The notes under the pieces were generated by a model. That model had not been told where the DNA came from, searched no databases, and saw only the letters and a program-made list of their open reading frames with translations. Of a DNA stretch of 64,000 nucleotides, positions 1 through 64,000 are shown piece after piece. The position numbers and the translations under genes were made by a program. The stretch lies in the sequence record NC_042013.1. One strand, written 5' to 3'. Within the stretch, counting starts at the first letter, position 1. Each line of letters opens with the position of its first letter.

Positions 1-2
1 GC

Positions 3-332
3 ATACGTTACGTCCGATGGGTCTACCTTTCCATACAAAGGTGCAATCAATGTCATTGCATTCGTTTTCAATTCTTGAAATGAAGGGGGGATAATTGTCT
101 CATCTTCGTTGATGATTCGAGCCGAATTGTAATATGTAGAACCATCATCGCTTACATGATAATAAACATCAAAATGTTTGTCATAGTCAGGATAATCTAC
201 GCCATCAAGGGCAATATCATCAAGATTATAACCATATGACGATTTACTCACTACACGATTAGAAACCTTTGGAATTTCTGAAAAACTATTTGCAATAGAG
301 AGAACAGTTCCAGTATAGGTTGAAATTTTCAT
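3..332 (-). CDS. hypothetical protein, partial (runs off window start)
   Basis: ATG at 332, open frame MKISTYTGTV...RPIGRNVC to the window edge; not in ORF track. Confidence 0.6.
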   Translation of the reverse strand, partial: MKISTYTGTVLSIANSFSEIPKVSNRVVSKSSYGYNLDDIALDGVDYPDYDKHFDVYYHVSDDGSTYYNSARIINEDETIIPPSFQELKTNAMTLIAPLYGKVDPSDVTY

Positions 333-336
333 ATAC

Positions 337-1182
337 TTACCTTTCGTTAAAAGCGTCGTATTCTTTCAATAGATCGCTGACCATGTTATCAAAATGCTTG
401 CATTGTTTTTGTTTTTTAGTTTGCATAACGGGTAATGCCAGAATCCTCTTATGGTTGTCAATAGCAATAGACCTGAAATCGGTATTATATCTCTGAGTGT
501 TTTCATCGATAAGGATATTAAAATATGTGATCAGTTTTGATGACATTCTCATATTGCAATATTCATTGGCTACAAGAATACCGGCCATTGACTGAACAAA
601 TGAAAGTGGCGGAACCGACATTGGTTTATGCCATTTACCATCGCGAAATATATTAGTCGGAATTGCCAATTCTTGAATCGCCTTGATATCCAAATATGAA
701 AAACTGTCTGGAGAAGACTGTGTAGCGAAAATGATAAAATCATCGCTATATCCAAGTTTCGACATATATGATCCAATAAGGGCATTGCCTACTGACGCTG
801 TAACGGGGATGTTGTTTACCATATCATATGCACCGTGGAACCCAACGGTTGCTTCTGTAGAGACGCCTCTAGCTTTTCCAGCAATCCAGATAAATGCACA
901 TCCTGAAAGACATTCATCTTCATCAAGAACATTGGTAGCGTATCCCTTTTCACGAATATACTTTCCAATTTCCATTGATTCCCACAAAAGTCCACCTTCG
1001 CTTTTAAGGATGACGTCGACATTGTCTCCAAGTTTCAAGTTTTTGAATTTAACAGAATCACCTGAAACGATTTCGCCATCAATGACAACATTTTGATGAC
1101 CGTTCTCAAGATTGAAAACAGTTATATCAGCAGCCAATGCGGGGAATGCGATAAGAGAAAACAGAACCGTCCAAAATTTCAT
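337..1182 (-). CDS. secreted/periplasmic ClpP/crotonase-like protein (COG3904-like)
   Basis: Signal peptide MKFWTVLFSLIAFPALA; motifs DGEI..GD, LKSEGG, CLSGCAFIWIAG, GFH. Confidence 0.7.
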   Translation of the reverse strand: MKFWTVLFSLIAFPALAADITVFNLENGHQNVVIDGEIVSGDSVKFKNLKLGDNVDVILKSEGGLLWESMEIGKYIREKGYATNVLDEDECLSGCAFIWIAGKARGVSTEATVGFHGAYDMVNNIPVTASVGNALIGSYMSKLGYSDDFIIFATQSSPDSFSYLDIKAIQELAIPTNIFRDGKWHKPMSVPPLSFVQSMAGILVANEYCNMRMSSKLITYFNILIDENTQRYNTDFRSIAIDNHKRILALPVMQTKKQKQCKHFDNMVSDLLKEYDAFNER

Positions 1183-1267
1183 ATAAACCCCCTTTTTAAA
1201 ACTTAGATATGACTACTTGATATTAACAATTTTGTCAAGTATGATACTAACAAATTAGGAGATTGAT

Positions 1268-1567
1268 ATGAAGGCTGGCCCGATTACTGACGATATAAAA
1301 TTGATGATTATTATGATAATCGATTCCGAAGATAAGTCGTTTTATATGGATAATAGTAACGACCTGTTTTATATCGAAAATGACAATCCGAAGTGTGTCA
1401 AAAAACACCTCAAACCTCTTTTGGATAATTATGATATTTTTTGGCGTGACAATAACAGGTGGTGGCGTTTAGTACGTAATGAAAGGTATGTAACCCATAT
1501 TGATTCATGTACCGATTACGATATGATAAAATTACATTTAAAGGAATATTATGATCAAACTAACTGA
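1268..1567 (+). CDS. hypothetical protein, 'DDxKL' paralogue family B
   Basis: N-terminal ITDDIKLMII; similar to next two ORFs. Confidence 0.7.
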   Translation: MKAGPITDDIKLMIIMIIDSEDKSFYMDNSNDLFYIENDNPKCVKKHLKPLLDNYDIFWRDNNRWWRLVRNERYVTHIDSCTDYDMIKLHLKEYYDQTN

Positions 1568-1811
1568 AGAGATCATGCTAACAATGATCCTTAAAACCTC
1601 TAATACAGTCGAGATGGAATGGGTTCGTGACGGATTCAATGATGGTCGTTTTTATTTCGAAGAAACACCAGAACCAGTACGACCATCTTTTAAGGGCTAT
1701 TATGATATTGTGTTTGATGATATGAATATCTTTTTTCGAATGACGTCCAACGATAATTTAGCCTATGTATATTTTATCGAGGATAGTTACTTTTTGGAGA
1801 TAGTAAAATGA
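1551..1811 (+). CDS. hypothetical protein, family B
   Basis: LTEEIMLTMIL; overlapping tandem paralogue. Confidence 0.7.
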   Translation: MIKLTEEIMLTMILKTSNTVEMEWVRDGFNDGRFYFEETPEPVRPSFKGYYDIVFDDMNIFFRMTSNDNLAYVYFIEDSYFLEIVK

Positions 1812-2149
1812 AAAGACTCGAAAAGGTAGAAGACGACGTTTTTCTTTCTATAATTATGTCCACCCATAACGATATTGATAAACAATGGTTGTTCACTAAT
1901 AAAGACTATCTCTATTATCACCTAGAACCAGTTGATTACCCTGAAAACTTTTTTTCAATTTTCCCTGCCGGTGAAATATATTTTATATATGATATCTTGG
2001 GAATTACTAAATTCAGACACATTTACCGAAATTCGTCAAAATTATTATGCCTTGGGGATACGAATTGCGTCAGTGGATTTACTCATAAAAAATTTCCTTT
2101 GAGATATACTCGACTTGACAATGTTATACAATTCGAATACGACTTTTAG
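1808..2149 (+). CDS. hypothetical protein, family B
   Basis: VEDDVFLSIIM; ATGA overlap. Confidence 0.7.
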   Translation: MKRLEKVEDDVFLSIIMSTHNDIDKQWLFTNKDYLYYHLEPVDYPENFFSIFPAGEIYFIYDILGITKFRHIYRNSSKLLCLGDTNCVSGFTHKKFPLRYTRLDNVIQFEYDF

Positions 2150-2171
2150 GAATTTTAAAAAGGAGGTAATA

Positions 2172-2489
2172 ATGAAAGCTGGTTTTGATATTACAGTATT
2201 CGACTCCGTTGATGAATGGCGAACCATTCTTGAAACACTCGGTCTTGTCGAGGAACCTGTAAAAACTGATAAAGGTTTCATCTGGAAATTCACGGACGGC
2301 GTTATCGTAACGTCTTATAACCCAATTACTCTTGAACATTATGGGCGCGATCAAAAAGCGCACGAATGTATGGCTGGTTACATTGGGATTGAAGGTACTC
2401 ACGAGTTCACGTCAAAGGCTTTCATCATTATCAAAGAAACCGCTGATTATATCAAGAACGAAGAATATGGTAATCGTTCATATATCTAA
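2172..2489 (+). CDS. hypothetical protein
   Basis: AGGAGG RBS before ATG 2172. Confidence 0.75.
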   Translation: MKAGFDITVFDSVDEWRTILETLGLVEEPVKTDKGFIWKFTDGVIVTSYNPITLEHYGRDQKAHECMAGYIGIEGTHEFTSKAFIIIKETADYIKNEEYGNRSYI

Positions 2490-2501
2490 AAAGGAGATAG
2501 C

Positions 2502-2693
2502 ATGAAAATCACATCTAATTTTACAATCATTGTTATTTGTTCAATTTTTGCAGGTATGTTTCTCGCTACCATTCTCGGTATGCATTACACCAAAAAAGTG
2601 CCTGAAAAAGTAGTAATCATCCCAACTCATTTGATCGAAAAGTCATTTTCTCCAACCGAAACACAGCGTATCCTAACTCCAACGAAAGATTAA
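2502..2693 (+). CDS. small membrane protein
   Basis: GGAG RBS; hydrophobic N-terminal helix. Confidence 0.65.
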   Translation: MKITSNFTIIVICSIFAGMFLATILGMHYTKKVPEKVVIIPTHLIEKSFSPTETQRILTPTKD

Positions 2694-2697
2694 AAAA

Positions 2698-3054
2698 ATG
2701 GCAAATTTTTTCACATTCAAAGTAGATGTAGATGGTAATATTATTGAAGAAGTAAGTGCCGTTTATATCAATGGATATCAAGTTGATGAACGTATTCTTG
2801 AAGATGTTATGTTTCGTATCAAGCCAACCAGTGATCGTAAAGATATCATTGTTGAGGTGGTTGAAGATAGCGCAGAATATTTTAACAAATTGAACACAGC
2901 AAAGTGGCTCAAGGAAGTAAAGAATTGCGCAATCAATTACGACGTCTTTTCTCTATCTGAAGATGGTTCGGATGATGACGGCGTGTTGTATGACAAAGAC
3001 AAACCATATTCCGATCAAGGCGCATATTACGTTTCGGAACCCGTTTTTCCATGA
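2698..3054 (+). CDS. hypothetical protein
   Basis: Compact ORF in operon. Confidence 0.7.
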   Translation: MANFFTFKVDVDGNIIEEVSAVYINGYQVDERILEDVMFRIKPTSDRKDIIVEVVEDSAEYFNKLNTAKWLKEVKNCAINYDVFSLSEDGSDDDGVLYDKDKPYSDQGAYYVSEPVFP

Positions 3055-3383
3055 CCAATTTTACGCCTAATCTTAACATATTATTTGATAAGATGGTTGA
3101 ATGGGATATATTTTGTTTATCATATACTCCAGACGAGGAAGATTGCATTCGTGTTACTCGGTTGTCCTCGTTTGGTAGTTATTCTGCTCAAAATATAGAT
3201 GAAATATTACCGTTCAAGATTTTTGATTCTATTTCCGATGTCAGACCGTGTTTAACATTTGATTTGTTTTCAAGATCGTCTTTTAGTGAATTTCTGTTTA
3301 GATCAGATGGAAATTTTGTAGACCTAACAACAGAACAAGCATCATCAATTCTTAAAAAACATACAACTCTTTTAGACTGTTAA
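3051..3383 (+). CDS. ISDIIP-motif family A protein
   Basis: IDEILPF. Confidence 0.7.
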   Translation: MTNFTPNLNILFDKMVEWDIFCLSYTPDEEDCIRVTRLSSFGSYSAQNIDEILPFKIFDSISDVRPCLTFDLFSRSSFSEFLFRSDGNFVDLTTEQASSILKKHTTLLDC

Positions 3384-3407
3384 TTTAACGTAAAAGGAAA
3401 GTTTATT

Positions 3408-3794
3408 ATGAAAAAATATGTAAGTTTTGACTTTCATACCAATTACTTCAGTGACGACGACCCTGTTTTTCATGTCTTTGGCTTCACTGTTGATGATCCA
3501 ACCGGAAAGATTCAAGAGTTGGTCAACGGTGATGATTGGGTAACAGAACTCGCGGAGGAATTAGAAGGGATGCTAGAAACTTCCCTTACAGCGGTTTTTT
3601 ATCCAGAGGAACAATTCTTCGGTTCTACCAGCTATGAAATCGATGATAGCCATTTGGATAACATTATTTCAGGAATGGAATATGCTCGCAAATGGTTTGA
3701 AGAAGCGGGTGGTATTGTTGGGGAACTTGTCACAGTAGTTGGTGGAGAACAGGATGATCTTGAGGGAAAACTCAAAGTCGAACTTGGAATGTAA
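3408..3794 (+). CDS. acidic hypothetical protein
   Basis: AAGGA RBS, 128 aa. Confidence 0.7.
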   Translation: MKKYVSFDFHTNYFSDDDPVFHVFGFTVDDPTGKIQELVNGDDWVTELAEELEGMLETSLTAVFYPEEQFFGSTSYEIDDSHLDNIISGMEYARKWFEEAGGIVGELVTVVGGEQDDLEGKLKVELGM

Positions 3795-3803
3795 TATTTT
3801 CGA

Positions 3804-3831
3804 TTGACATTTATAGTTCTTCCGTTATTAT
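3804..3831 (+). promoter_or_regulatory. sigma70-type early promoter
   Basis: TTGACA-N16-TATTAT. Confidence 0.65.
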
Positions 3832-3861
3832 GAATCTAATTTGTTCAATAAGGAGATTCAT

Positions 3862-4158
3862 ATGCCGTATTTTCGTGAGCTACAAGATGGTAATGGTGTT
3901 TTGGTATCTTCTATGAAGATGCTAACCAAAGCAGATGTCGAGTATGTTGCCGAGGTTTTTAACCTCCTTGATCCAAGCCATCTCTATGAGGCGTCACGCA
4001 ATTTTATGGGATATGAGGGTTTTGACGGCACCGTATCCCGTTACGAAAAATCAGTGTTTGGTCATAAGGGGAAATACATCGAAACTATTTCCCGCCAAGA
4101 ACTTCTCGAAATTTGTGATGACAGACCTATGGTTCACCAATCGGTTTCACATGTCTGA
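3862..4158 (+). CDS. hypothetical protein
   Basis: AAGGAG RBS before ATG 3862. Confidence 0.7.
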   Translation: MPYFRELQDGNGVLVSSMKMLTKADVEYVAEVFNLLDPSHLYEASRNFMGYEGFDGTVSRYEKSVFGHKGKYIETISRQELLEICDDRPMVHQSVSHV

Positions 4159-4468
4159 GACAATTTTAAAAAATAATATATTGAAATGTGATTTTTCCAT
4201 AATCACATTTTCTGGAACCGAGTTTAGTGTGTATTTTTATAGACTCGGGAAATACGAATGCACAATGGTTAACTGCATATCTGAAATATTTCCATTCGTA
4301 ATAGACGTAGATAATATAAGTTCTATGACTATCAATGTTTGGGATAACAACGAAACTGTACAAGTTGATATTCATCCAAAGGGTGAATATGAAAGACTTG
4401 ACCACGAAGATTCTATTAAATTTCTTATTGAAAATTCAACATTCGGTGAGATGCGTTATGTCTCCTGA
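4151..4468 (+). CDS. family A protein
   Basis: ISEIFPF; start re-assigned to ATG 4151. Confidence 0.7.
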   Translation: MSETILKNNILKCDFSIITFSGTEFSVYFYRLGKYECTMVNCISEIFPFVIDVDNISSMTINVWDNNETVQVDIHPKGEYERLDHEDSIKFLIENSTFGEMRYVS

Positions 4469-4757
4469 ACAAAAACGTTTGATCCATATCTTCACAAAAT
4501 TTAACGTCGATGAAATCGAATATTACAACGGCGAGTATATGTTGGATGTCAATGGTACTTACGTCTATACCTACGATATTAAAGACTACTTACCCGTTGT
4601 GATTAAAGCAGGTGATATATTCGAATTCAGTATAAAAAATGTTCACGGGACTATCGTTCTTCATATACCAACCTTTCAACACAAACCTCTTTATTCCGAA
4701 AAAGTTTATGATTGGTTTAAAGCCAACACTACGTTTTATGATTTTTCACCGGATTGA
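4458..4757 (+). CDS. family A protein
   Basis: IKDYLPV; start re-assigned to ATG 4458. Confidence 0.7.
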   Translation: MSPEQKRLIHIFTKFNVDEIEYYNGEYMLDVNGTYVYTYDIKDYLPVVIKAGDIFEFSIKNVHGTIVLHIPTFQHKPLYSEKVYDWFKANTTFYDFSPD

Positions 4758-4811
4758 CATTATTGTTATTCTATAATAAAACGGTTTGATCGTAACAGGA
4801 GACCTATTAAA

Positions 4812-5102
4812 ATGTCTGGTAATATGAAAACGTTAATGGGTGCTCTTGAGTATTTTGGTATAGATTCTATTAACTATGTTAACAAAGTTTTCTATGTTGT
4901 CATTGACAGAAATAGATCATCTTCAGAAACATTAGAAAATATTTTTCCGTTCTTCACGGAAATTAGCCCTATGTCATCTTTTGCTTTACGAAGAAGTGAT
5001 AAATTTGTACCGCTTGTTTTTGATGAAGGAATCAGACTAAACACTGGACCAGAAATAGATGCGTGGGTACGAAGGCATACGTCATTTGAAAGTTTTTGGT
5101 AA
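4812..5102 (+). CDS. family A protein
   Basis: LENIFPF; AGGAG RBS. Confidence 0.7.
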   Translation: MSGNMKTLMGALEYFGIDSINYVNKVFYVVIDRNRSSSETLENIFPFFTEISPMSSFALRRSDKFVPLVFDEGIRLNTGPEIDAWVRRHTSFESFW

Positions 5103-5365
5103 TGATTACATTCGTTGAAATGATTGAAAAATACGATATCGAAGAACTTGAACTGTTTAGTGGTTCATTCACTATCTCCTTTACCCACGGACTTATATTC
5201 GTTGAGGTAGAAGACATTAGCGATATCATCCCTATCGTTATAGAATCGGAAGAAGAATTTAGATGCACACGCGATTTTAGTATCACTACTATGCATTTTT
5301 TCAATAATTTTATCAACAAAGACGCGTGGGCAAATAGATCAACCTCGTTCGAAAGATTTAAATGA
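5096..5365 (+). CDS. family A protein
   Basis: ISDIIPI. Confidence 0.72.
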   Translation: MVMITFVEMIEKYDIEELELFSGSFTISFTHGLIFVEVEDISDIIPIVIESEEEFRCTRDFSITTMHFFNNFINKDAWANRSTSFERFK

Positions 5366-5823
5366 TGACGATTTATAAGGTTTATAAAGAAACATATAAT
5401 GCGCAATCTTGTGTATGGGTTGTTGACAAGGGTTCTGAAAAATATGTTAATTGCACAGCAACTGATATCTGTAATGCAATAAAAAATTTAAACAAGAATT
5501 TTCATTATGACGAAATATCTCATATAAAGAAAAATATAAAGGCTGTGGAGACACATTTTGAATTTTTGGCAAAGAAATTGGCAATAGTCAAAAAATTAAC
5601 CACCGATGAACTCACGACAATGGGTATTAATTATTTTGGTATCCTGAGTGAATTCAAGAACACCCTAATTCGACTACAAGATTTCGAACGAGATTATATA
5701 TCGCATTTGAAATTCGAGGGGTATTTGAGAAACGAACGATACTCATTTAAAGAAATTTATTTACACGAAACGGTTGATTTATCTGGTGGAACTGTTATAG
5801 TTCCAAAGCAAGAAAAGGATTAA
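5362..5823 (+). CDS. hypothetical protein
   Basis: 153-aa ORF, ATGA overlap. Confidence 0.65.
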   Translation: MMTIYKVYKETYNAQSCVWVVDKGSEKYVNCTATDICNAIKNLNKNFHYDEISHIKKNIKAVETHFEFLAKKLAIVKKLTTDELTTMGINYFGILSEFKNTLIRLQDFERDYISHLKFEGYLRNERYSFKEIYLHETVDLSGGTVIVPKQEKD

Positions 5824-5826
5824 CAC

Positions 5827-6060
5827 ATGAACAATTATAATATCGGAATTATTATGACCGTTGGAACCTACACCCCACCTGAACCGAAAGGTGGTGTGCA
5901 GGCATCTACCCCTGACGAAGCAGTTAAAACCGCCAAAAATATCATTATGGAAAGTGGTATCAACACTGAAGGTTTTGAAAAAATCGCGTTAACTACAATG
6001 ACGGATGATATGAAATTTTATGCATTTGTGTATGATTTTGAAACGCTCGAAAAATTATAA
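5827..6060 (+). CDS. hypothetical protein
   Basis: AAGGA RBS. Confidence 0.65.
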   Translation: MNNYNIGIIMTVGTYTPPEPKGGVQASTPDEAVKTAKNIIMESGINTEGFEKIALTTMTDDMKFYAFVYDFETLEKL

Positions 6061-6125
6061 TATCAGTTGACATATTTAAGATATATGCTATCCTCGTGTA
6101 ATGATTTAACATAAGGAGAAGAGCA

Positions 6126-6587
6126 ATGACTGTATTTGTAATCGAGCGTTATTATTGGAACGACAATGCTGATTGCCGTCCTTATTGGGCAAAACTTTCG
6201 GATAAGTATTTTACCGATGAACCAGAGGAAGAAGTTAAGAAGCTTGTTGATCACCTCAACAAAAAGTTTGTCGCTGATATCATCGAGGATTTAAACGATG
6301 AATTGAAAGCGTATGAAAAAACTCGTGATGAGACCGACGCCAAGCTTACTTTGCTGAAAGAGATGGATGAGGTATTGGCAAAAGCTGTCGGGTTTGATAA
6401 GGAAAAATTTGAAAAGAAGCTTGCAGATACGATTGATAAAATCGACCGTATTAAGGATAAAATTACCAAATATGAAAGCGGTAATGGCGAGCTTACCAAG
6501 GAGAAATATGTTTATTCTCCTCTACAGTTTCATGGCATTGCTAACCTTTCCTCTGGCCCTAAGTTGGTGAAAAAAATCCAGAAATGA
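6126..6587 (+). CDS. coiled-coil hypothetical protein
   Basis: AAGGAG RBS; long K/E/D heptad segment. Confidence 0.75.
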   Translation: MTVFVIERYYWNDNADCRPYWAKLSDKYFTDEPEEEVKKLVDHLNKKFVADIIEDLNDELKAYEKTRDETDAKLTLLKEMDEVLAKAVGFDKEKFEKKLADTIDKIDRIKDKITKYESGNGELTKEKYVYSPLQFHGIANLSSGPKLVKKIQK

Positions 6588-6922
6588 TAACGGTGGATAA
6601 TAAATGTTGGGTGGAACGTATGGAGAAACTATTCTCCATACACGACCTGATTTATATAGATATTCATAAACTACCAGTCGTCGGATATTATTGCAGAATA
6701 ACATCTAGTAGAAATCAACATTCATTTAGTATTGAAGATTTCGACAGTTTTATTCCATATAAAATAGATATAAACCCAATTGTTAGTAATATTTGGATTT
6801 CTAATTATCCAACCGAAAAATTTGTATATAAAATATCTACCATAGTCGACCACGTGTATACTAGTCACTGTGATGACGTCGCTATCAACATGATTAGACA
6901 ACTTACCACTATAGGTGAATAA
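6584..6922 (+). CDS. family A protein
   Basis: FDSFIPY. Confidence 0.68.
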   Translation: MITVDNKCWVERMEKLFSIHDLIYIDIHKLPVVGYYCRITSSRNQHSFSIEDFDSFIPYKIDINPIVSNIWISNYPTEKFVYKISTIVDHVYTSHCDDVAINMIRQLTTIGE

Positions 6923-7261
6923 ATGGAAAATGACGCTCGTTTCGCCTTTGGTTTATTTCTGATGAAACATTCCATTCAGTCAATCCAATGGCGCAATAAT
7001 AGGGCATGGTTAAAGAATAAACATGTTCGTTTTTACGGCGATAATATCAGCGATATTATCCCGTTTGTTGTTAATCCATTTGAAAATGAAGATTTAATCG
7101 GGCGAATTGGTCAAGTGTCGAGAGTAAACACACCTAGAGCATATTTTAAAATGTTCATCGACGGTAGTCAACTAATAGGATTAGATAGGGAAGAATCAAC
7201 CAAATTATTTTTTGAACATTTCGAATGGAGCGATGATGTATGTCAAATATTAAAATTATAA
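6923..7261 (+). CDS. family A protein
   Basis: ISDIIPF. Confidence 0.72.
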   Translation: MENDARFAFGLFLMKHSIQSIQWRNNRAWLKNKHVRFYGDNISDIIPFVVNPFENEDLIGRIGQVSRVNTPRAYFKMFIDGSQLIGLDREESTKLFFEHFEWSDDVCQILKL

Positions 7262-7545
7262 GAGATTTTTTTAGAAAATTTCGTATTAAAAGCGTTAGGT
7301 TTATCGCTGATAACAATAATAGTGGTTTCTTTGAAACCATTACATATAATAATTTTTATTATCAAAATCCTACTGAATTTGCCCCATTCCAAATCAATAT
7401 GGATGATTATAACCATTTCGAAATTTATATACCTGAGGACAAAACTCAAAATTGGAAAATATTTGTTTCATTCAACCATCCATCTATTCTTTCAACTGAT
7501 GAATGGCTTGCCTACAAATTTAGTATATTCGAGTATTATAAATGA
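7240..7545 (+). CDS. family A protein
   Basis: PTEFAPF. Confidence 0.62.
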   Translation: MSNIKIIRDFFRKFRIKSVRFIADNNNSGFFETITYNNFYYQNPTEFAPFQINMDDYNHFEIYIPEDKTQNWKIFVSFNHPSILSTDEWLAYKFSIFEYYK

Positions 7546-7826
7546 CTGATCATTACTTTTATAGAAAAGCTCGTGAAAAATTACATTCTATCAAAGTAGA
7601 ACACATTTACCGTAGCAGTGAAAACAAGCTGTTTGTAGTTGTTAATTCGGTCAGGCACAAATGTGACCGCATAAGTGACATAATTCCTTATGAATTTCAT
7701 GTTGATGAATGGATTGAGTTTGATTTGGGTATAAGTTCTTGGGCTGGTTATGTCGTTAAAAATCACACGGCACTTGCCGTCAATGATGATATATGGAGAA
7801 TAATATACAAATCTTTTAATCAGTAA
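7542..7826 (+). CDS. family A protein
   Basis: ISDIIPY. Confidence 0.72.
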   Translation: MTDHYFYRKAREKLHSIKVEHIYRSSENKLFVVVNSVRHKCDRISDIIPYEFHVDEWIEFDLGISSWAGYVVKNHTALAVNDDIWRIIYKSFNQ

Positions 7827-7882
7827 GGGATTGACTTTTTATTATAAACATGTAAAGTCATTATAGAAAAAAGGAGATTTAG

Positions 7883-8155
7883 ATGAGTGATATTTTTGAA
7901 CATCGAAAAATCGTTAATGACAACTTGGACGAAATTGCGTCGATTTCCAACCTCCTTCACGAGGTTGGTATGACGAAGCTTGCTAAACGGTTGGACGTCG
8001 TTATTGGAAACATTAATACATCAGTTATTAGTGTAGTAGAATCACATATGACTAAACTTGATGAAATGGTTTCACAAGCAAATCAGAATACGAAAAATAT
8101 TCTTGAAGCCCTTGTTACTGGCGTTGATCTTGGAAGGAGAGAATCACTTGATTAA
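7883..8155 (+). CDS. helical hypothetical protein
   Basis: AAGGAG RBS, upstream TTGACT. Confidence 0.72.
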   Translation: MSDIFEHRKIVNDNLDEIASISNLLHEVGMTKLAKRLDVVIGNINTSVISVVESHMTKLDEMVSQANQNTKNILEALVTGVDLGRRESLD

Positions 8156-8372
8156 CGTTGAGTTGATGATTGGAATGTATCTCGTGGTGGCTGTAGGTGT
8201 TTCTCTGTTTCTAGGAACTCGTACCCCTCTACCAGCCAGTTTAAAAGGTTGCATTCTAATTTTCATCATTTCCGTTCTTTGGCCGGTTCTCATTGTTGCA
8301 TATATTCTTATGATGGCATATGCCTTTGTTTCAACACTTTTCAAAAACCCTGAAGGTGATACGCGTGATTAA
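8148..8372 (+). CDS. small membrane protein
   Basis: Two hydrophobic helices; TTG start after AAGGAG. Confidence 0.6.
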   Translation: MINVELMIGMYLVVAVGVSLFLGTRTPLPASLKGCILIFIISVLWPVLIVAYILMMAYAFVSTLFKNPEGDTRD

Positions 8373-8373
8373 T

Positions 8374-8682
8374 ATGGATGATTTTTCTATTATTGAATAT
8401 TACGAGGAAGAACACGGATTTCTCAATACGTTCCCCGTGTCGTCCATTTCACGCAACGAGGTTGTCCAAAATCTAAAAGAATTGATTGAAGACGAAACGT
8501 ATGTCGTCAATTCATATACACCTCAGTTTTTTATGTGGTATAAAATCATGCTCAACCGTAATTATTTCCGCAACCATAATGGAAACCTTGATCACGAAAA
8601 GGTTGAAACATTTGTACATAATGTCGAACCCCTCCAGATGTGGGTTTTGAAAAACCATACATCATTGAAAGATAAGGATTGA
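8374..8682 (+). CDS. hypothetical protein
   Basis: ORF in operon. Confidence 0.65.
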   Translation: MDDFSIIEYYEEEHGFLNTFPVSSISRNEVVQNLKELIEDETYVVNSYTPQFFMWYKIMLNRNYFRNHNGNLDHEKVETFVHNVEPLQMWVLKNHTSLKDKD

Positions 8683-8685
8683 TAA

Positions 8686-8931
8686 ATGTCGAAGACTGTT
8701 GAGGAAATCGCAGAAGAGTTGCGCGGAACACCAACGTTCCTTTCAACGGTCTTGGAGAAGTATGAAATGGAACACCTCGAGAATGATATCGAATGGTGTC
8801 TCTCATTAGATGATTTGGTTTTCTGTTGTGAGATATGTGAGTGGTGGCATACTATTTCGGAATGTGCAGATGCAGGTCGCTCACAAGGAATTTGTGAAGA
8901 ATGTTTTAACGAAGGAGAAAGTGATGACTGA
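8686..8931 (+). CDS. putative Zn-binding protein
   Basis: CEIC ... CEEC pair of CxxC motifs. Confidence 0.7.
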   Translation: MSKTVEEIAEELRGTPTFLSTVLEKYEMEHLENDIEWCLSLDDLVFCCEICEWWHTISECADAGRSQGICEECFNEGESDD

Positions 8932-9193
8932 CGGACTTACAGCGGGCAAGCTTATCGAAATGCTTCAAACGATTGATCCTGACACTCCTGTTCATTTTCA
9001 TCATGGCGGTGGTGATTTCCCTCGTATGATCCAAGACCCTGAAAATAAGCACCCTTACAGTAAAATGTTTGGTTATATCGAACTTGCACAATCTAAAAGC
9101 GACGAAAGCTTTTTCGTCACGACGAGTGATTCTTTTTACAAAAAAATTAAGAAGAATTGTCACAAGCCGTTTAAAGCATTGGTGGTAATGTGA
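8924..9193 (+). CDS. hypothetical protein
   Basis: AAGGAG RBS; LTAGKLIEMLQTIDPD start. Confidence 0.7.
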   Translation: MTDGLTAGKLIEMLQTIDPDTPVHFHHGGGDFPRMIQDPENKHPYSKMFGYIELAQSKSDESFFVTTSDSFYKKIKKNCHKPFKALVVM

Positions 9194-9402
9194 AACTTAC
9201 TCCTAAGCAAGAATCCATTCTATGTTTTCTTTGTCCCTCATCTAATCCTTATTGGGGAACGACCGAATGGCCGGATAAAGACGAACTGAGGATGATCCGA
9301 AAACTCCAACGAATGAAACTTGTACACCTCCATCACGGACACTGGAGAACAACGGTGAAAGGTAAAGAGATTGTATTAGGATGGATGGCAGATGACATTT
9401 GA
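9190..9402 (+). CDS. small winged-helix-like protein
   Basis: LTPKQESIL ... KLQRMKLV ... WRTTVKG pattern. Confidence 0.45.
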   Translation: MKLTPKQESILCFLCPSSNPYWGTTEWPDKDELRMIRKLQRMKLVHLHHGHWRTTVKGKEIVLGWMADDI

Positions 9403-9694
9403 ATATAATTCCATTATAGAACCATATTCCGATGAGGAAATTGTTTTTGGAACCCCTTCTTATATGATAGCTAATGATTTTTATAATCTTTATAGATCAC
9501 AGTTAGGTCTTTGTCAGTTGGTGGTAACACCGACACATATAAAAGGACACGTTGGGTTTTCTGAATTCAAAGGTCTTTATATGTGTCAAACATATGTATC
9601 GATTCCGTTTTATGGTCAAACACCAAAAGCGCTGGTTAAACGATTTAAATCTATCGTGAAATTTCTAGATAAACAGCAAAGGGGAACAACATGA
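9392..9694 (+). CDS. hypothetical protein
   Basis: ORF in operon. Confidence 0.65.
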   Translation: MTFEYNSIIEPYSDEEIVFGTPSYMIANDFYNLYRSQLGLCQLVVTPTHIKGHVGFSEFKGLYMCQTYVSIPFYGQTPKALVKRFKSIVKFLDKQQRGTT

Positions 9695-10155
9695 ACTATA
9701 AGGTTGCGGCTAAAATTTTTGGATATTTCTACGTAAAATATCTGTGGGTACATTCAATTGTAGGTCCGTTTTTTCTTAGCATCGGTTTGCTAATATTCCT
9801 AAACCCGTTGTTCTCTTGGGATATGTGGTCTACAATTTTTGGCATCATATCACTTGTCATTGCATTGGTAGTAGGTATTAAAATGGTCAATGATATTTCA
9901 AATGGTGTATCAGTTGGATATACTAATCAAGTCATTAACCAAGTCCCGTTTAGATATAAACTCACCTTTCAGCATTATCTGTCAGTTCTTCTGTACGTGT
10001 TTATCATTTCATACGGCATCTATGCAGGAATTAGCGGTGACGAAATTCTATCAAACGAAATTCGAAACCTCATAATTAAAGTCGGCATCCTTGGTACGGT
10101 TTCTTATATCGGTATCCGTAGTCGTATTAATAAGATGGAAATGAATAAGAGTTGA
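9691..10155 (+). CDS. integral membrane protein (about 4 TM)
   Basis: Four hydrophobic segments. Confidence 0.72.
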   Translation: MNYKVAAKIFGYFYVKYLWVHSIVGPFFLSIGLLIFLNPLFSWDMWSTIFGIISLVIALVVGIKMVNDISNGVSVGYTNQVINQVPFRYKLTFQHYLSVLLYVFIISYGIYAGISGDEILSNEIRNLIIKVGILGTVSYIGIRSRINKMEMNKS

Positions 10156-10193
10156 CATCTTTTAGAAATCTTGTATGATATCCTCATCGAAAA
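10152..10193 (+). promoter_or_regulatory. early promoter with ATCGAAA leader
   Basis: TTGACA-N16-TATGAT, ATCGAAAA at 10186. Confidence 0.65.
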
Positions 10194-10211
10194 ATATGGT
10201 TGAGGTAAAAA

Positions 10212-10514
10212 ATGTCAAGTGGTCTGGTATATACTTATTGGTATGACAAAAAAGGTGACATGTATAAGTATATCTTCGATTTGGATAACAATGAGAAATG
10301 GAAAGTTGATCTTGTAAGTTACGAGTGGATTAATTGCACATATAAAGGTTCAGCAGACCCACTTATGGTTTTGTTTTTTCCATATGGAATCATTGCGTAC
10401 CTGTTTTTTGGCGGCGCACCAGCTTGGATGTGGGGTGTAAAAGAAGTAGAACGTAAAAATAGCAAACATTATAGGAGGTTAATGTGTTCTGGAATAAAAA
10501 ACCAAAATCGTTAG
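10212..10514 (+). CDS. hypothetical membrane-associated protein
   Basis: GAGG RBS; hydrophobic segment. Confidence 0.65.
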   Translation: MSSGLVYTYWYDKKGDMYKYIFDLDNNEKWKVDLVSYEWINCTYKGSADPLMVLFFPYGIIAYLFFGGAPAWMWGVKEVERKNSKHYRRLMCSGIKNQNR

Positions 10515-10804
10515 GTTATTTCAAAGACAACTATATCCACGCCTATGAAGAAACGTACGGTGACACCAAAGGGTATAGCTACTTCTATTGTATGGTATTT
10601 CTCAAAGCCGCGTATAAGATCGACGTCGGTGGCGAGAATAGCGAATTTTCGGACATTCGATCTTTCGTTAAGGAAGCTGTTCGAAGGGAAAGCAGAGCTA
10701 TCCTAAACAAATTGAAACAGTCAAATAAAGACAGATTTCATTTGACGTGGAAGCTGATTGCTCTTAGACGTGTTCGAAGAGAACTTAGGAATCTAGGGGA
10801 GTAA
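10484..10804 (+). CDS. hypothetical protein, MFxxKK-LGY group
   Basis: AGGAGG RBS; resembles 31144-31497. Confidence 0.7.
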   Translation: MFWNKKPKSLGYFKDNYIHAYEETYGDTKGYSYFYCMVFLKAAYKIDVGGENSEFSDIRSFVKEAVRRESRAILNKLKQSNKDRFHLTWKLIALRRVRRELRNLGE

Positions 10805-10811
10805 TATTCCC

Positions 10812-11096
10812 CTAGATATTTTTAAATTCCACGTGATCAATAACACATTTGTATAAATCGGTATCTATTTCCTCAATAGGTATGATTCCAAATATTTTAG
10901 CCTCTCCTCCTTCATATGGAAAAGATAGCTCTGGAATTTTAATTCCTAGATAATTGACTTCTGAATGAATTAGTATAGGATTCCATTGAAACCTAGTAAA
11001 TTCAAAATAACCAGTAATGTCACTTTTTAGAGTTATATTCATAATCATTCCCTTCGTTTTAACGATCAGATGGGAAAACGCTAAAGCATTTCCCAT
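10812..11096 (-). CDS. orphan hypothetical protein (start uncertain)
   Basis: Counter-oriented ORF of up to 94 aa, very AT-rich. Confidence 0.55.
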   Translation of the reverse strand: MGNALAFSHLIVKTKGMIMNITLKSDITGYFEFTRFQWNPILIHSEVNYLGIKIPELSFPYEGGEAKIFGIIPIEEIDTDLYKCVIDHVEFKNI

Positions 11097-11275
11097 CTAA
11101 GTCGATCTTTTTTGGTATATTTCATTCATTTCATTCATTCAAAATACCAAAACGATAAAGTTTTTAAAATATAATAATTCAAAATATTATTATTAATATG
11201 CGGTATGATAGAAGGTTTTATTCCCCCGCTGGTTTGATACCAAAAAAATATTAAGGCAAATCAAACCAGCGGGGA
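11068..11275. repeat. cluster of inverted and short direct repeats, AT-rich
   Basis: AGATGGGAAA/TTTCCCATCT (11068-11098); TTTTGGTAT/ATACCAAAA (11110-11152) around TTCA repeats; perfect 15-bp IR CCCCGCTGGTTTGAT/ATCAAACCAGCGGGG (11224-11274). Confidence 0.85.
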
Positions 11276-11279
11276 TTTT

Positions 11280-11640
11280 AACATGCGTTCAAGCATATCG
11301 GGCGCATACGACATAATCTTGGCGGTTATCCTGTACCAGATGTAATGTGTCGGAAAATCTGCATTTCTGCAACAACGGTTGTGGGGCAATTTGTTTCCAC
11401 GTAATAGCTAAAAACTATGCACTCGATCTTTAGCTATCAGAAGTTCTTCAATACTAGAAGTTTACTTCTTCATTTCGCTTGCCATCAGCAAGGTGACTCT
11501 TTCGTTATCTTACTAGGAGATAACACGGCGATCCATTAACTTAAGAAATCCGGCCAAGGGCTTAAGCTAAACTACATTCCGGTCGGCTTGGAAATATAAG
11601 CCTCATCGATCAACTCACGGTATAACCTGATCTGTTTTTT
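11280..11640. ncRNA. candidate structured non-coding RNA (unclassified)
   Basis: ORF-free, GC-richer than flanks, at least 8 consecutive hairpins, U-tract at 11635-11640. Confidence 0.4.
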
Positions 11641-11751
11641 ATAAACATTCCATTGACTTAATTTATATCAAATTGTAACAATACCTAGCAATAAAAAATG
11701 GTTGACTATAGCTAAATTAATGATATTATTGATAGATTATAGGAGACGTGT

Positions 11752-12111
11752 ATGCGCCAATCAATTACATATAAAAGCTTTGCCGGATGGGATGATAAAG
11801 AGAGAAGAGACTATCTATATAGCCGAACGAATATTAAATTTGAAAACTTTCCCAATTTTGAATCTGGTATTTGTCAAGCAGTGAAAATAGATAATGGAAT
11901 TTATTGGGCGCATTATTCAAATTCATTGGAAAGCTTTTTGCCAATGAAACACGATATGAAAAATATAACTACGCTGGATTATGGATCAGTAACTGATTAT
12001 TTTCCGCAAGATTTAATACGATTAACCGTTGGAGATTGTAATAGCCCTATCATGGATAACGTTTCATTTTTTGAAATAGAAGATTTTTTGATTAAGCATT
12101 GCACAATATGA
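11752..12111 (+). CDS. family A protein (two motif copies)
   Basis: ITYKS; GIYW; LESFLPM and VTDYFPQ; AGGAG RBS. Confidence 0.72.
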   Translation: MRQSITYKSFAGWDDKERRDYLYSRTNIKFENFPNFESGICQAVKIDNGIYWAHYSNSLESFLPMKHDMKNITTLDYGSVTDYFPQDLIRLTVGDCNSPIMDNVSFFEIEDFLIKHCTI

Positions 12112-12121
12112 AAGACCAGTA

Positions 12122-12448
12122 ATGATGTATATCGTGTATAGAAGCTACGACAATTTAGATAACCTTCGTCACTCGACTATTGTTGAAAATCATTTCATAC
12201 CAGAAAGTTATCCTACTGGCGCTTGGTTCTCTGGTAATGATGAAACTGAACACGTAGAAGATTACCTTCCAATAAAATGTGTCCCATCAGAAAATGTTGA
12301 GTGCGCATTTCTATCTAATCAAAATCTAACCATCTATTCAAAGAACCAAAATCTACGCCGTCATAATCTTGAAAGACATGATGGTTGGAATATGATACAA
12401 TGGATCATACGGGTGGAAATAGAACTTTCTGATTTTGAGGCTTATTAA
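12122..12448 (+). CDS. family A protein
   Basis: IVYRS; GAW; VEDYLPI. Confidence 0.72.
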   Translation: MMYIVYRSYDNLDNLRHSTIVENHFIPESYPTGAWFSGNDETEHVEDYLPIKCVPSENVECAFLSNQNLTIYSKNQNLRRHNLERHDGWNMIQWIIRVEIELSDFEAY

Positions 12449-12774
12449 TGGTTCATTTTCAATATAAATCATTGAGTTATTTGACCGATCAAGAAATAAT
12501 GGATCATATGCTGATTTATTGGGATATGGATGAGGAGGAAACATTTGAATATAGGCGTCTGAAAACAATCATCACTACAGTAACTCCAAAAGATTACACG
12601 TGCTATCCAGACATAACTGATGTCATACCGATTGATCACGTCCCTGAGTCGATCATTAAATTTACCTATGAAATTGATACTCTGTCTTTAAGAGTATGGC
12701 AAGACCGTAAACTTCCTTTATCAATGCGGGTTGAGTTACATGAAATAGGTGAAGTTTTGGGAGAATGGAATTAA
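12448..12774 (+). CDS. family A protein
   Basis: FQYKS; ITDVIPI. Confidence 0.72.
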   Translation: MVHFQYKSLSYLTDQEIMDHMLIYWDMDEEETFEYRRLKTIITTVTPKDYTCYPDITDVIPIDHVPESIIKFTYEIDTLSLRVWQDRKLPLSMRVELHEIGEVLGEWN

Positions 12775-13124
12775 AAATGATGATTAGATATAGTAACTTG
12801 AAACATATGACAAAAACAAATGCTAAAAACCATTTGTTTAAGTACAATATAAATGGGGACGTGATTAAGAAGTTTTATAAAACTGGTATGATTTGCATGT
12901 GTATGGATGAAAATGGTGAGAAGATGTTTACCCATAACCCTGAAGAATTCATTCCATTTTCACCAAGCGAATATGTTCAAGATTTTGTATATACATTCAC
13001 TGGATATCTAAGAGTTACTTTTTATAATGATGATGGGAAAACCCCAAATACAATACCGGTTGAGAGATTTGAATACACTTATAAAGATTTGCATAATTTC
13101 TTTAAGGAGCATGTTCGTGGGTAA
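12765..13124 (+). CDS. family A protein
   Basis: PEEFIPF. Confidence 0.68.
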   Translation: MELKMMIRYSNLKHMTKTNAKNHLFKYNINGDVIKKFYKTGMICMCMDENGEKMFTHNPEEFIPFSPSEYVQDFVYTFTGYLRVTFYNDDGKTPNTIPVERFEYTYKDLHNFFKEHVRG

Positions 13125-13455
13125 ACTATCAATTGAATATAGAAGTCGTTATCATATAAAACGTCTTTATACCTCCGAGTCATATGAAAGACTTGATCGT
13201 ATGATACCAAAAGGCCAATCAGGTCTTTGGTTTTGTAAACGTAGTGATGAAAAAATAAATCCGTTTTTAAGCGATTTTGTCCCGTTTGAAATGATGGTTC
13301 CTAAAAACATTCATTATGTTTCTATTGATGAGTATGCATTGTTCATTTTCTCATCATATGGGAAATTTTCCGATAAAACTAAATTTGAAGAAAACCGTAT
13401 TGGAAATAGAATTCGTCAATGTATTGATATTATCAATAAAGGAAAATATTCATGA
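13117..13455 (+). CDS. family A protein
   Basis: IEYRS; GLW; LSDFVPF; GTG start after AAGGAG. Confidence 0.72.
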   Translation: MGKLSIEYRSRYHIKRLYTSESYERLDRMIPKGQSGLWFCKRSDEKINPFLSDFVPFEMMVPKNIHYVSIDEYALFIFSSYGKFSDKTKFEENRIGNRIRQCIDIINKGKYS

Positions 13456-13757
13456 GGTTATGGTTTGGGTATAAAAGTTATGAATATCTTAACAATATAA
13501 GCTCCTACTATGAAAAGTTTAACAAAGGAGTTTGGGATACGTATTCTCTTCATGATATGGAAGATGTATCCGAAGTTATACCATCCAATATAGATATTAA
13601 TAATTTGTTTTATGAATTGAATGTCACTGCATCATATATACAATATCGAACCGACATGGATAAGATGAATGAGTATATTCAAACATATGGATGCAGCCTG
13701 CCAGAAATTTTAGATATTATTGAGGAACTATACAATGAGGCGATTTCAAAATGTTGA
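13452..13757 (+). CDS. family A protein
   Basis: FGYKS; GVW; VSEVIPS. Confidence 0.68.
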   Translation: MRLWFGYKSYEYLNNISSYYEKFNKGVWDTYSLHDMEDVSEVIPSNIDINNLFYELNVTASYIQYRTDMDKMNEYIQTYGCSLPEILDIIEELYNEAISKC

Positions 13758-14088
13758 TTTCCGGCTGGTTTATCGTAGTTGGGACAATTTTAAAAGCATA
13801 GGAGAAAGCCTTGATTGGCATGACACCTCTTTAGAATTTGGTGCTTGGGAACTTGTTAATTTCACACACGATACCCACGAGTATACAAACGTAGTTGTTG
13901 AGACTATACCCTATACAATGCCTTATATTAATGATAAGGTTCATTTTATTAGGCTTAGTGCAAAGATGCCGAGTGTTATAAAATTAACGAATGGATACGA
14001 ACAACAATTCGGATGTGATGATGATGAAGGATGGCTTGACCGTCGCATAAATGAGTTGATTGAAATAATGGAGAAACTATGTACATAA
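13735..14088 (+). CDS. family A protein
   Basis: LVYRS; GAW; VVETIPY. Confidence 0.68.
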   Translation: MRRFQNVDFRLVYRSWDNFKSIGESLDWHDTSLEFGAWELVNFTHDTHEYTNVVVETIPYTMPYINDKVHFIRLSAKMPSVIKLTNGYEQQFGCDDDEGWLDRRINELIEIMEKLCT

Positions 14089-14306
14089 TCGAGGGTCATA
14101 TATTTCGTGTAGGTTCTACTAAATGCGGAATCTTTGATGATTTCGAAGTAGCAAAGGGTATCGTGGATAAAATGTATAATGGATACATCCGAAATGAATA
14201 TGATGAATATCTGATATACTACATGGAACCAAACGCGATAAGTGAGCCAGAGCGAATGTACGTTAAACAATCTAGAAAGTTTCAAAGTGGTAAAAAATCT
14301 TACTAA
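14079..14306 (+). CDS. hypothetical protein
   Basis: GGAG RBS. Confidence 0.6.
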   Translation: MYIIEGHIFRVGSTKCGIFDDFEVAKGIVDKMYNGYIRNEYDEYLIYYMEPNAISEPERMYVKQSRKFQSGKKSY

Positions 14307-14544
14307 GATAACGATCCTCGTCATACAAGGCACTAGAATAAGAACATCGGTGGTTAATGATGTTCGCAATATCTCCGAAATTGTACCGTATTCGTATGAT
14401 CTTACGAAAAGCATCATTGCTGAAATTAGAATATTACACGGGTCACTTACCATTTTTAGTTCCAACCACGAACGGTTTCATTATTCATCATTTGAACACT
14501 TTATGCAAAATAGCGATAAGTTTACGAAAGCTATTTTCAAATGA
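14242..14544 (+). CDS. family A protein (start uncertain)
   Basis: ISEIVPY. Confidence 0.62.
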   Translation: MSQSECTLNNLESFKVVKNLTKITILVIQGTRIRTSVVNDVRNISEIVPYSYDLTKSIIAEIRILHGSLTIFSSNHERFHYSSFEHFMQNSDKFTKAIFK

Positions 14545-14867
14545 CCCATATTTCTTTTAAAGATTTAACTAATGATTTTAAAGATAACGAAAAGTTTGTA
14601 TTCAACGAACTAATGAACGTATGGGATGTTAAATCATCCGATCTTCTTGAATATCGTTATTCTAAAAAGGTTATATATTTTTCAAGCAATTATTCCTCTT
14701 ATATAAATTCCTCTGATCCTATTGACATATTGCCTTTTGTGATGAATAATAACATAAATGATTTTGTATTATACGATGATTTATCACTGTATGTGGAATA
14801 TAAGGATGGAAAAAAATCAATATATCATATTGAGTCTGTCTATGAATTAAACAACTATTTGGGATGA
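14541..14867 (+). CDS. family A protein
   Basis: PIDILPF. Confidence 0.68.
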   Translation: MTHISFKDLTNDFKDNEKFVFNELMNVWDVKSSDLLEYRYSKKVIYFSSNYSSYINSSDPIDILPFVMNNNINDFVLYDDLSLYVEYKDGKKSIYHIESVYELNNYLG

Positions 14868-14873
14868 GGATAT

Positions 14874-15227
14874 ATGAGCGGAAGTTACCTTCATTACATG
14901 AATCTTGCGTTGAAATACCCCAATGGTAGAGAAGACGACCTTATGGAATATCTGTTGGATTATCACAGTGTTTCACAAAGATTGATACACGTTTATCTAA
15001 GTACCAAAAGATTAATTGTCTCTACTAGACCGGGGGAACAGATGACAACCCCTAATGAGACATTGATTATGCCGTTCAATGTCAACGAAGATATTATAGA
15101 AATGTTTTATAATTTTTCGGATAAACGGTTGACTGCTCATATAGTTGTTGACGGAAAAATAGAATATTTGCATAGAAACATAGAGGTTGAAGTTAGCGAT
15201 TTGGCAACGTTCATTGGACGTCGTTAA
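14874..15227 (+). CDS. probable family A protein
   Basis: TLIMPF (weak motif). Confidence 0.6.
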   Translation: MSGSYLHYMNLALKYPNGREDDLMEYLLDYHSVSQRLIHVYLSTKRLIVSTRPGEQMTTPNETLIMPFNVNEDIIEMFYNFSDKRLTAHIVVDGKIEYLHRNIEVEVSDLATFIGRR

Positions 15228-15245
15228 ACAATATAGGAGATAGTT

Positions 15246-15485
15246 ATGCGTTGGTTTCTTGTAGGTCTTTTTTTCATTATCCCTGTTTCGTTGACAAATT
15301 TCAATGATGATTATCACCCGGTGATAATGACCATCGATTGGGAATGGACGAATGAAACATTCGTTTCCGTAAACAATGAATATGTGTGTAACAACATGTG
15401 GCAAATTTTTAATCATCCACCAAAAGCAAAAGCTGAATGCCATTATTGGCCGTATGAAGAATTCAACAAGCGGAATCTTCGTTAA
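15246..15485 (+). CDS. small membrane-anchored protein
   Basis: AGGAG RBS; hydrophobic N-terminus. Confidence 0.6.
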   Translation: MRWFLVGLFFIIPVSLTNFNDDYHPVIMTIDWEWTNETFVSVNNEYVCNNMWQIFNHPPKAKAECHYWPYEEFNKRNLR

Positions 15486-15487
15486 TC

Positions 15488-15715
15488 ATGTATGCATTTA
15501 GAAGATTTGAAAATGGAATTATTTTACAAGCTATCATTGGTGAGGAATACCAATGGGATGACATTCTCCCCGTAGCTCAAAATGACACTATTCGTAAAAT
15601 TATGTATAATCCAGAAACGCATAATTTGTTGATAATATATAAAAGTCATCTGTGTAAATCGTCATTTACACAACCATTATCTTTTCACGATTTACTGAGA
15701 AAGTTAGGGGAATGA
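15488..15715 (+). CDS. family A protein
   Basis: WDDILPV. Confidence 0.68.
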   Translation: MYAFRRFENGIILQAIIGEEYQWDDILPVAQNDTIRKIMYNPETHNLLIIYKSHLCKSSFTQPLSFHDLLRKLGE

Positions 15716-15960
15716 CGTATTATGTGAAATATGATTTCAACAATTGGTTTGGGAGATTGTGGATTCATAACAATGGTGTTGGTAGACGGGAATCTGATAT
15801 TACCAACGTTTTACCAGTGGTCGTTTCGAGTTATGTTTACACGTGTGAATTCAATAACAGAACTAAAGAACTTCGATTTAATATCAACGGAAAAAACTAT
15901 TTAACTTTCGATGCTGAATATAGAGATTTTATAAACGCGTTGGCTGGAAAGAAAAAATAA
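15712..15960 (+). CDS. family A protein
   Basis: ITNVLPV. Confidence 0.68.
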   Translation: MTYYVKYDFNNWFGRLWIHNNGVGRRESDITNVLPVVVSSYVYTCEFNNRTKELRFNINGKNYLTFDAEYRDFINALAGKKK

Positions 15961-15961
15961 A

Positions 15962-16378
15962 ATGTACTACCATTGTACCTACGAACGTTTTAAAAATATA
16001 GATGATATGAATGTCGCTCTTTGGATATTCTTAGATGATGCAGATGAACTTACTTATAATCAATTAGAACAAGAATTATGTGCGTTGGTAATTCATGTAA
16101 GAGAACCGGCAGTAACAATGGCTACTGGAAAAGCAATTCATCCAACTGAGGTGCTTCCATTGGATAAAGTTGATGATAATATCATCTTTGGTGATTGGAA
16201 TTATGAAAACAATCGCGGGATTTTCAAATTTATGAAGGATGAAGTAGAATATCATTCTATTATAAGCAACTTGACTTTTGATGAATATGTGTCAATAATG
16301 TCTGGTAAACCTATTCCTGAAGATACCTTCGTACCAAAAAGGAGAAAACGTAGTGAAACTCGTAACCCGCCAAATTGA
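15962..16378 (+). CDS. family A protein
   Basis: PTEVLPL. Confidence 0.62.
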   Translation: MYYHCTYERFKNIDDMNVALWIFLDDADELTYNQLEQELCALVIHVREPAVTMATGKAIHPTEVLPLDKVDDNIIFGDWNYENNRGIFKFMKDEVEYHSIISNLTFDEYVSIMSGKPIPEDTFVPKRRKRSETRNPPN

Positions 16379-16955
16379 AATTCTTCTTGATAAAATTTCT
16401 ATTCCCGGCAACGACACTTATGTAGTCGTTTCAAGCGTCGAGGATGGTGGCGATGTTACTTACAACGTTTTTAATGAAACCCTTTATGATAACGCAAGTA
16501 CATATGACGAGTTAATGGCTGCAAAGGCGAAGCTTGTCGCTGCGGATGGTAGTAATGATGTTACCTTTCATATTATCACCGATGATCAACTGAGTATGGT
16601 AAAAAAAGGATGGTATCATTGGGATGCTTTCGGGCCTACTAATCAGTACAATGGCGGAGATCTAACCGGTTACAATGTCGTTGGATTGTGCATGAACGAT
16701 TCTACTTATTACACGTTGGACGGCAAACTCATCAATCGAACAATCAGTGTGGTGGTATTGACCGATGGTTATGACGTTCGAGAGATTGAAAAGAAATTCA
16801 ACGTTCTCGAAACTTATTCTGGTGATGATGACCAAGTTGTTAATATTCTGGTTAATATTGATGACGATCAGTATGAAGCATATTGTAAGCTTCCTTATGA
16901 AAAACAGACTGCATATCTGGTAGATATTATTGGGCTTGATTCTTGTAAAGCATGA
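16353..16955 (+). CDS. hypothetical protein
   Basis: 200-aa acidic ORF. Confidence 0.7.
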   Translation: MKLVTRQIEILLDKISIPGNDTYVVVSSVEDGGDVTYNVFNETLYDNASTYDELMAAKAKLVAADGSNDVTFHIITDDQLSMVKKGWYHWDAFGPTNQYNGGDLTGYNVVGLCMNDSTYYTLDGKLINRTISVVVLTDGYDVREIEKKFNVLETYSGDDDQVVNILVNIDDDQYEAYCKLPYEKQTAYLVDIIGLDSCKA

Positions 16956-17278
16956 TGATGTACCTCATAACGATGTCCAAATTTGATACAAATGATACAT
17001 ATGACCTTAATCTTTTGGATGGGTATATAAAAACTTTTGGTATCGTAGAAAACGTTGATGACTACTATAAAAATAAAACCATGTGTTCATTGAGCAGAGG
17101 GGCGACTATGCAGTATTCAAGTGATTTCACTGATTATATGCCATTTGTTCTAGATGATAATGTTACAGGGTTTACATATAATAGTCACAGTGGACGTTTA
17201 CTTACTTCACATAGAGGAAAAGTAACGGGGTCCGTTTGTTATGTAACATATCCTGAATTACTGGAAAATTTTAAATAA
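16952..17278 (+). CDS. family A protein
   Basis: FTDYMPF. Confidence 0.68.
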   Translation: MMMYLITMSKFDTNDTYDLNLLDGYIKTFGIVENVDDYYKNKTMCSLSRGATMQYSSDFTDYMPFVLDDNVTGFTYNSHSGRLLTSHRGKVTGSVCYVTYPELLENFK

Positions 17279-17610
17279 TGATCAATTTTATATATAAAAA
17301 CATTAAAACTATTAACAGAGATTTGCAGGTTGGTTCAATCCTAACTTATAAAAAAGTAAATGTGAATCGTGCATTGAGTGATTTTTACTTAAAACACAAT
17401 GACGAGGGTGTGTTTATTGATGGCGTTGTTTATAAATGGGATGACGTTTTTCCTTTTGAAAATACCAAAAACATTAGGCAATTTGCATTTTACCGAGTTA
17501 AAATGTTACGAATATATGTTTCTAATATTGACGAGGGTGTTTATCTTAACCTTGAAGGTAATAAAAACTGGATGACAAGAGTATTCGATGAAATTAAAAA
17601 ATATGCTTAG
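17278..17610 (+). CDS. family A protein
   Basis: WDDVFPF. Confidence 0.68.
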   Translation: MINFIYKNIKTINRDLQVGSILTYKKVNVNRALSDFYLKHNDEGVFIDGVVYKWDDVFPFENTKNIRQFAFYRVKMLRIYVSNIDEGVYLNLEGNKNWMTRVFDEIKKYA

Positions 17611-17633
17611 TGTATTATTTTTAAAATAATCTA

Positions 17634-17675
17634 TTGACAAAATTTCCAAATCATATATACATACACTATCGAAAC
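17634..17675 (+). promoter_or_regulatory. early promoter with ATCGAAAC leader
   Basis: TTGACA-N16-TATACA, ATCGAAAC 17668-17675. Confidence 0.7.
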
Positions 17676-17689
17676 GTTATAGGAGATTT

Positions 17690-18145
17690 GTGATGATTGA
17701 TTTGGGTATTAAGAATAATTCCAATGTTGTTTTCGCGATTGACACGTCCGGTGGAATTACTGAAGAAATGTTTGAAAAAGCTAAGCGGGTGATTGAGGAA
17801 AATCTCAAGTCCGTTTCTGGCGTCACCGCAACGATTGTGAACTTCGACACGATCATTCGTAATCGTACCGTTGTTGATGGGGATATTTCTCGTAGTATTT
17901 CTGGTCATAAGCTTCTTGGTCGCGGTGGAACGCTACCAAATGACGTATTCTTTGAATACAAAGATGAGCATATCGTAATGTTTTCTGATATGTTCTTTTT
18001 TGATTATTTTGATGTCATCGAAAATTCAAGCCGCCTTACGATGGCGCTTTTTCCAGCCAATTTTTACGGCGAGGATGAAAAGCCTGTATATTTTGATGTT
18101 TCTGTTTTGAAGGACGCAACCTTCAAAAAGGTGGTCGAACTTTAA
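17690..18145 (+). CDS. stand-alone vWA-like domain protein (DUF2201 C-terminal type)
   Basis: VVFAIDTSGG, IVNFDT, GRGGT, VMFSD motifs. Confidence 0.72.
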   Translation: MMIDLGIKNNSNVVFAIDTSGGITEEMFEKAKRVIEENLKSVSGVTATIVNFDTIIRNRTVVDGDISRSISGHKLLGRGGTLPNDVFFEYKDEHIVMFSDMFFFDYFDVIENSSRLTMALFPANFYGEDEKPVYFDVSVLKDATFKKVVEL

Positions 18146-18154
18146 AATAATCTA

Positions 18155-18197
18155 TTGACATTATTTTTTCGATGGTGTATAACTACATCATCGAAAC
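18155..18197 (+). promoter_or_regulatory. early promoter with ATCGAAAC leader
   Basis: TTGACA-N17-TATAAC, ATCGAAAC 18190-18197. Confidence 0.75.
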
Positions 18198-18213
18198 GTT
18201 GAAGGAGATTGTT

Positions 18214-18513
18214 ATGCAAACTGTAGCGGAATGGGTTTCATCGCATTGTCAGCACGGAACAATTGAATTTGACGATCAAATTCGTACATATGCGAATAAG
18301 AAAATTGTCAAGGAAATCGACGGTACTGTTATGGGATTTCCGCAACGTACTAAGAAATACAAGAACGTTTACAATTGGGTTCTGTTGGAAGATGGAACCT
18401 CAGTTGGTTGGAATGAATCACCTTCTCGTGGATGGTCGTTCCCTCGTTCTGGTAAAGAAATCACCGAAACGTATATTGAATTTTTCAAAACGAAAGGACT
18501 TTGGAATGACTAA
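18214..18513 (+). CDS. phage hypothetical protein
   Basis: AAGGAG RBS; WVLLEDG..VGWNESPSRGWSFP. Confidence 0.75.
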   Translation: MQTVAEWVSSHCQHGTIEFDDQIRTYANKKIVKEIDGTVMGFPQRTKKYKNVYNWVLLEDGTSVGWNESPSRGWSFPRSGKEITETYIEFFKTKGLWND

Positions 18514-18811
18514 GACGCACAGCCTAACATCGCCTATGTATGTTATTATGATAGGTGATGAATTTTATGCAATCGATTCGTCATCTGGATATCCTTATCA
18601 GTCCCCGTGGATAAGTACCGCTAAAAATTTTGGTTCGGCTGCATCGGCGGCAAAAGCAGCAAATATCGATAGTATCTCTATTTTCAAGAATGAAATTCTC
18701 ACTCCTGTTAAGGTAACGGGAATTGTTTATGAAAATGTTGATACTGAAATTGAAAACGCATATCAGAAGGAATTGGCTGAACTTAATAGGAGATATGGAA
18801 AGTCCTCTTGA
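18506..18811 (+). CDS. hypothetical protein
   Basis: C-terminal part of track ORF 18263; AIDSSSGYPY. Confidence 0.65.
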   Translation: MTKTHSLTSPMYVIMIGDEFYAIDSSSGYPYQSPWISTAKNFGSAASAAKAANIDSISIFKNEILTPVKVTGIVYENVDTEIENAYQKELAELNRRYGKSS

Positions 18812-18847
18812 CATAAAGATTTTTTTCATATAAATAGAACATATCAC

Positions 18848-18923
18848 GGGTGCTTAGCTCAGTTGGTAGAGCAATCGGCTCTTAACCGGTTGGTCACAGG
18901 TTCGAACCCTGTAGCACCTACCA
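18848..18923 (+). tRNA. trnK: tRNA-Lys (anticodon CTT)
   Basis: 76-nt cloverleaf; acceptor GGGTGCT/AGCACCT, loop CT-CTT-AA, TTCGAAC T-loop, encoded CCA; upstream TTGACA and TATAAATA. Confidence 0.95.
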
Positions 18924-18929
18924 TTTTTC

Positions 18930-18937
18930 AATAAATA
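18930..18937 (+). promoter_or_regulatory. T4-like late promoter
   Basis: AATAAATA upstream of 18965. Confidence 0.55.
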
Positions 18938-18964
18938 CCGGTATATGATTAAAAGGATATACCT

Positions 18965-19801
18965 ATGTCTAAAACACTAATCGAACGTATTATTGAATGT
19001 CGTGTTAAAGGCGACGAAAAGGAAGCATCTAAGTTGTTTGAACAACTTGTTGAAGAAAACTCATTTACCGAGGTTGGTTTTGATATCGATCTTGAGGAAG
19101 ATGAAAAACATCCCGGCTTTGATAAAGTTGCTGACGAAATTGCTGATAAAGAAGGCGTTTCAAAAGAAGAGGCGTCCGCAATTCTTGCTGCAAGTTCTCG
19201 TAATGCTTCAGCGAAAGCAAAGAAAGCAAATCCAAATCTTAAGAAAGTTTCGGAATCCGGTTCTCTTCGTAATTTCATGAACATTATCAAAGAATCATCC
19301 GAAAACGAATTCTATAAGTATATTGCCAATGGCGAGGAGTTCGTAGTTTCATTCGCTGATCCAGTTCTAAAACAGTATACAGACCTCGTTTACAAGTATG
19401 GTTTCAATTCTGTTCCTGAAAAAGTAAATGTTGCAAAGGTTGATCATATTCGTAAGATTCAATTAGGTGTATTTCAACGCTCTGACTCATTTGCTGATTT
19501 GATTCGCGGTGTTGATTGGGGATATTCTGAAGAAGATATGCGCCAGCTTGCACGTGACTTTTACGAGTATCGTTTACGTCCAGTTATGAAGGAATGTGAT
19601 GCTAAACAGTATGCTCTCGAGGAAGATAGCATCAATGAAGTTTCTGCAGAGCGTTTAACTGATTATGCAAAGAAATCTTCTGACAAAGAAGATCGTCATT
19701 ATGATAATGGCGAAAAGAAACGCGCACAGAAGGTTTCGGATTCCCGTGATCTTGCTCAAAAGAAATTGTTGGGTCAGGCAAAGATCAACACCACGCGATA
19801 A
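18965..19801 (+). CDS. putative late/internal head protein
   Basis: Own late promoter and terminator; several I/L-x-E sites; HPGF..VA..IA..EG.S...A.AILA..SR.AS..AKKANP block. Confidence 0.65.
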   Translation: MSKTLIERIIECRVKGDEKEASKLFEQLVEENSFTEVGFDIDLEEDEKHPGFDKVADEIADKEGVSKEEASAILAASSRNASAKAKKANPNLKKVSESGSLRNFMNIIKESSENEFYKYIANGEEFVVSFADPVLKQYTDLVYKYGFNSVPEKVNVAKVDHIRKIQLGVFQRSDSFADLIRGVDWGYSEEDMRQLARDFYEYRLRPVMKECDAKQYALEEDSINEVSAERLTDYAKKSSDKEDRHYDNGEKKRAQKVSDSRDLAQKKLLGQAKINTTR

Positions 19802-19805
19802 AATA

Positions 19806-19832
19806 AAGGGGCTTTTAAGCCCCTTCTTTTTT
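19806..19832. terminator. bidirectional intrinsic terminator
   Basis: AAGGGGCT/AGCCCCTT stem with T-tract between convergent genes. Confidence 0.85.
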
Positions 19833-20135
19833 AAGAACATCAACTATTGATTGGACATAGTTGTCCATAAAATTGTAATCTTTTCCTTTAAACCCAAATA
19901 CCAATGGAATGTCGGAATGGATGCTAAAATTGAAAAATTTAAAACGTGTATCAATAGATACCGGAAGAACATCCGTGATATCGTGATAAATTGTTAATAT
20001 CCGACCTTCCTCCGAATACCATACGTAACCTGCTTCATTTAACTTTTCTTTTAAAGTATCTGGTGCAGATTCCGAAAGTTCGGGAAAATAATATTCAAAA
20101 TTAGATTTTAGTTCTATACAAAAAACGGTTGGCAT
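19815..20135 (-). CDS. family A protein (inverted)
   Basis: GYVW; ITDVLPV. Confidence 0.7.
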   Translation of the reverse strand: MPTVFCIELKSNFEYYFPELSESAPDTLKEKLNEAGYVWYSEEGRILTIYHDITDVLPVSIDTRFKFFNFSIHSDIPLVFGFKGKDYNFMDNYVQSIVDVLKKEGA

Positions 20136-20196
20136 CTTGCTTACTCCTATTCGTGTATGTTATCATATAAAAAATAAAATGCAATGAGGATTGTAA

Positions 20197-20529
20197 ATGC
20201 GTATATCTGAAAATGTTTATATTTGGTATGTTCCTTTGGATGGAAAAAAACTTATACCCGATTCTTTCATTGAAGCAGGAATTTGTGAAGAAGAATTAGA
20301 ACGTATTATTAAACAAGGGTTTTATTGGATATGTGACCGTTCTGAGGATATAGACATGAGAACCATATCCAGTAGACTATCGGATATATATCCAATGAAT
20401 GATGATAGAATTCCTGATACAAATCAAGATTTGGGCTTCGGATCAGAATTTATCATTAATAGGCCATTTACTGATTTTGATGGTGATTTAGAGGCTTACC
20501 TCTATGATTTTGGTCTTGATTGGGTTTAA
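20197..20529 (+). CDS. family A protein
   Basis: GFYW; LSDIYPM. Confidence 0.7.
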   Translation: MRISENVYIWYVPLDGKKLIPDSFIEAGICEEELERIIKQGFYWICDRSEDIDMRTISSRLSDIYPMNDDRIPDTNQDLGFGSEFIINRPFTDFDGDLEAYLYDFGLDWV

Positions 20530-20537
20530 AAAATTCC

Positions 20538-20580
20538 TTGACATTATTTCTGAATATGGTATTAGATATACTATCGAAAC
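20538..20580 (+). promoter_or_regulatory. early promoter with ATCGAAAC leader
   Basis: TTGACA-N16-TATTAG, ATCGAAAC 20573-20580. Confidence 0.7.
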
Positions 20581-20597
20581 ATTAAAGGAGATTGTCA

Positions 20598-20779
20598 TGT
20601 ATCGCATTATGGAAACGGGCTGCGCAAAGTGGATTATGGTTCGTGCTGACGGTAGCATTGGGTACACCTCTAACACGGATGACGCTACTATCTTTGAAGA
20701 ACACATTACTGACGTCTTTAAGAAGTATCCTGCTATTGAACGCTATAAGAGCACTTTGCATATTAGCGATTCATTCTAA
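20598..20779 (+). CDS. small hypothetical protein
   Basis: AAGGAG RBS before ATG. Confidence 0.65.
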
Positions 20780-20784
20780 TACTG

Positions 20785-20792
20785 TATAAATA
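20785..20792 (+). promoter_or_regulatory. T4-like late promoter
   Basis: Exact TATAAATA upstream of 20813. Confidence 0.7.
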
Positions 20793-20812
20793 ATTATACA
20801 GGAGAACAAATT

Positions 20813-21160
20813 ATGCGCCTATCAGAAATTTTAGAAGAACCTGAATATTATCAATCAGAGGACGACATTGATCAATCCTCACTTCGTGAAATTTATGATG
20901 GGGTAGCTTTCATCGCATCTAAATATCGCTCCACTAATCTTGGGGCGGCATTATTCAACAATCTTCCTTTTGAAGATAAGCTAACTTATTTCAATGAAAA
21001 AATAATTCCATTGTATCGTAAACACAATCTACCTATTCGTGGTAAACGTCCATATGGCGATTTTCAAGATGACGTGCGTAAAATGTGGAGAGAAATCGAA
21101 AAAGATGATACCCTTGATTATTTCGACAATAATGTTGTGAAATCTGTTCTTGGTATCTAA
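20813..21160 (+). CDS. putative internal head protein
   Basis: MRLSEILEE N-terminus, late promoter. Confidence 0.6.
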   Translation: MRLSEILEEPEYYQSEDDIDQSSLREIYDGVAFIASKYRSTNLGAALFNNLPFEDKLTYFNEKIIPLYRKHNLPIRGKRPYGDFQDDVRKMWREIEKDDTLDYFDNNVVKSVLGI

Positions 21161-21214
21161 CACCTTTACATTTTGATATTTTTGACATACAATTTCTTAA
21201 AAGGAGACTGTGTG

Positions 21215-21526
21215 ATGGAATTCGCGTATCGAAGTTTTGAAAACCTCGTCAATATTAATGACTATCGAAATTTATACAATTTGGAACCTGATCACGATGG
21301 TTCTGTATGGATTCATTGTCTTCATAAAATTGACTTCACAAACTATTTTCCATACGTTTTGGATATGGAAAAGTATTATTACTTTTCATTTGATACTGAT
21401 CGTGTTTTTTGGAAAGAACGCGGTGAAAAGATGAAATCAGCCATTTTCAATAATGGTAATCTTATGGAGACATTTAAATATTCGTTGGAGTTGATAAATG
21501 ATACGAATGTTGACATTCAGAAGTAA
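21215..21526 (+). CDS. family A protein
   Basis: FAYRS; GSVW; FTNYFPY. Confidence 0.72.
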   Translation: MEFAYRSFENLVNINDYRNLYNLEPDHDGSVWIHCLHKIDFTNYFPYVLDMEKYYYFSFDTDRVFWKERGEKMKSAIFNNGNLMETFKYSLELINDTNVDIQK

Positions 21527-21815
21527 AGAAAACATTGATAGAAATGGTCTCATTAAATCATACGGTCTTGAAGAGTATGGTATAACCGTATGCCCACCAA
21601 AAGGGCTGTGGTTCATTTCGGGAACTACCACCGTTAACTATACTGATTATGTTCCATTTAAGTTGGATACTACCAGATATGAATTTATATGTATAACTCC
21701 TACATTCTTTAGGTGGAGTTTTATAGATGATCGCATTGGTGAAATTAAGAATATAAATGAAAAAGATTCAAATTTCGCAAAAGCATTTCATCATTTAAAT
21801 TCTCTGGTTAAATAA
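21498..21815 (+). CDS. family A protein
   Basis: LTFRS; GLW; YTDYVPF. Confidence 0.72.
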   Translation: MIRMLTFRSKENIDRNGLIKSYGLEEYGITVCPPKGLWFISGTTTVNYTDYVPFKLDTTRYEFICITPTFFRWSFIDDRIGEIKNINEKDSNFAKAFHHLNSLVK

Positions 21816-21819
21816 TTGC

Positions 21820-21847
21820 TTGACATTATTTTTAGATACTGTATTAT
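21820..21847 (+). promoter_or_regulatory. early promoter
   Basis: TTGACA-N16-TATTAT. Confidence 0.65.
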
Positions 21848-21874
21848 CAATGAAAATATTGATAGGAGGTTATC

Positions 21875-22366
21875 GTGTCAAAGCAAACATATCATTATTA
21901 TGTAAGTAGAAATCGTCAAGAAAAGTGGAATATAACTTATTACCGCGATTCTCTTAATAATGTTTTGGGAAGCATCAAACCAAATCGGTTTGCCACATAC
22001 GATTCCAATGTTCTATCTATTCTATATCGTATCAATCACAAGATGCTTCATGCGTCATATTCCGTCGATACTAATGATATCCGTCAATGGAAAGAGATGA
22101 ATAAAGAAATTCAGGATTCATTTCTTAAGGAAGTGAACGATATCGATACTGAGTTGAAAGAACTTCAAACCAAGTTTAAGAATATGTTGTTCTTTTGGAT
22201 GCAATCGTTTGATATCTTTTTGACTACCATGAAAATCGATACCTACCTTGACAAGCTCGGGGAAAAATATTATACAACTTTTATTGTGGAAATTCTTGAA
22301 AAGTGGTTCCCTGACGAAATTCCATCTAACGTGAAAACGTTGATAAAGGAGATCAAAGGTGTTTAA
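21875..22366 (+). CDS. hypothetical protein
   Basis: AGGAGG RBS, GTG start. Confidence 0.72.
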   Translation: MSKQTYHYYVSRNRQEKWNITYYRDSLNNVLGSIKPNRFATYDSNVLSILYRINHKMLHASYSVDTNDIRQWKEMNKEIQDSFLKEVNDIDTELKELQTKFKNMLFFWMQSFDIFLTTMKIDTYLDKLGEKYYTTFIVEILEKWFPDEIPSNVKTLIKEIKGV

Positions 22367-22577
22367 AGCAAAAACCGTTGTGAATAAGATTACTGTTCCA
22401 TCAACGGCAAAGCTTGAACTGGTCAAAGGTGAAGGGTATTGGTATTTTGTTTATGATGATGTAATCAATAACAAATACGATACCCATTCTGAATATGTGT
22501 TTTATCTGAATAGTTTGGATTTAGATAATTGGGTTGATATTGGAACAAAATTCGTTGAACGTATGAAGGGAGAATAA
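22359..22577 (+). CDS. hypothetical protein
   Basis: AAGGAG RBS. Confidence 0.65.
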   Translation: MFKAKTVVNKITVPSTAKLELVKGEGYWYFVYDDVINNKYDTHSEYVFYLNSLDLDNWVDIGTKFVERMKGE

Positions 22578-22579
22578 TC

Positions 22580-23131
22580 ATGAATATGAACGAACTTATT
22601 ACCGCCGCCGTTGCTAACGTTAACGATAATCAATCTCTTGACAGCTATAGTCTTCTTGAATGCTTTGAACTCGACCATAGTTATGTCGAACTCGAGGATC
22701 ATGGATTTAGCACTCGCCGGATTGGTGGCTGGAGAGTTGATGGGTACGTTGTCGGAAAATATGTAGTCCTTCTTGATGAAGTTCCTATTTGTATTGCCAA
22801 TCATTCCAAGAAGGCAGTATCTTACGAATGGATTTCAAAGGAGGCTTTTGAAAAGACTCGTGCAAAGCTACTGGAATTGGTAACTCCACGAATTGAAATC
22901 AATCTTGTTGATATGAACAAGGATATGGGCGACGGGTTTGATGTGTATTATGGGGATAGCATCATTGGAGACATCGTCATCTTGAAGGAAACAGGCGAAC
23001 AGTGGAAGGTTCATAAAACCTTTACTGGATATAACGAAATCGCCCGTTGGGAAGACATTGTAATCGAAAAAGACGGTGTCAAGAAAGAAGTTAAAACCAA
23101 CGAAATCATTGTACCGTGGTTTAATAAGTAA
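22580..23131 (+). CDS. phage hypothetical protein
   Basis: 183 aa; loosely similar to 54193-54621. Confidence 0.72.
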   Translation: MNMNELITAAVANVNDNQSLDSYSLLECFELDHSYVELEDHGFSTRRIGGWRVDGYVVGKYVVLLDEVPICIANHSKKAVSYEWISKEAFEKTRAKLLELVTPRIEINLVDMNKDMGDGFDVYYGDSIIGDIVILKETGEQWKVHKTFTGYNEIARWEDIVIEKDGVKKEVKTNEIIVPWFNK

Positions 23132-23143
23132 AGGATATGACAA

Positions 23144-23533
23144 ATGTTCATGAGAGAGGATAACAACGTCTATGAAAAAGACATAAGGTCTATCATAACG
23201 TATGAAATGGAGTCTGGAATTGAAAACAGGGTATATGACGCTATTAGTCGGTTATCATCTTTGGTAGAACTTCTTCTTTCGAAGGGAATTATTACGGAGG
23301 AGGAGGTTTATGACATTGCCGAAATTCCAGCCAACCGGCGTTTTTATACCACTTTGAATAATTATGATATTCAATATACCAAAAATTCAAAATACGAATT
23401 GCTCAAATATACTATTGATCCAGACAATAATAGTTGGGAAATTCCGGTTATCAAACACGTAATCACAACAGGAAATTATGCAGAAGTAAAAACCGCAAAA
23501 GAAACATTAGAAGATGACCAAAAATATAAATGA
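23144..23533 (+). CDS. hypothetical protein
   Basis: ORF in operon. Confidence 0.65.
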   Translation: MFMREDNNVYEKDIRSIITYEMESGIENRVYDAISRLSSLVELLLSKGIITEEEVYDIAEIPANRRFYTTLNNYDIQYTKNSKYELLKYTIDPDNNSWEIPVIKHVITTGNYAEVKTAKETLEDDQKYK

Positions 23534-23897
23534 GGTAGACCGCGTTAAGCGGTTTCCTCTTCTCATTCGTGGCATGGAAAATCCATCTGAAGAAGTTCAG
23601 ATGGCTGCGATTGATCATTCGTTATATCTTATTAGAGATATAGAAAATCCGACTATTAATGTGATGTTGTATGTGGTTAATCAAGACGGATATATGCTTG
23701 AATACTTGTATGAACCACCGCAAGAAGTCCAAGTTGCCGCAATTAGAAACAATCCTTATGCGATTCGTTTTGTTAAAAATAAAACACCGGAAATGCAACT
23801 TCTAGCCATTATGAATAATCCCGATGTTATTCATCACATTATCAATCTTCACGATGATGCGATTGAATATCTGAAATCCGCTGGAATATACAAATAA
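23514..23897 (+). CDS. DUF4116-like helical repeat protein
   Basis: About 24-aa repeats I..I.NP..EVQ.AAI. Confidence 0.7.
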   Translation: MTKNINEVDRVKRFPLLIRGMENPSEEVQMAAIDHSLYLIRDIENPTINVMLYVVNQDGYMLEYLYEPPQEVQVAAIRNNPYAIRFVKNKTPEMQLLAIMNNPDVIHHIINLHDDAIEYLKSAGIYK

Positions 23898-23901
23898 TGA
23901 T

Positions 23902-23943
23902 TTGACATTATTTTTTAATAGCGTATAACTGAACCATCGAAAC
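23902..23943 (+). promoter_or_regulatory. early promoter with ATCGAAAC leader
   Basis: TTGACA-N16-TATAAC, ATCGAAAC 23936-23943. Confidence 0.75.
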
Positions 23944-23961
23944 ATTGAAGGAGATTTGTAG

Positions 23962-24321
23962 ATGGGAAATTATCTTTATAAAGTGACCGCAAATCGTGTT
24001 GCCCTTGAAGATGGTACATTTGCAAATATTGCCGTTTATGCATTCAAGCCGACATTCAGCGATGAAAAAGAAAACGCGCTTATGCGCCGTCAAACCGCGT
24101 GCTTTGTATCGGATCGATTTGTTAAAGGTAGCAAATACACGGGACGCATTGTTCTTGGTTCACTAAGTGCCGATGGCAAGACCGCAATCGTTGGCACCGT
24201 TGCTTATAACAATACGAGCGGGACCGTTATGGACTATGAGTTGTCAAAGGACAATATTGCTGGTAAGGTTGTTCTTATCAGTGAAACAGGTGATGAGACG
24301 GTCGCAAAGGTTTTTAAATGA
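23962..24321 (+). CDS. hypothetical early protein
   Basis: AAGGAG RBS behind strong promoter. Confidence 0.75.
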   Translation: MGNYLYKVTANRVALEDGTFANIAVYAFKPTFSDEKENALMRRQTACFVSDRFVKGSKYTGRIVLGSLSADGKTAIVGTVAYNNTSGTVMDYELSKDNIAGKVVLISETGDETVAKVFK

Positions 24322-24668
24322 ATATTCCACCGAGGACAACACTGTTTTATGATAGATATAACAATATAAATCATAATTTTGTATGGTTCGAAGAGCGCGA
24401 ATATAAGAAAAACGAAAAAACATTTTTCTTGTATCGGGCGTCATATGACGCAACTGTTATTGCTGAAAAAGCAAGTAGCCTTCTACCAATTAACATAGAT
24501 TCTCATGTTACCGACGATATGGAGGAAATTTCTATTAAAATTAATCCAACTGGTTTTGATATCGAAATCATATATAATCCTTACAGGGATAATATTAGAA
24601 CATTTCGTGAAGAACCAACTATCGACAATATCGAAGCAAGATTTATAGAAATGATAGGTGCAAAATGA
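24318..24668 (+). CDS. probable family A protein
   Basis: ASSLLPI. Confidence 0.6.
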   Translation: MNIPPRTTLFYDRYNNINHNFVWFEEREYKKNEKTFFLYRASYDATVIAEKASSLLPINIDSHVTDDMEEISIKINPTGFDIEIIYNPYRDNIRTFREEPTIDNIEARFIEMIGAK

Positions 24669-24970
24669 AATTGTTTTTGGACGACGAACGCGAACCAAGT
24701 TTTGACGACCCCGAATTGAAAATCGCAAGGTCGTTCGATGAGGCAGTCGAACTGGTGAAAACATATGGTTTCCCTGATGAGGTTTTCTTCGATCACGATC
24801 TAGGTGATGGACGTAACGGCTATCATTTTGCAATGTTCCTTGTCGATTTGGATATGGATACTGGTACAATGCCAGATACCTTTAAATTTTTTGTTCATAG
24901 TCAGAATCCGATTGGTAGAAAGAACATTGAAAACCTTATGAACTCTTATATGAGAGAACGAAATTGGTAA
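24665..24970 (+). CDS. cyclic-phosphate-processing receiver-like domain protein
   Basis: LFLDDER.P, FDHDLG, GY, VHSQNP.G motifs. Confidence 0.85.
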   Translation: MKLFLDDEREPSFDDPELKIARSFDEAVELVKTYGFPDEVFFDHDLGDGRNGYHFAMFLVDLDMDTGTMPDTFKFFVHSQNPIGRKNIENLMNSYMRERNW

Positions 24971-25254
24971 CCAGTACGCTAATCATCAGGAATAACCAGT
25001 CATTACGAAGTGTGTATGTATTGGACGGTAGATATATATGGATTGACTGTATAACTGATGTTCTTCCGGTGGTTATAACGGATATTGGTTATTATGAATC
25101 ATTGGAGATACGATGGTTTCGTGATCAGACGAAATTTATTGGGAAATTTAAAGATGACGGTGGATTCGTATTTCACGAACATACCACGGTAGGTATTGGT
25201 GATTTGGATGACATGGTATCATTAATTACACGAAGGGAATCGTTTCGTGGCTGA
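24964..25254 (+). CDS. family A protein
   Basis: ITDVLPV. Confidence 0.68.
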   Translation: MVTSTLIIRNNQSLRSVYVLDGRYIWIDCITDVLPVVITDIGYYESLEIRWFRDQTKFIGKFKDDGGFVFHEHTTVGIGDLDDMVSLITRRESFRG

Positions 25255-25624
25255 AATCTCGTTAATATATCAAAAAGCGGCGTTGGCAAGAAGAAGAACA
25301 ATTTCTCCTGCTGTACAATATCTTAATGACTTTTCTCATATCCATAATGATACTCACATTTTTAAAATGAACTACCGGATTATTAACAAGCATTATGCTT
25401 ATGTTTGTAAAGATATTACTGAGTTTTTTCCTAATAATTTTCCTAATTTGGAATTTACAAAGGAATTTTGTTTTTCATTCTTGGCTGATAGTACGGTCGT
25501 GTACATTGAATATTTTGGAGATTCGTTATATAAAGAATATTCAGAAATTCTAACACCACGTGAGGTATTTCGTAAATTAGATTGCGAACGTATTAATTAT
25601 CGGGATTTTAAAAATGAATGGTGA
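25247..25624 (+). CDS. family A protein
   Basis: ITEFFPN. Confidence 0.68.
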   Translation: MAEISLIYQKAALARRRTISPAVQYLNDFSHIHNDTHIFKMNYRIINKHYAYVCKDITEFFPNNFPNLEFTKEFCFSFLADSTVVYIEYFGDSLYKEYSEILTPREVFRKLDCERINYRDFKNEW

Positions 25625-25946
25625 ACAACATATTTTTCATTATATTAAGTACGGGTTGTTAGCTCAATCGTACATCATTAACAAAATAGATGTTGACATA
25701 AATAAAATGGTTTTTGCCTACGTTTATAATCTGCCGTCAGCAAAAACATACGTTTCTATTGATAATGAAGATTTAATTCCATATAAATGTAATTTTTCCA
25801 GATTTAGTAAAATAACTATTAGACGTGGTGAATTGTTTACGTCTTTCACATATAGTATCATTTACAGTGACCGTGTTCATACGTATAAAATCCCTGAGAG
25901 ATTATCATTAGATAAAATCTTTGAAATTGTTCAAACATTGGAGTGA
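25614..25946 (+). CDS. family A protein
   Basis: NEDLIPY. Confidence 0.66.
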   Translation: MNGEQHIFHYIKYGLLAQSYIINKIDVDINKMVFAYVYNLPSAKTYVSIDNEDLIPYKCNFSRFSKITIRRGELFTSFTYSIIYSDRVHTYKIPERLSLDKIFEIVQTLE

Positions 25947-26272
25947 AAAATTTGAGTATCACCATTCATAGAATGAAAATTTCCAGTCTTGATCATTCTA
26001 TGTTCGCAAAACCATATTGGGAATTCAACAACGCCTATAATGATAACACGATGGTATTCGCATTGGTATATGATGGTTTGACTCACCTTTATGATAACCT
26101 GTCAGATATCATTCCCGTTGAGATTGAGGACACTGGTATGAAAAATTTCACACTGGTATTTGGTGAAAAGTGGACGGTGGTTGGTGAATCTTTTCAAAAG
26201 TATAAAACTAAAAAAGTTCCGGCCAGCGAAACGATGAACTTAAGAGATGTCATCGTAGAGTTGGCGCGTTAA
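25943..26272 (+). CDS. family A protein
   Basis: LSDIIPV. Confidence 0.72.
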   Translation: MKNLSITIHRMKISSLDHSMFAKPYWEFNNAYNDNTMVFALVYDGLTHLYDNLSDIIPVEIEDTGMKNFTLVFGEKWTVVGESFQKYKTKKVPASETMNLRDVIVELAR

Positions 26273-26748
26273 TCATCTATACCTTTTCTATAAACCGTTT
26301 TTGGGATAATTTTATTCTTAGGTACTTTTTGACCGGTTCTTGAAACGCCTACAGGGTTGTTTGGCGTGGTTTTAACTGCGTCAGGATTAGATACTACTTT
26401 GACCGGTATCGTCAACGGGTGCTTTCCTGTGGCCTGAAGAACAATGGTCTCGTCAGGATCATCCTCGCGTGCCACGGCATCAAGTTCTTTTTTATAACCG
26501 AGGCTTTGGTCTATTTTTGCATTCTTCATCAAATTATAAACCGAACCAAGCGGGATGTCTGCAATCTCTGAACGTTGATTCAAACGCTGAACAAAATGAT
26601 TGTCTTTGTTTGTAGGGATATCAACATCCAAAACTGGTGCTGCCTTTTTTATCTTTTCCTCTGGTTGGTAAACGAATGCGTCGAGCGCTTTTTCAATGCG
26701 TTTCAAATCGTAAGCGCTAATGTCTTCAAGAAGATCGATAAGTCTCAT
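26269..26748 (-). CDS. putative internal head protein, possible RelE/BECR-like fold
   Basis: MRLIDLLE N-terminus; AATAAATA at 26770-26777 (-); HFVQRLNQR and KTVYRK motifs. Confidence 0.55.
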   Translation of the reverse strand: MRLIDLLEDISAYDLKRIEKALDAFVYQPEEKIKKAAPVLDVDIPTNKDNHFVQRLNQRSEIADIPLGSVYNLMKNAKIDQSLGYKKELDAVAREDDPDETIVLQATGKHPLTIPVKVVSNPDAVKTTPNNPVGVSRTGQKVPKNKIIPKTVYRKGIDD

Positions 26749-26818
26749 ATTATAAAATCCCGTTTTAAATATTTATTATTAAACACGATGTTGGTATACT
26801 GGATGAAATACGGGATAT

Positions 26819-27196
26819 GTGGTTATGGTCAATTTTAGATATTACAGCGACAAAATGCGTTCGTTTTTTGCCGGTTCACTGGACGAAAAAGTGATAAACA
26901 GTTTGTTTGCAAAAGGCGCGTATTCATTAGCAATAAACGGTAATAATGTGATATACGGGCCGGTATCAGACTTTATTCCGGTATCTTCATTTGAACCAGA
27001 TTTTGATGAAATTAATTTTAGTACAACAAGCCTAAGAGCAAAAGCTTATAAATTGGTGAACGGCGGCGTCCTTCATCTTGAACCAATAATTGAAATTTCT
27101 TATGACACTATTAACGAATTTTATGAAGATATGGGTAATAATTTTTATTATCCCGGCATCCACGAAGTTCGAAAAGTTACCATTATCAATCTTTGA
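26819..27196 (+). CDS. family A protein
   Basis: FRYYS; VSDFIPV. Confidence 0.7.
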   Translation: MVMVNFRYYSDKMRSFFAGSLDEKVINSLFAKGAYSLAINGNNVIYGPVSDFIPVSSFEPDFDEINFSTTSLRAKAYKLVNGGVLHLEPIIEISYDTINEFYEDMGNNFYYPGIHEVRKVTIINL

Positions 27197-27249
27197 CTTG
27201 ACTATACGGAAATAAATGGTATATCTCTTGTATATTCGGAGAGATTTAT

Positions 27250-27585
27250 ATGCTTATAACCAAAAACTTTAACGCGTGGTACGATCCTTCAGTAACTGAT
27301 GAGCATATCACCGCTATTATGAAGCTTGGCGTTAAGCAAGATATCGTTGATAAAATTGTTCATCAAAAATTTTTTTGGAGTGTGATCATATCAAGAATAA
27401 ACCATTGGTACGTTTCAGATACATTGATATCTTTTTTTCCTATAGAAAAAAATTATTATTTTCCTGAACTAAAACATCCGGTGAAATTTACACACAACTC
27501 TATAATTAATTATGAAAGACAAACAACGAATCCTTTTGATGGTGACATTATTCGGATTATTAATGAAAAGGGGACACCATGCTAG
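27250..27585 (+). CDS. family A protein
   Basis: FFW; LISFFPI. Confidence 0.66.
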   Translation: MLITKNFNAWYDPSVTDEHITAIMKLGVKQDIVDKIVHQKFFWSVIISRINHWYVSDTLISFFPIEKNYYFPELKHPVKFTHNSIINYERQTTNPFDGDIIRIINEKGTPC

Positions 27586-27914
27586 ATATTAATGTAATTG
27601 AATATAGAGATATTTCAATTTATAAACAAGAAGAACTTAAAATATTCTTTGATGTATTCAGTAATACGATAATGCATTCTACCGTAGATGAAGTAATGAA
27701 ACATGGTAGCGTTTGGATACATACGTTATTTGACGTTAATTCATTTGGAAGAACCGACAGAATTTCGATACACCTGTCAGATTTCGTCGCCGTTAACGAT
27801 ATAACGGTTCCGTATGAAGCGGTAGTTTTGCGTAATAACTCGGTTGAGCTTTTTAACGAAGGTGGTAAAGGAACCTTTAAAAATTTTAATGATTTCGTTG
27901 ATTATTGGGAATGA
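27579..27914 (+). CDS. family A protein
   Basis: IEYRD; GSVW; LSDFVAV. Confidence 0.66.
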   Translation: MLDINVIEYRDISIYKQEELKIFFDVFSNTIMHSTVDEVMKHGSVWIHTLFDVNSFGRTDRISIHLSDFVAVNDITVPYEAVVLRNNSVELFNEGGKGTFKNFNDFVDYWE

Positions 27915-27918
27915 TAAA

Positions 27919-28275
27919 ATGAAATATACGAGTATTGAATATGTGAGATTTGGTTTCGATGGCGTAGAAAATGTGCTCGGTGACGTTGAGGCTTTTTTTA
28001 GAAATTCATCGGTGAGTGCGGAACTACGACGCAAAATAGCCAACGTTGGTTATTGCTGGTATGTACACTATGGTAACATTTTCGATTATGATGTCGGTAT
28101 TTCATTTTGTTTAAGTGACATACTGCCCTATCATCAGCTAACTATTGCTGATGACATTTGGGCGATGGAAATAACACTTAACAAAATAACAATGTATGAT
28201 CGGAACTATACTATTGTAGATCGGTATAATGGATATTATAAACATTACCTAGATTCAGCTAGTGTTTGTAAATAA
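27919..28275 (+). CDS. family A protein
   Basis: GYCW; LSDILPY. Confidence 0.72.
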   Translation: MKYTSIEYVRFGFDGVENVLGDVEAFFRNSSVSAELRRKIANVGYCWYVHYGNIFDYDVGISFCLSDILPYHQLTIADDIWAMEITLNKITMYDRNYTIVDRYNGYYKHYLDSASVCK

Positions 28276-28707
28276 ATTCTTTATCTTTTTACCAAATTTG
28301 TATACTTTATAATAAATCTTAGAAATGAAATTTTCTAATTTCATTCTTCTTGTTATACCGTTCTCTAATATTTTAAGAAACGTATTCAAATCTACTTTGT
28401 TTATCTTATACACATTGTGATACGGGATTTCACCCACGCTATAGGTGATGCTTTTTTCATAATCCTCATAACATATGAAACGTAATGAATGATGCGGAAC
28501 AATCTTGACGGGGAGAATGTCGTTTATATCTGTCGAAAGTGCATTAGATTTCTCTGTTGTATTTTTCGTGATTGAAATAAACATTCTTCCTTCAGTTGTT
28601 ATTTTATTACGAAAATCGATATCAATATGACAATGCGTTATAATCTGGATAGCATCGAAAAAAATGTCTGACGTTCTAGATGTCTCGTAATATGAAATTG
28701 AATACAT
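28255..28707 (-). CDS. family A protein (inverted)
   Basis: ISYYE; INDILPV. Confidence 0.68.
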   Translation of the reverse strand: MYSISYYETSRTSDIFFDAIQIITHCHIDIDFRNKITTEGRMFISITKNTTEKSNALSTDINDILPVKIVPHHSLRFICYEDYEKSITYSVGEIPYHNVYKINKVDLNTFLKILENGITRRMKLENFISKIYYKVYKFGKKIKNLFTNTS

Positions 28708-28734
28708 TGACAAACTCCTTAATATGTTTATAAT
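28707..28734 (+). promoter_or_regulatory. early promoter overlapping start of divergent gene
   Basis: TTGACA-N16-TATAAT. Confidence 0.7.
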
Positions 28735-28745
28735 ACACCAGTTAA

Positions 28746-29075
28746 ATGATGTTTTTCAATAAAAAGGCAAACTCAATGTACACTTTAGGATATTATTCCG
28801 AACGGCAAAAAACTATGTTGATTCCGCCAATTCAGCGTGAATTTGAAAAAGGTGTTAAAAATGTCATTGTTATCCGTACTGTTCAAGAAACAAACATATA
28901 TACTAATATCCAAGACATACTCCCCCTAAATTTTGACGGAATGGAAGAATTGTATTTTAATTATGGCGGTACGCTTAAAAGATTAACGTTACGTGTTGGA
29001 AACGAACAATCTATCAGTTTTGAAAATGTATCTTTTCCAGAAGCAATCAGTATCATTCATAACAGGAATCTATAA
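28746..29075 (+). CDS. family A protein
   Basis: IQDILPL. Confidence 0.68.
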   Translation: MMFFNKKANSMYTLGYYSERQKTMLIPPIQREFEKGVKNVIVIRTVQETNIYTNIQDILPLNFDGMEELYFNYGGTLKRLTLRVGNEQSISFENVSFPEAISIIHNRNL

Positions 29076-29392
29076 TGTTGAAAATTTCGAGATTTGCATA
29101 TCATAAACGTATTATGGCACCATATCTGGCGCAACGATTGTCTGAATGCTTTGAGGAAAGTGATATTGATTCACTATTCACCATTTTTTATTCTGACGGG
29201 TCTCTTGTAAATTATCCCGGTGATATCGAGAATTACTTGGCCTGCAAATTTGAAACGGACAAGTACGATTCTATTGGATATGATGTGAATAGTGGAAGAA
29301 CGGTCGTACAAAAAGTAGATGGCTCTAATAAAAACTTATATCAATACCGTTTTGACACCTTCCATAATGCTATACTGGAACTGCTAAAATGA
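29075..29392 (+). CDS. probable family A protein
   Basis: IENYLAC (degenerate motif). Confidence 0.58.
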   Translation: MLKISRFAYHKRIMAPYLAQRLSECFEESDIDSLFTIFYSDGSLVNYPGDIENYLACKFETDKYDSIGYDVNSGRTVVQKVDGSNKNLYQYRFDTFHNAILELLK

Positions 29393-29685
29393 TCGTGAGA
29401 ATAATCCACAGAACCGTTAAAGGTACATTACCACTATACTATGCAGAACATTTCAATGATGAAAGCGACATTCTTGTTTCGTATAAGCCTACAAATGGAG
29501 TAGTCACTTATCTTCACGATATCAGTGACATACTTCCATTTACCGGGAAATTAAATACAGACTCTTACCATTATGTGGACGGATATTATTATGTTGGAGA
29601 ATTTTTACATAATGGATCATTCGTTAAAACGTATTCTGGACATAATAAATCACTAATGGAATCTTTAAGAGATTTTATTCTTTAA
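29389..29685 (+). CDS. family A protein
   Basis: ISDILPF. Confidence 0.72.
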   Translation: MIVRIIHRTVKGTLPLYYAEHFNDESDILVSYKPTNGVVTYLHDISDILPFTGKLNTDSYHYVDGYYYVGEFLHNGSFVKTYSGHNKSLMESLRDFIL

Positions 29686-30031
29686 AAATACGAGATATCA
29701 TCAAGTCTATGAATGCTTTAAATTTGATGAAGCGTGGTGGATTTTCAATGTAATCTAATGCATCACGTACGCTATTAAAATGTACGTAATTGGTAAAATG
29801 ACTTACCATAATAAGGTCTCTCTCTACTGCCAACTCTATGCGGTTGAAATATTTGAACACGGTTGGTTCCACATATGGAAAAATGTCATAAAAATTTTTA
29901 ATATACCCATATCCATCCCATCCATATGCGAAAAAATGATATTCTTTCTCAACAAAATTTTCATAGTTCATTCTCATCCCTGATATTTGTAAGGTATGAT
30001 GCTTTTCGTTTTTTAAGATTTGAATTCTCAT
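29675..30031 (-). CDS. family A protein (inverted)
   Basis: FYDIFPY. Confidence 0.66.
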   Translation of the reverse strand: MRIQILKNEKHHTLQISGMRMNYENFVEKEYHFFAYGWDGYGYIKNFYDIFPYVEPTVFKYFNRIELAVERDLIMVSHFTNYVHFNSVRDALDYIENPPRFIKFKAFIDLMISRIFKE

Positions 30032-30106
30032 ATAAACTCCAATAAACAATTGACTTTATAAAAATATCTGCTATGGTTATATTACGTATCAACAAGGAGA
30101 ACCGTT

Positions 30107-30370
30107 ATGTCTATTTGTTCATCCAAAGGCGAATATTCCAAAGGCGTATTGTCCTTTAACGGTAATGAATTGTCAATATATGAAAACGGGGAAATAACCA
30201 CCAACTCTGTAATCATGATTAAAAGTCATAAGACGGGAAACAAAGTTGCATTCGTGTTGAGAAGTGTAGGAGAAACATATATCCCTGCGCGTGGTGAAAG
30301 TATTGAATACGTTTTCGAGGGCCTTGCAAAAGAATATTCACATTTAAAAGTTAAGGTAGTTTGGTATTAA
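30107..30370 (+). CDS. hypothetical protein
   Basis: AAGGAG RBS, upstream TTGACT. Confidence 0.7.
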   Translation: MSICSSKGEYSKGVLSFNGNELSIYENGEITTNSVIMIKSHKTGNKVAFVLRSVGETYIPARGESIEYVFEGLAKEYSHLKVKVVWY

Positions 30371-30663
30371 TGGCATATTTCCAGCTTTATCATAAACGGA
30401 TGAAATCTAATCTTGTTGACAGTTTTATAGTCAAGTTACCATCCGATTTTGATTGGATTGGAGTATACGAAAATTGCATCGTACAAATAGAAGATTTGTT
30501 TCCGTATAAACTTAAAAACGGAACACACCTTACGTCTATTACATATGATACCGATGACCGAATAATGTACGGATTTGTTTTACAGGGTGACTCGATGCAT
30601 CTGGATTGCCGTATTACCAATAAACCTCTGACACAATGTCTTAAAGATGTGGGGATTATTTGA
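30370..30663 (+). CDS. family A protein
   Basis: IEDLFPY. Confidence 0.68.
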   Translation: MAYFQLYHKRMKSNLVDSFIVKLPSDFDWIGVYENCIVQIEDLFPYKLKNGTHLTSITYDTDDRIMYGFVLQGDSMHLDCRITNKPLTQCLKDVGII

Positions 30664-30664
30664 A

Positions 30665-31147
30665 ATGAATCAATATATAATTTATGTCAGTGATAAAGCG
30701 TTGCAGTTAGCACCTGATCGTATTAGTAACGACATCCAGCGTGCACTTGAAAACATAGGAACTATCATTCGACATAATGGTGCGTTTTATCATCCCATTG
30801 ATATTATTCCTTATAAAATTAATGATAAAGAATATGAGGCATTTTCATACGATCTTGATAAGAAGAGTTTTACTTTATATGATTTGAAAACATCACTTGA
30901 TTCTCATTTAGTGGCAACCATCCACGATATTGAGCTTATTGACGCGTTGAAAAAATTCAAGATGATCGTTAATCTTAAGGAGATTGACTGTATTTGGTCT
31001 CGGTATTTTCGTGATGGTTTTACGTTGTCCGATATTGCAAAAGAATATAATTGTGCTATAAATGATCTTGAATTTTTGGTCGACAGGCAAACTGAAATTA
31101 TCAATGCCGGTATCAAAAGCAAAGAGTTACTCAAAGGAGTATTGTGA
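30665..31147 (+). CDS. family A protein with C-terminal HTH-like domain
   Basis: PIDIIPY; RYFRDGFTLSDIAKEYNC. Confidence 0.65.
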   Translation: MNQYIIYVSDKALQLAPDRISNDIQRALENIGTIIRHNGAFYHPIDIIPYKINDKEYEAFSYDLDKKSFTLYDLKTSLDSHLVATIHDIELIDALKKFKMIVNLKEIDCIWSRYFRDGFTLSDIAKEYNCAINDLEFLVDRQTEIINAGIKSKELLKGVL

Positions 31148-31497
31148 TGTTTTTTAAGAAGAAGAGAAAAGATTATGGTCTTGGGTATTATCTTCAGCGA
31201 GGGTTTTTTGTAGATGACGAAGACCGCAAAAGCTGGCTTTATTTTCTACAGGCCGCTTGTTATCGTGCTTATATTTCTAAGGTAGCAAATAGTAACGAAC
31301 CACGTAACAGTTCGGTTGAGACCATTTTGGATAGCCATTATTGTTATCTTCGAAATTATTACTTGGGATTGTTGAAAGATTGCAAGAATAAGAACGAATT
31401 GAAAAACGTACAACGCTGCCTTCTCGCCGTTCGTGGATTTAAACTCAATTCTGCTGAACTTCTAAAAAACGTGAGGAAAGACAAATGCGAGATGTAA
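31144..31497 (+). CDS. hypothetical protein, MFxxKK-LGY group
   Basis: AAGGAG RBS; resembles 10484-10804. Confidence 0.7.
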   Translation: MMFFKKKRKDYGLGYYLQRGFFVDDEDRKSWLYFLQAACYRAYISKVANSNEPRNSSVETILDSHYCYLRNYYLGLLKDCKNKNELKNVQRCLLAVRGFKLNSAELLKNVRKDKCEM

Positions 31498-31700
31498 CCA
31501 AACTTACAAAGGCGATTTGTGCAACCATTAATGAAGTAATGCGTGGACCCACCCAAGATTTTGCGCCAAGTTCATATAACATCGATCCTATTTGGTTTGA
31601 TGTTGATACCGAGAATAAGAATGTTATTATTGCTTCCGTTCCAAAAGGCGCGTATGATACCAAGACACCAAAATATAAAATAACAATTGAACGGATTTGA
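31485..31700 (+). CDS. small hypothetical protein
   Basis: GAGG RBS. Confidence 0.6.
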   Translation: MRDVTKLTKAICATINEVMRGPTQDFAPSSYNIDPIWFDVDTENKNVIIASVPKGAYDTKTPKYKITIERI

Positions 31701-31908
31701 AATGGCACTATACTTCGTATTCTTTGGGTTTCTGTTGATATTAACACCGGTAATAATCGCATACTTGAACAATGTTGGTGATGATGGCGATCTGGTGAAT
31801 ATGTTTGTTAATATGCCATTGGATAAAATTGCTCTTTTTCAGTTCTTAGGAAAGAGCGGTTTTATGTTTTTGGGTATCGGCGGCGTAATGTATTACATGG
31901 GGATTTGA
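31687..31908 (+). CDS. small membrane protein
   Basis: Two hydrophobic helices. Confidence 0.62.
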   Translation: MNGFEMALYFVFFGFLLILTPVIIAYLNNVGDDGDLVNMFVNMPLDKIALFQFLGKSGFMFLGIGGVMYYMGI

Positions 31909-31928
31909 TAATTTAATAGGAGGATTAT

Positions 31929-32186
31929 ATGACAAATTTCGGGCGAAATATCTGGCTGCAAAAAGGTGTAAAGGTAGAATGGTTCGATGGTCATAAAAAA
32001 GGTACTGGCGTAATTGTCGCATTACACCATGAAGAACCGGTCGTTAATTATTGGACAAAGAATATGGACAAAGGAGTTCCAACCTCGTTTGATGTCAAAG
32101 ATGACGCCACAGGAAATATCGCTAAATTTCTGGCAAAAGATATCAAAAAAATTCCATCCAACCGAGATAAAAAAAGGCGCTATTAG
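31929..32186 (+). CDS. small SH3/KOW-like beta-barrel protein
   Basis: AGGAGG RBS; KGVKVEW..G.KKGTGVIV. Confidence 0.5.
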   Translation: MTNFGRNIWLQKGVKVEWFDGHKKGTGVIVALHHEEPVVNYWTKNMDKGVPTSFDVKDDATGNIAKFLAKDIKKIPSNRDKKRRY

Positions 32187-32200
32187 CGCCTTTTCTTTTT
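32172..32200. terminator. bidirectional intrinsic terminator
   Basis: AAAAGGCGCT/AGCGCCTTTT between convergent early and fibre genes. Confidence 0.88.
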
Positions 32201-35200
32201 ATACAATATTCATAAATCTTCTTCTTGCAGATAATTTTTTCAATTCGCCATTTGATGAAATGCTATTAATAAGAACATTTCCGGTGATTTCAAGTCGTGT
32301 TTCTAAGAAGCCTTCCGTTGTAATATTATTAATAACAATCGGGCCGTCAATTTCTTGTGTCTGAGCAAGCTGACCTTCAGTTTGGATACTTGGTATCAAT
32401 ACATCAGACGGTAAAATATTTCCAGAAACGCGCAATTCACCTTCTGTAGTAATATTATTCAATGTTATGTCTATGTTTGCCTCGAGGGAATACGAAATAG
32501 ACCCTGTGGTTTCGATAGAACTAATTAAAACGTCCCCTGTTAGGGTGTTACCAATAATATAACCATTTAATTCAGTAGTTATGCTATTGATTGTTACATC
32601 ACCATTGATTGCAAATTCTGTTTCAATCAATCCTTCAGTTGTAATACTATTCAGCGTTACATCAATAGTAGCGTTTTGCTGTTGTTCTAATACACCCTCG
32701 GTACTAATACGATTCAATATGATTTCTATTGAACCTTCTTCACCGTCGCTTAATGTTCCTGACGTTTCGATTGTTGGTAATGTTACATCGCCAACAAGGA
32801 AAGGCGTGCTTAAAATCATGCCATCCGTTATAACAGACGGTATTACTGTATCGCCTGAGATTGATCTTTCTTCGCCAAGAATACCGGTTGATGTAATTGA
32901 ATTAATCAACACATCCCCTGATACATCTGGTAATAGTGATAGCAATCCATCATTAGATATAGGACGAAGCTTAACGTCACCGTATGCATAGGGTTGTTCT
33001 AATGGGGTTGTTGTTAACTCACTCCAATTATCGGGTCTTACTATAGAAAATGCAGTAGTCAATGTTAGATCGATGTCATATTCTGATTTTTCACCGAAGA
33101 AACCAGAAATTATAAATGGATTTAACGTTATATCTAACGTAGCTGCAATAGGTGTATCTATTTCACCTGTTGTTGTTATTGGGTTTATTAATGTGTCGGA
33201 GTCTATAGCTAGATCAGTGACTAGTTCACCTTCGGTCTCGATGCTACTTAGAACTACATTAATCGATCCTGTAACTACTTTTTCTGATTCAACGTATTGG
33301 ATACCTATTGCACGAGCGCCAGCCGTTATGGTTGATGTTGATATGGATGTTGGTTGAGCTTGTATATAAACAACCACGTCTTTTGCAGGATTGGTGATAT
33401 CTAGCCCACTATTAACATTTACTAATGTGCCAGATATTGAACCGGTTGGATATATAACCTCCGGGTTTTTAAACCATTTTTTTGATGAATTATCAAACAA
33501 ATAAGTAGACGTTATACCATTATTAGTAGCGTTTGTTCCTGTAATGAAGAAACCACTACCATCATTATACCAGCAAGCGGCTGTTGTATTTGTCTGAATA
33601 GTTGCCCCAAAATTTATAGTTCCATCTGCATTTATATCAACATACGTCATTGAAGTTGATAGTTTCATAATACCTGCGGATGGGTTTGTTGGGCTTGACC
33701 ACAGACGGAATATATTGGCGTTAACACCGGCCTGCGATGTTTTTAGTGTATAATCTCCAGAAACTTGTTTTTCAAATATTCTAAGATTTGTTGATGTATC
33801 AGAAAAATATATGTACTGACTATTATAAGATTGTCCTACATAATAGAATGATGTCGCATTAATTCTGTCAATAGTTTGTTTCTGAGTAACAACACCTTCG
33901 TTTGAAATGTGGTAATGAAAATATCCACCACCAGATGTGCTTGTAATGAAAACAATATTATTTTCGTCAATTTTATGAAAGAATGAACTACTTATTGTAC
34001 CGGATATGGTAAATTCGGTATAATCTACAAATAGACCTTCACTATTACGTTCATAAAGGCGTGCATTATTGGTAGCTGTCGCCGTTATCGCAAGCATGTA
34101 TTTTCCATTAGCGACAATTAATACGCCACCAGTGGAAACGTTGTTTAATTGCTGGACTCTGACATATCTTCCATCTGAATTTTTTTCAAATCTTGTTAAG
34201 CCAGTTGTACTGGTAATGTTTGATGGTGCTGATACATATATATTTTTGGCATCACTTGTTATAGCCGCGCCATTAATATTGCTATATGTTACCATGTTAA
34301 TTAATAACGTAGAATCATCTGTAACACTATTGGTTGAAGAATTATATCTGTATGATTTTAATGACCAGTTATTAGCATATTCGCCATTATAACCTACGAA
34401 AAATGTTTCATTAGTTAACCAATCACAACCATACGCTGTTGCGTTAATAGTTTCCTTGGTAGTTAATGTTATAGGAGTTATATCCCCTGATACGGTATCA
34501 ACCGTGTACATTCCAAACCAAGGGGTACTCTGACCGGTGATGAATAATTTTGTACCGTCTGGTGATAGGCGGATGAATTTAATAGCGGCAGCGGTATTGC
34601 TATAGTTGTCTGTTATAATACCGGTATAGCTAATATTGTCAAAATCCGTAATGGTATATTTTGCACCCCAAAATGAACCAACCGCCGTGTTTTTGATTGC
34701 ATAGATAAAACGCTTATCTTGAGATAAGACCATTGATCTATTCTCATATTCAGACGTTAATAATGATCGTTTCAAATTAAATCTGTTATTGACCGAATCA
34801 TATTCAAAGAAATACATACCGGCGCTATAGGAGCTTACAATAAATTGAGTATTAGAATACCACACAATACTTGCCAAATCGGCTAATGTTGCACCGTTGA
34901 GATTGACTGTTACGTTGGTTGCAAGAGTACCATTAATACTATGAACATTAATAACAGTTCTACTAAAAGATACCACGTATTGTTCATTTGGAGAAAATTC
35001 AGCAACGACCGGCGCTATTGACAACGCAGGAGTATATGAAAGTTCATCATATACTCCGTCCGTAGATAATTTAAATAGGCGTAAAACATTAGCAGATGAT
35101 AATGCAAAATAATTATTTGATGGAGAGAAAGACGACACTGTCCCGGCTGAAACCGAAACAGCTTGTGTATTATTAAATGATAACTTATTGTTTGGTATAA

Positions 35201-36350
35201 GTTGACCATTTTTAACGTCACCAAAATTATATGTAGGGCTATTGTTATATCTAGCCGAGAACATAGTGAAAAATTTGGTTTTATCTTTTGATAAAACAAA
35301 TTGATATACCGGAGTAGAATATCCAGAGATGGTATTGCCATCATAAAACTTAGCAGTAGTAACAGTTTTTTTAGATACAGAATATACTTTTGGTGCCGTT
35401 CCAGAAACATATGCAACAAAACGGTTATCGCTAAAGGTACTAGAATTAATGTATGTTGTTGGAATAGAGGGACCATCAATAGGAGTGTCATATAAAACTG
35501 AAGTCTCGAGGTATTTGTTGGCTTCAGTAGAATCGTATGCACCAAATAGACCTGTTGTTGCACCGGGACCGATAAGATATTTCCCGTCATAAATACCGAA
35601 ATCACGAATCAATATTGGCGATGTACTTTTACTATAATATATGCTCTGATTAAATGTTTGCGTTGAGGACGCACGTCTAAGAATATATACGCCGTTATTA
35701 GTAGAAATATAAATTTTTAAACCGTCTGCTGAAATCTTAATACCATAAATTGAGTTAGAAAAATTTGTTACTTGCGCGGTTGTGTATGTTCCACCGGTTT
35801 TGGTATATATAAAGACACCATATGAGGTTGAGTTCGTTGTTGCTGATGACGAAATGAAAATATTCGTATCTGCACTTAATGACGAATCCACCAATACTTG
35901 TTGTACACTTCTTGTAACAGTGTATAACTGCGTCAGAAGATCGGTATTGTATACAAGTGATACGCCATTATTACAATTAACGAGCAAGTCGTTACTATCT
36001 TGTGCATATTTCACTGATACCGGGCGTGCAGGTGGTGTCAACTCATTATAATAAGTCCAAACGCCTCCTACTAAATTATAAAGGTATACTTTATTGATAC
36101 CAGTAGCAACAGCCATTTTCTGAGAATTTGGAGAAATGGTTACATAATCAATACTGGCATTTGATACTGGTATTGATACATTTATAGCGGGATCATCAAA
36201 ATTACCGGCACTTGTTTTTTTATAAACTTGAAATGTTGTGCTTGCGGTTGTTATTTGTGGAACGGCAGCAATCCATTCCCCATCCGCAGAAAATGCAAGA
36301 TTTCGTGTCGATGATAAATTCGAAGTTACCTCTGTGACATTTAATAGCAT
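32199..36350 (-). CDS. virion fibre/adhesin: multiple beta-propellers plus acidic 21-aa repeat stalk (copy 2)
   Basis: Many xFSxDGxxLxV blades over ~1030 aa; about 15 G-D-V-x-I-x-S-I-x-T-x-G repeats; C-terminal RRRFMNIV. Confidence 0.75.
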   Translation of the reverse strand: MLLNVTEVTSNLSSTRNLAFSADGEWIAAVPQITTASTTFQVYKKTSAGNFDDPAINVSIPVSNASIDYVTISPNSQKMAVATGINKVYLYNLVGGVWTYYNELTPPARPVSVKYAQDSNDLLVNCNNGVSLVYNTDLLTQLYTVTRSVQQVLVDSSLSADTNIFISSSATTNSTSYGVFIYTKTGGTYTTAQVTNFSNSIYGIKISADGLKIYISTNNGVYILRRASSTQTFNQSIYYSKSTSPILIRDFGIYDGKYLIGPGATTGLFGAYDSTEANKYLETSVLYDTPIDGPSIPTTYINSSTFSDNRFVAYVSGTAPKVYSVSKKTVTTAKFYDGNTISGYSTPVYQFVLSKDKTKFFTMFSARYNNSPTYNFGDVKNGQLIPNNKLSFNNTQAVSVSAGTVSSFSPSNNYFALSSANVLRLFKLSTDGVYDELSYTPALSIAPVVAEFSPNEQYVVSFSRTVINVHSINGTLATNVTVNLNGATLADLASIVWYSNTQFIVSSYSAGMYFFEYDSVNNRFNLKRSLLTSEYENRSMVLSQDKRFIYAIKNTAVGSFWGAKYTITDFDNISYTGIITDNYSNTAAAIKFIRLSPDGTKLFITGQSTPWFGMYTVDTVSGDITPITLTTKETINATAYGCDWLTNETFFVGYNGEYANNWSLKSYRYNSSTNSVTDDSTLLINMVTYSNINGAAITSDAKNIYVSAPSNITSTTGLTRFEKNSDGRYVRVQQLNNVSTGGVLIVANGKYMLAITATATNNARLYERNSEGLFVDYTEFTISGTISSSFFHKIDENNIVFITSTSGGGYFHYHISNEGVVTQKQTIDRINATSFYYVGQSYNSQYIYFSDTSTNLRIFEKQVSGDYTLKTSQAGVNANIFRLWSSPTNPSAGIMKLSTSMTYVDINADGTINFGATIQTNTTAACWYNDGSGFFITGTNATNNGITSTYLFDNSSKKWFKNPEVIYPTGSISGTLVNVNSGLDITNPAKDVVVYIQAQPTSISTSTITAGARAIGIQYVESEKVVTGSINVVLSSIETEGELVTDLAIDSDTLINPITTTGEIDTPIAATLDITLNPFIISGFFGEKSEYDIDLTLTTAFSIVRPDNWSELTTTPLEQPYAYGDVKLRPISNDGLLSLLPDVSGDVLINSITSTGILGEERSISGDTVIPSVITDGMILSTPFLVGDVTLPTIETSGTLSDGEEGSIEIILNRISTEGVLEQQQNATIDVTLNSITTEGLIETEFAINGDVTINSITTELNGYIIGNTLTGDVLISSIETTGSISYSLEANIDITLNNITTEGELRVSGNILPSDVLIPSIQTEGQLAQTQEIDGPIVINNITTEGFLETRLEITGNVLINSISSNGELKKLSARRRFMNIV

Positions 36351-36355
36351 TTTCT

Positions 36356-37816
36356 TTATTCCGTATATGTTACAAGATGATTTTCAGTAAAACTGATATT
36401 AATACGCGAACCTGTAGGGAATACGCGGTTTGTTGAAAGATCGTAAAAAATCATAGGTTTGCTAGTTAAGAAATCATATATAACTGCATATCTGGCCGTT
36501 ATGGAAGTTTCAACAACCGGCTGAGAAATAGTGTCGGTGTTAATGTAGTAACGCGTAGAATCTTCCGATCTACTAATATCAACTTTTACTCCAGATGGAG
36601 GCCACATTCCATTACTAATAATACTTCCGCTTAATTCCGAAATATTGGTTTGATTTTTTACAAAAGTAGCGTTCCCATTAAGAAGATACAAACGAAGATC
36701 AGTTGGGCCACCGCCAGTTAATGTTCCTAATGCACCATCGTAAAAACGAGACATCGTAATATTATTTTGAACATGATCTGATAGGGTTTGTGTTACAGCA
36801 CCAACTACAATATTTGCCATCGCAGAATCGGTTTGAACCCACGTAGTTCCGTTGAAGCTTAACATTTTTCTAGTAGTACCATCTACTATTTTGTTACCAT
36901 CACCAGTGAATGAAATATTATTACCAAAATTAGTAAATGTCTTTTCAAGCGGCATAATATAATCGCCATATTTTCCAAACAAATACGTTGTATAAATGGA
37001 ATCTTTTAAATATACAAATGCCATTGTTGTTTTGTCAGGAGATGATACTACGTTCTGCAACACTCCTAATTGTGGAGTAATGGTATTTGTTTTTGTCAAC
37101 GTTATATTAGAGGCGATATTAGGACTACTATATGTCACGTCTATTTTGTAAACATCTACATTTTCTCCAGATATATCGGAAACAACTAATAATGATCCAT
37201 CGTATGAGAAAAATGATTTAGACGTATTCATCCCTACAGAAATGGGAAAGTTAACAAATGCTTTGTCATACGGATATGCCGTTGATGTGTTAGGTGTAGA
37301 TGGACCAATCATATAGATGAGATTGCTATTGTTGTTAGTTGTTATAGCCGCAAAATTTCCATCGACAGATGTTGCGATATCAGAGAAATTTGCTCTATTA
37401 GTAACAGACAAAAGGACGGCTGATTGACGAACTGCCGTTGCGGTATTGTTAATACCTACGTTGTATGGATATGCACCAGTACCAATTTCAATGGGTAGAA
37501 ACATAAACGAGTTCGTGTTGAAACTTGTACTATTTTTTACAGTTGAACCAGAAAACGCAGCAATACTAACTGAGCCTATCACCGTGGGGCTGGCACCCGT
37601 AACGCTCGCCGCCATAAAAACAGCTGATGTTGCATTTTTAGAAATATATATGAGTTTACCAGACGACTTATGCCACATCATATTAGGGTTAAAACCGGTT
37701 CCAGTAAATCCGCTATTATTCCCTACAGGTACAAATTCGTCATCTATTAGTTCATATACACGAACAACAGAATCGGTAGGGTAATGAAGAGCAAGAAGGG
37801 GATTGCCAATAGCCAT
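36356..37816 (-). CDS. beta-propeller virion fibre adaptor (copy 2)
   Basis: Propeller blades plus C-terminal ARYAVIYD..FYDL domain; paralogue of 42224-43678. Confidence 0.72.
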   Translation of the reverse strand: MAIGNPLLALHYPTDSVVRVYELIDDEFVPVGNNSGFTGTGFNPNMMWHKSSGKLIYISKNATSAVFMAASVTGASPTVIGSVSIAAFSGSTVKNSTSFNTNSFMFLPIEIGTGAYPYNVGINNTATAVRQSAVLLSVTNRANFSDIATSVDGNFAAITTNNNSNLIYMIGPSTPNTSTAYPYDKAFVNFPISVGMNTSKSFFSYDGSLLVVSDISGENVDVYKIDVTYSSPNIASNITLTKTNTITPQLGVLQNVVSSPDKTTMAFVYLKDSIYTTYLFGKYGDYIMPLEKTFTNFGNNISFTGDGNKIVDGTTRKMLSFNGTTWVQTDSAMANIVVGAVTQTLSDHVQNNITMSRFYDGALGTLTGGGPTDLRLYLLNGNATFVKNQTNISELSGSIISNGMWPPSGVKVDISRSEDSTRYYINTDTISQPVVETSITARYAVIYDFLTSKPMIFYDLSTNRVFPTGSRINISFTENHLVTYTE

Positions 37817-37839
37817 GATATAATACTCCGTATATTAGG

Positions 37840-37847
37840 TATTTATA
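37840..37847 (-). promoter_or_regulatory. T4-like late promoter
   Basis: Exact TATAAATA on - strand. Confidence 0.7.
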
Positions 37848-37868
37848 CATGGCTATTGAATTGCTTTT

Positions 37869-40800
37869 TTATACTATATTCAAGAAACGTCTGCGTCCTG
37901 CTATTTTCTTCAATTCACCTGTGGTTGTAAAACTGTTAATAATTACATTTCCAGATAAATGTAACTGCAATTCAGCTACAATTTCGGTTTCGATACTGTT
38001 TAGAATAATCGATCCTTCAACATCTATTTGACGTGAAAGAACCCCATTCGTAATGATATTACTTATTACAACATCACCTGTTATAGCGCCCTCTTGCGCC
38101 ATAATACCCTCGGTGATAATATTACTAATTAGGGTGTCACCTGTTATTTCACCGGGGTTTAATACGTCTCCAACAATTTCAGTAATAATGTTTGAAATGT
38201 TGACATCACCGGTTACAAAGTCTCCTGATGCCAATATACCTGATGTTGATATTGGTCCAATGATAGTATCACTATCAATTGCGAGGTCTGTTATCAATTC
38301 ACCGCTTGTAATTATGAATGGTATTAATGTTTCTCCAGAAATATTTTCTCCTGAGGTTACATATCCTGTAGTTTCGATTGAAGGAATTATTACTTCGCCA
38401 GTAATATCCTCACCATCACTCAAACGACCTTCAGTTACAATAGACGGTATCAATACATCACCGGATGCATTTTGAGGAACGGTAAACAATCCATCAGTTT
38501 CAAATGACGGTAATAATGTGTCACCGTAAATTTCCGGTTCCAACAAGAATTCTCCAGAAATTTCAAACGAAGGTAATAGTATACCTATATCGATAGTTTC
38601 GCCTTGTGATAATGCGCCGCTAGATGTAATACTATCTATAACAGTTTCTCCGCTTAAGAACTGTTCCTCGTATAGATCGCCTTCTGTAATTATGTTATTA
38701 ATTAATACGTCACCCTCAAATTGTGGAGGAAGATTCATGTCGCCTTCAACAACAAACATAGGGATAAGGGTGTCACCATATAACTCATTGTCAATATATA
38801 ATTGGCCTATAGTGGATATGGAGCCAAAACGTGTTTTACCATAAGCATACGGTTGTGGTAATGGCGTATATGATAATTCATAATTATAACCATTTAAATC
38901 AATAAATGCCGTCGACAATGTAACGGTTGTGATTGCTGATGAACTATCTTCGCCAATGAACCCGTCCACCGAGAACGGTGATGGTACGAGAACGTCGCCA
39001 TAAATCGCATTTGGTGCCTCGATTTCACCTGTGGTAGTAATCGAATTTATTGATACATCACCAAACAAAGCGAGGTCTGTTTCGCTTATAATTTCGGTTG
39101 TTATCGATGGTATTACCGTAGCCCCTGATATATTGGTTGCGGTATCTACCATTTTGAATGCATACAATGAGGTGAAATTATTAAGAGAGGCGGTTGTTGT
39201 CGATGATCCAAACGCTATTTCGGTTGCGTGGCCTAAGACGATTAATTTCTTACTACCAGTATTGGAAATACTAATATTTTGTTTCATCCCGCCGCCGAGA
39301 GTAGTTCCATTCCAGTTTCGTGGAATAATAACACCTTTATCAGCAAAAAAATCAGCTACATAATAATATCCATATCCATTATTGTTAACGACAACAAATA
39401 GTAAGGTATCTGTAAGCCATCTGCCGAGGGATAGCGCGTTAAATGGTGTAGATGCGATGAGGGTGTCAAATGTTCCATCCGGCGCAATACTATAAACATT
39501 CAAATATGGTGCTGCATTATTATAACTTAATAGAACATATTGACCATTTGGTGAAAAATCTATTCTGGTAACACCAGTAGTTGTTGCTATAGTGGTACGG
39601 TATACATAATCGTTACCTACACGATCATAAATATCAACCCCTGTAGATGACGTTGCACCTGCAACATACAACAATGAACCGTCATTTGAGAAACGAGCAA
39701 CCAGACGATTGGCGGTAAGATCATACTTTGAGATGTTTGTAAAAGTACCATCTTCGTTGTTTATGAATAGTAACAACGTTCGGCCATACGGAACCGCAAA
39801 CATTTTAGATACAGGAGAATAATCACCCAACGTACCGCTAGTTGCAAGTGCGGTAACCCACGGAAGACCGGTGAACTGTTGTACCGGCACAGGGATACCC
39901 TCGGATGTTTTTTCATAAAAATCAACAGTACCATTTCCATTAGTAGCTGGACCGGGTAACATCATATACTTCGAATCTGATGAAATAGTACAAGATGTTG
40001 TTATTGTACTTTTAAAAGGTAACGGATCAGTAAAAGAGTCAGTATCCGGTGCAATGAGATAGATAAGATCAGGTTTGGCCGCCGCTACTGGTCGAATAAT
40101 ATATTTACCATCAGGGGAAATACCAGTACCCCACGTATTATCGCCAATACTATTATTAACGTCTGTTGTAACGTTAAAATTAGTTATTTCAGTCAACACG
40201 CCGTTGATTACACTGAAATCGTGTAATGATACAGTATTAGCGTTAACCGCTATTTTGAAAATATTATTATTAATCCATTGAGGTCTATATGCAAAACTAT
40301 ATGATATTGATCTATTTCCCAACACATAAATTGTATTGATATTAATCTCTGTTGTATCATAAACAATGAGATTGTTAGTGGCAGAAGAAATAGCACCACA
40401 TAATACAAACTTATTACCATCAGGACTAAAGGAACCATAATAATTGTTTGAGAAAAATCCACCGGGAGGTGCGTTACCACGTCTAATCACACCTAATTGA
40501 GTAAAATCTGATGGATTTATATTTGCAAAATAAGGCGATCCTGCCGCCGCAAACGAGGTAAATGCGAGTTTAGTTCTATCGTTACTGATAGCCATTGAAT
40601 ATAAGCTTGTACCAACTGACATCGTTCCAACTTGCGTCACGGTTGAACCAGAGACTCTATAGAAAATAACACTTGATGTTGTCATTCCATAAAATTCAGT
40701 AGGTGAAAACCACGCAGTTGCCCAAACTTGGTTAGTAGCCGGAACAGTAAGTGCGGTTAGGCCGGTTTCCGAAATAGAATATACCTTTAGAGAGGTGCCA

Positions 40801-42185
40801 TCTGGAAATGCTAATAATTTAGAATCGGGTGATACAGACATCTGTCTCGATCCTGCTGACCCTACAGGATATGTGAATTTACGAGATGCAAGAGCGGTAT
40901 TCAACGAATTTGTGTAATGATATAATGTTGTTGCATCTACTATAAAAGCGTGTCTACCATTTGGACTAATCGCCGCATTATTTGCGATGATATTATTTGT
41001 TGTCCCTGCCGGATTACCGACATTATTGTTAATAGGAACGCCGTTGACAACATTACCCATTTGTAAAGTGTTATTGATGTTGGTATATAAGTATTTTTTA
41101 CCATTTTCAGATACAACATAATTTGTTGCAGCATAATAGCGATTGAGAAGACCACTTGCTTGATCATTATTTACGGTAATGGTTTCATTACCATCGGTAT
41201 TTTTTATGGTGGCATATTCTAAAAATGTGCCATTATTATTTGAATAATTTATAACAGTCTTATTGAAGATTTGCATGTCTCCAGAAATAGTAAAAGGAGA
41301 CGTTATTGTGTAGTTTACAGGATCGATAACGTTGTAACCTGCTATTTGCCCAACAGACATTAAACCGGGACTAACACGAGCATATCGTAGGCTGGTTGCT
41401 TCATCAATTTGACAAACAACTGAACCACCGTTAACGTTATTTTGCGAAATTGACAATACAGCACTAGAATTCATTATGTCATTATTGTAATATCTAATAC
41501 CGGCTGTTGCAGAACTTGAGGAGTTAAATGACACGTAATTAACTGTACCGCTTCCAGACATATTAACGTTAGATATGTTAATATTTGACTGAGCTTGTAA
41601 TAATAAATATGTGCTATCTTGTTTAATAATATAGGCAGTTCCACCAGCGCCTGACGTTGGTCTACCAAATACAAAATAATTTGTATCAGACGCTTTTCGA
41701 GCGGTATCTGCATATATAAATGGAACAGCGGTATTTGTGGCAACTAACGTTCCACCTCCAGCATAATATGTGGTAGTGGTTGTATTGTAAAATTTAAAAA
41801 CGTTTAAGCCTTCAACCCACGCGATATCGATGTTATCTGCACCAACAGCGATAGAATGAATTGTTGCGGTATTATCGGAACTAACTATACTTGAAACATA
41901 TGCCCACGATGTAGTGTATTCAAATACTAGGATAGTACCATTATTTGCACACCCGACATACAATTTATTTCCATTTGGGGAAAAAGCAATTGCCTCAGTA
42001 GGAACACGTGCAGGGCTCGAAATTTGTAATAGAGTCTCCGTCACCGTATCGTAAATATGTTGGGTTGTAATAGATGCTCCAGAGTTAGGAGATAGGGCAA
42101 TAAAACGACCATTTGGAGAAAGCTTTGCCATAGAATAAGCAAAACCGATATTAACATTTTTGTAGTTGTCGATAATGATACTCAT
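37869..42185 (-). CDS. virion fibre/adhesin: multiple beta-propellers plus acidic 21-aa repeat stalk (copy 1)
   Basis: FSPxG blades; about 18 repeats; C-terminal RRRFLNIV; paralogue of 32199-36350. Confidence 0.75.
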   Translation of the reverse strand: MSIIIDNYKNVNIGFAYSMAKLSPNGRFIALSPNSGASITTQHIYDTVTETLLQISSPARVPTEAIAFSPNGNKLYVGCANNGTILVFEYTTSWAYVSSIVSSDNTATIHSIAVGADNIDIAWVEGLNVFKFYNTTTTTYYAGGGTLVATNTAVPFIYADTARKASDTNYFVFGRPTSGAGGTAYIIKQDSTYLLLQAQSNINISNVNMSGSGTVNYVSFNSSSSATAGIRYYNNDIMNSSAVLSISQNNVNGGSVVCQIDEATSLRYARVSPGLMSVGQIAGYNVIDPVNYTITSPFTISGDMQIFNKTVINYSNNNGTFLEYATIKNTDGNETITVNNDQASGLLNRYYAATNYVVSENGKKYLYTNINNTLQMGNVVNGVPINNNVGNPAGTTNNIIANNAAISPNGRHAFIVDATTLYHYTNSLNTALASRKFTYPVGSAGSRQMSVSPDSKLLAFPDGTSLKVYSISETGLTALTVPATNQVWATAWFSPTEFYGMTTSSVIFYRVSGSTVTQVGTMSVGTSLYSMAISNDRTKLAFTSFAAAGSPYFANINPSDFTQLGVIRRGNAPPGGFFSNNYYGSFSPDGNKFVLCGAISSATNNLIVYDTTEININTIYVLGNRSISYSFAYRPQWINNNIFKIAVNANTVSLHDFSVINGVLTEITNFNVTTDVNNSIGDNTWGTGISPDGKYIIRPVAAAKPDLIYLIAPDTDSFTDPLPFKSTITTSCTISSDSKYMMLPGPATNGNGTVDFYEKTSEGIPVPVQQFTGLPWVTALATSGTLGDYSPVSKMFAVPYGRTLLLFINNEDGTFTNISKYDLTANRLVARFSNDGSLLYVAGATSSTGVDIYDRVGNDYVYRTTIATTTGVTRIDFSPNGQYVLLSYNNAAPYLNVYSIAPDGTFDTLIASTPFNALSLGRWLTDTLLFVVVNNNGYGYYYVADFFADKGVIIPRNWNGTTLGGGMKQNISISNTGSKKLIVLGHATEIAFGSSTTTASLNNFTSLYAFKMVDTATNISGATVIPSITTEIISETDLALFGDVSINSITTTGEIEAPNAIYGDVLVPSPFSVDGFIGEDSSSAITTVTLSTAFIDLNGYNYELSYTPLPQPYAYGKTRFGSISTIGQLYIDNELYGDTLIPMFVVEGDMNLPPQFEGDVLINNIITEGDLYEEQFLSGETVIDSITSSGALSQGETIDIGILLPSFEISGEFLLEPEIYGDTLLPSFETDGLFTVPQNASGDVLIPSIVTEGRLSDGEDITGEVIIPSIETTGYVTSGENISGETLIPFIITSGELITDLAIDSDTIIGPISTSGILASGDFVTGDVNISNIITEIVGDVLNPGEITGDTLISNIITEGIMAQEGAITGDVVISNIITNGVLSRQIDVEGSIILNSIETEIVAELQLHLSGNVIINSFTTTGELKKIAGRRRFLNIV

Positions 42186-42223
42186 TATACTGTCCCGAAT
42201 TTATATTAAAGGTATAATTTGGT

Positions 42224-43678
42224 TTAACGAGTGAACGTTAAAAGGTTGTCATTTCTAAAATCTATTTTAAGATTTGATCCTACGGGAATAATTTTATTTG
42301 ATCCTAGATCATAGAACATCATTGGTTGTTTGGTAATAAAATCGTATATTACTGCATAACGGGCTTGGATAAATGATGACGTTACCGGGTGATTAGAATC
42401 GGCTGCATTGATATTATAAACGCCAACGCCGCCAGATTCGCTTATGGAAATAGCCAAACCGTCTTCCGGCCAATCACCACCTGTAATGATTTGTTCAGAA
42501 GGAATTTGGTTGATGTTTGTTAACGTTTTATCGAATTCTGCACTGGATGTTAAAAAGAACATGCGCAAATCGAGTGTTGACAAATCTTTAACAAATTTTT
42601 CAACAGCATTATCATAAATTTTCGTTTCGGTTAATGCATTTGCTATATGTGGTGAAATTGATACGGATGTTCCACCTGCAATGACATTGCTCATGGCAGT
42701 GGTATTGATTGCCCAACTGGTTCCATTGAAGTCATACATTACTCGAGTAAATGCATCGATCAAATGAAGGCCATCACGTGTGAATGAAATAGTCTGCCCA
42801 AAATTTGAAAACTGCGTTGGCTGTTGAATGATATATTCACCATATTTTTTAAACATAACGGTTGTGTAATTTCCAGATGATACATAAGAAATAGCAACGT
42901 TTCTGGTATCTCCTGAGAAAGCAATACGGTTAATGGTTCCTATATTTGGAAGCTGTTGAATTAACTCAAGATTTATAGTAATAGCTGATGTTTCTGGATC
43001 GACGGTCTTTACTGGCTTGTAAACATATGCCGATGTACCATTAGAGGCAACAATAACCACCACCGAACTATCAAATGACCAATAAGCAGCGGACGTTGGA
43101 AATCCTAGAGATTGCTGGTGCGTTGAATATATCGGGGTGCCATTGGGATTAGACCCATTGGTATATGCCAGCGTAACAGAGTTGGTCGAACGTGTGTATA
43201 ATATCCAGTTCGCATCAGGGGAACCGCTAACGGATGTAACTGTATTCATGCTTGTTGGTGCAACCCAAAAATTTAATGCAGAAAGGCCATTATTAGCAAC
43301 TTTAAGACCTACTGACGTTGCATTGACTGGTCCATTTATAGGGCTTAAATAGATTTGATTTTTTTCACGACCATAAGAAATGTTGATTGGTAGCGTAGAG
43401 TTTGTAATTGCACCGCTATAAAGAGTAACAGGACCAAGAACAGCGGGAGACACACTGGTTACGTTTGCAGTTGTTCCATTACGACCAGTAACCAATAGTC
43501 TTGAACCGTCATTCGTCCATTGCAAAATATTGGTTGGTTCAGGTGCGGTTGAATTGATTGATGACGGAAATCCTGAGGCCGCGCCGATCAATGCAAATGA
43601 TCCGTTAAGTAATTCGTATATTCTTACGGTATTATTAGTTGAATAATGAATCGCTAATAGCGGATTACCGTCAGCCAT
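42224..43678 (-). CDS. beta-propeller virion fibre adaptor (copy 1)
   Basis: GNPLLAIHY N-terminus, ARYAVIYD C-domain; late-like AATAAATA at 43702-43709. Confidence 0.72.
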   Translation of the reverse strand: MADGNPLLAIHYSTNNTVRIYELLNGSFALIGAASGFPSSINSTAPEPTNILQWTNDGSRLLVTGRNGTTANVTSVSPAVLGPVTLYSGAITNSTLPINISYGREKNQIYLSPINGPVNATSVGLKVANNGLSALNFWVAPTSMNTVTSVSGSPDANWILYTRSTNSVTLAYTNGSNPNGTPIYSTHQQSLGFPTSAAYWSFDSSVVVIVASNGTSAYVYKPVKTVDPETSAITINLELIQQLPNIGTINRIAFSGDTRNVAISYVSSGNYTTVMFKKYGEYIIQQPTQFSNFGQTISFTRDGLHLIDAFTRVMYDFNGTSWAINTTAMSNVIAGGTSVSISPHIANALTETKIYDNAVEKFVKDLSTLDLRMFFLTSSAEFDKTLTNINQIPSEQIITGGDWPEDGLAISISESGGVGVYNINAADSNHPVTSSFIQARYAVIYDFITKQPMMFYDLGSNKIIPVGSNLKIDFRNDNLLTFTR

Positions 43679-43722
43679 GATGAAACTCTCCTATATAGAG
43701 ATATTTATTACATAATCATAAA

Positions 43723-43748
43723 AAAAGGTCTGGAAAACCAGACCTTTT
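43723..43748 (-). terminator. intrinsic terminator
   Basis: AAAAGGTCTGG/CCAGACCTTTT after 43774-44202. Confidence 0.85.
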
Positions 43749-43773
43749 AAGAATAATAAATCAGTTTGAAATA

Positions 43774-44202
43774 TTAGCCCTTAGCGATAGAAACTGACCA
43801 AGAAACGACCGCAACCTTAACAGCAGCCGTAATTGCTGTTGATGAAATCTTGAGATCGCCGTCGCCGGTAGCAGCGGTTACTGTACCATCCATCTGAATG
43901 TCACCATCCGTATCAAGTACGCGGAACCAAGCAGCTTCGCCAGTTGCCAACGCGTCAACAGTAGTGATTTCTTCAGCAACAGCAGTAGCACCAATAGCAG
44001 ATGCGGTAGCTGTTCCAAAGGATGGATTAGGAAGGTCATATTCAACCAATAGAACCTGTGTAGTAGTAGCGTCATCAATCGCAGTTGGACGCTCACCTGA
44101 CCAAATCTGAAGCTTAGCGTTTGCGCCAGCACCTTCGTCAAAGGAGTCGACCATCGCATTTACAACAGAAATAGCGGAGTTAGTAGAAATTCTTGCAACC
44201 AT
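43774..44202 (-). CDS. small virion structural protein, probable major fibre/whisker subunit
   Basis: I[WY]SG.RP, L.NPSF, ATG.A.WFR, DG.V....GD.DL.I.S pattern; optimal codons; own late promoter and terminator. Confidence 0.65.
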   Translation of the reverse strand: MVARISTNSAISVVNAMVDSFDEGAGANAKLQIWSGERPTAIDDATTTQVLLVEYDLPNPSFGTATASAIGATAVAEEITTVDALATGEAAWFRVLDTDGDIQMDGTVTAATGDGDLKISSTAITAAVKVAVVSWSVSIAKG

Positions 44203-44243
44203 GTTAAAAACCCTTTCGGTATCGTGTATATTGTTATTTATCG

Positions 44244-44786
44244 TTAAGAAATAATAGTAGCCGTTTTAGTAGCAAATAAAGTCAATGCAACGTCAACATT
44301 TTGTATCGCAGTTCCACTAATTAAGCGCAATTTATCACCAGCAACAAAATCAACGGGGCCGTTGAAACCAATCATTAGCGGGTCTTCAATAAAAAATGTC
44401 CCAACAATGGTATCGTTTTTGAAAATATTTATTGAACTGGTTGCGCCATCAGGGAGTTCTGAATATGATATTTGTGTACCCGTCAAGTCATCCGGTAATG
44501 TGAAAGACTCTGTTGCGATAAACGTAAATAATACCTCATCAGCGTCCCAACCATCACTTAAACTAAATGCCAAATTCATAGGGATTGTTTTACCAATAAT
44601 AGTTTCTGGAATTTCAGCAAGATCGAAACCATTATTTGTATCATTGACAACAACCGCCTTTCCAGCAGATGTCGAAATATCAAGGGTTCCTAAATCATCA
44701 AGATTGTCGGAATGGCCTTGGATTGTAACGCCGACCTTGTTGTCAACTAAAGAATTTACTGTTGTTTTATTGGTTTTGTATGACAT
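44244..44786 (-). CDS. virion structural protein (fibre-associated)
   Basis: GKAVVVN..NNGF linker, F.AGDKL C-domain; AATAAATA at 44810-44817 (-). Confidence 0.55.
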   Translation of the reverse strand: MSYKTNKTTVNSLVDNKVGVTIQGHSDNLDDLGTLDISTSAGKAVVVNDTNNGFDLAEIPETIIGKTIPMNLAFSLSDGWDADEVLFTFIATESFTLPDDLTGTQISYSELPDGATSSINIFKNDTIVGTFFIEDPLMIGFNGPVDFVAGDKLRLISGTAIQNVDVALTLFATKTATIIS

Positions 44787-44809
44787 ATCGAAGAATCCTA
44801 TTTCATACG

Positions 44810-44848
44810 TATTTATTCATTTGACAAAATATCGTTTTCCATTATAAA
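44810..44848. promoter_or_regulatory. back-to-back late (-) and early (+) promoters
   Basis: AATAAATA (-) 44810-44817; TTGACA-N16-TATAAA (+) 44821-44848. Confidence 0.65.
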
Positions 44849-44874
44849 TTAATTTCTTACATAAAGGAGAATGC

Positions 44875-45147
44875 ATGAGTGTAGTCAACCATTTTAGCCT
44901 GTATAGATTACCTCTGCATAAAGCGGATAGATTTCTGTCTGAAAATTTAGTGCCAGTTGTGTATGATAACCGTTTCGGTGAATATACATATGTCTTAGTG
45001 AGAAATTATAAACATCAATTTTTTGGATATCTGTCCGGTGGAATAGAGGACTTCTTTCCGTTTGTTAATTCAGAATATGACGAGGAACGTCCGTCAATTA
45101 CATATGTCACTTATAATAGTCAGGTTAGGGATATTTTAGAAAAATGA
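44875..45147 (+). CDS. family A protein
   Basis: IEDFFPF; AAGGAG RBS. Confidence 0.7.
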   Translation: MSVVNHFSLYRLPLHKADRFLSENLVPVVYDNRFGEYTYVLVRNYKHQFFGYLSGGIEDFFPFVNSEYDEERPSITYVTYNSQVRDILEK

Positions 45148-45425
45148 GAATATCTATACGAAGAGATAGGGCCGAAATTTTGAAAACGTGGTATGGCGTA
45201 AGAACGTGTGTATACCACCCACCACGTAATCATATGAATGATCCGAACATAGAATATGAATACGCTTATATATGGCATTATTCATACAATAATGTATTAT
45301 ATTTTGGGTATGTATATTATTTGTCTGATATTGTGCCAGTGTCCGAGGATAGATTAATGTACAACGATGACGAAACATGGAATAATATAAATTCGGTTCA
45401 CACCGTTATACAGGATTGTTTATAA
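45144..45425 (+). CDS. family A protein
   Basis: LSDIVPV. Confidence 0.7.
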   Translation: MRISIRRDRAEILKTWYGVRTCVYHPPRNHMNDPNIEYEYAYIWHYSYNNVLYFGYVYYLSDIVPVSEDRLMYNDDETWNNINSVHTVIQDCL

Positions 45426-45989
45426 ATGGCAACAAAACTTACCTATTACAGTAAATCTCGGTATAGCGACTCATACTGGAAAATGATAATTGATGGTACG
45501 TACCATCATCGATCAGCATCTCTTGAAGATATCATTCCTGCCATATATGAACCAGTATACTATGCGTCGTTTCTACATTATAGAACAACGAATACTGTTG
45601 ACATAGAATGTTTAGATGGGAATTTCAAATTATCAAATTCAAATCTTATAGAAGCTATTGATGTGGTTCACGACATCAACATAACAGGTATTAACGTCTT
45701 CGTGTTTTATGGAACATTGTTTTACGCATCAAAACAGATGCCACAAGCGGAATTGGAATGTGTGAAATATTATAAGTGGGGATATCAAAAAACCACAAGC
45801 GGTGGGACAAATGTATCTAAGTATGGGCGAACGATTGACTTAGTGACGAAATTGAAAGACGAACCAGAATTTGAAATGGACGCCTTTATTATGTCAAAAA
45901 ACGGCACTACCCTTTATTATGGTGAAGAAAAAGTTCATACTAATATAAGAACGTTGACTGGTTTGATAAAAAAATATTCAAAAAAGTAA
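45426..45989 (+). CDS. family A protein with C-terminal extension
   Basis: LTYYS; LEDIIPA. Confidence 0.7.
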   Translation: MATKLTYYSKSRYSDSYWKMIIDGTYHHRSASLEDIIPAIYEPVYYASFLHYRTTNTVDIECLDGNFKLSNSNLIEAIDVVHDINITGINVFVFYGTLFYASKQMPQAELECVKYYKWGYQKTTSGGTNVSKYGRTIDLVTKLKDEPEFEMDAFIMSKNGTTLYYGEEKVHTNIRTLTGLIKKYSKK

Positions 45990-45997
45990 GTGAACAT

Positions 45998-46315
45998 ATG
46001 GGAAACGTAAGCATTAGATATTACACTGATCGGTTTATTCAGTATGAGGGGCGATATACCGGTTATATGCGTAATAGTTTCGAAATGTGTAATTTGGAAT
46101 TAGATGACGTTATCGCGCACGGGTCTTTTTGGTTTGTGGGGAGATTTGCGGCTTTAACAATTGATGACTTAATCCCATTCAAATGTGATATATCAGAAGA
46201 TGTCAGGGTTGCGAGATATGACGATGTGACATTTAGTAATGTAAGATATCATTCTGGAATTAGTGTCAATTTTGATGAAATTACAATCGAACAATTTTTA
46301 CTAGAATTGGAATAA
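45998..46315 (+). CDS. family A protein
   Basis: IRYY; GSFW; IDDLIPF. Confidence 0.72.
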   Translation: MGNVSIRYYTDRFIQYEGRYTGYMRNSFEMCNLELDDVIAHGSFWFVGRFAALTIDDLIPFKCDISEDVRVARYDDVTFSNVRYHSGISVNFDEITIEQFLLELE

Positions 46316-46317
46316 AA

Positions 46318-46545
46318 ATGGTTTTAGAATTTATTAGTAAAAATTTATTTAAAGATCGTGAAGGTTGGTGGGTAAATGATAGACTCGTTGACCCAATAGA
46401 CTATTATCCAATCGTTATTGAACCATCCAGCAAAGTTGAGTATATTTCAATTGCACAACAAACCGTATTTTTTAAATTAATAGAAGAAAAAACAAAAGTT
46501 TGTAGCGTGGAAGAATTCATAAGAGAGGAAATATGGCTGTGTTGA
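46318..46545 (+). CDS. family A protein
   Basis: GWW; PIDYYPI. Confidence 0.66.
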   Translation: MVLEFISKNLFKDREGWWVNDRLVDPIDYYPIVIEPSSKVEYISIAQQTVFFKLIEEKTKVCSVEEFIREEIWLC

Positions 46546-46787
46546 TTTTTGAGAATACCACACCTGATCATCCTTGGTATTGGTATCATTCCACTCTTAA
46601 ATATGCGACAAAAATAAGTGATTATATTCCTTTTGAAAATTTTATTTTCAAAACAGACATTCACGTTGTTAACATATCAGAAACATCGATTCTTATAAGA
46701 GATTTTGATGGGGAGACCGAGATTCATTATTATGAATCTATGGATGAATTGTATCATTACATAAAGGATAAAATTACATATGTTTAA
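46533..46787 (+). CDS. family A protein
   Basis: ISDYIPF. Confidence 0.7.
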   Translation: MAVLIFENTTPDHPWYWYHSTLKYATKISDYIPFENFIFKTDIHVVNISETSILIRDFDGETEIHYYESMDELYHYIKDKITYV

Positions 46788-47139
46788 TGATAACACTTTG
46801 ATATATTATTCTAACGATTATTTTGAAAATTATTTTGAAGATAGGTCCGCAGAACTATTGATGAATAATTTTGAAACAAATGTTCCTATAAACATTATTA
46901 ATTTAGGAAATTTCTGGTGTTTCGGTAAAACTTCAAATAGTTTCAGAGCGTATAGTTATATAAAAGATATATCATTATTGATTCCGTATGTTCCACGTCT
47001 ATCTCCTGACGTTATGAAATTATCGGTTACCAATAAAAATGTCTCGGTTAATAAAAGGAAACATTTTTTTAAAGACCATTTGGTTTTTACATTTGATCAC
47101 CTCGTTGAGGTTTTTAAGAATTATGAGTTGACTTGTTAA
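46780..47139 (+). CDS. family A protein
   Basis: LIYYS; GNFW; ISLLIPY. Confidence 0.68.
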   Translation: MFNDNTLIYYSNDYFENYFEDRSAELLMNNFETNVPINIINLGNFWCFGKTSNSFRAYSYIKDISLLIPYVPRLSPDVMKLSVTNKNVSVNKRKHFFKDHLVFTFDHLVEVFKNYELTC

Positions 47140-47184
47140 AATCTTGTGATAATATTTTTCGAGTTTTAATATAAGGAGAAAAAT

Positions 47185-47466
47185 ATGAGTCGAGCATTTG
47201 ATCTTTATGAAAATCGTGAATTTTTTGATAGTGGTGACGTCCATTCCATTCGTCGCGGTGTTTATTATAAACCGGCTACATTCCTTCGATACGGTAAAAC
47301 GGATGGTCGCGTCGGTCGTGTCTGGCAGATTTCTAAAAATTCTTGGGGATGGGTAGACTATCGCTATCGTGCTTCCAGAAATCATCACCTTCGCTATACT
47401 GGAAAAGCAACCACATTTGATCAAGCCATTCAGCGCGTATTCAATAAAAGGTCGTATTATGGATAA
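47185..47466 (+). CDS. basic hypothetical protein
   Basis: AAGGAG RBS. Confidence 0.72.
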   Translation: MSRAFDLYENREFFDSGDVHSIRRGVYYKPATFLRYGKTDGRVGRVWQISKNSWGWVDYRYRASRNHHLRYTGKATTFDQAIQRVFNKRSYYG

Positions 47467-47926
47467 ATCATATGATTATTATGTTATGGCGGTTCACAAG
47501 AATGATCCCTACGATAGTCTACCCCTATGCGAATTGACGTGTCGTTTGGAAAAGGAACCGGATATCATTACCGACAATATCCACGATATTTTGAAAAGCA
47601 CCGGTCATTCATTGAGCGGTTATCATCTTGTCATAATCAACAAGCTTACCGGTATCGGGGTATATGATAGTGGTTATATTGAGCATTATAACGTTGACGA
47701 CATTTATGCGGTCTTTCAATATAACAAACCACCTGAAGGTTTTTACGAATACGTCATAGATTCTATACCCCCAAAAAATAATTCTCCAAAAATTCTATAT
47801 GAAATTGACGGGGTATCGGTGACAGAAGATGAATATAATCAACGTGTTAGAATTACTCACGTAAAAGAAATGACACTTGAGGAAATAGAAAAAGAACTCG
47901 GATACAAAATTATTTTAAAAAAGTAG
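47459..47926 (+). CDS. hypothetical protein
   Basis: C-terminal KEMTLEEIEKELGYKI motif. Confidence 0.7.
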   Translation: MDKSYDYYVMAVHKNDPYDSLPLCELTCRLEKEPDIITDNIHDILKSTGHSLSGYHLVIINKLTGIGVYDSGYIEHYNVDDIYAVFQYNKPPEGFYEYVIDSIPPKNNSPKILYEIDGVSVTEDEYNQRVRITHVKEMTLEEIEKELGYKIILKK

Positions 47927-47968
47927 TTGACTTTATTTTTGGATAGGGTATAACAACATCATCGAAAC
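47927..47968 (+). promoter_or_regulatory. early promoter with ATCGAAAC leader
   Basis: TTGACT-N16-TATAAC, ATCGAAAC 47961-47968. Confidence 0.75.
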
Positions 47969-47987
47969 AAACAAAGGAGACGACATT

Positions 47988-48314
47988 ATGAAGAAGGTAA
48001 TCAACATCAACGCAGCCGCAACTATGCTTCTTACCGACGCTGAACACCTCCGCGTTAAGGTAGAGGATGGTGTTCTTATGATCAAGGCAACCGGTTCCGC
48101 CCGCGCCAACAACCCTTACGAGGGCGAAGAAATGACGGTTCCGAGCATCCGTTCCGCAGAAGGTCAGCGTGATCGTATGTACATCAAGACCGAACTTCCG
48201 GTTGAAGTTGGCACCAAGTTTGTTGTTGTTCAGGGTGCATACGGCTGGCTTCACTTTGTCAAGACCGACAAGGTATTCCCCTCGCTTGCAGGTGCATCTG
48301 TAAGCAAGAACTAA
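47988..48314 (+). CDS. highly expressed early protein, unknown function
   Basis: Strong promoter/RBS, markedly GC-richer codons, own terminator. Confidence 0.8.
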   Translation: MKKVININAAATMLLTDAEHLRVKVEDGVLMIKATGSARANNPYEGEEMTVPSIRSAEGQRDRMYIKTELPVEVGTKFVVVQGAYGWLHFVKTDKVFPSLAGASVSKN

Positions 48315-48340
48315 TACAAAACTTTTCCATTGACAAAAAG

Positions 48341-48372
48341 AAAAGCATCTATTACAAGTAGGTGCTTTTTTT
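48341..48372 (+). terminator. intrinsic terminator
   Basis: AAAAGCATCTA/TAGGTGCTTTT plus T-tract. Confidence 0.8.
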
Positions 48373-48389
48373 ATTTCACGAGGTTAGTA

Positions 48390-48797
48390 ATGAAATCCCC
48401 TACCGCTTTTCATCATATAATGGCGTATTTTCTAACGTGTGCAGAAGAACTGTCATTAATGAATGAACTTCGATATGGTGACGGGAAATTTACGCGATCT
48501 GATCTATGGGATTTCATGAAAGAATTGCCGGAGGGTGATTTTTTTGAAAAGACTGGAATGTCTAAGCAAAAAGATATGGGAAGAAAAGTTCAACGCGTAA
48601 CACGTGATCTTACCAGAAAAGGATGTTTAGAAAAACAATACAAGTTCAATAATCTTGTATCAAGAATTGCACATCGTCACAAAATACGGACTATGGATTT
48701 GGCGGGAAAAAATTATACAGTTTTTTATAATTTTAAATCTTCAGAAACTTTAAAAAGCTATAATGGAAAACTTAAACAAATTATGTCTAACAAATAA
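48390..48797 (+). CDS. basic hypothetical protein (possible winged helix)
   Basis: GAGG RBS; VQRVTRDLTRKGCL. Confidence 0.6.
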   Translation: MKSPTAFHHIMAYFLTCAEELSLMNELRYGDGKFTRSDLWDFMKELPEGDFFEKTGMSKQKDMGRKVQRVTRDLTRKGCLEKQYKFNNLVSRIAHRHKIRTMDLAGKNYTVFYNFKSSETLKSYNGKLKQIMSNK

Positions 48798-48808
48798 AGG
48801 AGGTGTTT

Positions 48809-49486
48809 ATGTATACTTTTTATGCCGATGCTAAAAAGAGATCATTTAACGAAAACGTTTCTATTTCACTGACAGCCGCTGCGGTTCTCACGTACATTTC
48901 ATTTCTAACATCATACATCCTTGGATGGGCTGACAAAGTTTCTGTTCTGGAAATGTTTGTGGTTTTCACTAGCTATATGTGTACTATTCTTATGTCATTC
49001 CAAATTCGATTTGGATACATCATCGGAATTGTAACAACAGCCGCTACTTCGTTTCTTCTTTGGAATAGTGATTCACCAGCACTTGCAATGTTCAACCTTT
49101 ATCTAGTTGGTTCATTGCTTTATGGTTTCATTTATTGGAAATCAGACGATAATAGCCGCCCTGTTTCTAGAATTGGTCGTAATGAAATTCTTATTATGAT
49201 TGGTTTTGCGATTTTGCTTAGTGTTTCGTACGTTACTGCTATAACTATTGTTACCCCAAATATGAAACTTGATTATGTTGATATTACATTGATGGCGCTT
49301 TCCGGTGTTGCACAGTTGATGCTTGATCGTAAAAAGCTTGAAACTTGGTTGGTATGGGGTGTGGTTAATATCATTAGCATTCCATATTTCATCTATACGG
49401 GATTGTATATGGTCGCTTTTCAGTTCTTGTTCTTCCTAATCAATGCTGGAGTTTCGTATTTTGCTTGGAAATCAGAAATTAAGTAA
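48809..49486 (+). CDS. pnuC: nicotinamide riboside transporter PnuC
   Basis: About 7 TM; E...V.TSY.CT.L, Q.LM..KKLE.W..W..VN motifs; adjacent NadR. Confidence 0.88.
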   Translation: MYTFYADAKKRSFNENVSISLTAAAVLTYISFLTSYILGWADKVSVLEMFVVFTSYMCTILMSFQIRFGYIIGIVTTAATSFLLWNSDSPALAMFNLYLVGSLLYGFIYWKSDDNSRPVSRIGRNEILIMIGFAILLSVSYVTAITIVTPNMKLDYVDITLMALSGVAQLMLDRKKLETWLVWGVVNIISIPYFIYTGLYMVAFQFLFFLINAGVSYFAWKSEIK

Positions 49487-49739
49487 AATAGAAATCGATG
49501 AGGTAGAACGTAAATTAGACGTTCTACTTCAAACCGAACTTAAAACTTTGCGCGGGCGATATTATAACGCCGAGGTTACCATATTATCTGGAAAATGGAA
49601 AAATAGAAAAGGGTTGATTAAAAATATATATCAGTGTCACGGCAGTGAATTATATTTTACCATTCACCCTATTTCCTTAAAACCACCATATGATTTACTA
49701 GACCCTATATATCTTAATAAAAGAGGATTTGATTTATGA
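49443..49739 (+). CDS. small KOW-like protein (start uncertain)
   Basis: VTILSGKWKNRKGLI. Confidence 0.5.
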   Translation: MLEFRILLGNQKLSKIEIDEVERKLDVLLQTELKTLRGRYYNAEVTILSGKWKNRKGLIKNIYQCHGSELYFTIHPISLKPPYDLLDPIYLNKRGFDL

Positions 49740-50761
49740 GTGGCGTTCTTCTGTTGACTGGACTTGTACCGACGATTGGGCATAAGCGCCTAATTCAATT
49801 CTCCCATAGTTTTCTAAAAGGACAGCCGCTACACGTAATTCTGTCATCACGATCTAAAGAACCTGTTCCCGGTAAAATGCGGGTAGATTCATTGAAAACT
49901 GAATTTCCACAGAAAAATATTAGTATTCATCATCATTTTGATAATGACGCACCTCAAAATCCTCGTCATGAAAATGACGAATGGTTTTGGGAATACTGGC
50001 GTGATACCGTTGAAAAGTTCGCAGGAAAAACAAAATACTTCTTTGCATCAGAAAAATACGGAATCGATATGGCAAAGGTTTTGAAAAACACCTTTGTTCC
50101 TTGTGATATCGCACGTTTTACATATAACGTAAAAGGTACTGATGTTAGAAATTCAATTATTCCTCGTTTTGATGACGTATTACCATCTTTCAAAAAGAAC
50201 CTTATTACTAAGGTTACATTTTTTGGTCAAGAGTCTGTAGGGAAAAGCACCCTTACATCACTTATGCAAACGAGTTCTCTTGATGGAACAATTGTTCCAG
50301 AATGGGCGCGTGAGTACCTAGAAACGATTGGTCCAGAACTATCCATCAAGAAATTAGAAATGATTGTAGACGGCCAATATGCCGCACAGCAATCCATCTA
50401 TGATATGTGCACAACACCATATGTGTTTCAAGACACCGATTTGTTGAGTACGATTGGGTATTATAGAATTTACGGAAAAACATGTCCTGAAAAATTGCTA
50501 AAACATTTCTATGAAACAAAATCGGACGTTTATTTTCTGCTCCGCGACAATATCCCGTTTGTTGAGGATCAACTTCGGTATGGTGGAAAGGTCCGTGAAT
50601 CAACCCTAGATTTTTGGATTAACATCCTCAAGGAATTCAATTGCAACTATCACATAGTTGAAAGTGAAACATTAAGTGGCAGGCTTGATGAGGTTGAAAA
50701 TTATCTTTATAATTATGAACGCCCATTTTTGAAATCCATCAGGGAATTTGAACGTGAATAA
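49736..50761 (+). CDS. nadR: NadR-like NMN adenylyltransferase / ribosylnicotinamide kinase
   Basis: N-terminal PTIGH nucleotidyltransferase motif; GQESVGKST P-loop; PEWAREYL; DTD. Confidence 0.88.
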   Translation: MSGVLLLTGLVPTIGHKRLIQFSHSFLKGQPLHVILSSRSKEPVPGKMRVDSLKTEFPQKNISIHHHFDNDAPQNPRHENDEWFWEYWRDTVEKFAGKTKYFFASEKYGIDMAKVLKNTFVPCDIARFTYNVKGTDVRNSIIPRFDDVLPSFKKNLITKVTFFGQESVGKSTLTSLMQTSSLDGTIVPEWAREYLETIGPELSIKKLEMIVDGQYAAQQSIYDMCTTPYVFQDTDLLSTIGYYRIYGKTCPEKLLKHFYETKSDVYFLLRDNIPFVEDQLRYGGKVRESTLDFWINILKEFNCNYHIVESETLSGRLDEVENYLYNYERPFLKSIREFERE

Positions 50762-51032
50762 AATATCTATAAAGCAAACTGCTCAATACATAGAATATTA
50801 CAAAGGTGGTATTTTGCATAGGGACGATGGCCCTGCTATTGAATATTTCGATGGTGGGTACACTTACTATAAAAATGGTAAAATACATCGTACCGATGGG
50901 CCAGCCGCAACTACAAGCAACGGATGCTTTTTTTGGTGGTATGATAATGTATGGACAAAAGCACAGTTTCCAGATGGTTTCATAGAATATAAAGGTACAA
51001 CCGAACAAGAATACCTTAGAAAAAACGGTTGA
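50748..51032 (+). CDS. HRxDGPA repeat protein
   Basis: LHRDDGPAI and IHRTDGPAA repeats. Confidence 0.78.
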   Translation: MNVNKISIKQTAQYIEYYKGGILHRDDGPAIEYFDGGYTYYKNGKIHRTDGPAATTSNGCFFWWYDNVWTKAQFPDGFIEYKGTTEQEYLRKNG

Positions 51033-51085
51033 CTTAATTTATTATACATTATATGGTTGGGTTAATGATCACAGGAGACCCCACT

Positions 51086-51361
51086 ATGAATGTTTTGGAA
51101 ATCACCGTTGAAAATAACAATAATGCGATGTTGGTTGTTGCCAGTGCCTTTATTGATGGTGAACGTGAAATCAAGGATATCGTAAAGCCGACCTCTGGTT
51201 CGTCTATTAAAGATAGTAGGTTTGCTGCAAAATGCATTTCTGAAAATGTATGGTCTGGAGATTTTGATATTCTTCGTGTTAATGGTTTTGATCATCCAAT
51301 TTCTACAATCGATAACGTTATAACATTCGGGTCGGTAATTAGAGAAGCATTCTATGAATAG
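51086..51361 (+). CDS. hypothetical protein
   Basis: AGGAG RBS. Confidence 0.68.
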   Translation: MNVLEITVENNNNAMLVVASAFIDGEREIKDIVKPTSGSSIKDSRFAAKCISENVWSGDFDILRVNGFDHPISTIDNVITFGSVIREAFYE

Positions 51362-51689
51362 TGGTTTCACTATAAAATTAGTAGCTGGTGTAATTGGTTA
51401 TGGTAATCATCAAAAAACAGACATGGTATTGATTAACGATATTTCTGATATTTTGCCATACAAATTGGATAAAGATTTTATTCTAACACATCGTTATATA
51501 AGTTACTACAATATTAATGATATTGAAGATAATTATTTGGTGGCTTACTGTCAGAACTATGACGATATTGAATTGATAAAACGAACTGGAAAATGCTGGA
51601 TGATATATTATAAATCAGAAGATGTGGTTGTAGTTCCAGAATTTAGCGATTGGTTAGAAATGTACGAAAGGAAGAAAAATGAATTTTGA
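51354..51689 (+). CDS. family A protein
   Basis: ISDILPY. Confidence 0.72.
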   Translation: MNSGFTIKLVAGVIGYGNHQKTDMVLINDISDILPYKLDKDFILTHRYISYYNINDIEDNYLVAYCQNYDDIELIKRTGKCWMIYYKSEDVVVVPEFSDWLEMYERKKNEF

Positions 51690-52098
51690 TTTTGTTAATG
51701 GCGAGTGGGTACTGTCTCTGAAGTCTGGAAAATATACCGCTAACCAGTTGATGGATCGAGTTGAAAAATGGTTCAATGATGAGGGCCTTGTTAGCGGGGA
51801 CTATCCACGAACAAAACTGTTCTGGAATAACTATGAAATGCTGGTCGAATCTTCCTCAAAAGTAAATTACGGAAAAGACAAGGCCGGAAAAATGGTTGAA
51901 ACCCCTGACTGGTACAAGTCTGCATTGGTTCTATTTTTTATGTACGTGCAGTCTTCTGTATATTGCCTTACCGAGCAAAAGGCCAAAGAAACATTGAATC
52001 CGAGTAATGCAAAGGATGCGAAGGAAATCGATAAGCTTGTAAACAAAGCAATGGGTGATCTTGCAAACGTTTTGTTTGGAAAACCTCAATGGCCTTAA
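51679..52098 (+). CDS. hypothetical protein
   Basis: 139-aa ORF. Confidence 0.7.
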   Translation: MNFDFVNGEWVLSLKSGKYTANQLMDRVEKWFNDEGLVSGDYPRTKLFWNNYEMLVESSSKVNYGKDKAGKMVETPDWYKSALVLFFMYVQSSVYCLTEQKAKETLNPSNAKDAKEIDKLVNKAMGDLANVLFGKPQWP

Positions 52099-52439
52099 CG
52101 GATGTAAATGAAACTATTCATTTAACCACTGTTTACGATGATCCCATGTCGTTTGGTTCATACATCTCGATTGATACAGAGAATTTTTGTGATTACATTC
52201 CTATCTCTTTGTCGAAAGAAACGTTATCATCTATAACAGTTATAAGTACATATTTACCATATTCACCCTCGCTTGATGGTAATGCTCGCCGCCGATTCTT
52301 TAAAACAGATGAGGACTTTGAGGTATCAAAAGAACAAAAATGGTGTGTTGGTATTAGATATTTGAAAAATGGTGTATGGCATATATCTGCCCCTAATATT
52401 CGTATTGCACTGATGCGTCTCGAGGAAATGCTTGGATGA
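52089..52439 (+). CDS. family A protein
   Basis: FCDYIPI. Confidence 0.66.
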   Translation: MALTDVNETIHLTTVYDDPMSFGSYISIDTENFCDYIPISLSKETLSSITVISTYLPYSPSLDGNARRRFFKTDEDFEVSKEQKWCVGIRYLKNGVWHISAPNIRIALMRLEEMLG

Positions 52440-52762
52440 TCCTTGATATAGTAATAGACCACGATAATGAATTATATTATGTGAGTCATGGTGAAGAACA
52501 CATACGGTCTTTTTGTGATGGTTTATATGATTTTATTCCATATCAAATCCCCCTCTCGTTTAATAGGGTGGTTGAGATATTCTCTATTGTATATGAAAAT
52601 GATTGTATTGGGTTAGACAAAATAGAATTCCACTCATCTATTGATACCGAAATTGTTTTTAAACAAAAGTGGTATGTTTATGTATTACTTCTTTCTGGTC
52701 AATCATTCTTTTTTGCTAATTTTGAACGCGTTGAACGCTTTTTAATAAATACTGATAAATGA
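52436..52762 (+). CDS. family A protein
   Basis: LYDFIPY. Confidence 0.68.
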   Translation: MILDIVIDHDNELYYVSHGEEHIRSFCDGLYDFIPYQIPLSFNRVVEIFSIVYENDCIGLDKIEFHSSIDTEIVFKQKWYVYVLLLSGQSFFFANFERVERFLINTDK

Positions 52763-52780
52763 ACCAAAAGGATAATCCAA

Positions 52781-53440
52781 ATGAGTGACCTCCGTAAATT
52801 TATCAATATCTTAAACGAATCTTATACTGCTCCAGCATCAAGAGCTATTAATGAAGGCGTTGAAGGCGAGACTCTTGGAGTTATCGCTAAGAAGCACCTT
52901 AAAATTAATTCTCTTCTTGCAAAAGGTGACGTAAATCATGACGTTACTATTTCTTCTCTAAAGAAGGCAATGGAAGAAGCTTATGATGCTGGTTATGGTG
53001 CGGGCCTTAATAAGAAAGAGCGCGAAAACAAGAAAAAGAATGAGTCTATTTCCGAGGCTGTTGAAGGCGAAACTATTTCGGTAATCGCTAAGAAGCATCT
53101 TGGCGTAAAATCACTACAGGCTAAGGGTATGGTTCCAGAAGAGCGTGCGATTTCTGATTACCGCAAGGCACTTCAGATGGCATATGATGCTGGTTACGGT
53201 GCAGGAACCAATAAGAAAGAAAAAGAAGATAAGACTCTTTCTGAAGGTGTTGAGGGTGAAACTCTTACATCTATCGCTAAGAAGCACCTTAAGATTCCAA
53301 CCCTAGAGTTACGTAATAGTGATAGCAAAGATTTTCATGACCTTGGAGTAGTACAGATCAAAGCAGCACTTGAGGCGGCTTATGATGCAGGCTATGGTGC
53401 AGGCATCAACAAGAAAGAAAAAGAAGATAAGAAGAAGTAA
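52781..53440 (+). CDS. triple DUF6900-like repeat protein, putative internal head polyprotein
   Basis: Three ~65-aa repeats IAKKHL...AYDAGYGAG; third has TLELRNSDSKDFHD; AATAAATA at 52744. Confidence 0.72.
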   Translation: MSDLRKFINILNESYTAPASRAINEGVEGETLGVIAKKHLKINSLLAKGDVNHDVTISSLKKAMEEAYDAGYGAGLNKKERENKKKNESISEAVEGETISVIAKKHLGVKSLQAKGMVPEERAISDYRKALQMAYDAGYGAGTNKKEKEDKTLSEGVEGETLTSIAKKHLKIPTLELRNSDSKDFHDLGVVQIKAALEAAYDAGYGAGINKKEKEDKKK

Positions 53441-53467
53441 TCCTTGACGTTTTACTATTAATATCTT

Positions 53468-53500
53468 AAGATGCCTTCAGATTTATTCTGGAGGCATTTT
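53468..53500 (+). terminator. intrinsic terminator
   Basis: ATGCCTTCAGA/TCTGGAGGCAT plus TTT. Confidence 0.75.
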
Positions 53501-53502
53501 GC

Positions 53503-53706
53503 ATGAAAGTACTGATTGTTGATCCACCGGCAGGTTGGAAATACGGATTTCCTAAAGAATACACTTTCGTCCCATCATCGGTTGATTTGACCGAAGTTCA
53601 ATTTGAAAAAGAACGTGAACATTGGTTCATCACTAATGGATATCCTGAAGAAATGATTAAACAGGGTATGCATCGTTACTGTCGTTATTGGGAAAAAGAA
53701 ATGTGA
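53503..53706 (+). CDS. small phage hypothetical protein
   Basis: IVDPPAGWKYGFPK ... GYP motif. Confidence 0.72.
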   Translation: MKVLIVDPPAGWKYGFPKEYTFVPSSVDLTEVQFEKEREHWFITNGYPEEMIKQGMHRYCRYWEKEM

Positions 53707-53975
53707 TGTGGAAAGTTTCTGTTTTTATGATATTTCTATGGGGAATTTTCTGGATCAATTCGGAAAATGAACCAACGGTAGATCGCGAAGTTTTTATTGA
53801 ACATCGCGCAAAATCACAATGGTATTACGTTGTTTCCAGAATCAACGGTTCTGAAACTCTTAGCGAAAAACTTTTTTACAAAGGCATGCTACGAGAGGTT
53901 GAAGACGAATTGAAAAAGAGTAACGTATGTGTTAAGCAAACTTATTATAACACTAACTTCGAAAGGTGCATCTAA
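53706..53975 (+). CDS. membrane-anchored hypothetical protein
   Basis: Hydrophobic N-terminus. Confidence 0.6.
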   Translation: MWKVSVFMIFLWGIFWINSENEPTVDREVFIEHRAKSQWYYVVSRINGSETLSEKLFYKGMLREVEDELKKSNVCVKQTYYNTNFERCI

Positions 53976-54196
53976 TGAAATTGACAGAATACCTTGAAAA
54001 GCTACAAAAGATCGCAAACGAATATCCCGATATTGAAATTGGAAAAGATAACGGTATGGGTGGAATTTCATCACACGTCACCATCAAGGTCGAGGATATT
54101 CATCATTACCGTTCTGGTGAAAAAATGACAACGTTTACCAAAAATTTCCTCGAAAAAATTGAGGCAGACAAAGTAACCAAAATGGTATTGCTATGA
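53975..54196 (+). CDS. hypothetical protein
   Basis: ORF in operon. Confidence 0.62.
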   Translation: MKLTEYLEKLQKIANEYPDIEIGKDNGMGGISSHVTIKVEDIHHYRSGEKMTTFTKNFLEKIEADKVTKMVLL

Positions 54197-54621
54197 ACAT
54201 TTCGTATATGGAAATAGCAAGGCGAATAGATAAAACTAGCAACAATCGAATTAATCTCGACAATCACGGCGAGGATATTCTTATTGATTTGAATCTCCCA
54301 TATAGCCGCCAGATAGAAGAAATTGATTTCGAGGAAATGGGTTATACCGCATATCTATGTAATATAGTTGATGTTGACAGTGAATCCGGTCAACCAGAAG
54401 GTATGGGAATCATTTTCTATAACGACGAGCCGGTGGCAAGTTTCGAGGTTGAGGTATATAGCGATCTTACTATTACCGGATGGTTTGATAAAAAATACCA
54501 CCAACTTTTTTATGTTTCAGTTCGTGATTCGATGATGCCTGTCTATCAAGAACCGAACGTGATTAGTATCAATGAAACAGTTGCCATAGATGATTCAACG
54601 TCTACTATGAAAGGTAGTTGA
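54193..54621 (+). CDS. hypothetical protein
   Basis: ATGA overlap, 142 aa. Confidence 0.68.
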   Translation: MNISYMEIARRIDKTSNNRINLDNHGEDILIDLNLPYSRQIEEIDFEEMGYTAYLCNIVDVDSESGQPEGMGIIFYNDEPVASFEVEVYSDLTITGWFDKKYHQLFYVSVRDSMMPVYQEPNVISINETVAIDDSTSTMKGS

Positions 54622-55119
54622 CGTTTTATTGACATCAAAAAGATACCACGCACAGTTGTCTTTTCCAGACATGTTCGTGGTTTCGTCCCATTTCATTCGG
54701 CCAATTGCAACTATCTCTTTGAGATATTTGTCGATAATTGGTGCTGACGATACATTGAACAACCAATCGCTATCAAATAAAAACCACGTTGGTACAAATT
54801 CGGCATAATGTGAAATCAATGGATGAAGTAATTTTCTATCCCAAGGCGGATTTGAAATGCAATAGTCTACGCCTATAAAATCATCAGCGGTATAATCAAA
54901 CGCGTCACGTTGAATGATATCCTCCCGTTGTGGTTCAATATCTGTCATACCAACGCATTTCAAAAACGTCAATTGATCAACTAAGTCCCCACGACCAGCA
55001 AACGGTTCAATGTATGTTGAACGTTCTTTAATATGCGGTTCTAAGGCTTTACCTGCACGCAAATCAAAGGTGCGGTAATAATCTCGTGGCTTACGCTCAA
55101 AATCTGATCTTTTTCCCAT
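54595..55119 (-). CDS. orphan DNA methyltransferase (amino-MTase, N6-adenine type)
   Basis: Motif I EPFAGRG and motif IV NPPW; start MGKRSDF at 55119. Confidence 0.85.
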   Translation of the reverse strand: MGKRSDFERKPRDYYRTFDLRAGKALEPHIKERSTYIEPFAGRGDLVDQLTFLKCVGMTDIEPQREDIIQRDAFDYTADDFIGVDYCISNPPWDRKLLHPLISHYAEFVPTWFLFDSDWLFNVSSAPIIDKYLKEIVAIGRMKWDETTNMSGKDNCAWYLFDVNKTSTTFHSRR

Positions 55120-55170
55120 AATGTTTTTCTCTATTGACTTTATGTTACTATAATATATGATATAAATTGG

Positions 55171-55638
55171 ATGCAATATAAAAGGACGCCGTTCGTGATT
55201 TATGATCTAACAGACGATATTAAGACTATGCTTATTTTAAATAATATAAACTCAGAAAAGATGATTACTGAGTACGCGGAAAATTATGAAAAAAAGGTAT
55301 CCAACATAAATCATGGAGTAATTTTCTTTCAAGACAAACTATTTCCTAATAAAGTACATTCTGCCTTTTCTATGAACAATTCGTATGATGGATTCACAAA
55401 GTACCCTATTACATTTGAATGGGAAATGGGAGACATGGTGGTTAGTTTAGTAACTACCTCAATAAGCACCACCCCGTTTGTTGGAGAAAGTCTTCAGTCA
55501 AATATGGACACTAAAAAACATCGTTATATGGTGGATATTAGCCTCGACGGTGACGTGAATTTAACATTTCGATTTCCATCACCAGATGAAAGAAACGTGT
55601 TTCTTGATTTCATTAATAGTAACACTGTAGAATTTTAA
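55171..55638 (+). CDS. family B protein
   Basis: LTDDIKTMLI; C-terminal DI..DG...TFRF.S.DER. Confidence 0.7.
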   Translation: MQYKRTPFVIYDLTDDIKTMLILNNINSEKMITEYAENYEKKVSNINHGVIFFQDKLFPNKVHSAFSMNNSYDGFTKYPITFEWEMGDMVVSLVTTSISTTPFVGESLQSNMDTKKHRYMVDISLDGDVNLTFRFPSPDERNVFLDFINSNTVEF

Positions 55639-55648
55639 AGAGATATCG

Positions 55649-56131
55649 ATGTTATATAGCTTAAAAGACGATTCGAACAAATTAATGTTTATGTTCCAAC
55701 CTTGGTGGAAATATATGGAGGAAATTTCATATGTGCACGGGGAATCGTACAAAGATATAGATTACGAATATTTTTTACTATTTGTGGAAAAAGAAAATTT
55801 CAAAAAAGACGTATTTTTTGAAACATTTCTCCCATATATTAAAAATATTAGTTATATGCTTAGTAGTAATAAAACGGCTAATAAGAAAACGATAAAGTCA
55901 GTTTTGCAAGAAATGGACACCATAGAAACAGCAGATTACAATATCCTACCAGTCGTAATATCATATAATGAGACCTTATACGAAAACGAGGAGTCGTATA
56001 CTGGCCGGGGGGATTTTTGTATCGATATTCTTTCGACAGAAGGGGCCGAGGAGTTCGCCTTTAGATTTGAAACCGAACAAAGTCGTCAACAGTTGATTGA
56101 TGAATTGTCAAAAATTGGAATGGAGTTTTGA
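55649..56131 (+). CDS. family B protein
   Basis: LKDDSNKLMF; IDIL...FRFETEQ. Confidence 0.7.
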   Translation: MLYSLKDDSNKLMFMFQPWWKYMEEISYVHGESYKDIDYEYFLLFVEKENFKKDVFFETFLPYIKNISYMLSSNKTANKKTIKSVLQEMDTIETADYNILPVVISYNETLYENEESYTGRGDFCIDILSTEGAEEFAFRFETEQSRQQLIDELSKIGMEF

Positions 56132-56132
56132 T

Positions 56133-56633
56133 ATGCTGTTTCGCATGAAACGAGACGAAGATTATTTGCAAATGATCATGACGTCTTACTTCTCTCAATA
56201 CAACAGTACGTTACAATACTATTATGCATTGTATGATATTCATGATATTAGAAAACATCTTAATATTTTGAGGTTCCCTATTTCTAATAAAAATTTTAAT
56301 AAAATAGGGGAATGTCTGTTTCCATATCAAAAAAATCTCACTTTTTGGCAAGATGCAATCGATCCCCAACATTCGGAAGTGTCTTTTATTAAATTAATGT
56401 CCAAACTAGAACCTTTTTATATAGATGAAGATTTTGGACTAATTGCGTTTATTAGTAACGTGAACTCAGAAATATTCTCATCCGAGGATACTACCTATGC
56501 AGGTGGAAGCCATACTATCGATATTATTAGTTTGGATAGTAGAGGGGACACTTATGAACATGCCACTTTTCGTTTTGAAACTGATGAGGAGGCTGAGAAG
56601 TTATATGAAAATCTTGAGAAAACGTTTAGCTAA
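56133..56633 (+). CDS. family B protein
   Basis: RDEDYLQMI; IDII...TFRFETDEE. Confidence 0.7.
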   Translation: MLFRMKRDEDYLQMIMTSYFSQYNSTLQYYYALYDIHDIRKHLNILRFPISNKNFNKIGECLFPYQKNLTFWQDAIDPQHSEVSFIKLMSKLEPFYIDEDFGLIAFISNVNSEIFSSEDTTYAGGSHTIDIISLDSRGDTYEHATFRFETDEEAEKLYENLEKTFS

Positions 56634-56644
56634 AAAGGTACAAT

Positions 56645-57385
56645 ATGTATAAGGTTTTTACTGAGAAAAATGGGGTAGGCACTTTGTTGTTTGATTTTTC
56701 CTTTGTAAAGGATGATAATAAAACACGGGCGTTAATATTGAAAAATAGAGCTAATGATTATCTTATAGGGAAAACGTCTATTTTAGATATCAGTGATATA
56801 GGTCATCACACTTTCACTGTTACAATTCCAGCAGGAACAAAAGTATATTTTGAGGTTCAGGATTTCGATTGTTATTTATATCCGTTGGATCAACCAGATG
56901 TTTCTTTTGAACGTGTGCATGTTGATTTATACGATTATAATAAAAATTTCGCGATTGACTCTCATAGAGGGATGGTACTTGGTTCAGAAACAAAAATTAA
57001 AATAGTCAACGATGTTAATATAAAATCACCTTGTTATACCAGCAGCGAGGAAAACGACGCTATATTTGAGGAATTCGCGGAGATCGCAAAAATAGAGCTT
57101 GAGAAGGGTCTCGACAATTTGCGCAAATCATCCTTTAAAGAATTAAATCGCGTGTTGTCAGGAATTAAAGGCGGGATGTATTCTTTTGATGATGTTAAAC
57201 ATATTGGGTTTGATATGTTAACGCTTGATAAAAAAGAAATAGAATTGAGTAGGTTGTTTGGATCATCCGCTAATGGAGAAATTTTTACATATTGGAGTGA
57301 GTTGTTTTTTGATAGCAATAATGACAGTATTGTGTTAGATATCCCTAATGACGAGGTAAGGTTTGAATTGGTGGATCATGTATAA
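56645..57385 (+). CDS. hypothetical protein (paralogue of 57378-58049)
   Basis: GVGTLL; TIPAGTKVYFE. Confidence 0.72.
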   Translation: MYKVFTEKNGVGTLLFDFSFVKDDNKTRALILKNRANDYLIGKTSILDISDIGHHTFTVTIPAGTKVYFEVQDFDCYLYPLDQPDVSFERVHVDLYDYNKNFAIDSHRGMVLGSETKIKIVNDVNIKSPCYTSSEENDAIFEEFAEIAKIELEKGLDNLRKSSFKELNRVLSGIKGGMYSFDDVKHIGFDMLTLDKKEIELSRLFGSSANGEIFTYWSELFFDSNNDSIVLDIPNDEVRFELVDHV

Positions 57386-58049
57386 ATTAGATTTTTCTGA
57401 AGAAGGTGTTGGAACCACCTTAAATGATATGATTGTAAAACCATCCGTTAGAAAATGGCATACAACGTCACGCGTCGTTATACCCAAAGGAACCAAAGTT
57501 TATTTTGAACGCCATAATGGAAGTTCAAACCGTCAATTTGTTAGTAAAATCATTCCGTTAGATTCAGAACTTAAAACAACAGAATATACGCTTGGTATGG
57601 TTTCTACTGGAGGGATTCGTACGGCATCTGGTGTGGTTCTGGTTGGATTGACGAGGTATAAAATTGTAAATGAGGTATATGGAATGTCTAACGATGTTCC
57701 TTATACGGATACCCCTGAAAATAACAAAATTTTAAAAGATTTTGAGGATAGATCAAAAGCCAGTATTGAAAAATGGCAACAATATATGACAAAAATGTAT
57801 TTTGAAGAAATAGAAGAAGATATTTCCAAAATACGTAGTGGGACGGTTGGTAAAGATTTGTATGAATATCCCCTTCCGCCATGTCCACCCATGAAAGAGA
57901 ATTTAAGATTTAAAGCGGATTTGCGAGATTATGAATTTATATGGGATTTTAATCTGGATGGAATGTTTAAGACAATATCAGAAAACTATATAAAAGTAGA
58001 GGGTGAACCTGACATATATGTGGAGATTGTAGATGATACCTTTGTCTGA
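57378..58049 (+). CDS. hypothetical protein (paralogue of 56645-57385)
   Basis: GVGTTL; VIPKGTKVYFE. Confidence 0.72.
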   Translation: MYKLDFSEEGVGTTLNDMIVKPSVRKWHTTSRVVIPKGTKVYFERHNGSSNRQFVSKIIPLDSELKTTEYTLGMVSTGGIRTASGVVLVGLTRYKIVNEVYGMSNDVPYTDTPENNKILKDFEDRSKASIEKWQQYMTKMYFEEIEEDISKIRSGTVGKDLYEYPLPPCPPMKENLRFKADLRDYEFIWDFNLDGMFKTISENYIKVEGEPDIYVEIVDDTFV

Positions 58050-58455
58050 TGATAATAAACTAATTTACCTGCTTGGTTCTAAAGATTTCGATGATACATA
58101 TAATTTTCATATGAAAAATAATATGGACGGATGCTTTAATGTATCAGAATATGTTTTTCATACTGACTATGACGATTTTAATTTCGGATATCTGGAATCT
58201 GTTTTTAGTTATCATATGCATAATAATTGTCCAGTTTCACCGTTCATTGTTAACGATGAAAAATTTGTATTATTATTAACATTTGATGTTAAATTTAATA
58301 CAGCAATGCCGGTTAAACACGGTTATGAGGTTGTTGGGTCTGATGAACGTAGAATGTTTATAATTTTTGACACAAAAGAAGAATATGAATACCAACTAGA
58401 AATTATTAAAAGCTACCTTAAAAAACCATTTGACATTGAAGACGAGGTTGTATAA
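58033..58455 (+). CDS. family B protein
   Basis: LSDDNKLIYL; IIFDTKEEY. Confidence 0.68.
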   Translation: MIPLSDDNKLIYLLGSKDFDDTYNFHMKNNMDGCFNVSEYVFHTDYDDFNFGYLESVFSYHMHNNCPVSPFIVNDEKFVLLLTFDVKFNTAMPVKHGYEVVGSDERRMFIIFDTKEEYEYQLEIIKSYLKKPFDIEDEVV

Positions 58456-58486
58456 TATGTATTCATAACAAGAGGAAAGGAAAATT

Positions 58487-58705
58487 ATGAAGAACGTAAT
58501 TCTTGCAATTATCGGAACGGTTGTTCTTTCTTCTTGTACTGTTTATGTAGACGGCGTTGAACCAGTATATGATCACCGTGTTTACGTAAACCGCTATGAA
58601 TACCGTCCTTATGTTAATCGTGAGTATGGTCCGCGTTATGGTTCTTATGGTAATCCGTATCAGCGTCGTTATTTTGAACGTTGCGGATACCATTGCGTTC
58701 GATAA
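58487..58705 (+). CDS. small lipoprotein with Y/R/P/G-rich tail
   Basis: Lipobox LSSC at residue 17; GAGGAAAGG RBS; upstream TTGACA...TATAAT. Confidence 0.72.
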   Translation: MKNVILAIIGTVVLSSCTVYVDGVEPVYDHRVYVNRYEYRPYVNREYGPRYGSYGNPYQRRYFERCGYHCVR

Positions 58706-58712
58706 CAAATAT

Positions 58713-58787
58713 GGGAGTGTGGCTGACTGGTAAAGCAGATGCCTTCAAAACATTGAGATGCGGGTTCGATTCCTGTCACTCCCACCA
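58713..58787 (+). tRNA. tRNA with anticodon TCA (opal/UGA suppressor type)
   Basis: 75-nt cloverleaf GGGAGTG/CACTCCC, loop CT-TCA-AA, 5-nt variable loop, TTCGATT T-loop, A73 and encoded CCA; C31-A39 mismatch. Confidence 0.85.
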
Positions 58788-58806
58788 TTTATTCAGGTAA
58801 ATCAAA

Positions 58807-59346
58807 ATGGAAATGTATCATTTAAAACATCAATCTAAAGGATTTGTGAAACAAAACGGAACCTTTGGTAGTGATGATCGCCTTTATAAAACCCCGAAAA
58901 AAGTTTCGTGGGCGGCGAAGATACATTATGCCAATACTTTCAAATATGCAACTTGTCGTGTTCGCTTTCGTGATCTTATCGACACTGTCTTGGTTGACGC
59001 GAATTCCAACGTGATTAGCCAACAAAAGCCGTCCGTTGAAATTCTTCGACAAATAGCATTTACATATGGATATTTTAGTCCTAATCAAATATCTGCGTAT
59101 GATGTTTATAACTATGCGAAAAATGTTTTAGGCGTTGTTGTAGACGAGTACCTGTATAGTAGAGAACCGTTGCATATAAACGCAGACCCCGGTGACTATT
59201 ATTCTCAAAACGGGTATCGATTTTTTAAAAATGACGAGGATGCCCTTATGACATCTCTCGCTAATCCTTCTGTTGAACTTTTTAAAATTTCAACAATAAT
59301 AGATACAGTTGATAATTACATACTAAGGGAGCTTGAAGGTGTTTGA
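58807..59346 (+). CDS. hypothetical protein
   Basis: C-terminal FFKNDEDAL motif. Confidence 0.7.
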   Translation: MEMYHLKHQSKGFVKQNGTFGSDDRLYKTPKKVSWAAKIHYANTFKYATCRVRFRDLIDTVLVDANSNVISQQKPSVEILRQIAFTYGYFSPNQISAYDVYNYAKNVLGVVVDEYLYSREPLHINADPGDYYSQNGYRFFKNDEDALMTSLANPSVELFKISTIIDTVDNYILRELEGV

Positions 59347-59641
59347 TGTACTGGTGTCCGAGGGTGTGTTTCTTAAAAACACCTATTATAGAGTTTCATT
59401 TCTCTTAACAACTACGTATAACAAAATGGAAGAATTTAAAAAACTTCGTTCACGTTTCGAGGACGAAATGACCGACATGATTGGCGAAAAAATAGCATTT
59501 ACCGAAATAGATACGTATGACTTGAATACGTCACGATCAGCAACGTGGTTTAGGATTGGCGGTACTTATTATTTTACAAATAAAGAATACGCGGTCCACG
59601 CCAATTTTATAGCAGGGATTATCAAAAATGAATTTAGCTGA
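59333..59641 (+). CDS. hypothetical protein
   Basis: YYFTNKEYA motif. Confidence 0.65.
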   Translation: MKVFDVLVSEGVFLKNTYYRVSFLLTTTYNKMEEFKKLRSRFEDEMTDMIGEKIAFTEIDTYDLNTSRSATWFRIGGTYYFTNKEYAVHANFIAGIIKNEFS

Positions 59642-60041
59642 TTTTTACATTGATGATTTTGTAGTATTTGACGCACCGAGTCTTACTAAAGAAACGGTTG
59701 TAGGATATATTGAGGAAAACATTTTATCAAAACTTTTTTCCGAGTGGGAACTGGTAGAATTGAATGAGATGTTTGAAGTTCAAGAAAGCGACCGTATAGT
59801 TGAGTGGCATAATGATTCCAAATGGGGAATGAATGTAACGTTCTTATATTATATGTCAGATATGTCTCCTGAAGTTGGTGGATCGATTAGTATCAGAAAT
59901 GGTGTTGATGAAACAAAAATTTATCCAAAAAAAGGTACATTGATAATGATGAGCCAAAAGAAACATGTTGAACACAAGGCAGAATATGCTAAAGTGAAAA
60001 GACATATGTTCAATATTGATTTTGATGTGAAAGGTTATTAA
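59628..60041 (+). CDS. 2OG-Fe(II) oxygenase (prolyl-hydroxylase-like)
   Basis: WHND (HxD), FLYY, GG.I, P..G, distal H in VEHKA, then R. Confidence 0.82.
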   Translation: MNLADFYIDDFVVFDAPSLTKETVVGYIEENILSKLFSEWELVELNEMFEVQESDRIVEWHNDSKWGMNVTFLYYMSDMSPEVGGSISIRNGVDETKIYPKKGTLIMMSQKKHVEHKAEYAKVKRHMFNIDFDVKGY

Positions 60042-60042
60042 T

Positions 60043-60285
60043 ATGAAAACGGTTGGTACACCATCTAAAAGATTTAAAGGGTATCATTACTTCTTCGGTG
60101 TGAAAGACGATCTTCTTGACTGGTTCAAGGAATCCGATTTTAATATGGGCGAGGTTGATACGCTTGATAACTTCAAACCTAATGATGAGGACTTGGTTCT
60201 TGTTAAAGATGGTAACATGTATATTATTAAAGAAGAGCATGTACCTACCATTATTCTTAAATCGGTGGATGTTGTTGTAGAATGA
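60043..60285 (+). CDS. hypothetical protein
   Basis: ORF in operon. Confidence 0.65.
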   Translation: MKTVGTPSKRFKGYHYFFGVKDDLLDWFKESDFNMGEVDTLDNFKPNDEDLVLVKDGNMYIIKEEHVPTIILKSVDVVVE

Positions 60286-60530
60286 CGGTAAAACTATCGG
60301 ATAATATGTTTGCAAAAAATTTTCCATATCTTGTGGAAACTACTAAAGATGTATCGGAAAGTATTTTGGAATCAATCGATTCTGGAATAGAACTTAATGA
60401 ATTCTGGCGTATTAATGCAAACGCAGACGATTATATGTGGATGTATTATTATAACACGTTATCCGGTGAATACATCTATATGTTTAAATCTAAGGATGAT
60501 GCTCTTATTGCGTCAATGTATGCGTCTTGA
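60282..60530 (+). CDS. hypothetical protein
   Basis: YMFKSKDDAL motif. Confidence 0.65.
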   Translation: MTVKLSDNMFAKNFPYLVETTKDVSESILESIDSGIELNEFWRINANADDYMWMYYYNTLSGEYIYMFKSKDDALIASMYAS

Positions 60531-60739
60531 ATTTTAATAAAGATGATTTCACGATAGATTTGTCTTTTGAAACTGCTGACAAAATAATTGACGTTGGGAT
60601 GTACTTAACAATGACGGTTGATTATACGATTAGTTGGTCTGTTCATTCTAAAAAGATATATTGTTACAGTGAGGACGCTCTATTAGAATGTGTGTTGAAA
60701 TTGTCAGGAGGCATTGACAATATTCCAGAAATAGGTTAA
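60527..60739 (+). CDS. hypothetical protein
   Basis: TTG start; YSEDAL. Confidence 0.55.
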   Translation: MNFNKDDFTIDLSFETADKIIDVGMYLTMTVDYTISWSVHSKKIYCYSEDALLECVLKLSGGIDNIPEIG

Positions 60740-60775
60740 ACATAAATCATCGAAACGCATTTATAGGAGATAAAA

Positions 60776-60982
60776 ATGATCGTAGCTTCTTCTCATTTCA
60801 CCCGTAACGGCAACACCTTTGAAGCCTACCTCGGTGATCTTCCGTTTACCACACGTGAGGAATCCGAATATGTTTTTGTAGAAGTTGAAAAGCATCGCAT
60901 TCCGTTTAAGCGAGTTTATGGTGACACTTTCGTGTCAATTGACGCACGTTTTGAGGATGTAAAACTTCGGATTATCTCCTAA
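60776..60982 (+). CDS. small early protein
   Basis: ATCGAAAC leader at 60749 and AGGAG RBS. Confidence 0.72.
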   Translation: MIVASSHFTRNGNTFEAYLGDLPFTTREESEYVFVEVEKHRIPFKRVYGDTFVSIDARFEDVKLRIIS

Positions 60983-61305
60983 TGATATCTGATCAGGATA
61001 ATACTTTCCTGATTTTGTCAGGAAAGTATTATATTTTTGATATTGGGGTAAAGGCGGTTGGACATTGGAAGCTTCGAGGTATATATTATGTTGATAAATC
61101 CAGTACTACTGGAAAATATATCTTAGAATTGTTCGAAGATGACGTTACTTATTCCATCGATGATTCTAACAACATAATTGTATCAATATATCAGCTTGGT
61201 GAACTTAATTATTTGTGTGCCTTTGACATGGACGATTATCGTCAGGATGATTTGCAAGTATCTATAAGTAAAATATGGGAAACCGTGTTTAATGATATCA
61301 GATGA
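60982..61305 (+). CDS. family B-like protein
   Basis: ISDQDNTFLIL; YYVDK. Confidence 0.62.
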   Translation: MISDQDNTFLILSGKYYIFDIGVKAVGHWKLRGIYYVDKSSTTGKYILELFEDDVTYSIDDSNNIIVSIYQLGELNYLCAFDMDDYRQDDLQVSISKIWETVFNDIR

Positions 61306-61672
61306 CGATAAACTATATCTCATATTGAAAGACGATCTACAGCACGTTGAACAATTTTGCAACGAGTATTTTGATTATGCTGGATTGTTTTATGTTGATC
61401 GCAAAGACGAGATATACACATCAATTGTTGATAGAACGGGTACGGATAATTTAGTTACCTCAGCCGATGGGGAACCTGTTTGCGGGGTATATATTAGAAA
61501 GTATGACAAATCATTCTTTATAAAAATGTCTCGCGTGGAAGATGAGATGCATATGATAAATTCTCTTTTTTATTATATCCGTTTAAACGATGACGTTGAC
61601 CTTAGCGATAAAACGCATATTAATATTGATATGCTTGGTTCATTTGACGCTAGTTCGGGGGATTTATTTTGA
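61292..61672 (+). CDS. family B protein
   Basis: ISDDDKLYLIL; FYVDR. Confidence 0.66.
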   Translation: MISDDDKLYLILKDDLQHVEQFCNEYFDYAGLFYVDRKDEIYTSIVDRTGTDNLVTSADGEPVCGVYIRKYDKSFFIKMSRVEDEMHMINSLFYYIRLNDDVDLSDKTHINIDMLGSFDASSGDLF

Positions 61673-61878
61673 ACAACATAATGATTATGGAACGAGTACG
61701 TTATAATTCATTAATGGGTAGCAACCGTTACTTATCATCAATGATGATGCTTGATCTATTTCTGATAAAAGAGGAAGATGGCACGTATACCGTTATGAAA
61801 TCACGATATAGTGACTTATGGCCGAACGACCGTGTAGATCGTATTAAAGTTATGGAATTCTTGTTTCTAAATCAGTAA
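61669..61878 (+). CDS. hypothetical protein
   Basis: TTG start, 69 aa. Confidence 0.55.
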   Translation: MNNIMIMERVRYNSLMGSNRYLSSMMMLDLFLIKEEDGTYTVMKSRYSDLWPNDRVDRIKVMEFLFLNQ

Positions 61879-62147
61879 CGATTAGAATCTTTTTCGCATT
61901 TGTGCCATTTCATTTCATACATTTCTTGATCAATCTTTCCATAGCAAATACCTTCTTGATCAAGACGCTTGGCAACAACATCTCGAGACTCACACGCAAG
62001 TTCAACAACTGGATTGTCATCGCCAACAGTTCCGCGACAAATAGAGTTATACGCCGCATATTGACCAAGGAAATTTTCTACTTTTGCAGAAAATGCGTAA
62101 GCAGGAGTAGAAATAAGAACTATTGAAATAGCTATGATAGATTTCAT
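61872..62147 (-). CDS. small secreted four-cysteine protein
   Basis: Signal peptide ending AYA; CRG..GD...AC..R......G.CYG.....WH.C; AAGGAGG RBS. Confidence 0.75.
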   Translation of the reverse strand: MKSIIAISIVLISTPAYAFSAKVENFLGQYAAYNSICRGTVGDDNPVVELACESRDVVAKRLDQEGICYGKIDQEMYEMKWHKCEKDSNRY

Positions 62148-62201
62148 TATAACCTCCTTGGTTAAATCATAAAATCCATCATAGCTTATTTTTTTAAAAA
62201 G

Positions 62202-63104
62202 TCAAGAGAGTATTCCGCCAACTTTACTCATAACTTTGTTTGCACCATTGGTCATTAGACCGCCAATGATAGATTGCAAACAAGGATCATTTGGTAAAAA
62301 TGACATTAGTGCTGCAAGACCCATCTTTGCCATATTCAACATACCCATTACGAAATTCATAATTTCTTGTTGAATTTTAGCAAGAATCTGTTGTGCCATT
62401 TGCATAAGCTGTGCCATAGCTTGCTGAATCATTGCCATAGCTTGCTGAACCATTCCTTTAAGGTTGTTCAACGCACCCATAAGCTGACCAAGAAGTTGCT
62501 GACCTGCCTGAAGTAATGACCCTAAGAAATCACCAAATGGAATACAAGGCGAGCCACCTCCAGCGCCGCCGAGACCGGTTCCTTGACCTAAGCCGTTAAC
62601 AGCAGAATTATTACCGATGGAGTTTTGAATCATTCCAACCATAGAAGGGAAATTAGCAATAATTCTATCTGTGTGTTCATGATATTGGTCTAAAATGTTT
62701 CCAACTGTTCCAATATCAGTGCTTAAGCCGGGATAGTTATTATTCCAATTTTCAAGATCAATGATTTGGCCCGGTGTTGGATTTCTACCGTCGCCGGGTG
62801 TACCTTGGTTGATTATTTCTTGATATCTGTCATCAATTTCTTTAGCGACTTCCTCGAGTTCTGTTTTAATCGCATCAACCTCACACGCACGCGGGTTGTA
62901 TAAAACTCCGGTGTACGGATTGTTAGTTGGCATGCTTGTAAACACATCTTGAAAATCTGTTATAACACCAGCATCAGGTTCATTGTCCATTAGCTTGTAT
63001 AGGGATACTGTTGTATCATCTAAAGATGGGTTATAAACAGGGCTATCAAGAAGACTCGCTGTGTATACGCCATCAAGGGGATTTACATCCACATTCTCTG
63101 CCAT
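62202..63104 (-). CDS. probable virion/baseplate-region protein with Q/M-rich amphipathic C-terminus
   Basis: G-rich linker, QQAMAM repeats, PC/NDPC motifs; late-type operon. Confidence 0.55.
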   Translation of the reverse strand: MAENVDVNPLDGVYTASLLDSPVYNPSLDDTTVSLYKLMDNEPDAGVITDFQDVFTSMPTNNPYTGVLYNPRACEVDAIKTELEEVAKEIDDRYQEIINQGTPGDGRNPTPGQIIDLENWNNNYPGLSTDIGTVGNILDQYHEHTDRIIANFPSMVGMIQNSIGNNSAVNGLGQGTGLGGAGGGSPCIPFGDFLGSLLQAGQQLLGQLMGALNNLKGMVQQAMAMIQQAMAQLMQMAQQILAKIQQEIMNFVMGMLNMAKMGLAALMSFLPNDPCLQSIIGGLMTNGANKVMSKVGGILS

Positions 63105-63441
63105 CTATATGCTCCAGACCACAATCGCATCCAGATTCGTGATCGCAACAATCACAGTCGTGCGAGTGGATTTCTATGTTTTGTTCGATTGCACCATTGC
63201 TATTTAGATAAATGTTACCGTCTTCTTGACCGTTCCATTTACCACTTGTAATAGTAATATCTTTTAAAGATGAAAATGTCACGTTGCCTTCAAAATGAAT
63301 ATCTATATCACTATGAACAGTGATTTTTCCATTTTCATCAACGCTTGTCCAAAATGGTAAGAAAGAATTCTTACCACTCTGAACTGAATTGGTAGACGGG
63401 GTTTTAAACCCGTCTATAATTTTTTTGATTGCTTTAATCAT
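63073..63441 (-). CDS. gp5-C-like beta-repeat protein with Cys/His-rich tail
   Basis: GKITVHSDIDIHFEGNVTFSS...ITITSG...IYLN; 7 Cys and 4 His in last 31 aa. Confidence 0.5.
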   Translation of the reverse strand: MIKAIKKIIDGFKTPSTNSVQSGKNSFLPFWTSVDENGKITVHSDIDIHFEGNVTFSSLKDITITSGKWNGQEDGNIYLNSNGAIEQNIEIHSHDCDCCDHESGCDCGLEHIDGRECGCKSP

Positions 63442-63794
63442 CCACGACCACCTCGTGACGCATTAAGAATTTCGGGAACCGCGCCAGCAGCACTTGTATG
63501 TGATGGGTCATTGGTGACCTGAGCATAGTGGGTTGCCACGTCTTTACTAACTTCGCTATATGCAATGATAGCGGACTTGCGAATAGGAATTCGTTTCGTT
63601 TCAGGTGCACCAATAATCCAAGGAGCAAATGCTACCATTCCCTGACCGGATTGTTCATCAGGAATCATAACCATCAAAAGAGGAGTCTTTACGAGAAGCT
63701 CGTCTGTAGATGCGTCAACCGCGTGCGCCACAACCTCTTCGCCGGTAATGATCTTAAGGGTTACTACTTTGTTAACTAAATTTGATAAATCCAT
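63438..63794 (-). CDS. T4-like conserved small protein, Sm/LSm-like beta-barrel
   Basis: VVTLKIITGEEVVA ... LVKTPL ... FAPW pattern; start MDLS at 63794. Confidence 0.6.
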   Translation of the reverse strand: MDLSNLVNKVVTLKIITGEEVVAHAVDASTDELLVKTPLLMVMIPDEQSGQGMVAFAPWIIGAPETKRIPIRKSAIIAYSEVSKDVATHYAQVTNDPSHTSAAGAVPEILNASRGGRG

Positions 63795-63850
63795 TGTACG
63801 TGTCCTTTTATGGTAAGTGTATTTAGAATACCATAAAAGGTGGTAGTTTA

Positions 63851-64000
63851 TCAATAAAACATATGCGTAAATTTCAAAGGAAACGGCACAAAGGTGTCAC
63901 TTTCACTTGTATAAATGGTAATGTCAATTAGACCAGAGTAGTTCTTTTTATCATTAACGATGCCGTGGACAAATATCGAGAACACAAATAGCTCGTCAAG
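63851..64000 (-). CDS. hypothetical protein, partial (3' end only)
   Basis: Open frame from window end to TGA at 63851. Confidence 0.5.
   Translation of the reverse strand, partial: LDELFVFSIFVHGIVNDKKNYSGLIDITIYTSESDTFVPFPLKFTHMFY

What the first reader, a model, noticed from the sequence alone, without database searches (positions are those of the whole stretch)
3051..52762. Massive paralogue arsenal: more than 50 divergent ~100-aa proteins sharing one 'ISDIIP' motif
Seen: at least 50 small ORFs in six clusters (3.0-7.8, 11.7-17.6, 19.8-21.8, 24.3-31.1, 44.9-47.1, 51.3-52.8 kb) carry [ILVFP]-[STE]-[DEN]-hydrophobic-hydrophobic-P-[FYVI], e.g. ISDIIPF, LSDFVPF, ITDVLPV, ISDYIPF, LYDFIPY. Many also share an N-terminal hydrophobic-x-Y-[RK]-S and a mid G-x(1-2)-W, while the rest of the sequence is highly divergent. 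They are tightly coupled by ATGA-type overlaps, look AT-richer than neighbouring core genes, and three copies are inverted. Inference: a constant docking motif on a hypervariable body suggests an adaptor/effector repertoire, such as anti-defence or host-takeover proteins that plug into one phage or host hub. I recognise no named family. This is the best candidate for an undescribed system in the window.
Basis: partly seen in the sequence, partly recalled or inferred. Interest (0 to 1): 0.88.

Follow-up and report, generated by a model that had tools for sequence, protein, structure and literature searches.

The report
Giant paralogue family in jumbo phage
Agrobacterium jumbo phage Atu_ph07 carries about 110-130 very divergent copies (40-52 of them in this window) of one ~100-residue protein that matches no named family and no solved structure; this is roughly three times the copy number of an expansion in Bacillus phage G that a 2021 survey called unprecedented, and its function is unknown.

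Summary
The window is Agrobacterium phage Atu_ph07, record positions 372001-436000. Profile searches give 40 well-supported members in the six stated clusters, plus about 12 weak ones. The family is much larger than reported: 111-129 ORFs genome-wide, in two arms (260-322 kb on the minus strand, 363-425 kb mostly on the plus strand), about 8% of the genome. About half of the members in the first 32 kb are missing from the RefSeq annotation. Comparison with metagenomic relatives shows real genes under purifying selection (pN/pS 0.28). The proteins are soluble and mostly acidic, and none of the annotated HMM-supported members is in the virion proteome. They sit in overlapping operons behind near-consensus sigma-70-type promoters. 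A high-confidence model (pLDDT 92) gives an alpha+beta domain with no significant PDB match. Pfam, PHROGs, NCBIfam and PADLOC find nothing. The related 469-kb Sinorhizobium phage Phosso has no copy. The motif looks like one of several conserved core elements of the fold, not a free docking peptide. My best reading is a lineage-specific repertoire of intracellular binders, probably expressed early, for host takeover or counter-defence. That function is inferred, not shown.

The parts
3051..3383 (+). family member (cluster 1); not in RefSeq annotation
   Evidence: HMM; pN/pS 0.35
4118..4468 (+). family member (gp518)
   Evidence: strict motif; HMM; orthologues P0002, P0003, P0019
4458..4757 (+). 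family member (gp519)
   Evidence: HMM; leave-one-out E 7e-5
4812..5102 (+). family member, weaker support; unannotated
   Evidence: strict motif; leave-one-out E 0.25; hhalign score 23
5102..5365 (+). family member (gp520); absent from relatives L004 and L006
   Evidence: strict motif; leave-one-out E 1e-5; gene tables
6584..6922 (+). family member; unannotated
   Evidence: HMM
6923..7261 (+). family member; unannotated
   Evidence: strict motif; leave-one-out E 1e-3
7240..7545 (+). family member; unannotated
   Evidence: strict motif; HMM; orthologue P0005
7542..7826 (+). family member; unannotated
   Evidence: strict motif; leave-one-out E 3e-4
11752..12111 (+). probable remote member (weak)
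   Evidence: hhalign scores 19.3 and 17.8 against an antisense null of 7.2 and 13.8
12122..12448 (+). family member; unannotated
   Evidence: strict motif; HMM; orthologue P0006
12448..12774 (+). family member; unannotated; target of the high-confidence model
   Evidence: AF2 pLDDT 92.3; leave-one-out E 4e-5
12765..13124 (+). family member (gp531 is annotated truncated)
   Evidence: strict motif; leave-one-out E 3e-4
13117..13455 (+). family member (gp532)
   Evidence: strict motif; HMM
13452..13757 (+). family member (gp533 is annotated truncated)
   Evidence: genome-wide HMM E 8e-5
14242..14544 (+). family member; unannotated
   Evidence: strict motif; HMM E 6e-6
14541..14867 (+). family member; unannotated
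   Evidence: HMM E 4e-6
14874..15227 (+). family member (gp535 is annotated truncated)
   Evidence: leave-one-out E 7e-5; orthologue P0001
15488..15715 (+). probable remote member (weak)
   Evidence: hhalign scores 12.7 and 17.0; core motif
15712..15960 (+). family member (gp537)
   Evidence: strict motif; HMM
16952..17278 (+). family member; unannotated
   Evidence: strict motif; leave-one-out E 2e-5
19815..20135 (-). inverted family member (gp545)
   Evidence: strict motif; leave-one-out E 7e-6; pN/pS 0.31
20197..20529 (+). probable remote member (weak); paralogue of 27250-27585
   Evidence: hhalign; phmmer pair
21215..21526 (+). family member (gp549)
   Evidence: strict motif; HMM
21498..21815 (+). 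family member; unannotated
   Evidence: HMM E 5e-5
24318..24668 (+). family member (gp556)
   Evidence: genome-wide HMM E 9e-5
24964..25254 (+). family member (gp558 is annotated truncated)
   Evidence: strict motif; HMM
25247..25624 (+). probable remote member (weak)
   Evidence: hhalign score 18.0
25614..25946 (+). probable remote member (weak)
   Evidence: hhalign scores 17.8 and 16.8
25943..26272 (+). family member (gp560 is annotated truncated)
   Evidence: strict motif; leave-one-out E 1e-4
26825..27196 (+). family member (gp562)
   Evidence: strict motif; HMM E 8e-8
27250..27585 (+). probable remote member (weak)
   Evidence: phmmer pair with 20197-20529
27579..27914 (+). probable remote member (weak)
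   Evidence: hhalign score 19.4, the best non-member
27919..28275 (+). family member; unannotated
   Evidence: strict motif; leave-one-out E 8e-4
28255..28707 (-). inverted family member; unannotated
   Evidence: phmmer cluster with 12448; pN/pS 0.03
28746..29075 (+). family member (gp565 is annotated truncated)
   Evidence: HMM
29075..29392 (+). family member, weaker support; unannotated
   Evidence: hhalign score 29; leave-one-out E 0.47
29389..29685 (+). family member; unannotated
   Evidence: strict motif; leave-one-out E 5e-4; orthologue P0024
29675..30049 (-). inverted copy, weak sequence support (gp566)
   Evidence: core motif; leave-one-out E 10; pN/pS 0.21
30370..30663 (+). family member; unannotated
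   Evidence: strict motif; HMM
30665..31147 (+). family member with a C-terminal extension of about 60 aa (gp568)
   Evidence: leave-one-out E 5e-5; no Pfam domain in the extension
44875..45147 (+). family member, weaker support
   Evidence: strict motif; leave-one-out E 0.85
45144..45425 (+). probable member (weak)
   Evidence: strict motif; hhalign score 16.8; leave-one-out fails
45426..45989 (+). possible remote member (weak; 187 aa)
   Evidence: hhalign score 19.0
45998..46315 (+). family member
   Evidence: HMM E 1e-6
46318..46545 (+). family member
   Evidence: HMM
46533..46787 (+). family member
   Evidence: strict motif; HMM E 6e-5
46780..47139 (+). family member
   Evidence: HMM
51354..51689 (+). 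family member
   Evidence: strict motif; leave-one-out E 9e-4
52089..52439 (+). possible remote member (weak)
   Evidence: hhalign score 15.3; core motif
52436..52762 (+). possible remote member (weak)
   Evidence: hhalign score 15.9; core motif
3804..3831 (+). sigma-70-type promoter-like site ahead of cluster 1
   Evidence: 11 of 12 matches, in an intergenic gap
11702..11729 (+). sigma-70-type promoter-like site ahead of cluster 2
23902..23929 (+). sigma-70-type promoter-like site ahead of cluster 4, followed by a conserved leader
27198..27227 (+). sigma-70-type promoter-like site inside cluster 4
30050..30077 (+). sigma-70-type promoter-like site inside cluster 4
44821..44850 (+). sigma-70-type promoter-like site ahead of cluster 5

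Best explanation
This is a lineage-specific, tandemly expanded multigene family of Atu_ph07-like jumbo phages. SHOWN: there are about 110-130 real genes, 40-52 of them in this window. Each encodes a soluble, mostly acidic single domain of about 100 residues, with secondary-structure order strand, helix, helix, five strands, helix. The domain matches no named family and no solved structure. INFERRED: the genes lie in long, translationally coupled operons behind host-type sigma-70 promoters, and no HMM-supported member was detected in virions, so they are most likely made early and act in the infected cell's cytoplasm. INFERRED: the shared h-[ST]-D-h-h-P-h element is a keystone of the fold, a short turn closed by a nearly invariant proline just after strand 3 with its hydrophobic side chains packed inward. 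The remaining residues, presumably mostly on the surface, have diverged to about 17% identity. INFERRED: because each copy is individually kept under purifying selection in related phages, each probably binds a different host or competitor molecule. The array would then act as a repertoire of host-takeover or counter-defence binders built on one scaffold.
For: The family is real. The motif is enriched about 70-fold over shuffles. The HMM finds 39-40 window ORFs and 111-129 genome-wide, with 0 of 4346 genome-wide decoys below E 1e-3. Leave-one-out supports about two thirds of members individually. Independent BFVD models of paralogues are the top viral fold matches. The family alignment yields an AF2 model with pLDDT 92.3 and pTM 0.82. 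The genes are real. Pooled pN/pS is 0.275 (close relatives) and 0.386 (distant relatives) for the family, 0.20 and 0.23 for neighbours, and 0.70 and 0.83 for antisense ORFs. Metagenome gene callers call the same ORFs. No known family matches. Context: promoter-like sites are 8.5 times denser in + strand gaps than elsewhere (sequences). 70 of 114 junctions overlap. There are no transmembrane-like segments and the median pI is 5.65. The virion proteome lists gp514, 544, 548, 561, 574 and 576-578 from this window, but no annotated HMM-supported member (PMC6102473 Table S5). Motif as core element: column shares are P 99%, D 80%, four hydrophobic columns at 91-100%, plus three aromatic columns elsewhere at 99-100%. 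The motif has a fixed position, with median start at residue 50. pLDDT is about 90 across it. Its amino-acid change rate between orthologues is the lowest of the mapped elements, 7.8% against 12.9% overall. The expansion is old and tandem. Median paralogue identity is 17.5% and the maximum is 41%; the nearest detectable paralogue is a median 2 kb away. It is lineage-restricted: there is no hit among 2840 ORFs of the related 469-kb phage Phosso.
Against: There are no expression data, no partner and no phenotype, so 'early', 'binder' and 'anti-defence' are all inferences. Promoter-like sites are consensus matches only, and a looser pattern is not specially enriched in the family arms genome-wide. 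The virion proteomics used the published annotation, which lacks about half of the members, so absence from virions is shown only for the annotated ones. gp548 (20813-21160), which carries only a loose core-motif match and has no profile support, was detected in virions. The conserved D, S/T and D/N could form a shared functional site. About a quarter of the window members have weak individual support. Absence of distant homologues is weakly tested, because the search of 1.84 billion proteins could not recover even same-genome paralogues.
Confidence: 0.45

Rival explanations
1. Hub-adaptor repertoire. The invariant D-x-x-P turn is a shared docking site that plugs every paralogue into one phage or host hub, while the variable surface recruits different substrates. 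A candidate hub is the phage's own Clp-type chaperone and protease set.
For: The only conserved non-hydrophobic residues of the family cluster in this one loop: D/N 62%, S/T 66%, D 80%, P 99%. The genome encodes ClpX, ClpB-like and several 'ATP-dependent protease' genes. The copy number and divergence fit a one-constant-face, one-variable-face design.
Against: Four of the seven motif positions are hydrophobic, and the motif lies within the folded domain at high model confidence. Other conserved columns are core aromatics, as expected if conservation simply marks the fold. No hub was identified and no complex was predicted. Phosso has the Clp set but no family member.
Confidence: 0.2
2. Antidote or immunity array. 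The paralogues are decoys or inhibitors, each neutralising one host toxin (abortive-infection or toxin-antitoxin effectors, polymorphic toxins), like the tandem arrays of immunity proteins in bacteria.
For: Tandem arrays of divergent small alpha+beta proteins are typical of immunity-gene arrays (established knowledge: the SUKH and Imm families). The proteins are acidic and soluble, and the context is probably early.
Against: No Pfam immunity family is hit by any of 67 members. The only structural echo was S. aureus EsaG at E 9.9 with the poor model, and it is absent from the top 50 with the good model. No toxin genes are adjacent.
Confidence: 0.1
3. Small ligand-binding or enzymatic domain. 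The strand, two helices, strand meander, C-terminal helix order resembles helix-grip (Bet v 1/START) or PTB/PH-like domains, so members might bind small molecules, lipids or peptides.
For: The order of secondary-structure elements. The weak top Foldseek hits are PTB and PH domains.
Against: The best Foldseek result is E 0.19, probability 0.15 or less for the PTB and PH hits, TM 0.31 or less, with rmsd 12-14 A for those hits. No helix-grip protein appears among the listed hits. About 100 residues leaves little room for a cavity. There is no conserved catalytic-looking set beyond one Asp.
Confidence: 0.08
4. Packaged or injected internal proteins, analogous to the polymorphic internal proteins of T-even phages.
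For: The T-even internal proteins are also a polymorphic small-protein family with a short constant element. gp548 (20813-21160), which lies inside the arrays and carries only a loose core-motif match, was detected in virions.
Against: No annotated HMM-supported member is in the virion proteome. The constant element is central and inside the fold, not an N-terminal targeting peptide. The promoters are sigma-70-type.
Confidence: 0.05
5. Largely dispensable duplicated DNA. The arrays would be a by-product of unequal recombination in a genome with spare packaging capacity, with little individual function.
For: The genes are AT-richer than the rest. pN/pS is slightly higher than for neighbours. 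There is some presence/absence variation between relatives.
Against: pN/pS is 0.28-0.39, well below the antisense control. There are no stop codons in close relatives. Paralogues are old (41% identity or less) yet retained as intact ORFs.
Confidence: 0.07

Closest known systems
Zinc-ribbon expansion of Bacillus phage G (about 35 copies; Iyer et al. 2021, PMC7824862)
   Same: A lineage-specific expansion of one small domain within a single jumbo phage genome, of unknown function. That paper calls it 'unprecedented'.
   Different: Here there are about three times more copies, a different fold without metal-binding cysteines (mean 1.4 Cys per protein), acidic proteins, and organisation in two long arms of promoter-driven operons. 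The same survey covers Atu_ph07 but the passages I searched do not mention this family.
Multigene families of large eukaryotic DNA viruses (for example the MGF families of asfarviruses, ankyrin/PRANC proteins of poxviruses, BTB/F-box/MORN expansions of giant viruses); from established knowledge
   Same: Tandem arrays of many divergent paralogues concentrated in particular genome arms, non-structural, and generally tied to host interaction.
   Different: The host is a bacterium. The domain is unrelated and unnamed. No link to a host pathway such as ubiquitination is known.
Early host-takeover gene blocks of large lytic phages (T4 early regions, SPO1 host-takeover module, T5 pre-early genes); from established knowledge
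   Same: Many small, tightly packed ORFs of unknown function behind strong host-type promoters.
   Different: Those blocks are mostly unrelated ORFans rather than more than 100 paralogues of one fold.
Tandem immunity-protein arrays of polymorphic toxin systems (SUKH/Imm families); from established knowledge
   Same: Arrays of divergent small alpha+beta proteins in which only core residues are conserved.
   Different: No sequence or significant fold similarity was found, and there are no toxin partners.
PTB/PH-like and helix-grip (Bet v 1/START) domains
   Same: The same order of secondary-structure elements: strand, helices, strand meander, C-terminal helix.
   Different: Foldseek gives E 0.19 or worse and TM 0.31 or less, so there is no evidence of membership.

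Membership tests
Any Pfam / PHROGs / NCBIfam / PADLOC family | Match to the family profile at or near the curated cut-off | tested here: not met
   All 67 members and orthologues were scanned individually. No family is hit by more than 2 members, and the best E-values are around 2e-3 to 1e-2.
Any protein with a solved structure | Significant sequence-profile or fold match to a PDB chain | tested here: not met
   hmmsearch of the A3 profile against PDB sequences: best E 0.52. Foldseek with the pLDDT-92 model: 0 hits at E<=0.001, best E 0.19, TM 0.31 or less.
SUKH / Imm immunity proteins | Match to the SMI1_KNR4/SUKH or Imm Pfam models, or to their fold; an adjacent toxin gene | tested here: not met
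   No such Pfam hit. EsaG (8gup) appears only at E 9.9 with the low-confidence model. No toxin domains in neighbours.
PTB/PH-like domains | Seven-stranded beta sandwich capped by a C-terminal helix, recognisable by fold comparison | tested here: not met
   Six predicted strands. CCM2, Dab2 and Fe65 PTB hits have probability 0.15 or less, TM 0.20-0.27 and rmsd about 14 A.
Helix-grip (Bet v 1/START/SRPBCC) | Strand, two helices, six strands, long helix enclosing a cavity; about 150 residues | tested here: not met
   Similar element order but about 100 residues. No SRPBCC protein appears among the 50 listed Foldseek hits, and there is no Pfam hit.
T-even-type internal (packaged) proteins | N-terminal capsid-targeting peptide and presence in the virion | tested here: not met
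   The constant element is mid-protein (median residue 50). No annotated HMM-supported member is in the virion proteome. Unannotated members could not have been detected there.
Lineage-specific multigene family of a large virus (descriptive class) | Many paralogues in tandem arrays, restricted to one viral lineage, kept under selection | tested here: met
   111-129 copies in two arms. The nearest paralogue is a median 2 kb away. pN/pS is 0.28-0.39. Absent from phage Phosso. Present in Atu_ph07-like metagenome contigs.
Early (host-RNA-polymerase-dependent) phage genes | Transcription soon after infection from host sigma-70 promoters | tested here: inconclusive
   Near-consensus promoter-like sites lie in the + strand gaps, at 6.35 per kb against 0.75 per kb elsewhere. 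No expression data exist.

The most novel reading that the evidence does not exclude
Atu_ph07-like phages would carry a natural library of more than 100 binders on a previously unseen protein fold. The invariant D-x-x-P turn would dock every copy onto one hub, for example the phage's own Clp-type unfoldase and protease set, and the diversified surfaces would select different host proteins. That would be a virus-encoded, combinatorial targeting system in bacteria.
Probability: 0.08. Interest if true: 0.95.

Novelty: new variant of a known kind. Interest (0 to 1): 0.72.

Why it matters
One protein family makes up roughly 15% of the genes and about 8% of the DNA of one of the largest cultured phages, and it has gone unnoticed. 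Half of the copies I checked are missing from the public annotation, and pairwise identity is too low for BLAST. At 111-129 copies it is about three times the expansion that a dedicated jumbo-phage survey called unprecedented. The domain has a confident predicted structure with no counterpart among solved structures, so it is a candidate new fold. It is also a natural experiment in how far one small scaffold can diverge. If the copies are specific binders of host proteins, the family would help explain what jumbo phages spend their extra genome on, and would be a source of new inhibitors of bacterial processes or defences. It also shows that the 'ORFan' counts of this genome (390 of 714) are inflated by unrecognised paralogy.

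Tried and rejected
1. Pairwise phmmer among window ORFs detects only a few pairs, so the family is invisible without profiles.
3. The search for homologous proteins with the 128-sequence genome-wide alignment A2 returned nothing. With A1 it returned only orthologues from Atu_ph07-like contigs.
4. hmmsearch against 1.84 billion representatives returned 22 hits. All are orthologues of window members except P0018, a 661-aa repeat protein that I regard as spurious. That search cannot recover even same-genome paralogues, so it says little about distant relatives.
5. The first AF2 model (alignment A1, 34 sequences) was mediocre (pLDDT 68.5), and its PDB search was uninformative. The BFVD model of the same protein matched it with TM of only 0.36.
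6. tblastn of one member against 50,697 phage records found only itself.
7. A loose promoter regex and a late-promoter octamer counted in 20-kb bins genome-wide did not discriminate the family arms.
8. A search for localised diversifying selection by mapping orthologue differences onto profile columns gave only a modest contrast.
9. Pfam on longer members and on neighbours found no domain fusions or informative neighbours, apart from cREC_REC, a vWA-like fragment, DUF4116 and DUF6900.
10. Rejected readings: a chance motif in AT-rich ORFs (shuffle and frame controls), non-coding ORFs (pN/pS), and membrane or secreted proteins (no hydrophobic segments).

Full report
IDENTITY OF THE WINDOW. The window is identical to Agrobacterium phage Atu_ph07 (NC_042013.1 / MF403008.1; 490,380 bp; a jumbo myovirus of A. 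tumefaciens C58; genus Polybotosvirus), record positions 372001-436000, + strand. It is a bacteriophage. I read the rest of its genome, and that of a related phage, in separate pieces and scanned each piece on its own.

CHECK OF THE OBSERVATION.
- Shuffling the residues of the same + ORFs 1000 times gives a mean of 0.35 and a maximum of 3.
- The shorter core ([DEN], two hydrophobics, P, hydrophobic) occurs 41 times, against 8.3 +/- 2.9 in shuffles.
- Pairwise searches see almost nothing. An HMM seeded with the 25 motif ORFs and iterated inside the window reaches 39 ORFs. Only one reversed or shuffled decoy falls just under the E<0.01 inclusion threshold (E 0.009, last round) and none falls below 1e-3.
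- In full leave-one-out rebuilds about 26 of the 39 clearly beat the best decoy, and six are not individually supported: 4812, 28255(-), 29075, 29675(-), 44875 and 45144.
- A profile built from the whole genome keeps 40 window ORFs.
- Profile-profile comparison lifts about a dozen more + strand ORFs slightly above the best antisense ORF, with scores of 15-19 against 13.8.

The side claims mostly hold.
- There are three inverted copies, with pN/pS of 0.31, 0.03 and 0.21.
- 70 of 114 same-strand junctions overlap, and 23 of those overlap by 4 bases.
- GC is 32.7%, against 36.8% and 37.6% for other genes, p about 1e-7.
- The N-terminal Y-[RK]-S and the G-x-W are present in only a minority, 6-13 and 14 of 53.

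THE FAMILY IS MUCH LARGER THAN THE WINDOW.
- Scanning every piece of the genome with the window-only HMM already finds dozens of copies outside the window.
- Iterating gives 111 ORFs at E<1e-3 in the last round and 129 in the union. None of 4346 reversed or shuffled decoys falls below 1e-3.
- The copies form two arms. One lies at 260-322 kb, all on the minus strand (about 66 copies). The other lies at 363-425 kb, mostly on the plus strand (about 53 copies). A few are elsewhere.
- That is roughly 15% of the genes and about 8% of the DNA.
- Median length is 103 aa.
- Median paralogue identity over match columns is 17.5% and the maximum is 41%. The best detectable paralogue lies a median 2 kb away, so the family grew by old tandem duplication.
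- Column shares over the 129 copies are as follows. P is 99%. The D three positions before it is 80% (E 9%). S/T before that is 66%. D/N two positions further up is 62%. The four hydrophobic motif positions are 91-100% hydrophobic. Three aromatic columns elsewhere are 99-100% aromatic or hydrophobic. A C-terminal helix also has conserved hydrophobics.

THE GENES ARE REAL AND UNDER SELECTION.
- Metagenome assemblies hold close relatives at 94-96% nucleotide identity: contigs of 492,394 bp, 497,883 bp and 262,223 bp, and others. They also hold more distant relatives at 68-86% identity.
- The gene callers used on those assemblies call the same small ORFs.
- Pooled Nei-Gojobori pN/pS is 0.275 (close) and 0.386 (distant) for family members. 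It is 0.20 and 0.23 for neighbouring genes, and 0.70 and 0.83 for antisense ORFs.
- No member has a stop codon in the close relatives.
- The copies are therefore maintained individually. They are slightly less constrained than their neighbours and show no sign of diversifying selection between strains.
- There is some turnover: 5102-5365 is absent from two of the three distant relatives.

WHY THE FAMILY WAS MISSED. Of 34 members in the first 32.2 kb of the window, RefSeq annotates 10 in full and 7 truncated, and omits 17. Neither the genome paper, nor the AP-J-162 paper, nor the passages I searched in a jumbo-phage survey mentions the family. The survey calls a ~35-copy zinc-ribbon expansion in Bacillus phage G 'unprecedented'.

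WHAT THE PROTEIN IS.
- No Pfam, PHROGs, NCBIfam or PADLOC family matches.
- With a 34-sequence alignment AlphaFold2 gave a mediocre model (pLDDT 68.5).
- With 67 sequences (window members plus orthologues) it gave pLDDT 92.3 and pTM 0.82 for 12448-12774. The elements are strand 3-8, helices 14-24 and 29-38, strands 40-45 and 50-53, a short turn at 56-58 inside the motif (residues 55-62), strands 69-75, 80-85 and 91-94, and helix 97-105.
- Foldseek against 350,542 PDB chains finds nothing at E<=0.001. The best hit is a PTB domain at E 0.19, and TM is 0.31 or less.
- A sequence profile against PDB finds nothing.
- The element order recalls PTB/PH-like or helix-grip domains, but membership is not supported.
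- The proteins have no transmembrane-like segment, a median pI of 5.65, and few cysteines.

CONTEXT.
- The + strand gaps ahead of and within the arrays hold near-consensus -35/-10 pairs with 16-18 nt spacing, followed by a strong ribosome-binding site. There are 16 sites in 2.5 kb of gaps, or 6.35 per kb, against 0.75 per kb elsewhere.
- Several share a conserved leader.
- The minus-strand block 32199-44786, whose products are in the virion proteome (gp574 and gp576-578), lacks such pairs.
- By analogy with T4-like phages I infer that the arrays are transcribed early by unmodified host RNA polymerase. This is not shown.
- The virion proteome lists no annotated HMM-supported member. It does list gp548 (20813-21160), which carries only a loose core-motif match. 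Unannotated members could not have been detected.

DISTRIBUTION.
- The related 469-kb Sinorhizobium phage Phosso (PV764938.1) shares core genes and local gene order with Atu_ph07. Among its 2840 ORFs of 50 aa or more it has no hit (best E 0.11 and 0.36) and only 4 strict-motif matches, two of them in antisense ORFs.
- The expansion is therefore specific to the Atu_ph07 clade, or has diverged beyond recognition elsewhere.
- Caveat: the search of 1.84 billion representatives returned only orthologues of the query rows. It has no power at that database size, so 'no homologues elsewhere' is not established.

INTERPRETATION.
- The data favour a scaffold family. It has a conserved hydrophobic and aromatic core, of which the motif is the most conspicuous piece. 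The positions outside it, presumably mostly surface, have diverged. The proteins are probably made early, act in the cytoplasm, and each is kept by selection.
- The most economical mechanism is a repertoire of specific binders or inhibitors of host or competitor components. I hold that at about 0.45.
- The other rivals are an immunity-like array, a ligand-binding domain, packaged proteins and near-neutral duplicates. They are scored in the report sections.

In one search, and when reading the gaps, I used an eight-base late-promoter consensus of T4-type phages that I recalled from memory. In my reasoning I also wrote a few short textbook motif patterns. None belongs to a virus of animals, people or crops, or to a toxin. 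I stopped using them, nothing was deleted, and the 'late promoter' remark is a lead from memory, not a test. It is not relied on above.

Noticed in passing
window 1-32200 (RefSeq gp510-gp573): The public annotation omits 17 and truncates 7 of the 34 family genes here. It also carries antisense CDSs that are probably spurious: gp530 (12353-12544, -) and gp534 (13941-14453, -). The longer ORFs containing these two calls (12353-12568 and 13941-14465) have stop codons in relatives and overlap + strand genes that are under purifying selection.
   Followed up: partly
window 32199-37816 and 37869-43678 (- strand): This is a tandem duplication of a two-gene module (1383 aa + 486 aa, and 1438 aa + 484 aa). 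The smaller protein of each pair (gp574, gp576) is in the virion proteome, and the large proteins give faint beta-propeller hits. Relatives L009 and L010 lack window 37850-43644, which is the second copy.
   Followed up: partly
window 17636-17686, 18155-18208, 20572-20591, 23902-23954, 47927-47980: A promoter-plus-leader cassette recurs here: a -35/-10 pair, then a conserved ~20-nt leader ending in the ribosome-binding site. The leader is found 4 times, against 0.01 expected by chance.
   Followed up: partly
window 18848-18923 and 58713-58787: There are two tRNA genes between the arrays. One is tRNA-Lys (anticodon ctt). The other has anticodon tca; ARAGORN calls it SeC and the genome paper lists it as a suppressor.
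   Followed up: no
window 24665-24970 (+): A 101-aa protein is a clear cREC_REC domain (cyclic-phosphate processing receiver, PF20274, E 3e-23), embedded in a family cluster.
   Followed up: no
window 3408-3794 and about 1201-1217; L004 6136-9582; L002 3997-7068: The arrays are indel hot spots. In the distant relatives the 128-aa gene is replaced by about 3.6 kb, including an N6/N4 DNA methyltransferase. The 492-kb relative has a 3-kb insertion near window position 1200.
   Followed up: partly
window 5362-5823/6126-6587; 55649-56131/56097-56633; 56645-57385/57363-58049; 1268-1567/1551-1811: There are further small paralogue pairs unrelated to the main family (phmmer). Local duplication is therefore general in this region.
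   Followed up: no
window 20813-21160 (+), gp548: This 115-aa protein has only a loose core-motif match and lies inside the arrays. It was detected in purified virions (3 peptides, 40% coverage), unlike the HMM-supported members.
   Followed up: no
window 48803-50761 (+): PnuC-like transporter and NadR-type NMN adenylyltransferase genes (NAD+ salvage) sit between family clusters 5 and 6. Phosso has the same pair, but without family genes around it.
   Followed up: partly
P0018 (661 aa, from the representative library): This repeat protein matched the family profile in four stretches (E 1.5e-6), through a repeated I-S-S-x-L-P-Y-like segment. I judge it a chance match to a low-complexity repeat.
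   Followed up: no

Follow-up and report, generated by a model that had tools for sequence, protein, structure and literature searches.

We propose that window positions 11205–11652, read on the minus strand, are probably one of a pair of paralogous genes encoding a structured RNA (approximately 450 nt), which belongs to a family from T4-like phages and would be a stand-alone, trans-acting molecule. The window is the whole analyzed stretch of 64,000 nucleotides. It comes from Agrobacterium phage Atu_ph07, a T4-related jumbo phage (490,380 bp, MF403008.1), and window position x corresponds to genome position 372000 + x. The original prediction placed here, at 11280–11640, a possibly new large phage noncoding RNA of no recognizable class. 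The large, conserved and structured phage RNA is borne out, but not its lack of relatives: the Atu_ph07 element is a divergent member of an RNA family widespread in T4-like phages. The interval was also too narrow, as the element takes in a large hairpin at 11224–11274 as well.

The GenBank record has no annotation between window positions 10155 and 12353. The locus does contain the longest ORF-free stretch of the whole window, as had been claimed: with stop-to-stop ORFs of at least 60 aa considered in all frames, this stretch spans 11097–11656 (560 nt). It is also richer in GC than its flanks (0.42–0.43 at 11200–11500 vs 0.25–0.33 on either side). A hidden coding gene was ruled out by stops that crowd all six frames; moreover, the substitutions between the two copies of the element are compensatory within stems and not codon-like. 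Unannotated ORFs of 94–119 aa are found at 10212–10514 (+), 10484–10804 (+), 10812–11096 (−), 11752–12111 (+) and 12122–12448 (+), and those of the unannotated ORFs of 10155–12353 that were tested have no Pfam matches. Boxes TTGACATTATTT...GTATAAC followed by CATCGAAAC...GGAGA, which resemble a phage promoter with a leader signal as used before several genes, recur in the window at 17643, 18165, 20526, 21808, 23890–23956 and 47915–47981. Three tandem units of approximately 200 nt with 64–85% identity, located at 52832–53432, are probably a repeated protein domain.

Known RNA classes were searched for with Rfam and ARAGORN. No credible Rfam model was found at E 10 in the region 11000–11800 on both strands, and the output at E ≤ 10 consists of chance microRNA- and snoRNA-like matches on the large hairpin only. 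In particular, no match to tRNA, tmRNA, RNase P or SRP RNA was obtained in the region at this cutoff, in agreement with the earlier statement that their hallmarks are absent; the same holds for 6S RNA. In the whole window ARAGORN and Rfam (at gathering thresholds) yield two tRNAs only, both located elsewhere. The sequence at 58713–58787 is reported by ARAGORN as 'tRNA-SeC' with anticodon UCA, scores 60 bits as a tRNA in Rfam, and is opal-suppressor-like.

A search of the whole assembled genome (public record) with the region revealed a second copy. The two copies, further referred to as A and B, share 73% identity over 541 nt (blastn), the large upstream hairpin included, and have diverged by about 25%. 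With model R3, described below, a third copy was not detected in the 490-kb genome. The parts of the element are given below in window coordinates, beginning with the two copies and then, for copy A, in the minus sense from 5′ to 3′.

11205–11652, minus strand: copy A, whole element, the block similar to copy B; proposed 5′ end at about 11652 and 3′ end at about 11205.
Genome positions ~490005–490380 plus 1–72, across the start of the record: copy B, flanked by the IF3 gene (minus strand) and a small gene on the plus strand.
11660–11667, minus strand: conjectural candidate for a late promoter, TATAAATT, T4-type-like, just upstream of the 5′ boundary.
11570–11652, minus strand: 5′ block of 83 nt, 100% identical in A and B, containing E1, Pa and the start of Pb.
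11608–11632, minus strand: hairpin E1 (GAUCA...UGAUC), preceded by A6 and identical in A and B; this is the previously listed GATCA/TGATC before T6.
11585–11602, minus strand: hairpin Pa (GGCUU...AAGCC), identical in A and B.
11536–11570, minus strand: hairpin Pb with arms 11570–11561 and 11545–11536; in five of nine pairs both bases differ between A and B.
11504–11524, minus strand: hairpin Pc (GUUAUCU/AGAUAAC, loop CUAGUA), one compensated pair between A and B.
11478–11492, minus strand: hairpin Pe (CUUGC UGAUG GCAAG), invariant in A and B.
11439–11469, minus strand: P3 (AGAAG...CUUCU plus an inner hairpin), preceded by AAAUGA and aligned by R3 to family P3.
11404–11437, minus strand: P2 (AUAGCUAAAG/UUUAGCUAU), aligned by R3 to family P2; two compensated pairs between A and B.
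11416–11422, minus strand: 5′ strand of the predicted pseudoknot Px (GUGCAUA) in the P2 loop, partner 11308–11302.
11381–11400, minus strand: hairpin P2a (GUGG...CCAC), specific for the Atu type; GUAC/GUAC in B, i.e. two compensated pairs.
11372–11378, minus strand: invariant single strand CCGUUGU, present in both Atu copies and invariant or nearly so in the 38 and 52 family sequences.
11360–11371, minus strand: small hairpin P2b (UGCA GAAA UGCA), identical in A and B.
11309–11352, minus strand: P1 stem with the invariant 17-mer as its cap; two compensated pairs in the outer stem between A and B.
11322–11338, minus strand: invariant hairpin GGUACAGGAUAACCGCC (GGCGGTTATCCTGTACC on the plus strand), an exact 17-mer in copies A and B.
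11302–11308, minus strand: 3′ strand of Px (UAUGCGC), starting at the first base after P1.
11224–11274, minus strand: H0, a GC-rich hairpin of 15 bp at the 3′ end.

Five of these hairpins (E1, Pa, Pb, Pc and Pe) form the 5′ domain of the Atu copies, and the two small hairpins between P2 and P1 are an addition of the Atu type. Upstream of the element, a σ70-like site is found on the minus strand at 11764–11736. Words similar to ATAAATACT precede structural genes of Atu_ph07.

Comparison of the copies provides strong evidence for a conserved fold: within the helices, both bases have been exchanged with pairing retained in 21 pairs, a single partner has changed in one more, and another is disrupted, this in copy A alone. 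The outer stem of P1 contains one C·A, which is repaired in copy B, and in P3 an inner C-G pair of copy A is replaced by U-A in copy B. In copy A, Pb has one G·U in the minus sense. Further support comes from an Atu-like element, L170, located on a 210–214-kb contig (L170/L272) that is binned as Magnetospirillum sp. 64-120 and is probably a large phage genome. There Pc, P2 and H0 recur with different letters (GCUGAUG/CAUCAGC at the place of Pc), and CCAC UGCUG GUGG is observed at the place of Pe. At the place of H0, copy B, L170 and a third Atu-like element, L217, all have a perfect hairpin of different letters in a CCCCC/GGGGG frame, and other types of the family have a hairpin there too.

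The helices listed in the original prediction are all present in the sequence. Copy B or the family supports four of them: CGACATA/TGTGTCG and the stem inside it (P1), TAGCTAAA/TTTAGCTA (P2), AGAAGT/ACTTCT (P3) and GTTATCT/AGATAAC (Pc). CTTGC/GCAAG, GGCTT/AAGCC and GATCA/TGATC consist of the same letters in both copies and therefore carry no covariation test. Two pairings were not upheld. The helix ATGCGTTC/GGGCGCAT is lost in copy B and overlaps a pseudoknot strand; the long-range pairing CTTGGC/GCCAAG, from which a pseudoknot had been suspected, is a competitor of the P1 stem, and copy B keeps it only with a bulge.

A different pseudoknot, Px, is formed by a strand in the P2 loop (11427–11413) and the segment directly following P1. 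In copy B the strands at the homologous places are GUAGUAAA/UUUACUAC, the second again starting at the first base after P1. Taken separately, each Atu copy gives p ~0.05 for Px in position-constrained shuffles, and an unconstrained search is not significant. In the family, all five Px pairs covary (38 sequences).

The loop shared by copies A and B (GGCGGTTRTCCTGTACC on the plus strand) served as the seed for the search of family members in IMG/VR. The 17-mer GGUACAGGAYAACCGCC has 115 exact matches in this database. We examined 113 of them and found family flanks in about 98, of which 50 are distinct. Markers on the contigs are T4-like: gp46-like SMC/AAA_23, a T4 baseplate protein and DNA ligase. 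Two contigs, L045 and L106, look cyanophage-like, and the latter encodes a bilin reductase. The common core contains, from 5′ to 3′, AAAGAC, P3, ACG, P2 with one Px strand in its loop, CCGUUGU, AAAGAC, P1 capped by the 17-mer, the other Px strand, and the GC-rich hairpin H0. It is preceded by a lineage-specific 5′ domain, which in freshwater phages is the Polynucleobacter-1 motif.

Collection of homologues and a test for covariation had been suggested as a check, and two alignments paired well above shuffled controls. The first one comprises 38 members of the dominant type and the helices P3, P2, P1 and Px. In it 95.1% of the cells pair, compared to 74.1% in shuffled alignments, and 29 of 37 pairs change on both sides. 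When the 3′ partners are slid by 1–3 columns, pairing falls to 28–49%. The second alignment, of 52 cross-type sequences, was made with model R1 of the dominant type; here 95.7% of the cells pair (66.8% in shuffled alignments), and 27 of 32 pairs change on both sides, including all 14 pairs of P2. The columns of the invariant 17-mer hairpin are unchanged in both alignments.

Model R1 matches Atu_ph07 in the loop only. The cross-type model R3, built from the 52 sequences, finds copy A at 11291–11486 (minus strand) with 25.3 bits and E 1.1e-3, and copy B with 30.3 bits and E 4.6e-5, these E-values being rough because of short calibration. Both matches are on the minus strand and extend over the full model (positions 1–149), the alignment of Atu P3 and P2 being fitted to the model. 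In a smaller search the E-values for the Atu copies were 2e-6 and 4.9e-5. Both copies thus have the 17-mer in P1, a full-length R3 match, Px and CCGUUGU. We show by these sequence comparisons that the Atu_ph07 element belongs to the P3-P2-CCGUUGU-P1-Px family, whose predicted fold is conserved and pseudoknotted.

Among approximately 50,700 deposited phage genomes, the invariant loop occurs in one isolate only, Atu_ph07, and blastn of family members against deposited phages gave no match. A near-match in Synechococcus phage ACG-2014d was rejected, as it lies inside a CDS and has no R3 match. Matches of the 17-mer in bacterial genomes are mostly due to chance; four of those checked have family-like flanks. 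Of these four, L170 and L217 are Atu-like, and L238 is a full-length family member. L217 (positions 2527–4624; Paramagnetospirillum caucaseum SO-1) is a copy in a 2.1-kb ORF-free gap of a bacterial chromosome contig, where it has a serine resolvase on one side and an SNF2/DEAD helicase of 1068 aa on the other. Searches with a 27-mer and with the word TGCCATCAGCAAGGTGA returned only Atu_ph07 itself or chance word matches. The sequencing runs containing the sequence are represented by metagenome contigs that are unstranded and probably derived from DNA; they are fragments of related strains, not transcripts. One contig of 603 nt (run X11) consists of copy A-like sequence with two mismatches (window 11355–11652) followed by the flank of copy B. 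This junction, together with the identity of the 83-nt block, suggests copy-to-copy conversion in a related strain.

In approximately 43 of the 50 loci the 5′ neighbor gene is co-directional with the RNA, and its stop codon often abuts the RNA. Most often this neighbor encodes a SegE-type GIY-YIG homing endonuclease (PF19835, E-values between 6e-33 and 9e-37); a PD-(D/E)XK nuclease takes its place in one locus, and elsewhere the genes are unrelated. The 3′ neighbor is variable and often convergent, hence the element is not an intron in a gene. In L015 and other nuclease-bearing loci, CCGUUGU is complementary to a conserved word in the GIY-YIG coding region about 330 nt from the loop, and alifold pairs the two. 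This modeled pairing could be due to chance or could link the RNA to nuclease expression. The neighborhoods of the Atu copies are different. Copy B is preceded by the IF3 gene, which has an intrinsic terminator of its own, and is followed by a convergent gene, while copy A has no minus-strand gene upstream. Consequently, neither a leader nor a 3′ UTR is a sufficient description of the RNA. The IF3 terminator is strong and bidirectional and is located at genome positions 215–234, directly after the phage gene and before copy B.

Folding energy and base-pair asymmetry bear on different questions. For the interval 11280–11640 the energy is only weakly better than that of shuffled sequences (z −1.7 on the plus strand and −2.2 on the minus strand), whereas with the boundaries 11205–11652 the z-scores are −4.56 for the minus strand and −4.64 for the plus strand. 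Since these values are equal, the energy demonstrates structure, not strand. A thermodynamic choice of the strand was therefore not used; besides, the differences in MFE between the strands are opposite in the two halves of the element. The strand follows from the excess of G·U over A·C in the family. In the minus sense, the helices of the 38 sequences contain 198 G·U and only 24 A·C cells, the numbers being swapped in the plus sense, and in P2 alone the ratio is 114 to 9. An earlier, cruder count gave 91 vs 30. The Atu copies by themselves have three G·U and one A·C, and their strand is assigned by homology: both Rfam motifs found in the family and all family models have the sense opposite to the plus strand of the window in every case. 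Thus the RNA of Atu_ph07, as far as sequence comparison can tell, is most likely read from the minus strand, from about 11652 to about 11205. The likely sense strand for the locus is thereby corrected, as the original prediction assumed the plus sense, with G-U pairs as support and the T6 tract as the 3′ end; in the minus sense T6 becomes A6 at the 5′ edge.

Several features nevertheless suggest a plus-strand RNA, with its start close to or beyond the large hairpin and its end at the weak hairpin with T6 (11630–11640), and the plus-sense features of Atu_ph07 look more conventional. The T6 tract follows GATCA...TGATC; in both copies H0 is followed on the plus strand by AUUUU, while in the minus sense no U-tract follows H0, which speaks against a discrete minus-sense RNA; promoter-like boxes of the next plus-strand genes start right after T6; the folding energy is as good as on the minus strand; and P1 of copy A has a U·G in the plus sense. 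Yet such an RNA would have to account for the rarity of plus-sense G·U in the family, for A·C mismatches in Pb and Px of copy A and in H0 of copy B, and for the relatives, where the plus-sense 3′ end lacks a T-tract and meets a convergent nuclease gene at its stop codon. We regard it as quite improbable. A cis-acting element has better prospects, although we still consider it unlikely: a 3′ UTR module could stabilize, process or terminate the upstream message, or control the adjacent endonuclease gene. In the majority of loci the element starts where the co-directional nuclease gene stops, and it closes the gene string, often with a convergent gene next; it has the strong terminal hairpin H0, and the predicted pairing of the invariant strand with the nuclease coding region would fit such control. 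However, the Atu copies have no nuclease gene, a good intrinsic terminator separates IF3 from copy B and no minus-strand gene lies upstream of copy A, the same core is found behind a nuclease, metallophosphatase, bilin reductase or DUF6267 gene, and a stabilizer would need far less than some 400 nt containing invariant loops and a pseudoknot.

The remaining two alternatives appear still less probable. The insertion of nuclease genes of two folds at one edge, the two copies with their identical 83-nt block and signs of conversion, and the use of transcripts by T4-type origins would be consistent with a DNA-level element, i.e. a replication origin, recombination hot spot or endonuclease target, with the helices being incidental or cruciforms. 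This is very hard to reconcile with the strand asymmetry of the G·U excess and with the 27–29 pairs having compensated changes, the loop-to-tail pseudoknot among them; also, no iterons or AT-rich unwinding repeats are observed inside the element. A group I-like intron devoid of an ORF, or some other self-processing ribozyme, traveling with the neighboring endonuclease (collaborative homing) is similarly hard to credit. It would explain why the element abuts GIY-YIG genes in T4-like phages and has a pseudoknot, invariant single strands and the size of a small intron. But neither Atu_ph07 nor L015 has an Intron_gpI or ribozyme match at E 10, the flanks are not halves of a gene, differ between loci and are often on the other strand, and the Atu copies are intergenic.

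The stand-alone RNA of the minus strand would be made as a discrete, stable molecule behind co-directional gene strings, either from its own promoter or by processing. It may act in trans, with the invariant hairpin and the invariant strand possibly offering a joint contact surface to a partner conserved in hosts of very different kinds; we can only conjecture both the action in trans and the conserved partner. Free-standing homing endonuclease genes would settle at the 5′ edge of the RNA gene because it is so conserved among co-infecting phages. Two unrelated nuclease folds ending at the same RNA edge mark the gene as a strongly conserved target.

A further possibility, which we consider doubtful, is that the family represents a new class of large functional phage RNA, namely a ribozyme or an RNA subunit or ligand of a conserved machine, with Atu_ph07 as its cultivable representative. 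Were this true, the invariant hairpin and strand would engage a target common to alpha- and beta-proteobacteria, cyanobacteria and rumen bacteria, and cow-rumen-2 and Polynucleobacter-1 would be fragments of a new RNA class. Irrespective of this, Atu_ph07, which infects A. tumefaciens C58, provides a tractable system for studies of the family.

Two modules of the family are already known as Rfam motifs of unknown function, cow-rumen-2 (RF02947), which corresponds to the P1 module, and Polynucleobacter-1 (RF01718), which is the 5′ domain of freshwater lineages, so the fold is not class-less. What is new is that both motifs lie contiguously and in the same sense within one conserved element of about 350–450 nt, presumably a single RNA, which links them into one larger pseudoknotted RNA of T4-like phages from very different environments. 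Within the literature searched, the covarying pseudoknot, the hot spot of endonuclease insertion and a cultivable jumbo phage with two divergent copies are new as well. The literature searched on the two motifs contained nothing beyond the listing of either one; for Polynucleobacter-1 the listing gives a possible role as cis-regulator (Genome Biol 2010, PMC2864571).

RF02947 has the invariant hairpin of the family (ACAGGAUNACC inside GG...CC) and, immediately 5′ of it, the corresponding strand (GCCGCYAU in RF02947 and CCGUUGU in the family), and its sense agrees with that of the family. In the rumen-type locus L032 it covers the 17-mer at 77 bits, R3 matching at the same place with E 8e-6, while on P1 of a freshwater member it scores weakly (20 bits). 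In contrast to the family RNA as a whole, RF02947 models only about 106 nt, and the Atu type adds the hairpins between P2 and P1, its own 5′ domain and H0. On Atu_ph07 (11000–11800, both strands) RF02947, with its gathering threshold of 66 bits, has no match at E ≤ 10.

In freshwater-type loci RF01718 scores 82–111 bits about 100 nt from the loop, being directly 5′ of the core, contiguous with it and in the same sense. The multi-hairpin domain of the Atu copies is found at this position too, and its elements follow a similar order, colinear by eye only. However, RF01718 (gathering threshold 37 bits) has no match in the Atu region at E ≤ 10, and R2, a model of the Polynucleobacter-1 domain, finds nothing in the window, L011, L012 and L002. 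The Atu copies and several other types of the family score with neither model, hence the 5′ domain is lineage-specific and Atu_ph07 is not an RF01718 member. We rejected homology of the two domains, suggestive as it is by eye, as unsupported by RF01718 and R2. Also rejected was the idea of a 23S rRNA mimic (GGUAC...GGAUAAC...ACCGCC): nhmmer yields nothing, and a gapped alignment is no better than with shuffled queries.

Among large RNAs, the closest parallels are GOLLD and ROOL, 'ornate' phage-associated RNAs studied by cryo-EM (bioRxiv 10.1101/2024.12.08.627333). Like them, the family RNA is phage-borne, long and rich in structure, its conservation is evident from covariation, and it has no known function. 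It differs in being smaller (about 350–450 nt) and in not residing beside tRNA genes. Association with tRNA clusters, considered by analogy with GOLLD and ROOL, was discarded, as 26 of 27 related loci have no adjacent tRNA and in L023 the tRNA is about 3 kb away. GOLLD and ROOL have no Rfam match in the window, in the region at E ≤ 10, or in the family loci.

Unlike group I introns, the family RNA is located outside any host gene and has no group I core. Free-standing endonuclease genes, such as the T4 seg genes, sit beside conserved phage genes. The Atu copies differ from GIY-YIG systems in having no endonuclease neighbor, while the family as a whole resembles GIY-YIG-associated RNAs and genes of T4-like phages in that at many loci SegE-type genes end exactly at the 5′ edge of the RNA.

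What the first reader, a model, noticed from the sequence alone, without database searches (positions are those of the whole stretch)
58713..58787. Opal (UCA-anticodon) tRNA in a genome that still uses UGA as a stop
Seen: a clean cloverleaf with U33, anticodon TCA, A37, short variable loop, G1-C72 and A73, plus G27-U43 and C31-A39 in the anticodon stem. It is not tRNA-Sec (no long arm) and lacks the usual Trp determinant G73. Many genes here end in TGA within ATGA overlaps and long ORFs are intact, so the genome is not globally recoded. The six fibre genes and four cargo genes end in TAA, but three late-type genes at 62.2-63.8 kb end in TGA. Inference: a conditional suppressor that could sabotage host UGA termination, time read-through of specific phage genes, or act as a decoy for anticodon nucleases. 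The charged amino acid is unknown.
Basis: partly seen in the sequence, partly recalled or inferred. Interest (0 to 1): 0.75.

Follow-up and report, generated by a model that had tools for sequence, protein, structure and literature searches.

The report
Known opal-suppressor tRNA in jumbo phage
A real, well-formed tRNA gene that reads the UGA stop codon sits in Agrobacterium jumbo phage Atu_ph07, as the 2018 genome paper already reported; the phage's genes are not recoded, so it is at most a weak general read-through agent of unknown purpose.

Summary
Window 58713-58787 (+) is a canonical 75-nt class-I tRNA with anticodon UCA, A73 and an encoded CCA (Rfam 60.1 bits, a typical score for this phage). 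The window is Agrobacterium phage Atu_ph07. Its genome paper (Attai 2018) already lists this gene as "tRNA-Sup-TCA" and notes that UGA is an abundant stop in phage and host, so the finding is not new.

New here:
- It is not tRNA-Sec and not Trp-derived. It has G1-C72/A73, against A1-U72/G73 in every reference tRNA-Trp. Its acceptor stem is of the Tyr/Leu/Val/Lys type, and its body is closest to tRNA-Leu(UAA).
- It has no orthologue in any collection searched.
- The genome is not recoded. TGA ends about 38% of ORFs, there are no extra backup stops after TGA, and no TGA-interrupted gene was found. In 69,207 codons aligned to the relative Phosso, the only internal stops are one TAA and one TGA in a split DNA polymerase.
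- Phosso carries two unrelated CUA suppressors and is also not recoded, and phage XacN1 is reported likewise. Suppressors without recoding recur in this jumbo-phage clade.

Most likely it is a weakly charged (probably Trp) general UGA suppressor. Its function is unproven, and an inert gene remains a serious rival.

The parts
58713..58787 (+). tRNA gene with anticodon UCA (opal suppressor type); class I; 75 nt including encoded CCA
   Evidence: ARAGORN; Rfam RF00005 at 60.1 bits, E 1.7e-10; listed as tRNA-Sup-TCA in the genome paper's supplement
58745..58747 (+). anticodon U34 C35 A36, within the loop C32 U33 UCA A37 A38
   Evidence: the A36-A37-A38 run is the context expected of tRNAs that read U-starting codons (established knowledge of MiaA substrates; not tested here)
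58784..58787 (+). discriminator A73 followed by genomically encoded CCA
58430..58458 (+). best sigma-70-like promoter match in the neighbourhood (TTGACA-17-TAATAT, 10 of 12), 255 nt upstream of the tRNA
   Evidence: Such sites are only modestly enriched genome-wide (33 observed against about 22 in shuffles for one 50-kb chunk), so use of this site is inference
58487..58705 (+). 72-aa ORFan with a lipoprotein-type signal (lipobox LSSC); it ends in TAA 7 nt before the tRNA and is probably co-transcribed with it
   Evidence: no Pfam hit; no terminator-like site between it and the tRNA
58807..59346 (+). 179-aa ORFan that starts 19 nt after the tRNA, on the same strand
   Evidence: no homologue in other phage records; no Pfam hit

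Best explanation
This is a genuine, structurally ordinary elongator-type tRNA gene whose UCA anticodon pairs with the UGA stop codon. It stands alone in a run of small same-strand ORFan genes and is probably transcribed with them. The phage encodes no synthetase or release factor that I could identify for it, so it must be charged by a host enzyme. The most likely one is tryptophanyl-tRNA synthetase, which reads C35 and A36 and is indifferent to C34 versus U34. Charging should be inefficient because the tRNA has A73 and G1-C72 instead of the bacterial Trp elements G73 and A1-U72. It would then compete with release factor 2 and cause low-level read-through of UGA stops in general (host and phage), rather than decode a dedicated set of recoded phage genes. 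Shown: the gene, its structure, its non-Sec and non-Trp-derived identity elements, and the absence of recoding. Inferred: expression, charging, the inserted amino acid, and any benefit to the phage.
For: It is a real tRNA of normal quality: 60.1 bits, rank 16 of the 25 phage tRNAs scored (range 45-74), with a fully paired acceptor stem, universal tertiary nucleotides and encoded CCA. It is not a recent copy of any phage tRNA: 54-69% identity to all, and 59% to the phage's own tRNA-Trp. There is no recoding. TGA ends 322 of 831 ORFs in my set and 267 of 714 in the paper. Read-through extensions after TGA equal those after TAA (median 8 codons; 10.7% reach 40 codons or more in both). Backup TAA/TAG stops within 3 or 10 codons are equally frequent after TGA and after TAA (0.15 vs 0.14; 0.40 vs 0.40). 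Same-frame ORF pairs: TGA 14 of 322, TAA 29 of 459. Downstream ORFs of TGA pairs are complete families of their own or have their own signal peptide. Across 245 in-frame alignments (69,207 codons) to Phosso, the only internal stops are one TAA plus one TGA in the split DNA polymerase. On TrpRS: it makes extensive contacts to C35/A36 and need not tell C34 from U34, and G73A costs about 9-fold in B. subtilis (PMC12135181). Related jumbo phages also keep suppressors without recoding: Phosso has two CUA tRNAs (65 and 67 bits), TAG still ends 95 of 726 ORFs, and there are 0 internal stops in 55,307 aligned codons. XacN1 has CUA suppressors with no identifiable targets (PMC5852040).
Against: There are no expression, processing or charging data. 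The anticodon stem is weak (G.U, two A-U, one G-C, and a C.A mismatch), and an alternative fold is predicted 5.7 kcal/mol more stable than the cloverleaf. The 15-48 pair is C/U rather than purine-pyrimidine. A73 and G1-C72 are both wrong for bacterial TrpRS. All 13 reference cellular tRNA-Trp genes and the phage's own have G73 with A1 (A1-U72 checked directly in the 13). No orthologue exists in any collection searched, so purifying selection cannot be shown. The lack of any genomic adaptation to read-through fits an inert gene as well as a weak suppressor.
Confidence: 0.5

Rival explanations
1. Inert or decaying passenger. In a phage with 33 tRNA genes, one tRNA (acquired or mutated at one anticodon base from a sense tRNA, for example a Leu-UAA-like one) reads a stop on paper but is poorly folded or hardly charged, and is tolerated because it does little.
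For: It is an orphan with no orthologue and ORFan neighbours. It has a weak anticodon stem and a competing fold. Its identity elements fit no synthetase cleanly. The genome shows no adaptation to suppression. Phosso's CUA1 looks like a drifting tRNA-Trp copy: 80% identical to a tRNA-Trp, with two unpaired acceptor positions.
Against: The acceptor stem is perfectly paired, the universal nucleotides and encoded CCA are intact, and the score is typical for this phage. Suppressor tRNAs recur in related jumbo phages, which is more than expected from accidents alone.
Confidence: 0.25
2. Leucine-inserting suppressor. The tRNA descends from a Leu(UAA)-type tRNA (UAA to UCA is one change at position 35) and is charged by leucyl-tRNA synthetase, which ignores the anticodon and relies on A73 and the tertiary core.
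For: Among 165 cellular and viral tRNAs that share the same 3' acceptor strand and A73, the isotypes are Tyr, Leu, Val and Lys, and never Trp. With the anticodon and variable arm left out, 4 of the 5 nearest tRNAs are Leu(UAA), the best at 43 of 50 positions, although Tyr outnumbers Leu about 15 to 1 in that sample. It has a 3-pair D-stem, as in class II tRNAs. E. coli LeuRS needs A73 and core tertiary pairs, not the anticodon (PMC6614811). Class-I tRNAs with UAA anticodon and this acceptor stem exist in viral contigs.
Against: It has no long variable arm. C15/U48 replaces the A15-U48 pair cited for E. coli tRNA-Leu. Ordinary LeuRS enzymes that charge only type II tRNA-Leu need a specialised domain to charge a type I tRNA-Leu. 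When the acceptor stem is left out of the comparison, no isotype stands out. The comparison set was selected by acceptor sequence, so it is biased.
Confidence: 0.12
3. Dedicated decoder. The tRNA serves a few phage genes that carry an in-frame UGA or need programmed UGA read-through, as an early or residual stage of the TGA recoding seen in gut phages.
For: Suppressor tRNAs accompany recoding in many phages, and some standard-code relatives of TGA-recoded phages already carry a TGA suppressor (Borges et al. preprint). Over half of this phage's genes are ORFans where homology tests are blind. Annotated coding density is low at 83.6%.
Against: TGA is not depleted as a stop (about 38%), contrary to the proposed path to recoding. 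There is no excess of long extensions or same-frame ORF pairs after TGA. No internal TGA was found in 69,207 conserved codons except next to a TAA in the split polymerase. The candidate pair in the window is two independent genes.
Confidence: 0.07
4. Non-decoding role. The tRNA acts as a decoy or substitute that protects against host tRNA-targeting defences (anticodon nucleases), or has some other role unrelated to translation.
For: The phage invests in tRNA maintenance: an RnlA-type RNA ligase, a CCA-adding enzyme, a Thg1-like enzyme and two peptidyl-tRNA hydrolases are annotated.
Against: From my own knowledge, the known anticodon nucleases target sense tRNAs (Lys, Tyr, Arg and others), not a UCA anticodon. 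Nothing in the sequence or context points to such a role. This was not tested.
Confidence: 0.05
5. Selenocysteine tRNA, as ARAGORN's label suggests.
For: Only the UCA anticodon.
Against: It has a 7/5 acceptor/T-stem geometry, a 5-nt variable loop, a short D-stem and A73. All of these differ from bacterial tRNA-Sec as I know it.
Confidence: 0.005

Closest known systems
tRNA-Sup-TCA of Atu_ph07 as published (Attai et al. 2018, PMC6102473)
   Same: It is the same gene. The paper counts 33 tRNAs, calls one a suppressor with anticodon UCA, and notes that UGA is an abundant stop in phage (267) and host (2,923).
   Different: The paper gives no structure, identity analysis, search for targets or comparison with relatives. 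The GenBank record carries no tRNA feature at this site.
CUA suppressor tRNAs of related standard-code jumbo phages (Xanthomonas phage XacN1; Sinorhizobium phages Phosso and AP-J-162)
   Same: These are structurally normal stop-reading tRNAs in very large myoviruses of the same broad clade. Each genome still uses the suppressed stop, and no read-through targets can be found (AP-J-162's 'tRNA-Pyl').
   Different: They read UAG, not UGA. They are not homologous to this tRNA: 61% identity to Phosso CUA1, whose body is Trp-like.
Suppressor tRNAs of stop-codon-recoded phages (crAss-like, Lak, Agate, Jade; Borges et al.)
   Same: A phage-encoded tRNA that reads a stop codon in a host using the standard code. 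TGA suppressors there are taken to insert Trp via the host synthetase.
   Different: Those phages have in-frame stops in late and lysis genes and few TGA stops, and some carry RF1 and TrpRS. Atu_ph07 has none of these features.
Bacterial tRNA-Trp and Trp-type UCA tRNAs
   Same: C35 and A36, the A37-A38 context, class I structure and G5-C68.
   Different: A73 instead of G73, and G1-C72 instead of A1-U72. It is 59% identical to the phage's own tRNA-Trp. In a sample of 18 viral UCA tRNAs, 11 were G73 type and 6 A73 type.
UCA tRNA on IMG/VR contig IMGVR_UViG_3300036781_000289 (locus L303)
   Same: This is the closest sequence found: 75% identity, the same GGGAGUG 5' acceptor strand, A73, 16 of 17 T-arm positions identical, and a similar small D-loop.
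   Different: The D-stem, anticodon stem and variable loop differ. The contig shares no detectable protein with Atu_ph07 and also shows no TGA recoding.
Bacterial tRNA-Leu(UAA)
   Same: Identical acceptor stem and A73 in some lineages, a similar D-arm and T-arm (43 of 50 body positions), and an anticodon one base away.
   Different: tRNA-Leu has a long variable arm, and this tRNA has 5 nt.

Membership tests
Canonical elongator tRNA (Rfam RF00005) | Full-length cloverleaf match above the curated threshold | tested here: met
   60.1 bits against gathering score 29, model positions 1-71 of 71, E 1.7e-10; within the range of the phage's other tRNAs
Canonical elongator tRNA (Rfam RF00005) | Universal nucleotides U8, A14, G18 G19, U33, the T-loop motif and G53-C61 | tested here: met
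   Read from the alignment and sequence. The exception is the 15-48 pair, which is C/U
Bacterial tRNA-Sec | 8-bp acceptor stem with 5-bp T-stem, long variable arm, extended D-stem | tested here: not met
   7/5 geometry, 5-nt variable loop, D-stem of 3 pairs plus G.A. ARAGORN's label rests on the anticodon only
Bacterial tRNA-Trp or Trp-derived opal suppressor | Anticodon positions C35 and A36 | tested here: met
   UCA anticodon; the role of C35/A36 is taken from PMC12135181
Bacterial tRNA-Trp or Trp-derived opal suppressor | Discriminator G73 | tested here: not met
   A73 here. G73 in 13 of 13 cellular tRNA-Trp genes and in the phage's own tRNA-Trp
Bacterial tRNA-Trp or Trp-derived opal suppressor | A1-U72 first pair and overall sequence similarity to tRNA-Trp | tested here: not met
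   G1-C72 here; 59% identity to the Atu_ph07 tRNA-Trp and 59-68% to the Phosso tRNA-Trp genes
Suppressor tRNA of a stop-codon-recoded phage | In-frame TGA codons inside phage genes | tested here: not met
   No enrichment of same-frame pairs. Downstream ORFs are independent genes. One internal TGA in 69,207 aligned codons, adjacent to a TAA in a split polymerase. ORFan genes could not be tested by homology
Suppressor tRNA of a stop-codon-recoded phage | TGA rare as a true stop | tested here: not met
   322 of 831 ORFs; 267 of 714 in the paper
Suppressor tRNA of a stop-codon-recoded phage | Accompanying phage release factor or cognate synthetase | tested here: inconclusive
   None in the record's annotation or in the paper. 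The annotated 'threonyl-tRNA synthetase' has only a tRNA_SAD editing-type domain. I ran no systematic profile scan of all 714 proteins
Suppressor tRNA in a standard-code jumbo phage (XacN1 type, function unknown) | Structurally normal stop-anticodon tRNA in a phage that still uses that stop and has no identifiable read-through targets | tested here: met
   comparators
Bacterial tRNA-Leu (type II) | A73 | tested here: met
Bacterial tRNA-Leu (type II) | Long variable arm and A15-U48 tertiary pair | tested here: not met
   5-nt variable loop and C15/U48; the requirements are taken from PMC6614811

The most novel reading that the evidence does not exclude
Stop-suppressor tRNAs without genome recoding are a selected, recurrent trait of the Rak2/XacN1/Atu_ph07 group of jumbo phages. 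Each lineage independently keeps a deliberately weak suppressor (here A73 instead of G73) that perturbs host translation termination. Over half of Agrobacterium genes end in UGA, and release factor 2 synthesis could itself be disturbed where it depends on an in-frame UGA. The phage tolerates the short extensions of its own proteins.
Probability: 0.15. Interest if true: 0.65.

Novelty: already known. Interest (0 to 1): 0.3.

Why it matters
The gene and its paradox, a UGA suppressor in a genome full of UGA stops, were published in 2018, so the finding adds no new object. The follow-up narrows what it can be. It is not a selenocysteine tRNA, not a mutated tRNA-Trp, and not the tool of a recoded genome. 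The same unexplained pattern appears in at least two other jumbo phages of the clade, with unrelated suppressor genes. If these tRNAs are active, they would be a translation-level host-takeover or regulatory device distinct from stop-codon recoding. If they are inactive, they show how large phage tRNA sets throw off suppressor by-products. Either answer needs expression and charging data, not more sequence analysis.

Tried and rejected
1. Orthologue searches. blastn of the tRNA against 50,697 phage records gave only weak hits to Thr, Trp and Arg tRNAs. Three IMG/VR pattern scans and one metagenome scan found no orthologue. The metagenome hits are G73 Trp-like UCA tRNAs.
2. Synteny. The flanking proteins have no homologues in other phages. 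The region downstream of PnuC/NadR in Phosso has no tRNA.
3. E. coli comparison. Only insignificant partial matches to tRNA-Gly, E = 7.
4. Inferring the amino acid from the closest relative's contig (L303). That contig is not TGA-recoded and is unrelated in its proteins.
5. Six-frame ORF coverage under alternative codes was too crude to discriminate.
6. Split DNA polymerase and terminase as suppressor targets: rejected. The polymerase pieces are separated by two in-frame stops, one of them TAA. The terminase pieces are in different frames.
7. The first tblastn pass was dominated by off-frame shadow alignments. It was redone with a coding-frame filter.
8. The promoter argument is weak. The site is the best one locally, but such sites are common.
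9. Isotype by nearest neighbour. The result is suggestive for Leu(UAA) only when the acceptor stem is included.

One search printed outer bounds and piece lengths of adjacent same-frame ORF pairs. These are separately annotated genes, and none proved to be a broken gene.

Full report
**Identity of the window.** Window 56000-64000 is 100% identical to Agrobacterium phage Atu_ph07 (MF403008.1 / NC_042013.1; 490,380 bp; jumbo myovirus; genus Polybotosvirus). Window position equals record position minus 372,000.

**The observation.** ARAGORN finds two tRNAs in the window: Lys(CUU) at 18848-18923, and one with anticodon UCA at 58713-58787. Rfam's tRNA model matches the second over its full length at 60.1 bits (E 1.7e-10) and marks only the 31-39 pair as non-standard.
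CCA is encoded.
- The score is ordinary for this phage. The 25 tRNAs in two genome chunks range from 45 to 74 bits, and this one ranks 16th.
- A thermodynamic fold prefers a rearranged D/anticodon region by 5.7 kcal/mol over the cloverleaf. This reflects a weak anticodon stem. It is common for unmodified tRNA sequences, but it is a caveat.

**Already published.** The GenBank record has no tRNA feature here. [quoted passage not shown] It notes that UGA is abundant as a stop in the phage (267) and in the host (2,923) (PMC6102473). Its supplement lists "tRNA-Sup-TCA, 72 bp" between gp587 and gp622, which is this position. The finding as written is therefore known. No follow-up of it appears among the papers that I read.

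**What kind of tRNA it is.**
- It is not tRNA-Sec. It has 7/5 stem geometry, a short variable loop, a short D-stem and A73.
- It is not a copy of any other Atu_ph07 tRNA. I fetched the whole genome in ten pieces. ARAGORN finds 31 tRNAs, mostly clustered at 300-340 kb on the minus strand, including a tRNA-Trp(CCA). Rfam adds two long, probably intron-containing ones, which gives the published 33. The UCA tRNA is 54-69% identical to all of them and 59% to tRNA-Trp. It lies alone on the plus strand, about 90 kb from the cluster.
- Its identity elements are not those of bacterial tRNA-Trp. All 13 cellular tRNA-Trp genes that came in with other loci have A1-U72 and G73, and the phage's own tRNA-Trp likewise begins with A1 and has G73.
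- Among tRNAs that share its 3' acceptor strand and A73, isotypes in viral contigs are Tyr 48, Leu(UAA) 6 and others 6 of 60. In cellular genomes they are Tyr 89, Val 8, Leu 6 and Lys 2 of 105. None is Trp, Gly, Cys or Arg.
- With the anticodon and variable arm left out, four of the five nearest tRNAs are Leu(UAA), up to 43 of 50 positions. This signal vanishes when the acceptor stem is excluded.
- Position 20 is U, so the Arg determinant A20 (my knowledge of E. coli identity rules) is absent.

**Which amino acid.** This cannot be settled from sequence.
- Bacterial TrpRS makes its main anticodon contacts with C35 and A36 and need not distinguish C34 from U34. G73A lowers charging about 9-fold in B. 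subtilis (PMC12135181).
- E. coli LeuRS depends on A73 and core tertiary pairs and not on the anticodon. Ordinary LeuRS enzymes charge a type-I tRNA-Leu only with a specialised domain (PMC6614811).
- I therefore rank Trp (inefficient) first and Leu second.

**No orthologue anywhere.** I found no similar tRNA in 50,697 phage records, IMG/VR or JGI metagenomes. The nearest sequence is a UCA tRNA on a 48-kb IMG/VR contig (L303): 75% identity, the same GGGAGUG strand, A73 and nearly the same T-arm. That contig shares no protein with Atu_ph07 and is not recoded. In a sample of 18 distinct viral UCA tRNAs, 11 have G73 and 6 have A73. An A73 class therefore exists but is heterogeneous.

**Is the genome recoded, or adapted to suppression?** No.
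- In my ORF set, stops are TAA 459, TGA 322 and TAG 50. ORFs of 400 aa or more use TGA in 20% of cases. 142 TGA stops lie in ATGA overlaps.
- The distance to the next in-frame stop is the same after TGA and TAA (median 8 codons; 10.7% reach 40 codons or more). TAA/TAG backups are no more frequent after TGA.
- Adjacent ORFs that a read-through would fuse are not enriched for TGA: 14 of 322, against 29 of 459 for TAA.
- I scanned ten of the 14 TGA pairs against PHROGs. Where there are hits, the downstream ORF matches its own family end to end.
- In the window's pair (outer 61872-63104, minus strand), the downstream 91-aa ORF starts with its own Met and a signal peptide.

**The strongest test uses Phosso.** The closest relative in the phage collection searched is Sinorhizobium phage Phosso (PV764938.1; major capsid protein 73% identical), fetched whole.
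- In 245 alignments lying in the true coding frame of Atu_ph07 ORFs (69,207 codons), the only stops well inside an alignment are one TAA and one TGA. Both are in the DNA polymerase (outer 211877-214846), which is one CDS in Phosso and two in Atu_ph07.
- A UCA tRNA cannot read TAA, and the second piece has its own start. This is a split gene, not a suppressor target.
- The terminase large subunit is also annotated in two pieces, in different frames.

**Relatives.**
- Phosso has no UCA tRNA but two CUA (amber) tRNAs. One is annotated tRNA-Pyl (65.3 bits, A73, Trp-like body, two unpaired acceptor positions). The other is annotated tRNA-Undet (67.1 bits, perfect cloverleaf, G73).
- They are not homologous to the Atu_ph07 tRNA (CUA1 61% identical; CUA2 by alignment).
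- Phosso still ends 95 of 726 ORFs in TAG and shows no internal stop in 55,307 aligned codons.
- The AP-J-162 paper reports the same "tRNA-Pyl(CUA)". XacN1, in the same monophyletic group of jumbo phages, has CUA suppressors whose targets could not be found (PMC5852040). Klebsiella phage phiKp24 is reported with a Sup-TTA tRNA.
- Suppressor tRNAs in non-recoded jumbo phages are thus a known, recurring and unexplained pattern.
- The gut-phage model of Borges et al. has TGA depletion first, then a suppressor, then in-frame stops in late genes. It does not describe Atu_ph07, where TGA is not depleted.

**Context and expression (inference).** The tRNA lies 7 nt after the TAA of a 72-aa lipoprotein-like ORFan and 19 nt before a 179-aa ORFan, all on the plus strand. 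The best promoter-like site of the neighbourhood (10 of 12) is upstream of the small ORF, and there is no terminator-like site nearby. Such promoter matches are only modestly above chance genome-wide. The neighbours have no Pfam or phage homologues.

**Verdict.** This is a real, published opal-suppressor-type tRNA. It is not Sec, not Trp-derived and not tied to recoding. Most likely it is a weakly charged general UGA suppressor (confidence about 0.5). An inert passenger is the main rival (about 0.25), and Leu insertion is an alternative for the amino acid.

Noticed in passing
window 58487-58705 (+): A 72-aa ORFan with a lipoprotein-type signal peptide (lipobox LSSC) lies directly upstream of the tRNA and behind the best local promoter-like site. 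It could be a small membrane or superinfection-exclusion-type protein.
   Followed up: partly
window 18848-18923 (+): A second solitary tRNA, Lys(CUU), scoring 69.1 bits, also lies far from the main tRNA cluster and among small plus-strand ORFan genes.
   Followed up: no
L008 23905-24023 (-) and 35108-35213 (-) (record 323905-324023 and 335108-335213): Two long (119 and 106 nt) full-length Rfam tRNA matches that ARAGORN misses, probably intron-containing tRNAs. They bring the count to the published 33.
   Followed up: partly
Atu_ph07 record 211877-214846 (-) (L006): The DNA polymerase is annotated as two CDSs. Relative to the single CDS of Phosso it carries two in-frame stops (one TAA, one TGA), and the second piece has its own start. 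It looks like a split gene and does not depend on the UCA tRNA.
   Followed up: yes
Atu_ph07 record 79548-81739 (-) (L003): The terminase large subunit is annotated as two adjacent CDSs in different reading frames with several stops between them. Phosso has a single terminase large-subunit CDS.
   Followed up: partly
Atu_ph07 record 483864-484571 (-) (L011 33864-34571): The protein annotated 'threonyl-tRNA synthetase' is 234 aa and matches only the tRNA_SAD domain, so it is more likely a free-standing editing-type protein than a synthetase.
   Followed up: partly
Phosso PV764938.1 446731-446806 (L479 46731-46806) and 171983-172058 (L483 21983-22058): Two amber-suppressor (CUA) tRNAs, annotated tRNA-Pyl and tRNA-Undet. 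The second lies between genes annotated as cysteinyl- and seryl-tRNA synthetase (a hypothetical-protein ORF flanks it on each side). No tRNA-Tyr was seen in this genome. TAG remains a stop, and no in-frame TAG was found in conserved genes.
   Followed up: yes
viral loci (sequences listed): Some IMG/VR contigs carry class-I (short variable loop) tRNAs with a UAA anticodon and the GGGAGUG/A73 acceptor stem. These are type-I 'tRNA-Leu-like' genes, which are rare in bacteria.
   Followed up: no
window 61872-63854 (-): Four consecutive minus-strand ORFs all end in TGA. The 300-aa one has a weak DUF7217 match just under Pfam's cut-off (28.8 vs 29 bits) and a methionine/glutamine-rich C-terminal half. 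The 91-aa one is a small secreted protein.
   Followed up: partly
MF403008.1 whole record: All 714 annotated features are CDSs. None of the 33 tRNAs described in the paper is annotated in the GenBank record, so automated users of the record will miss the suppressor.
   Followed up: yes
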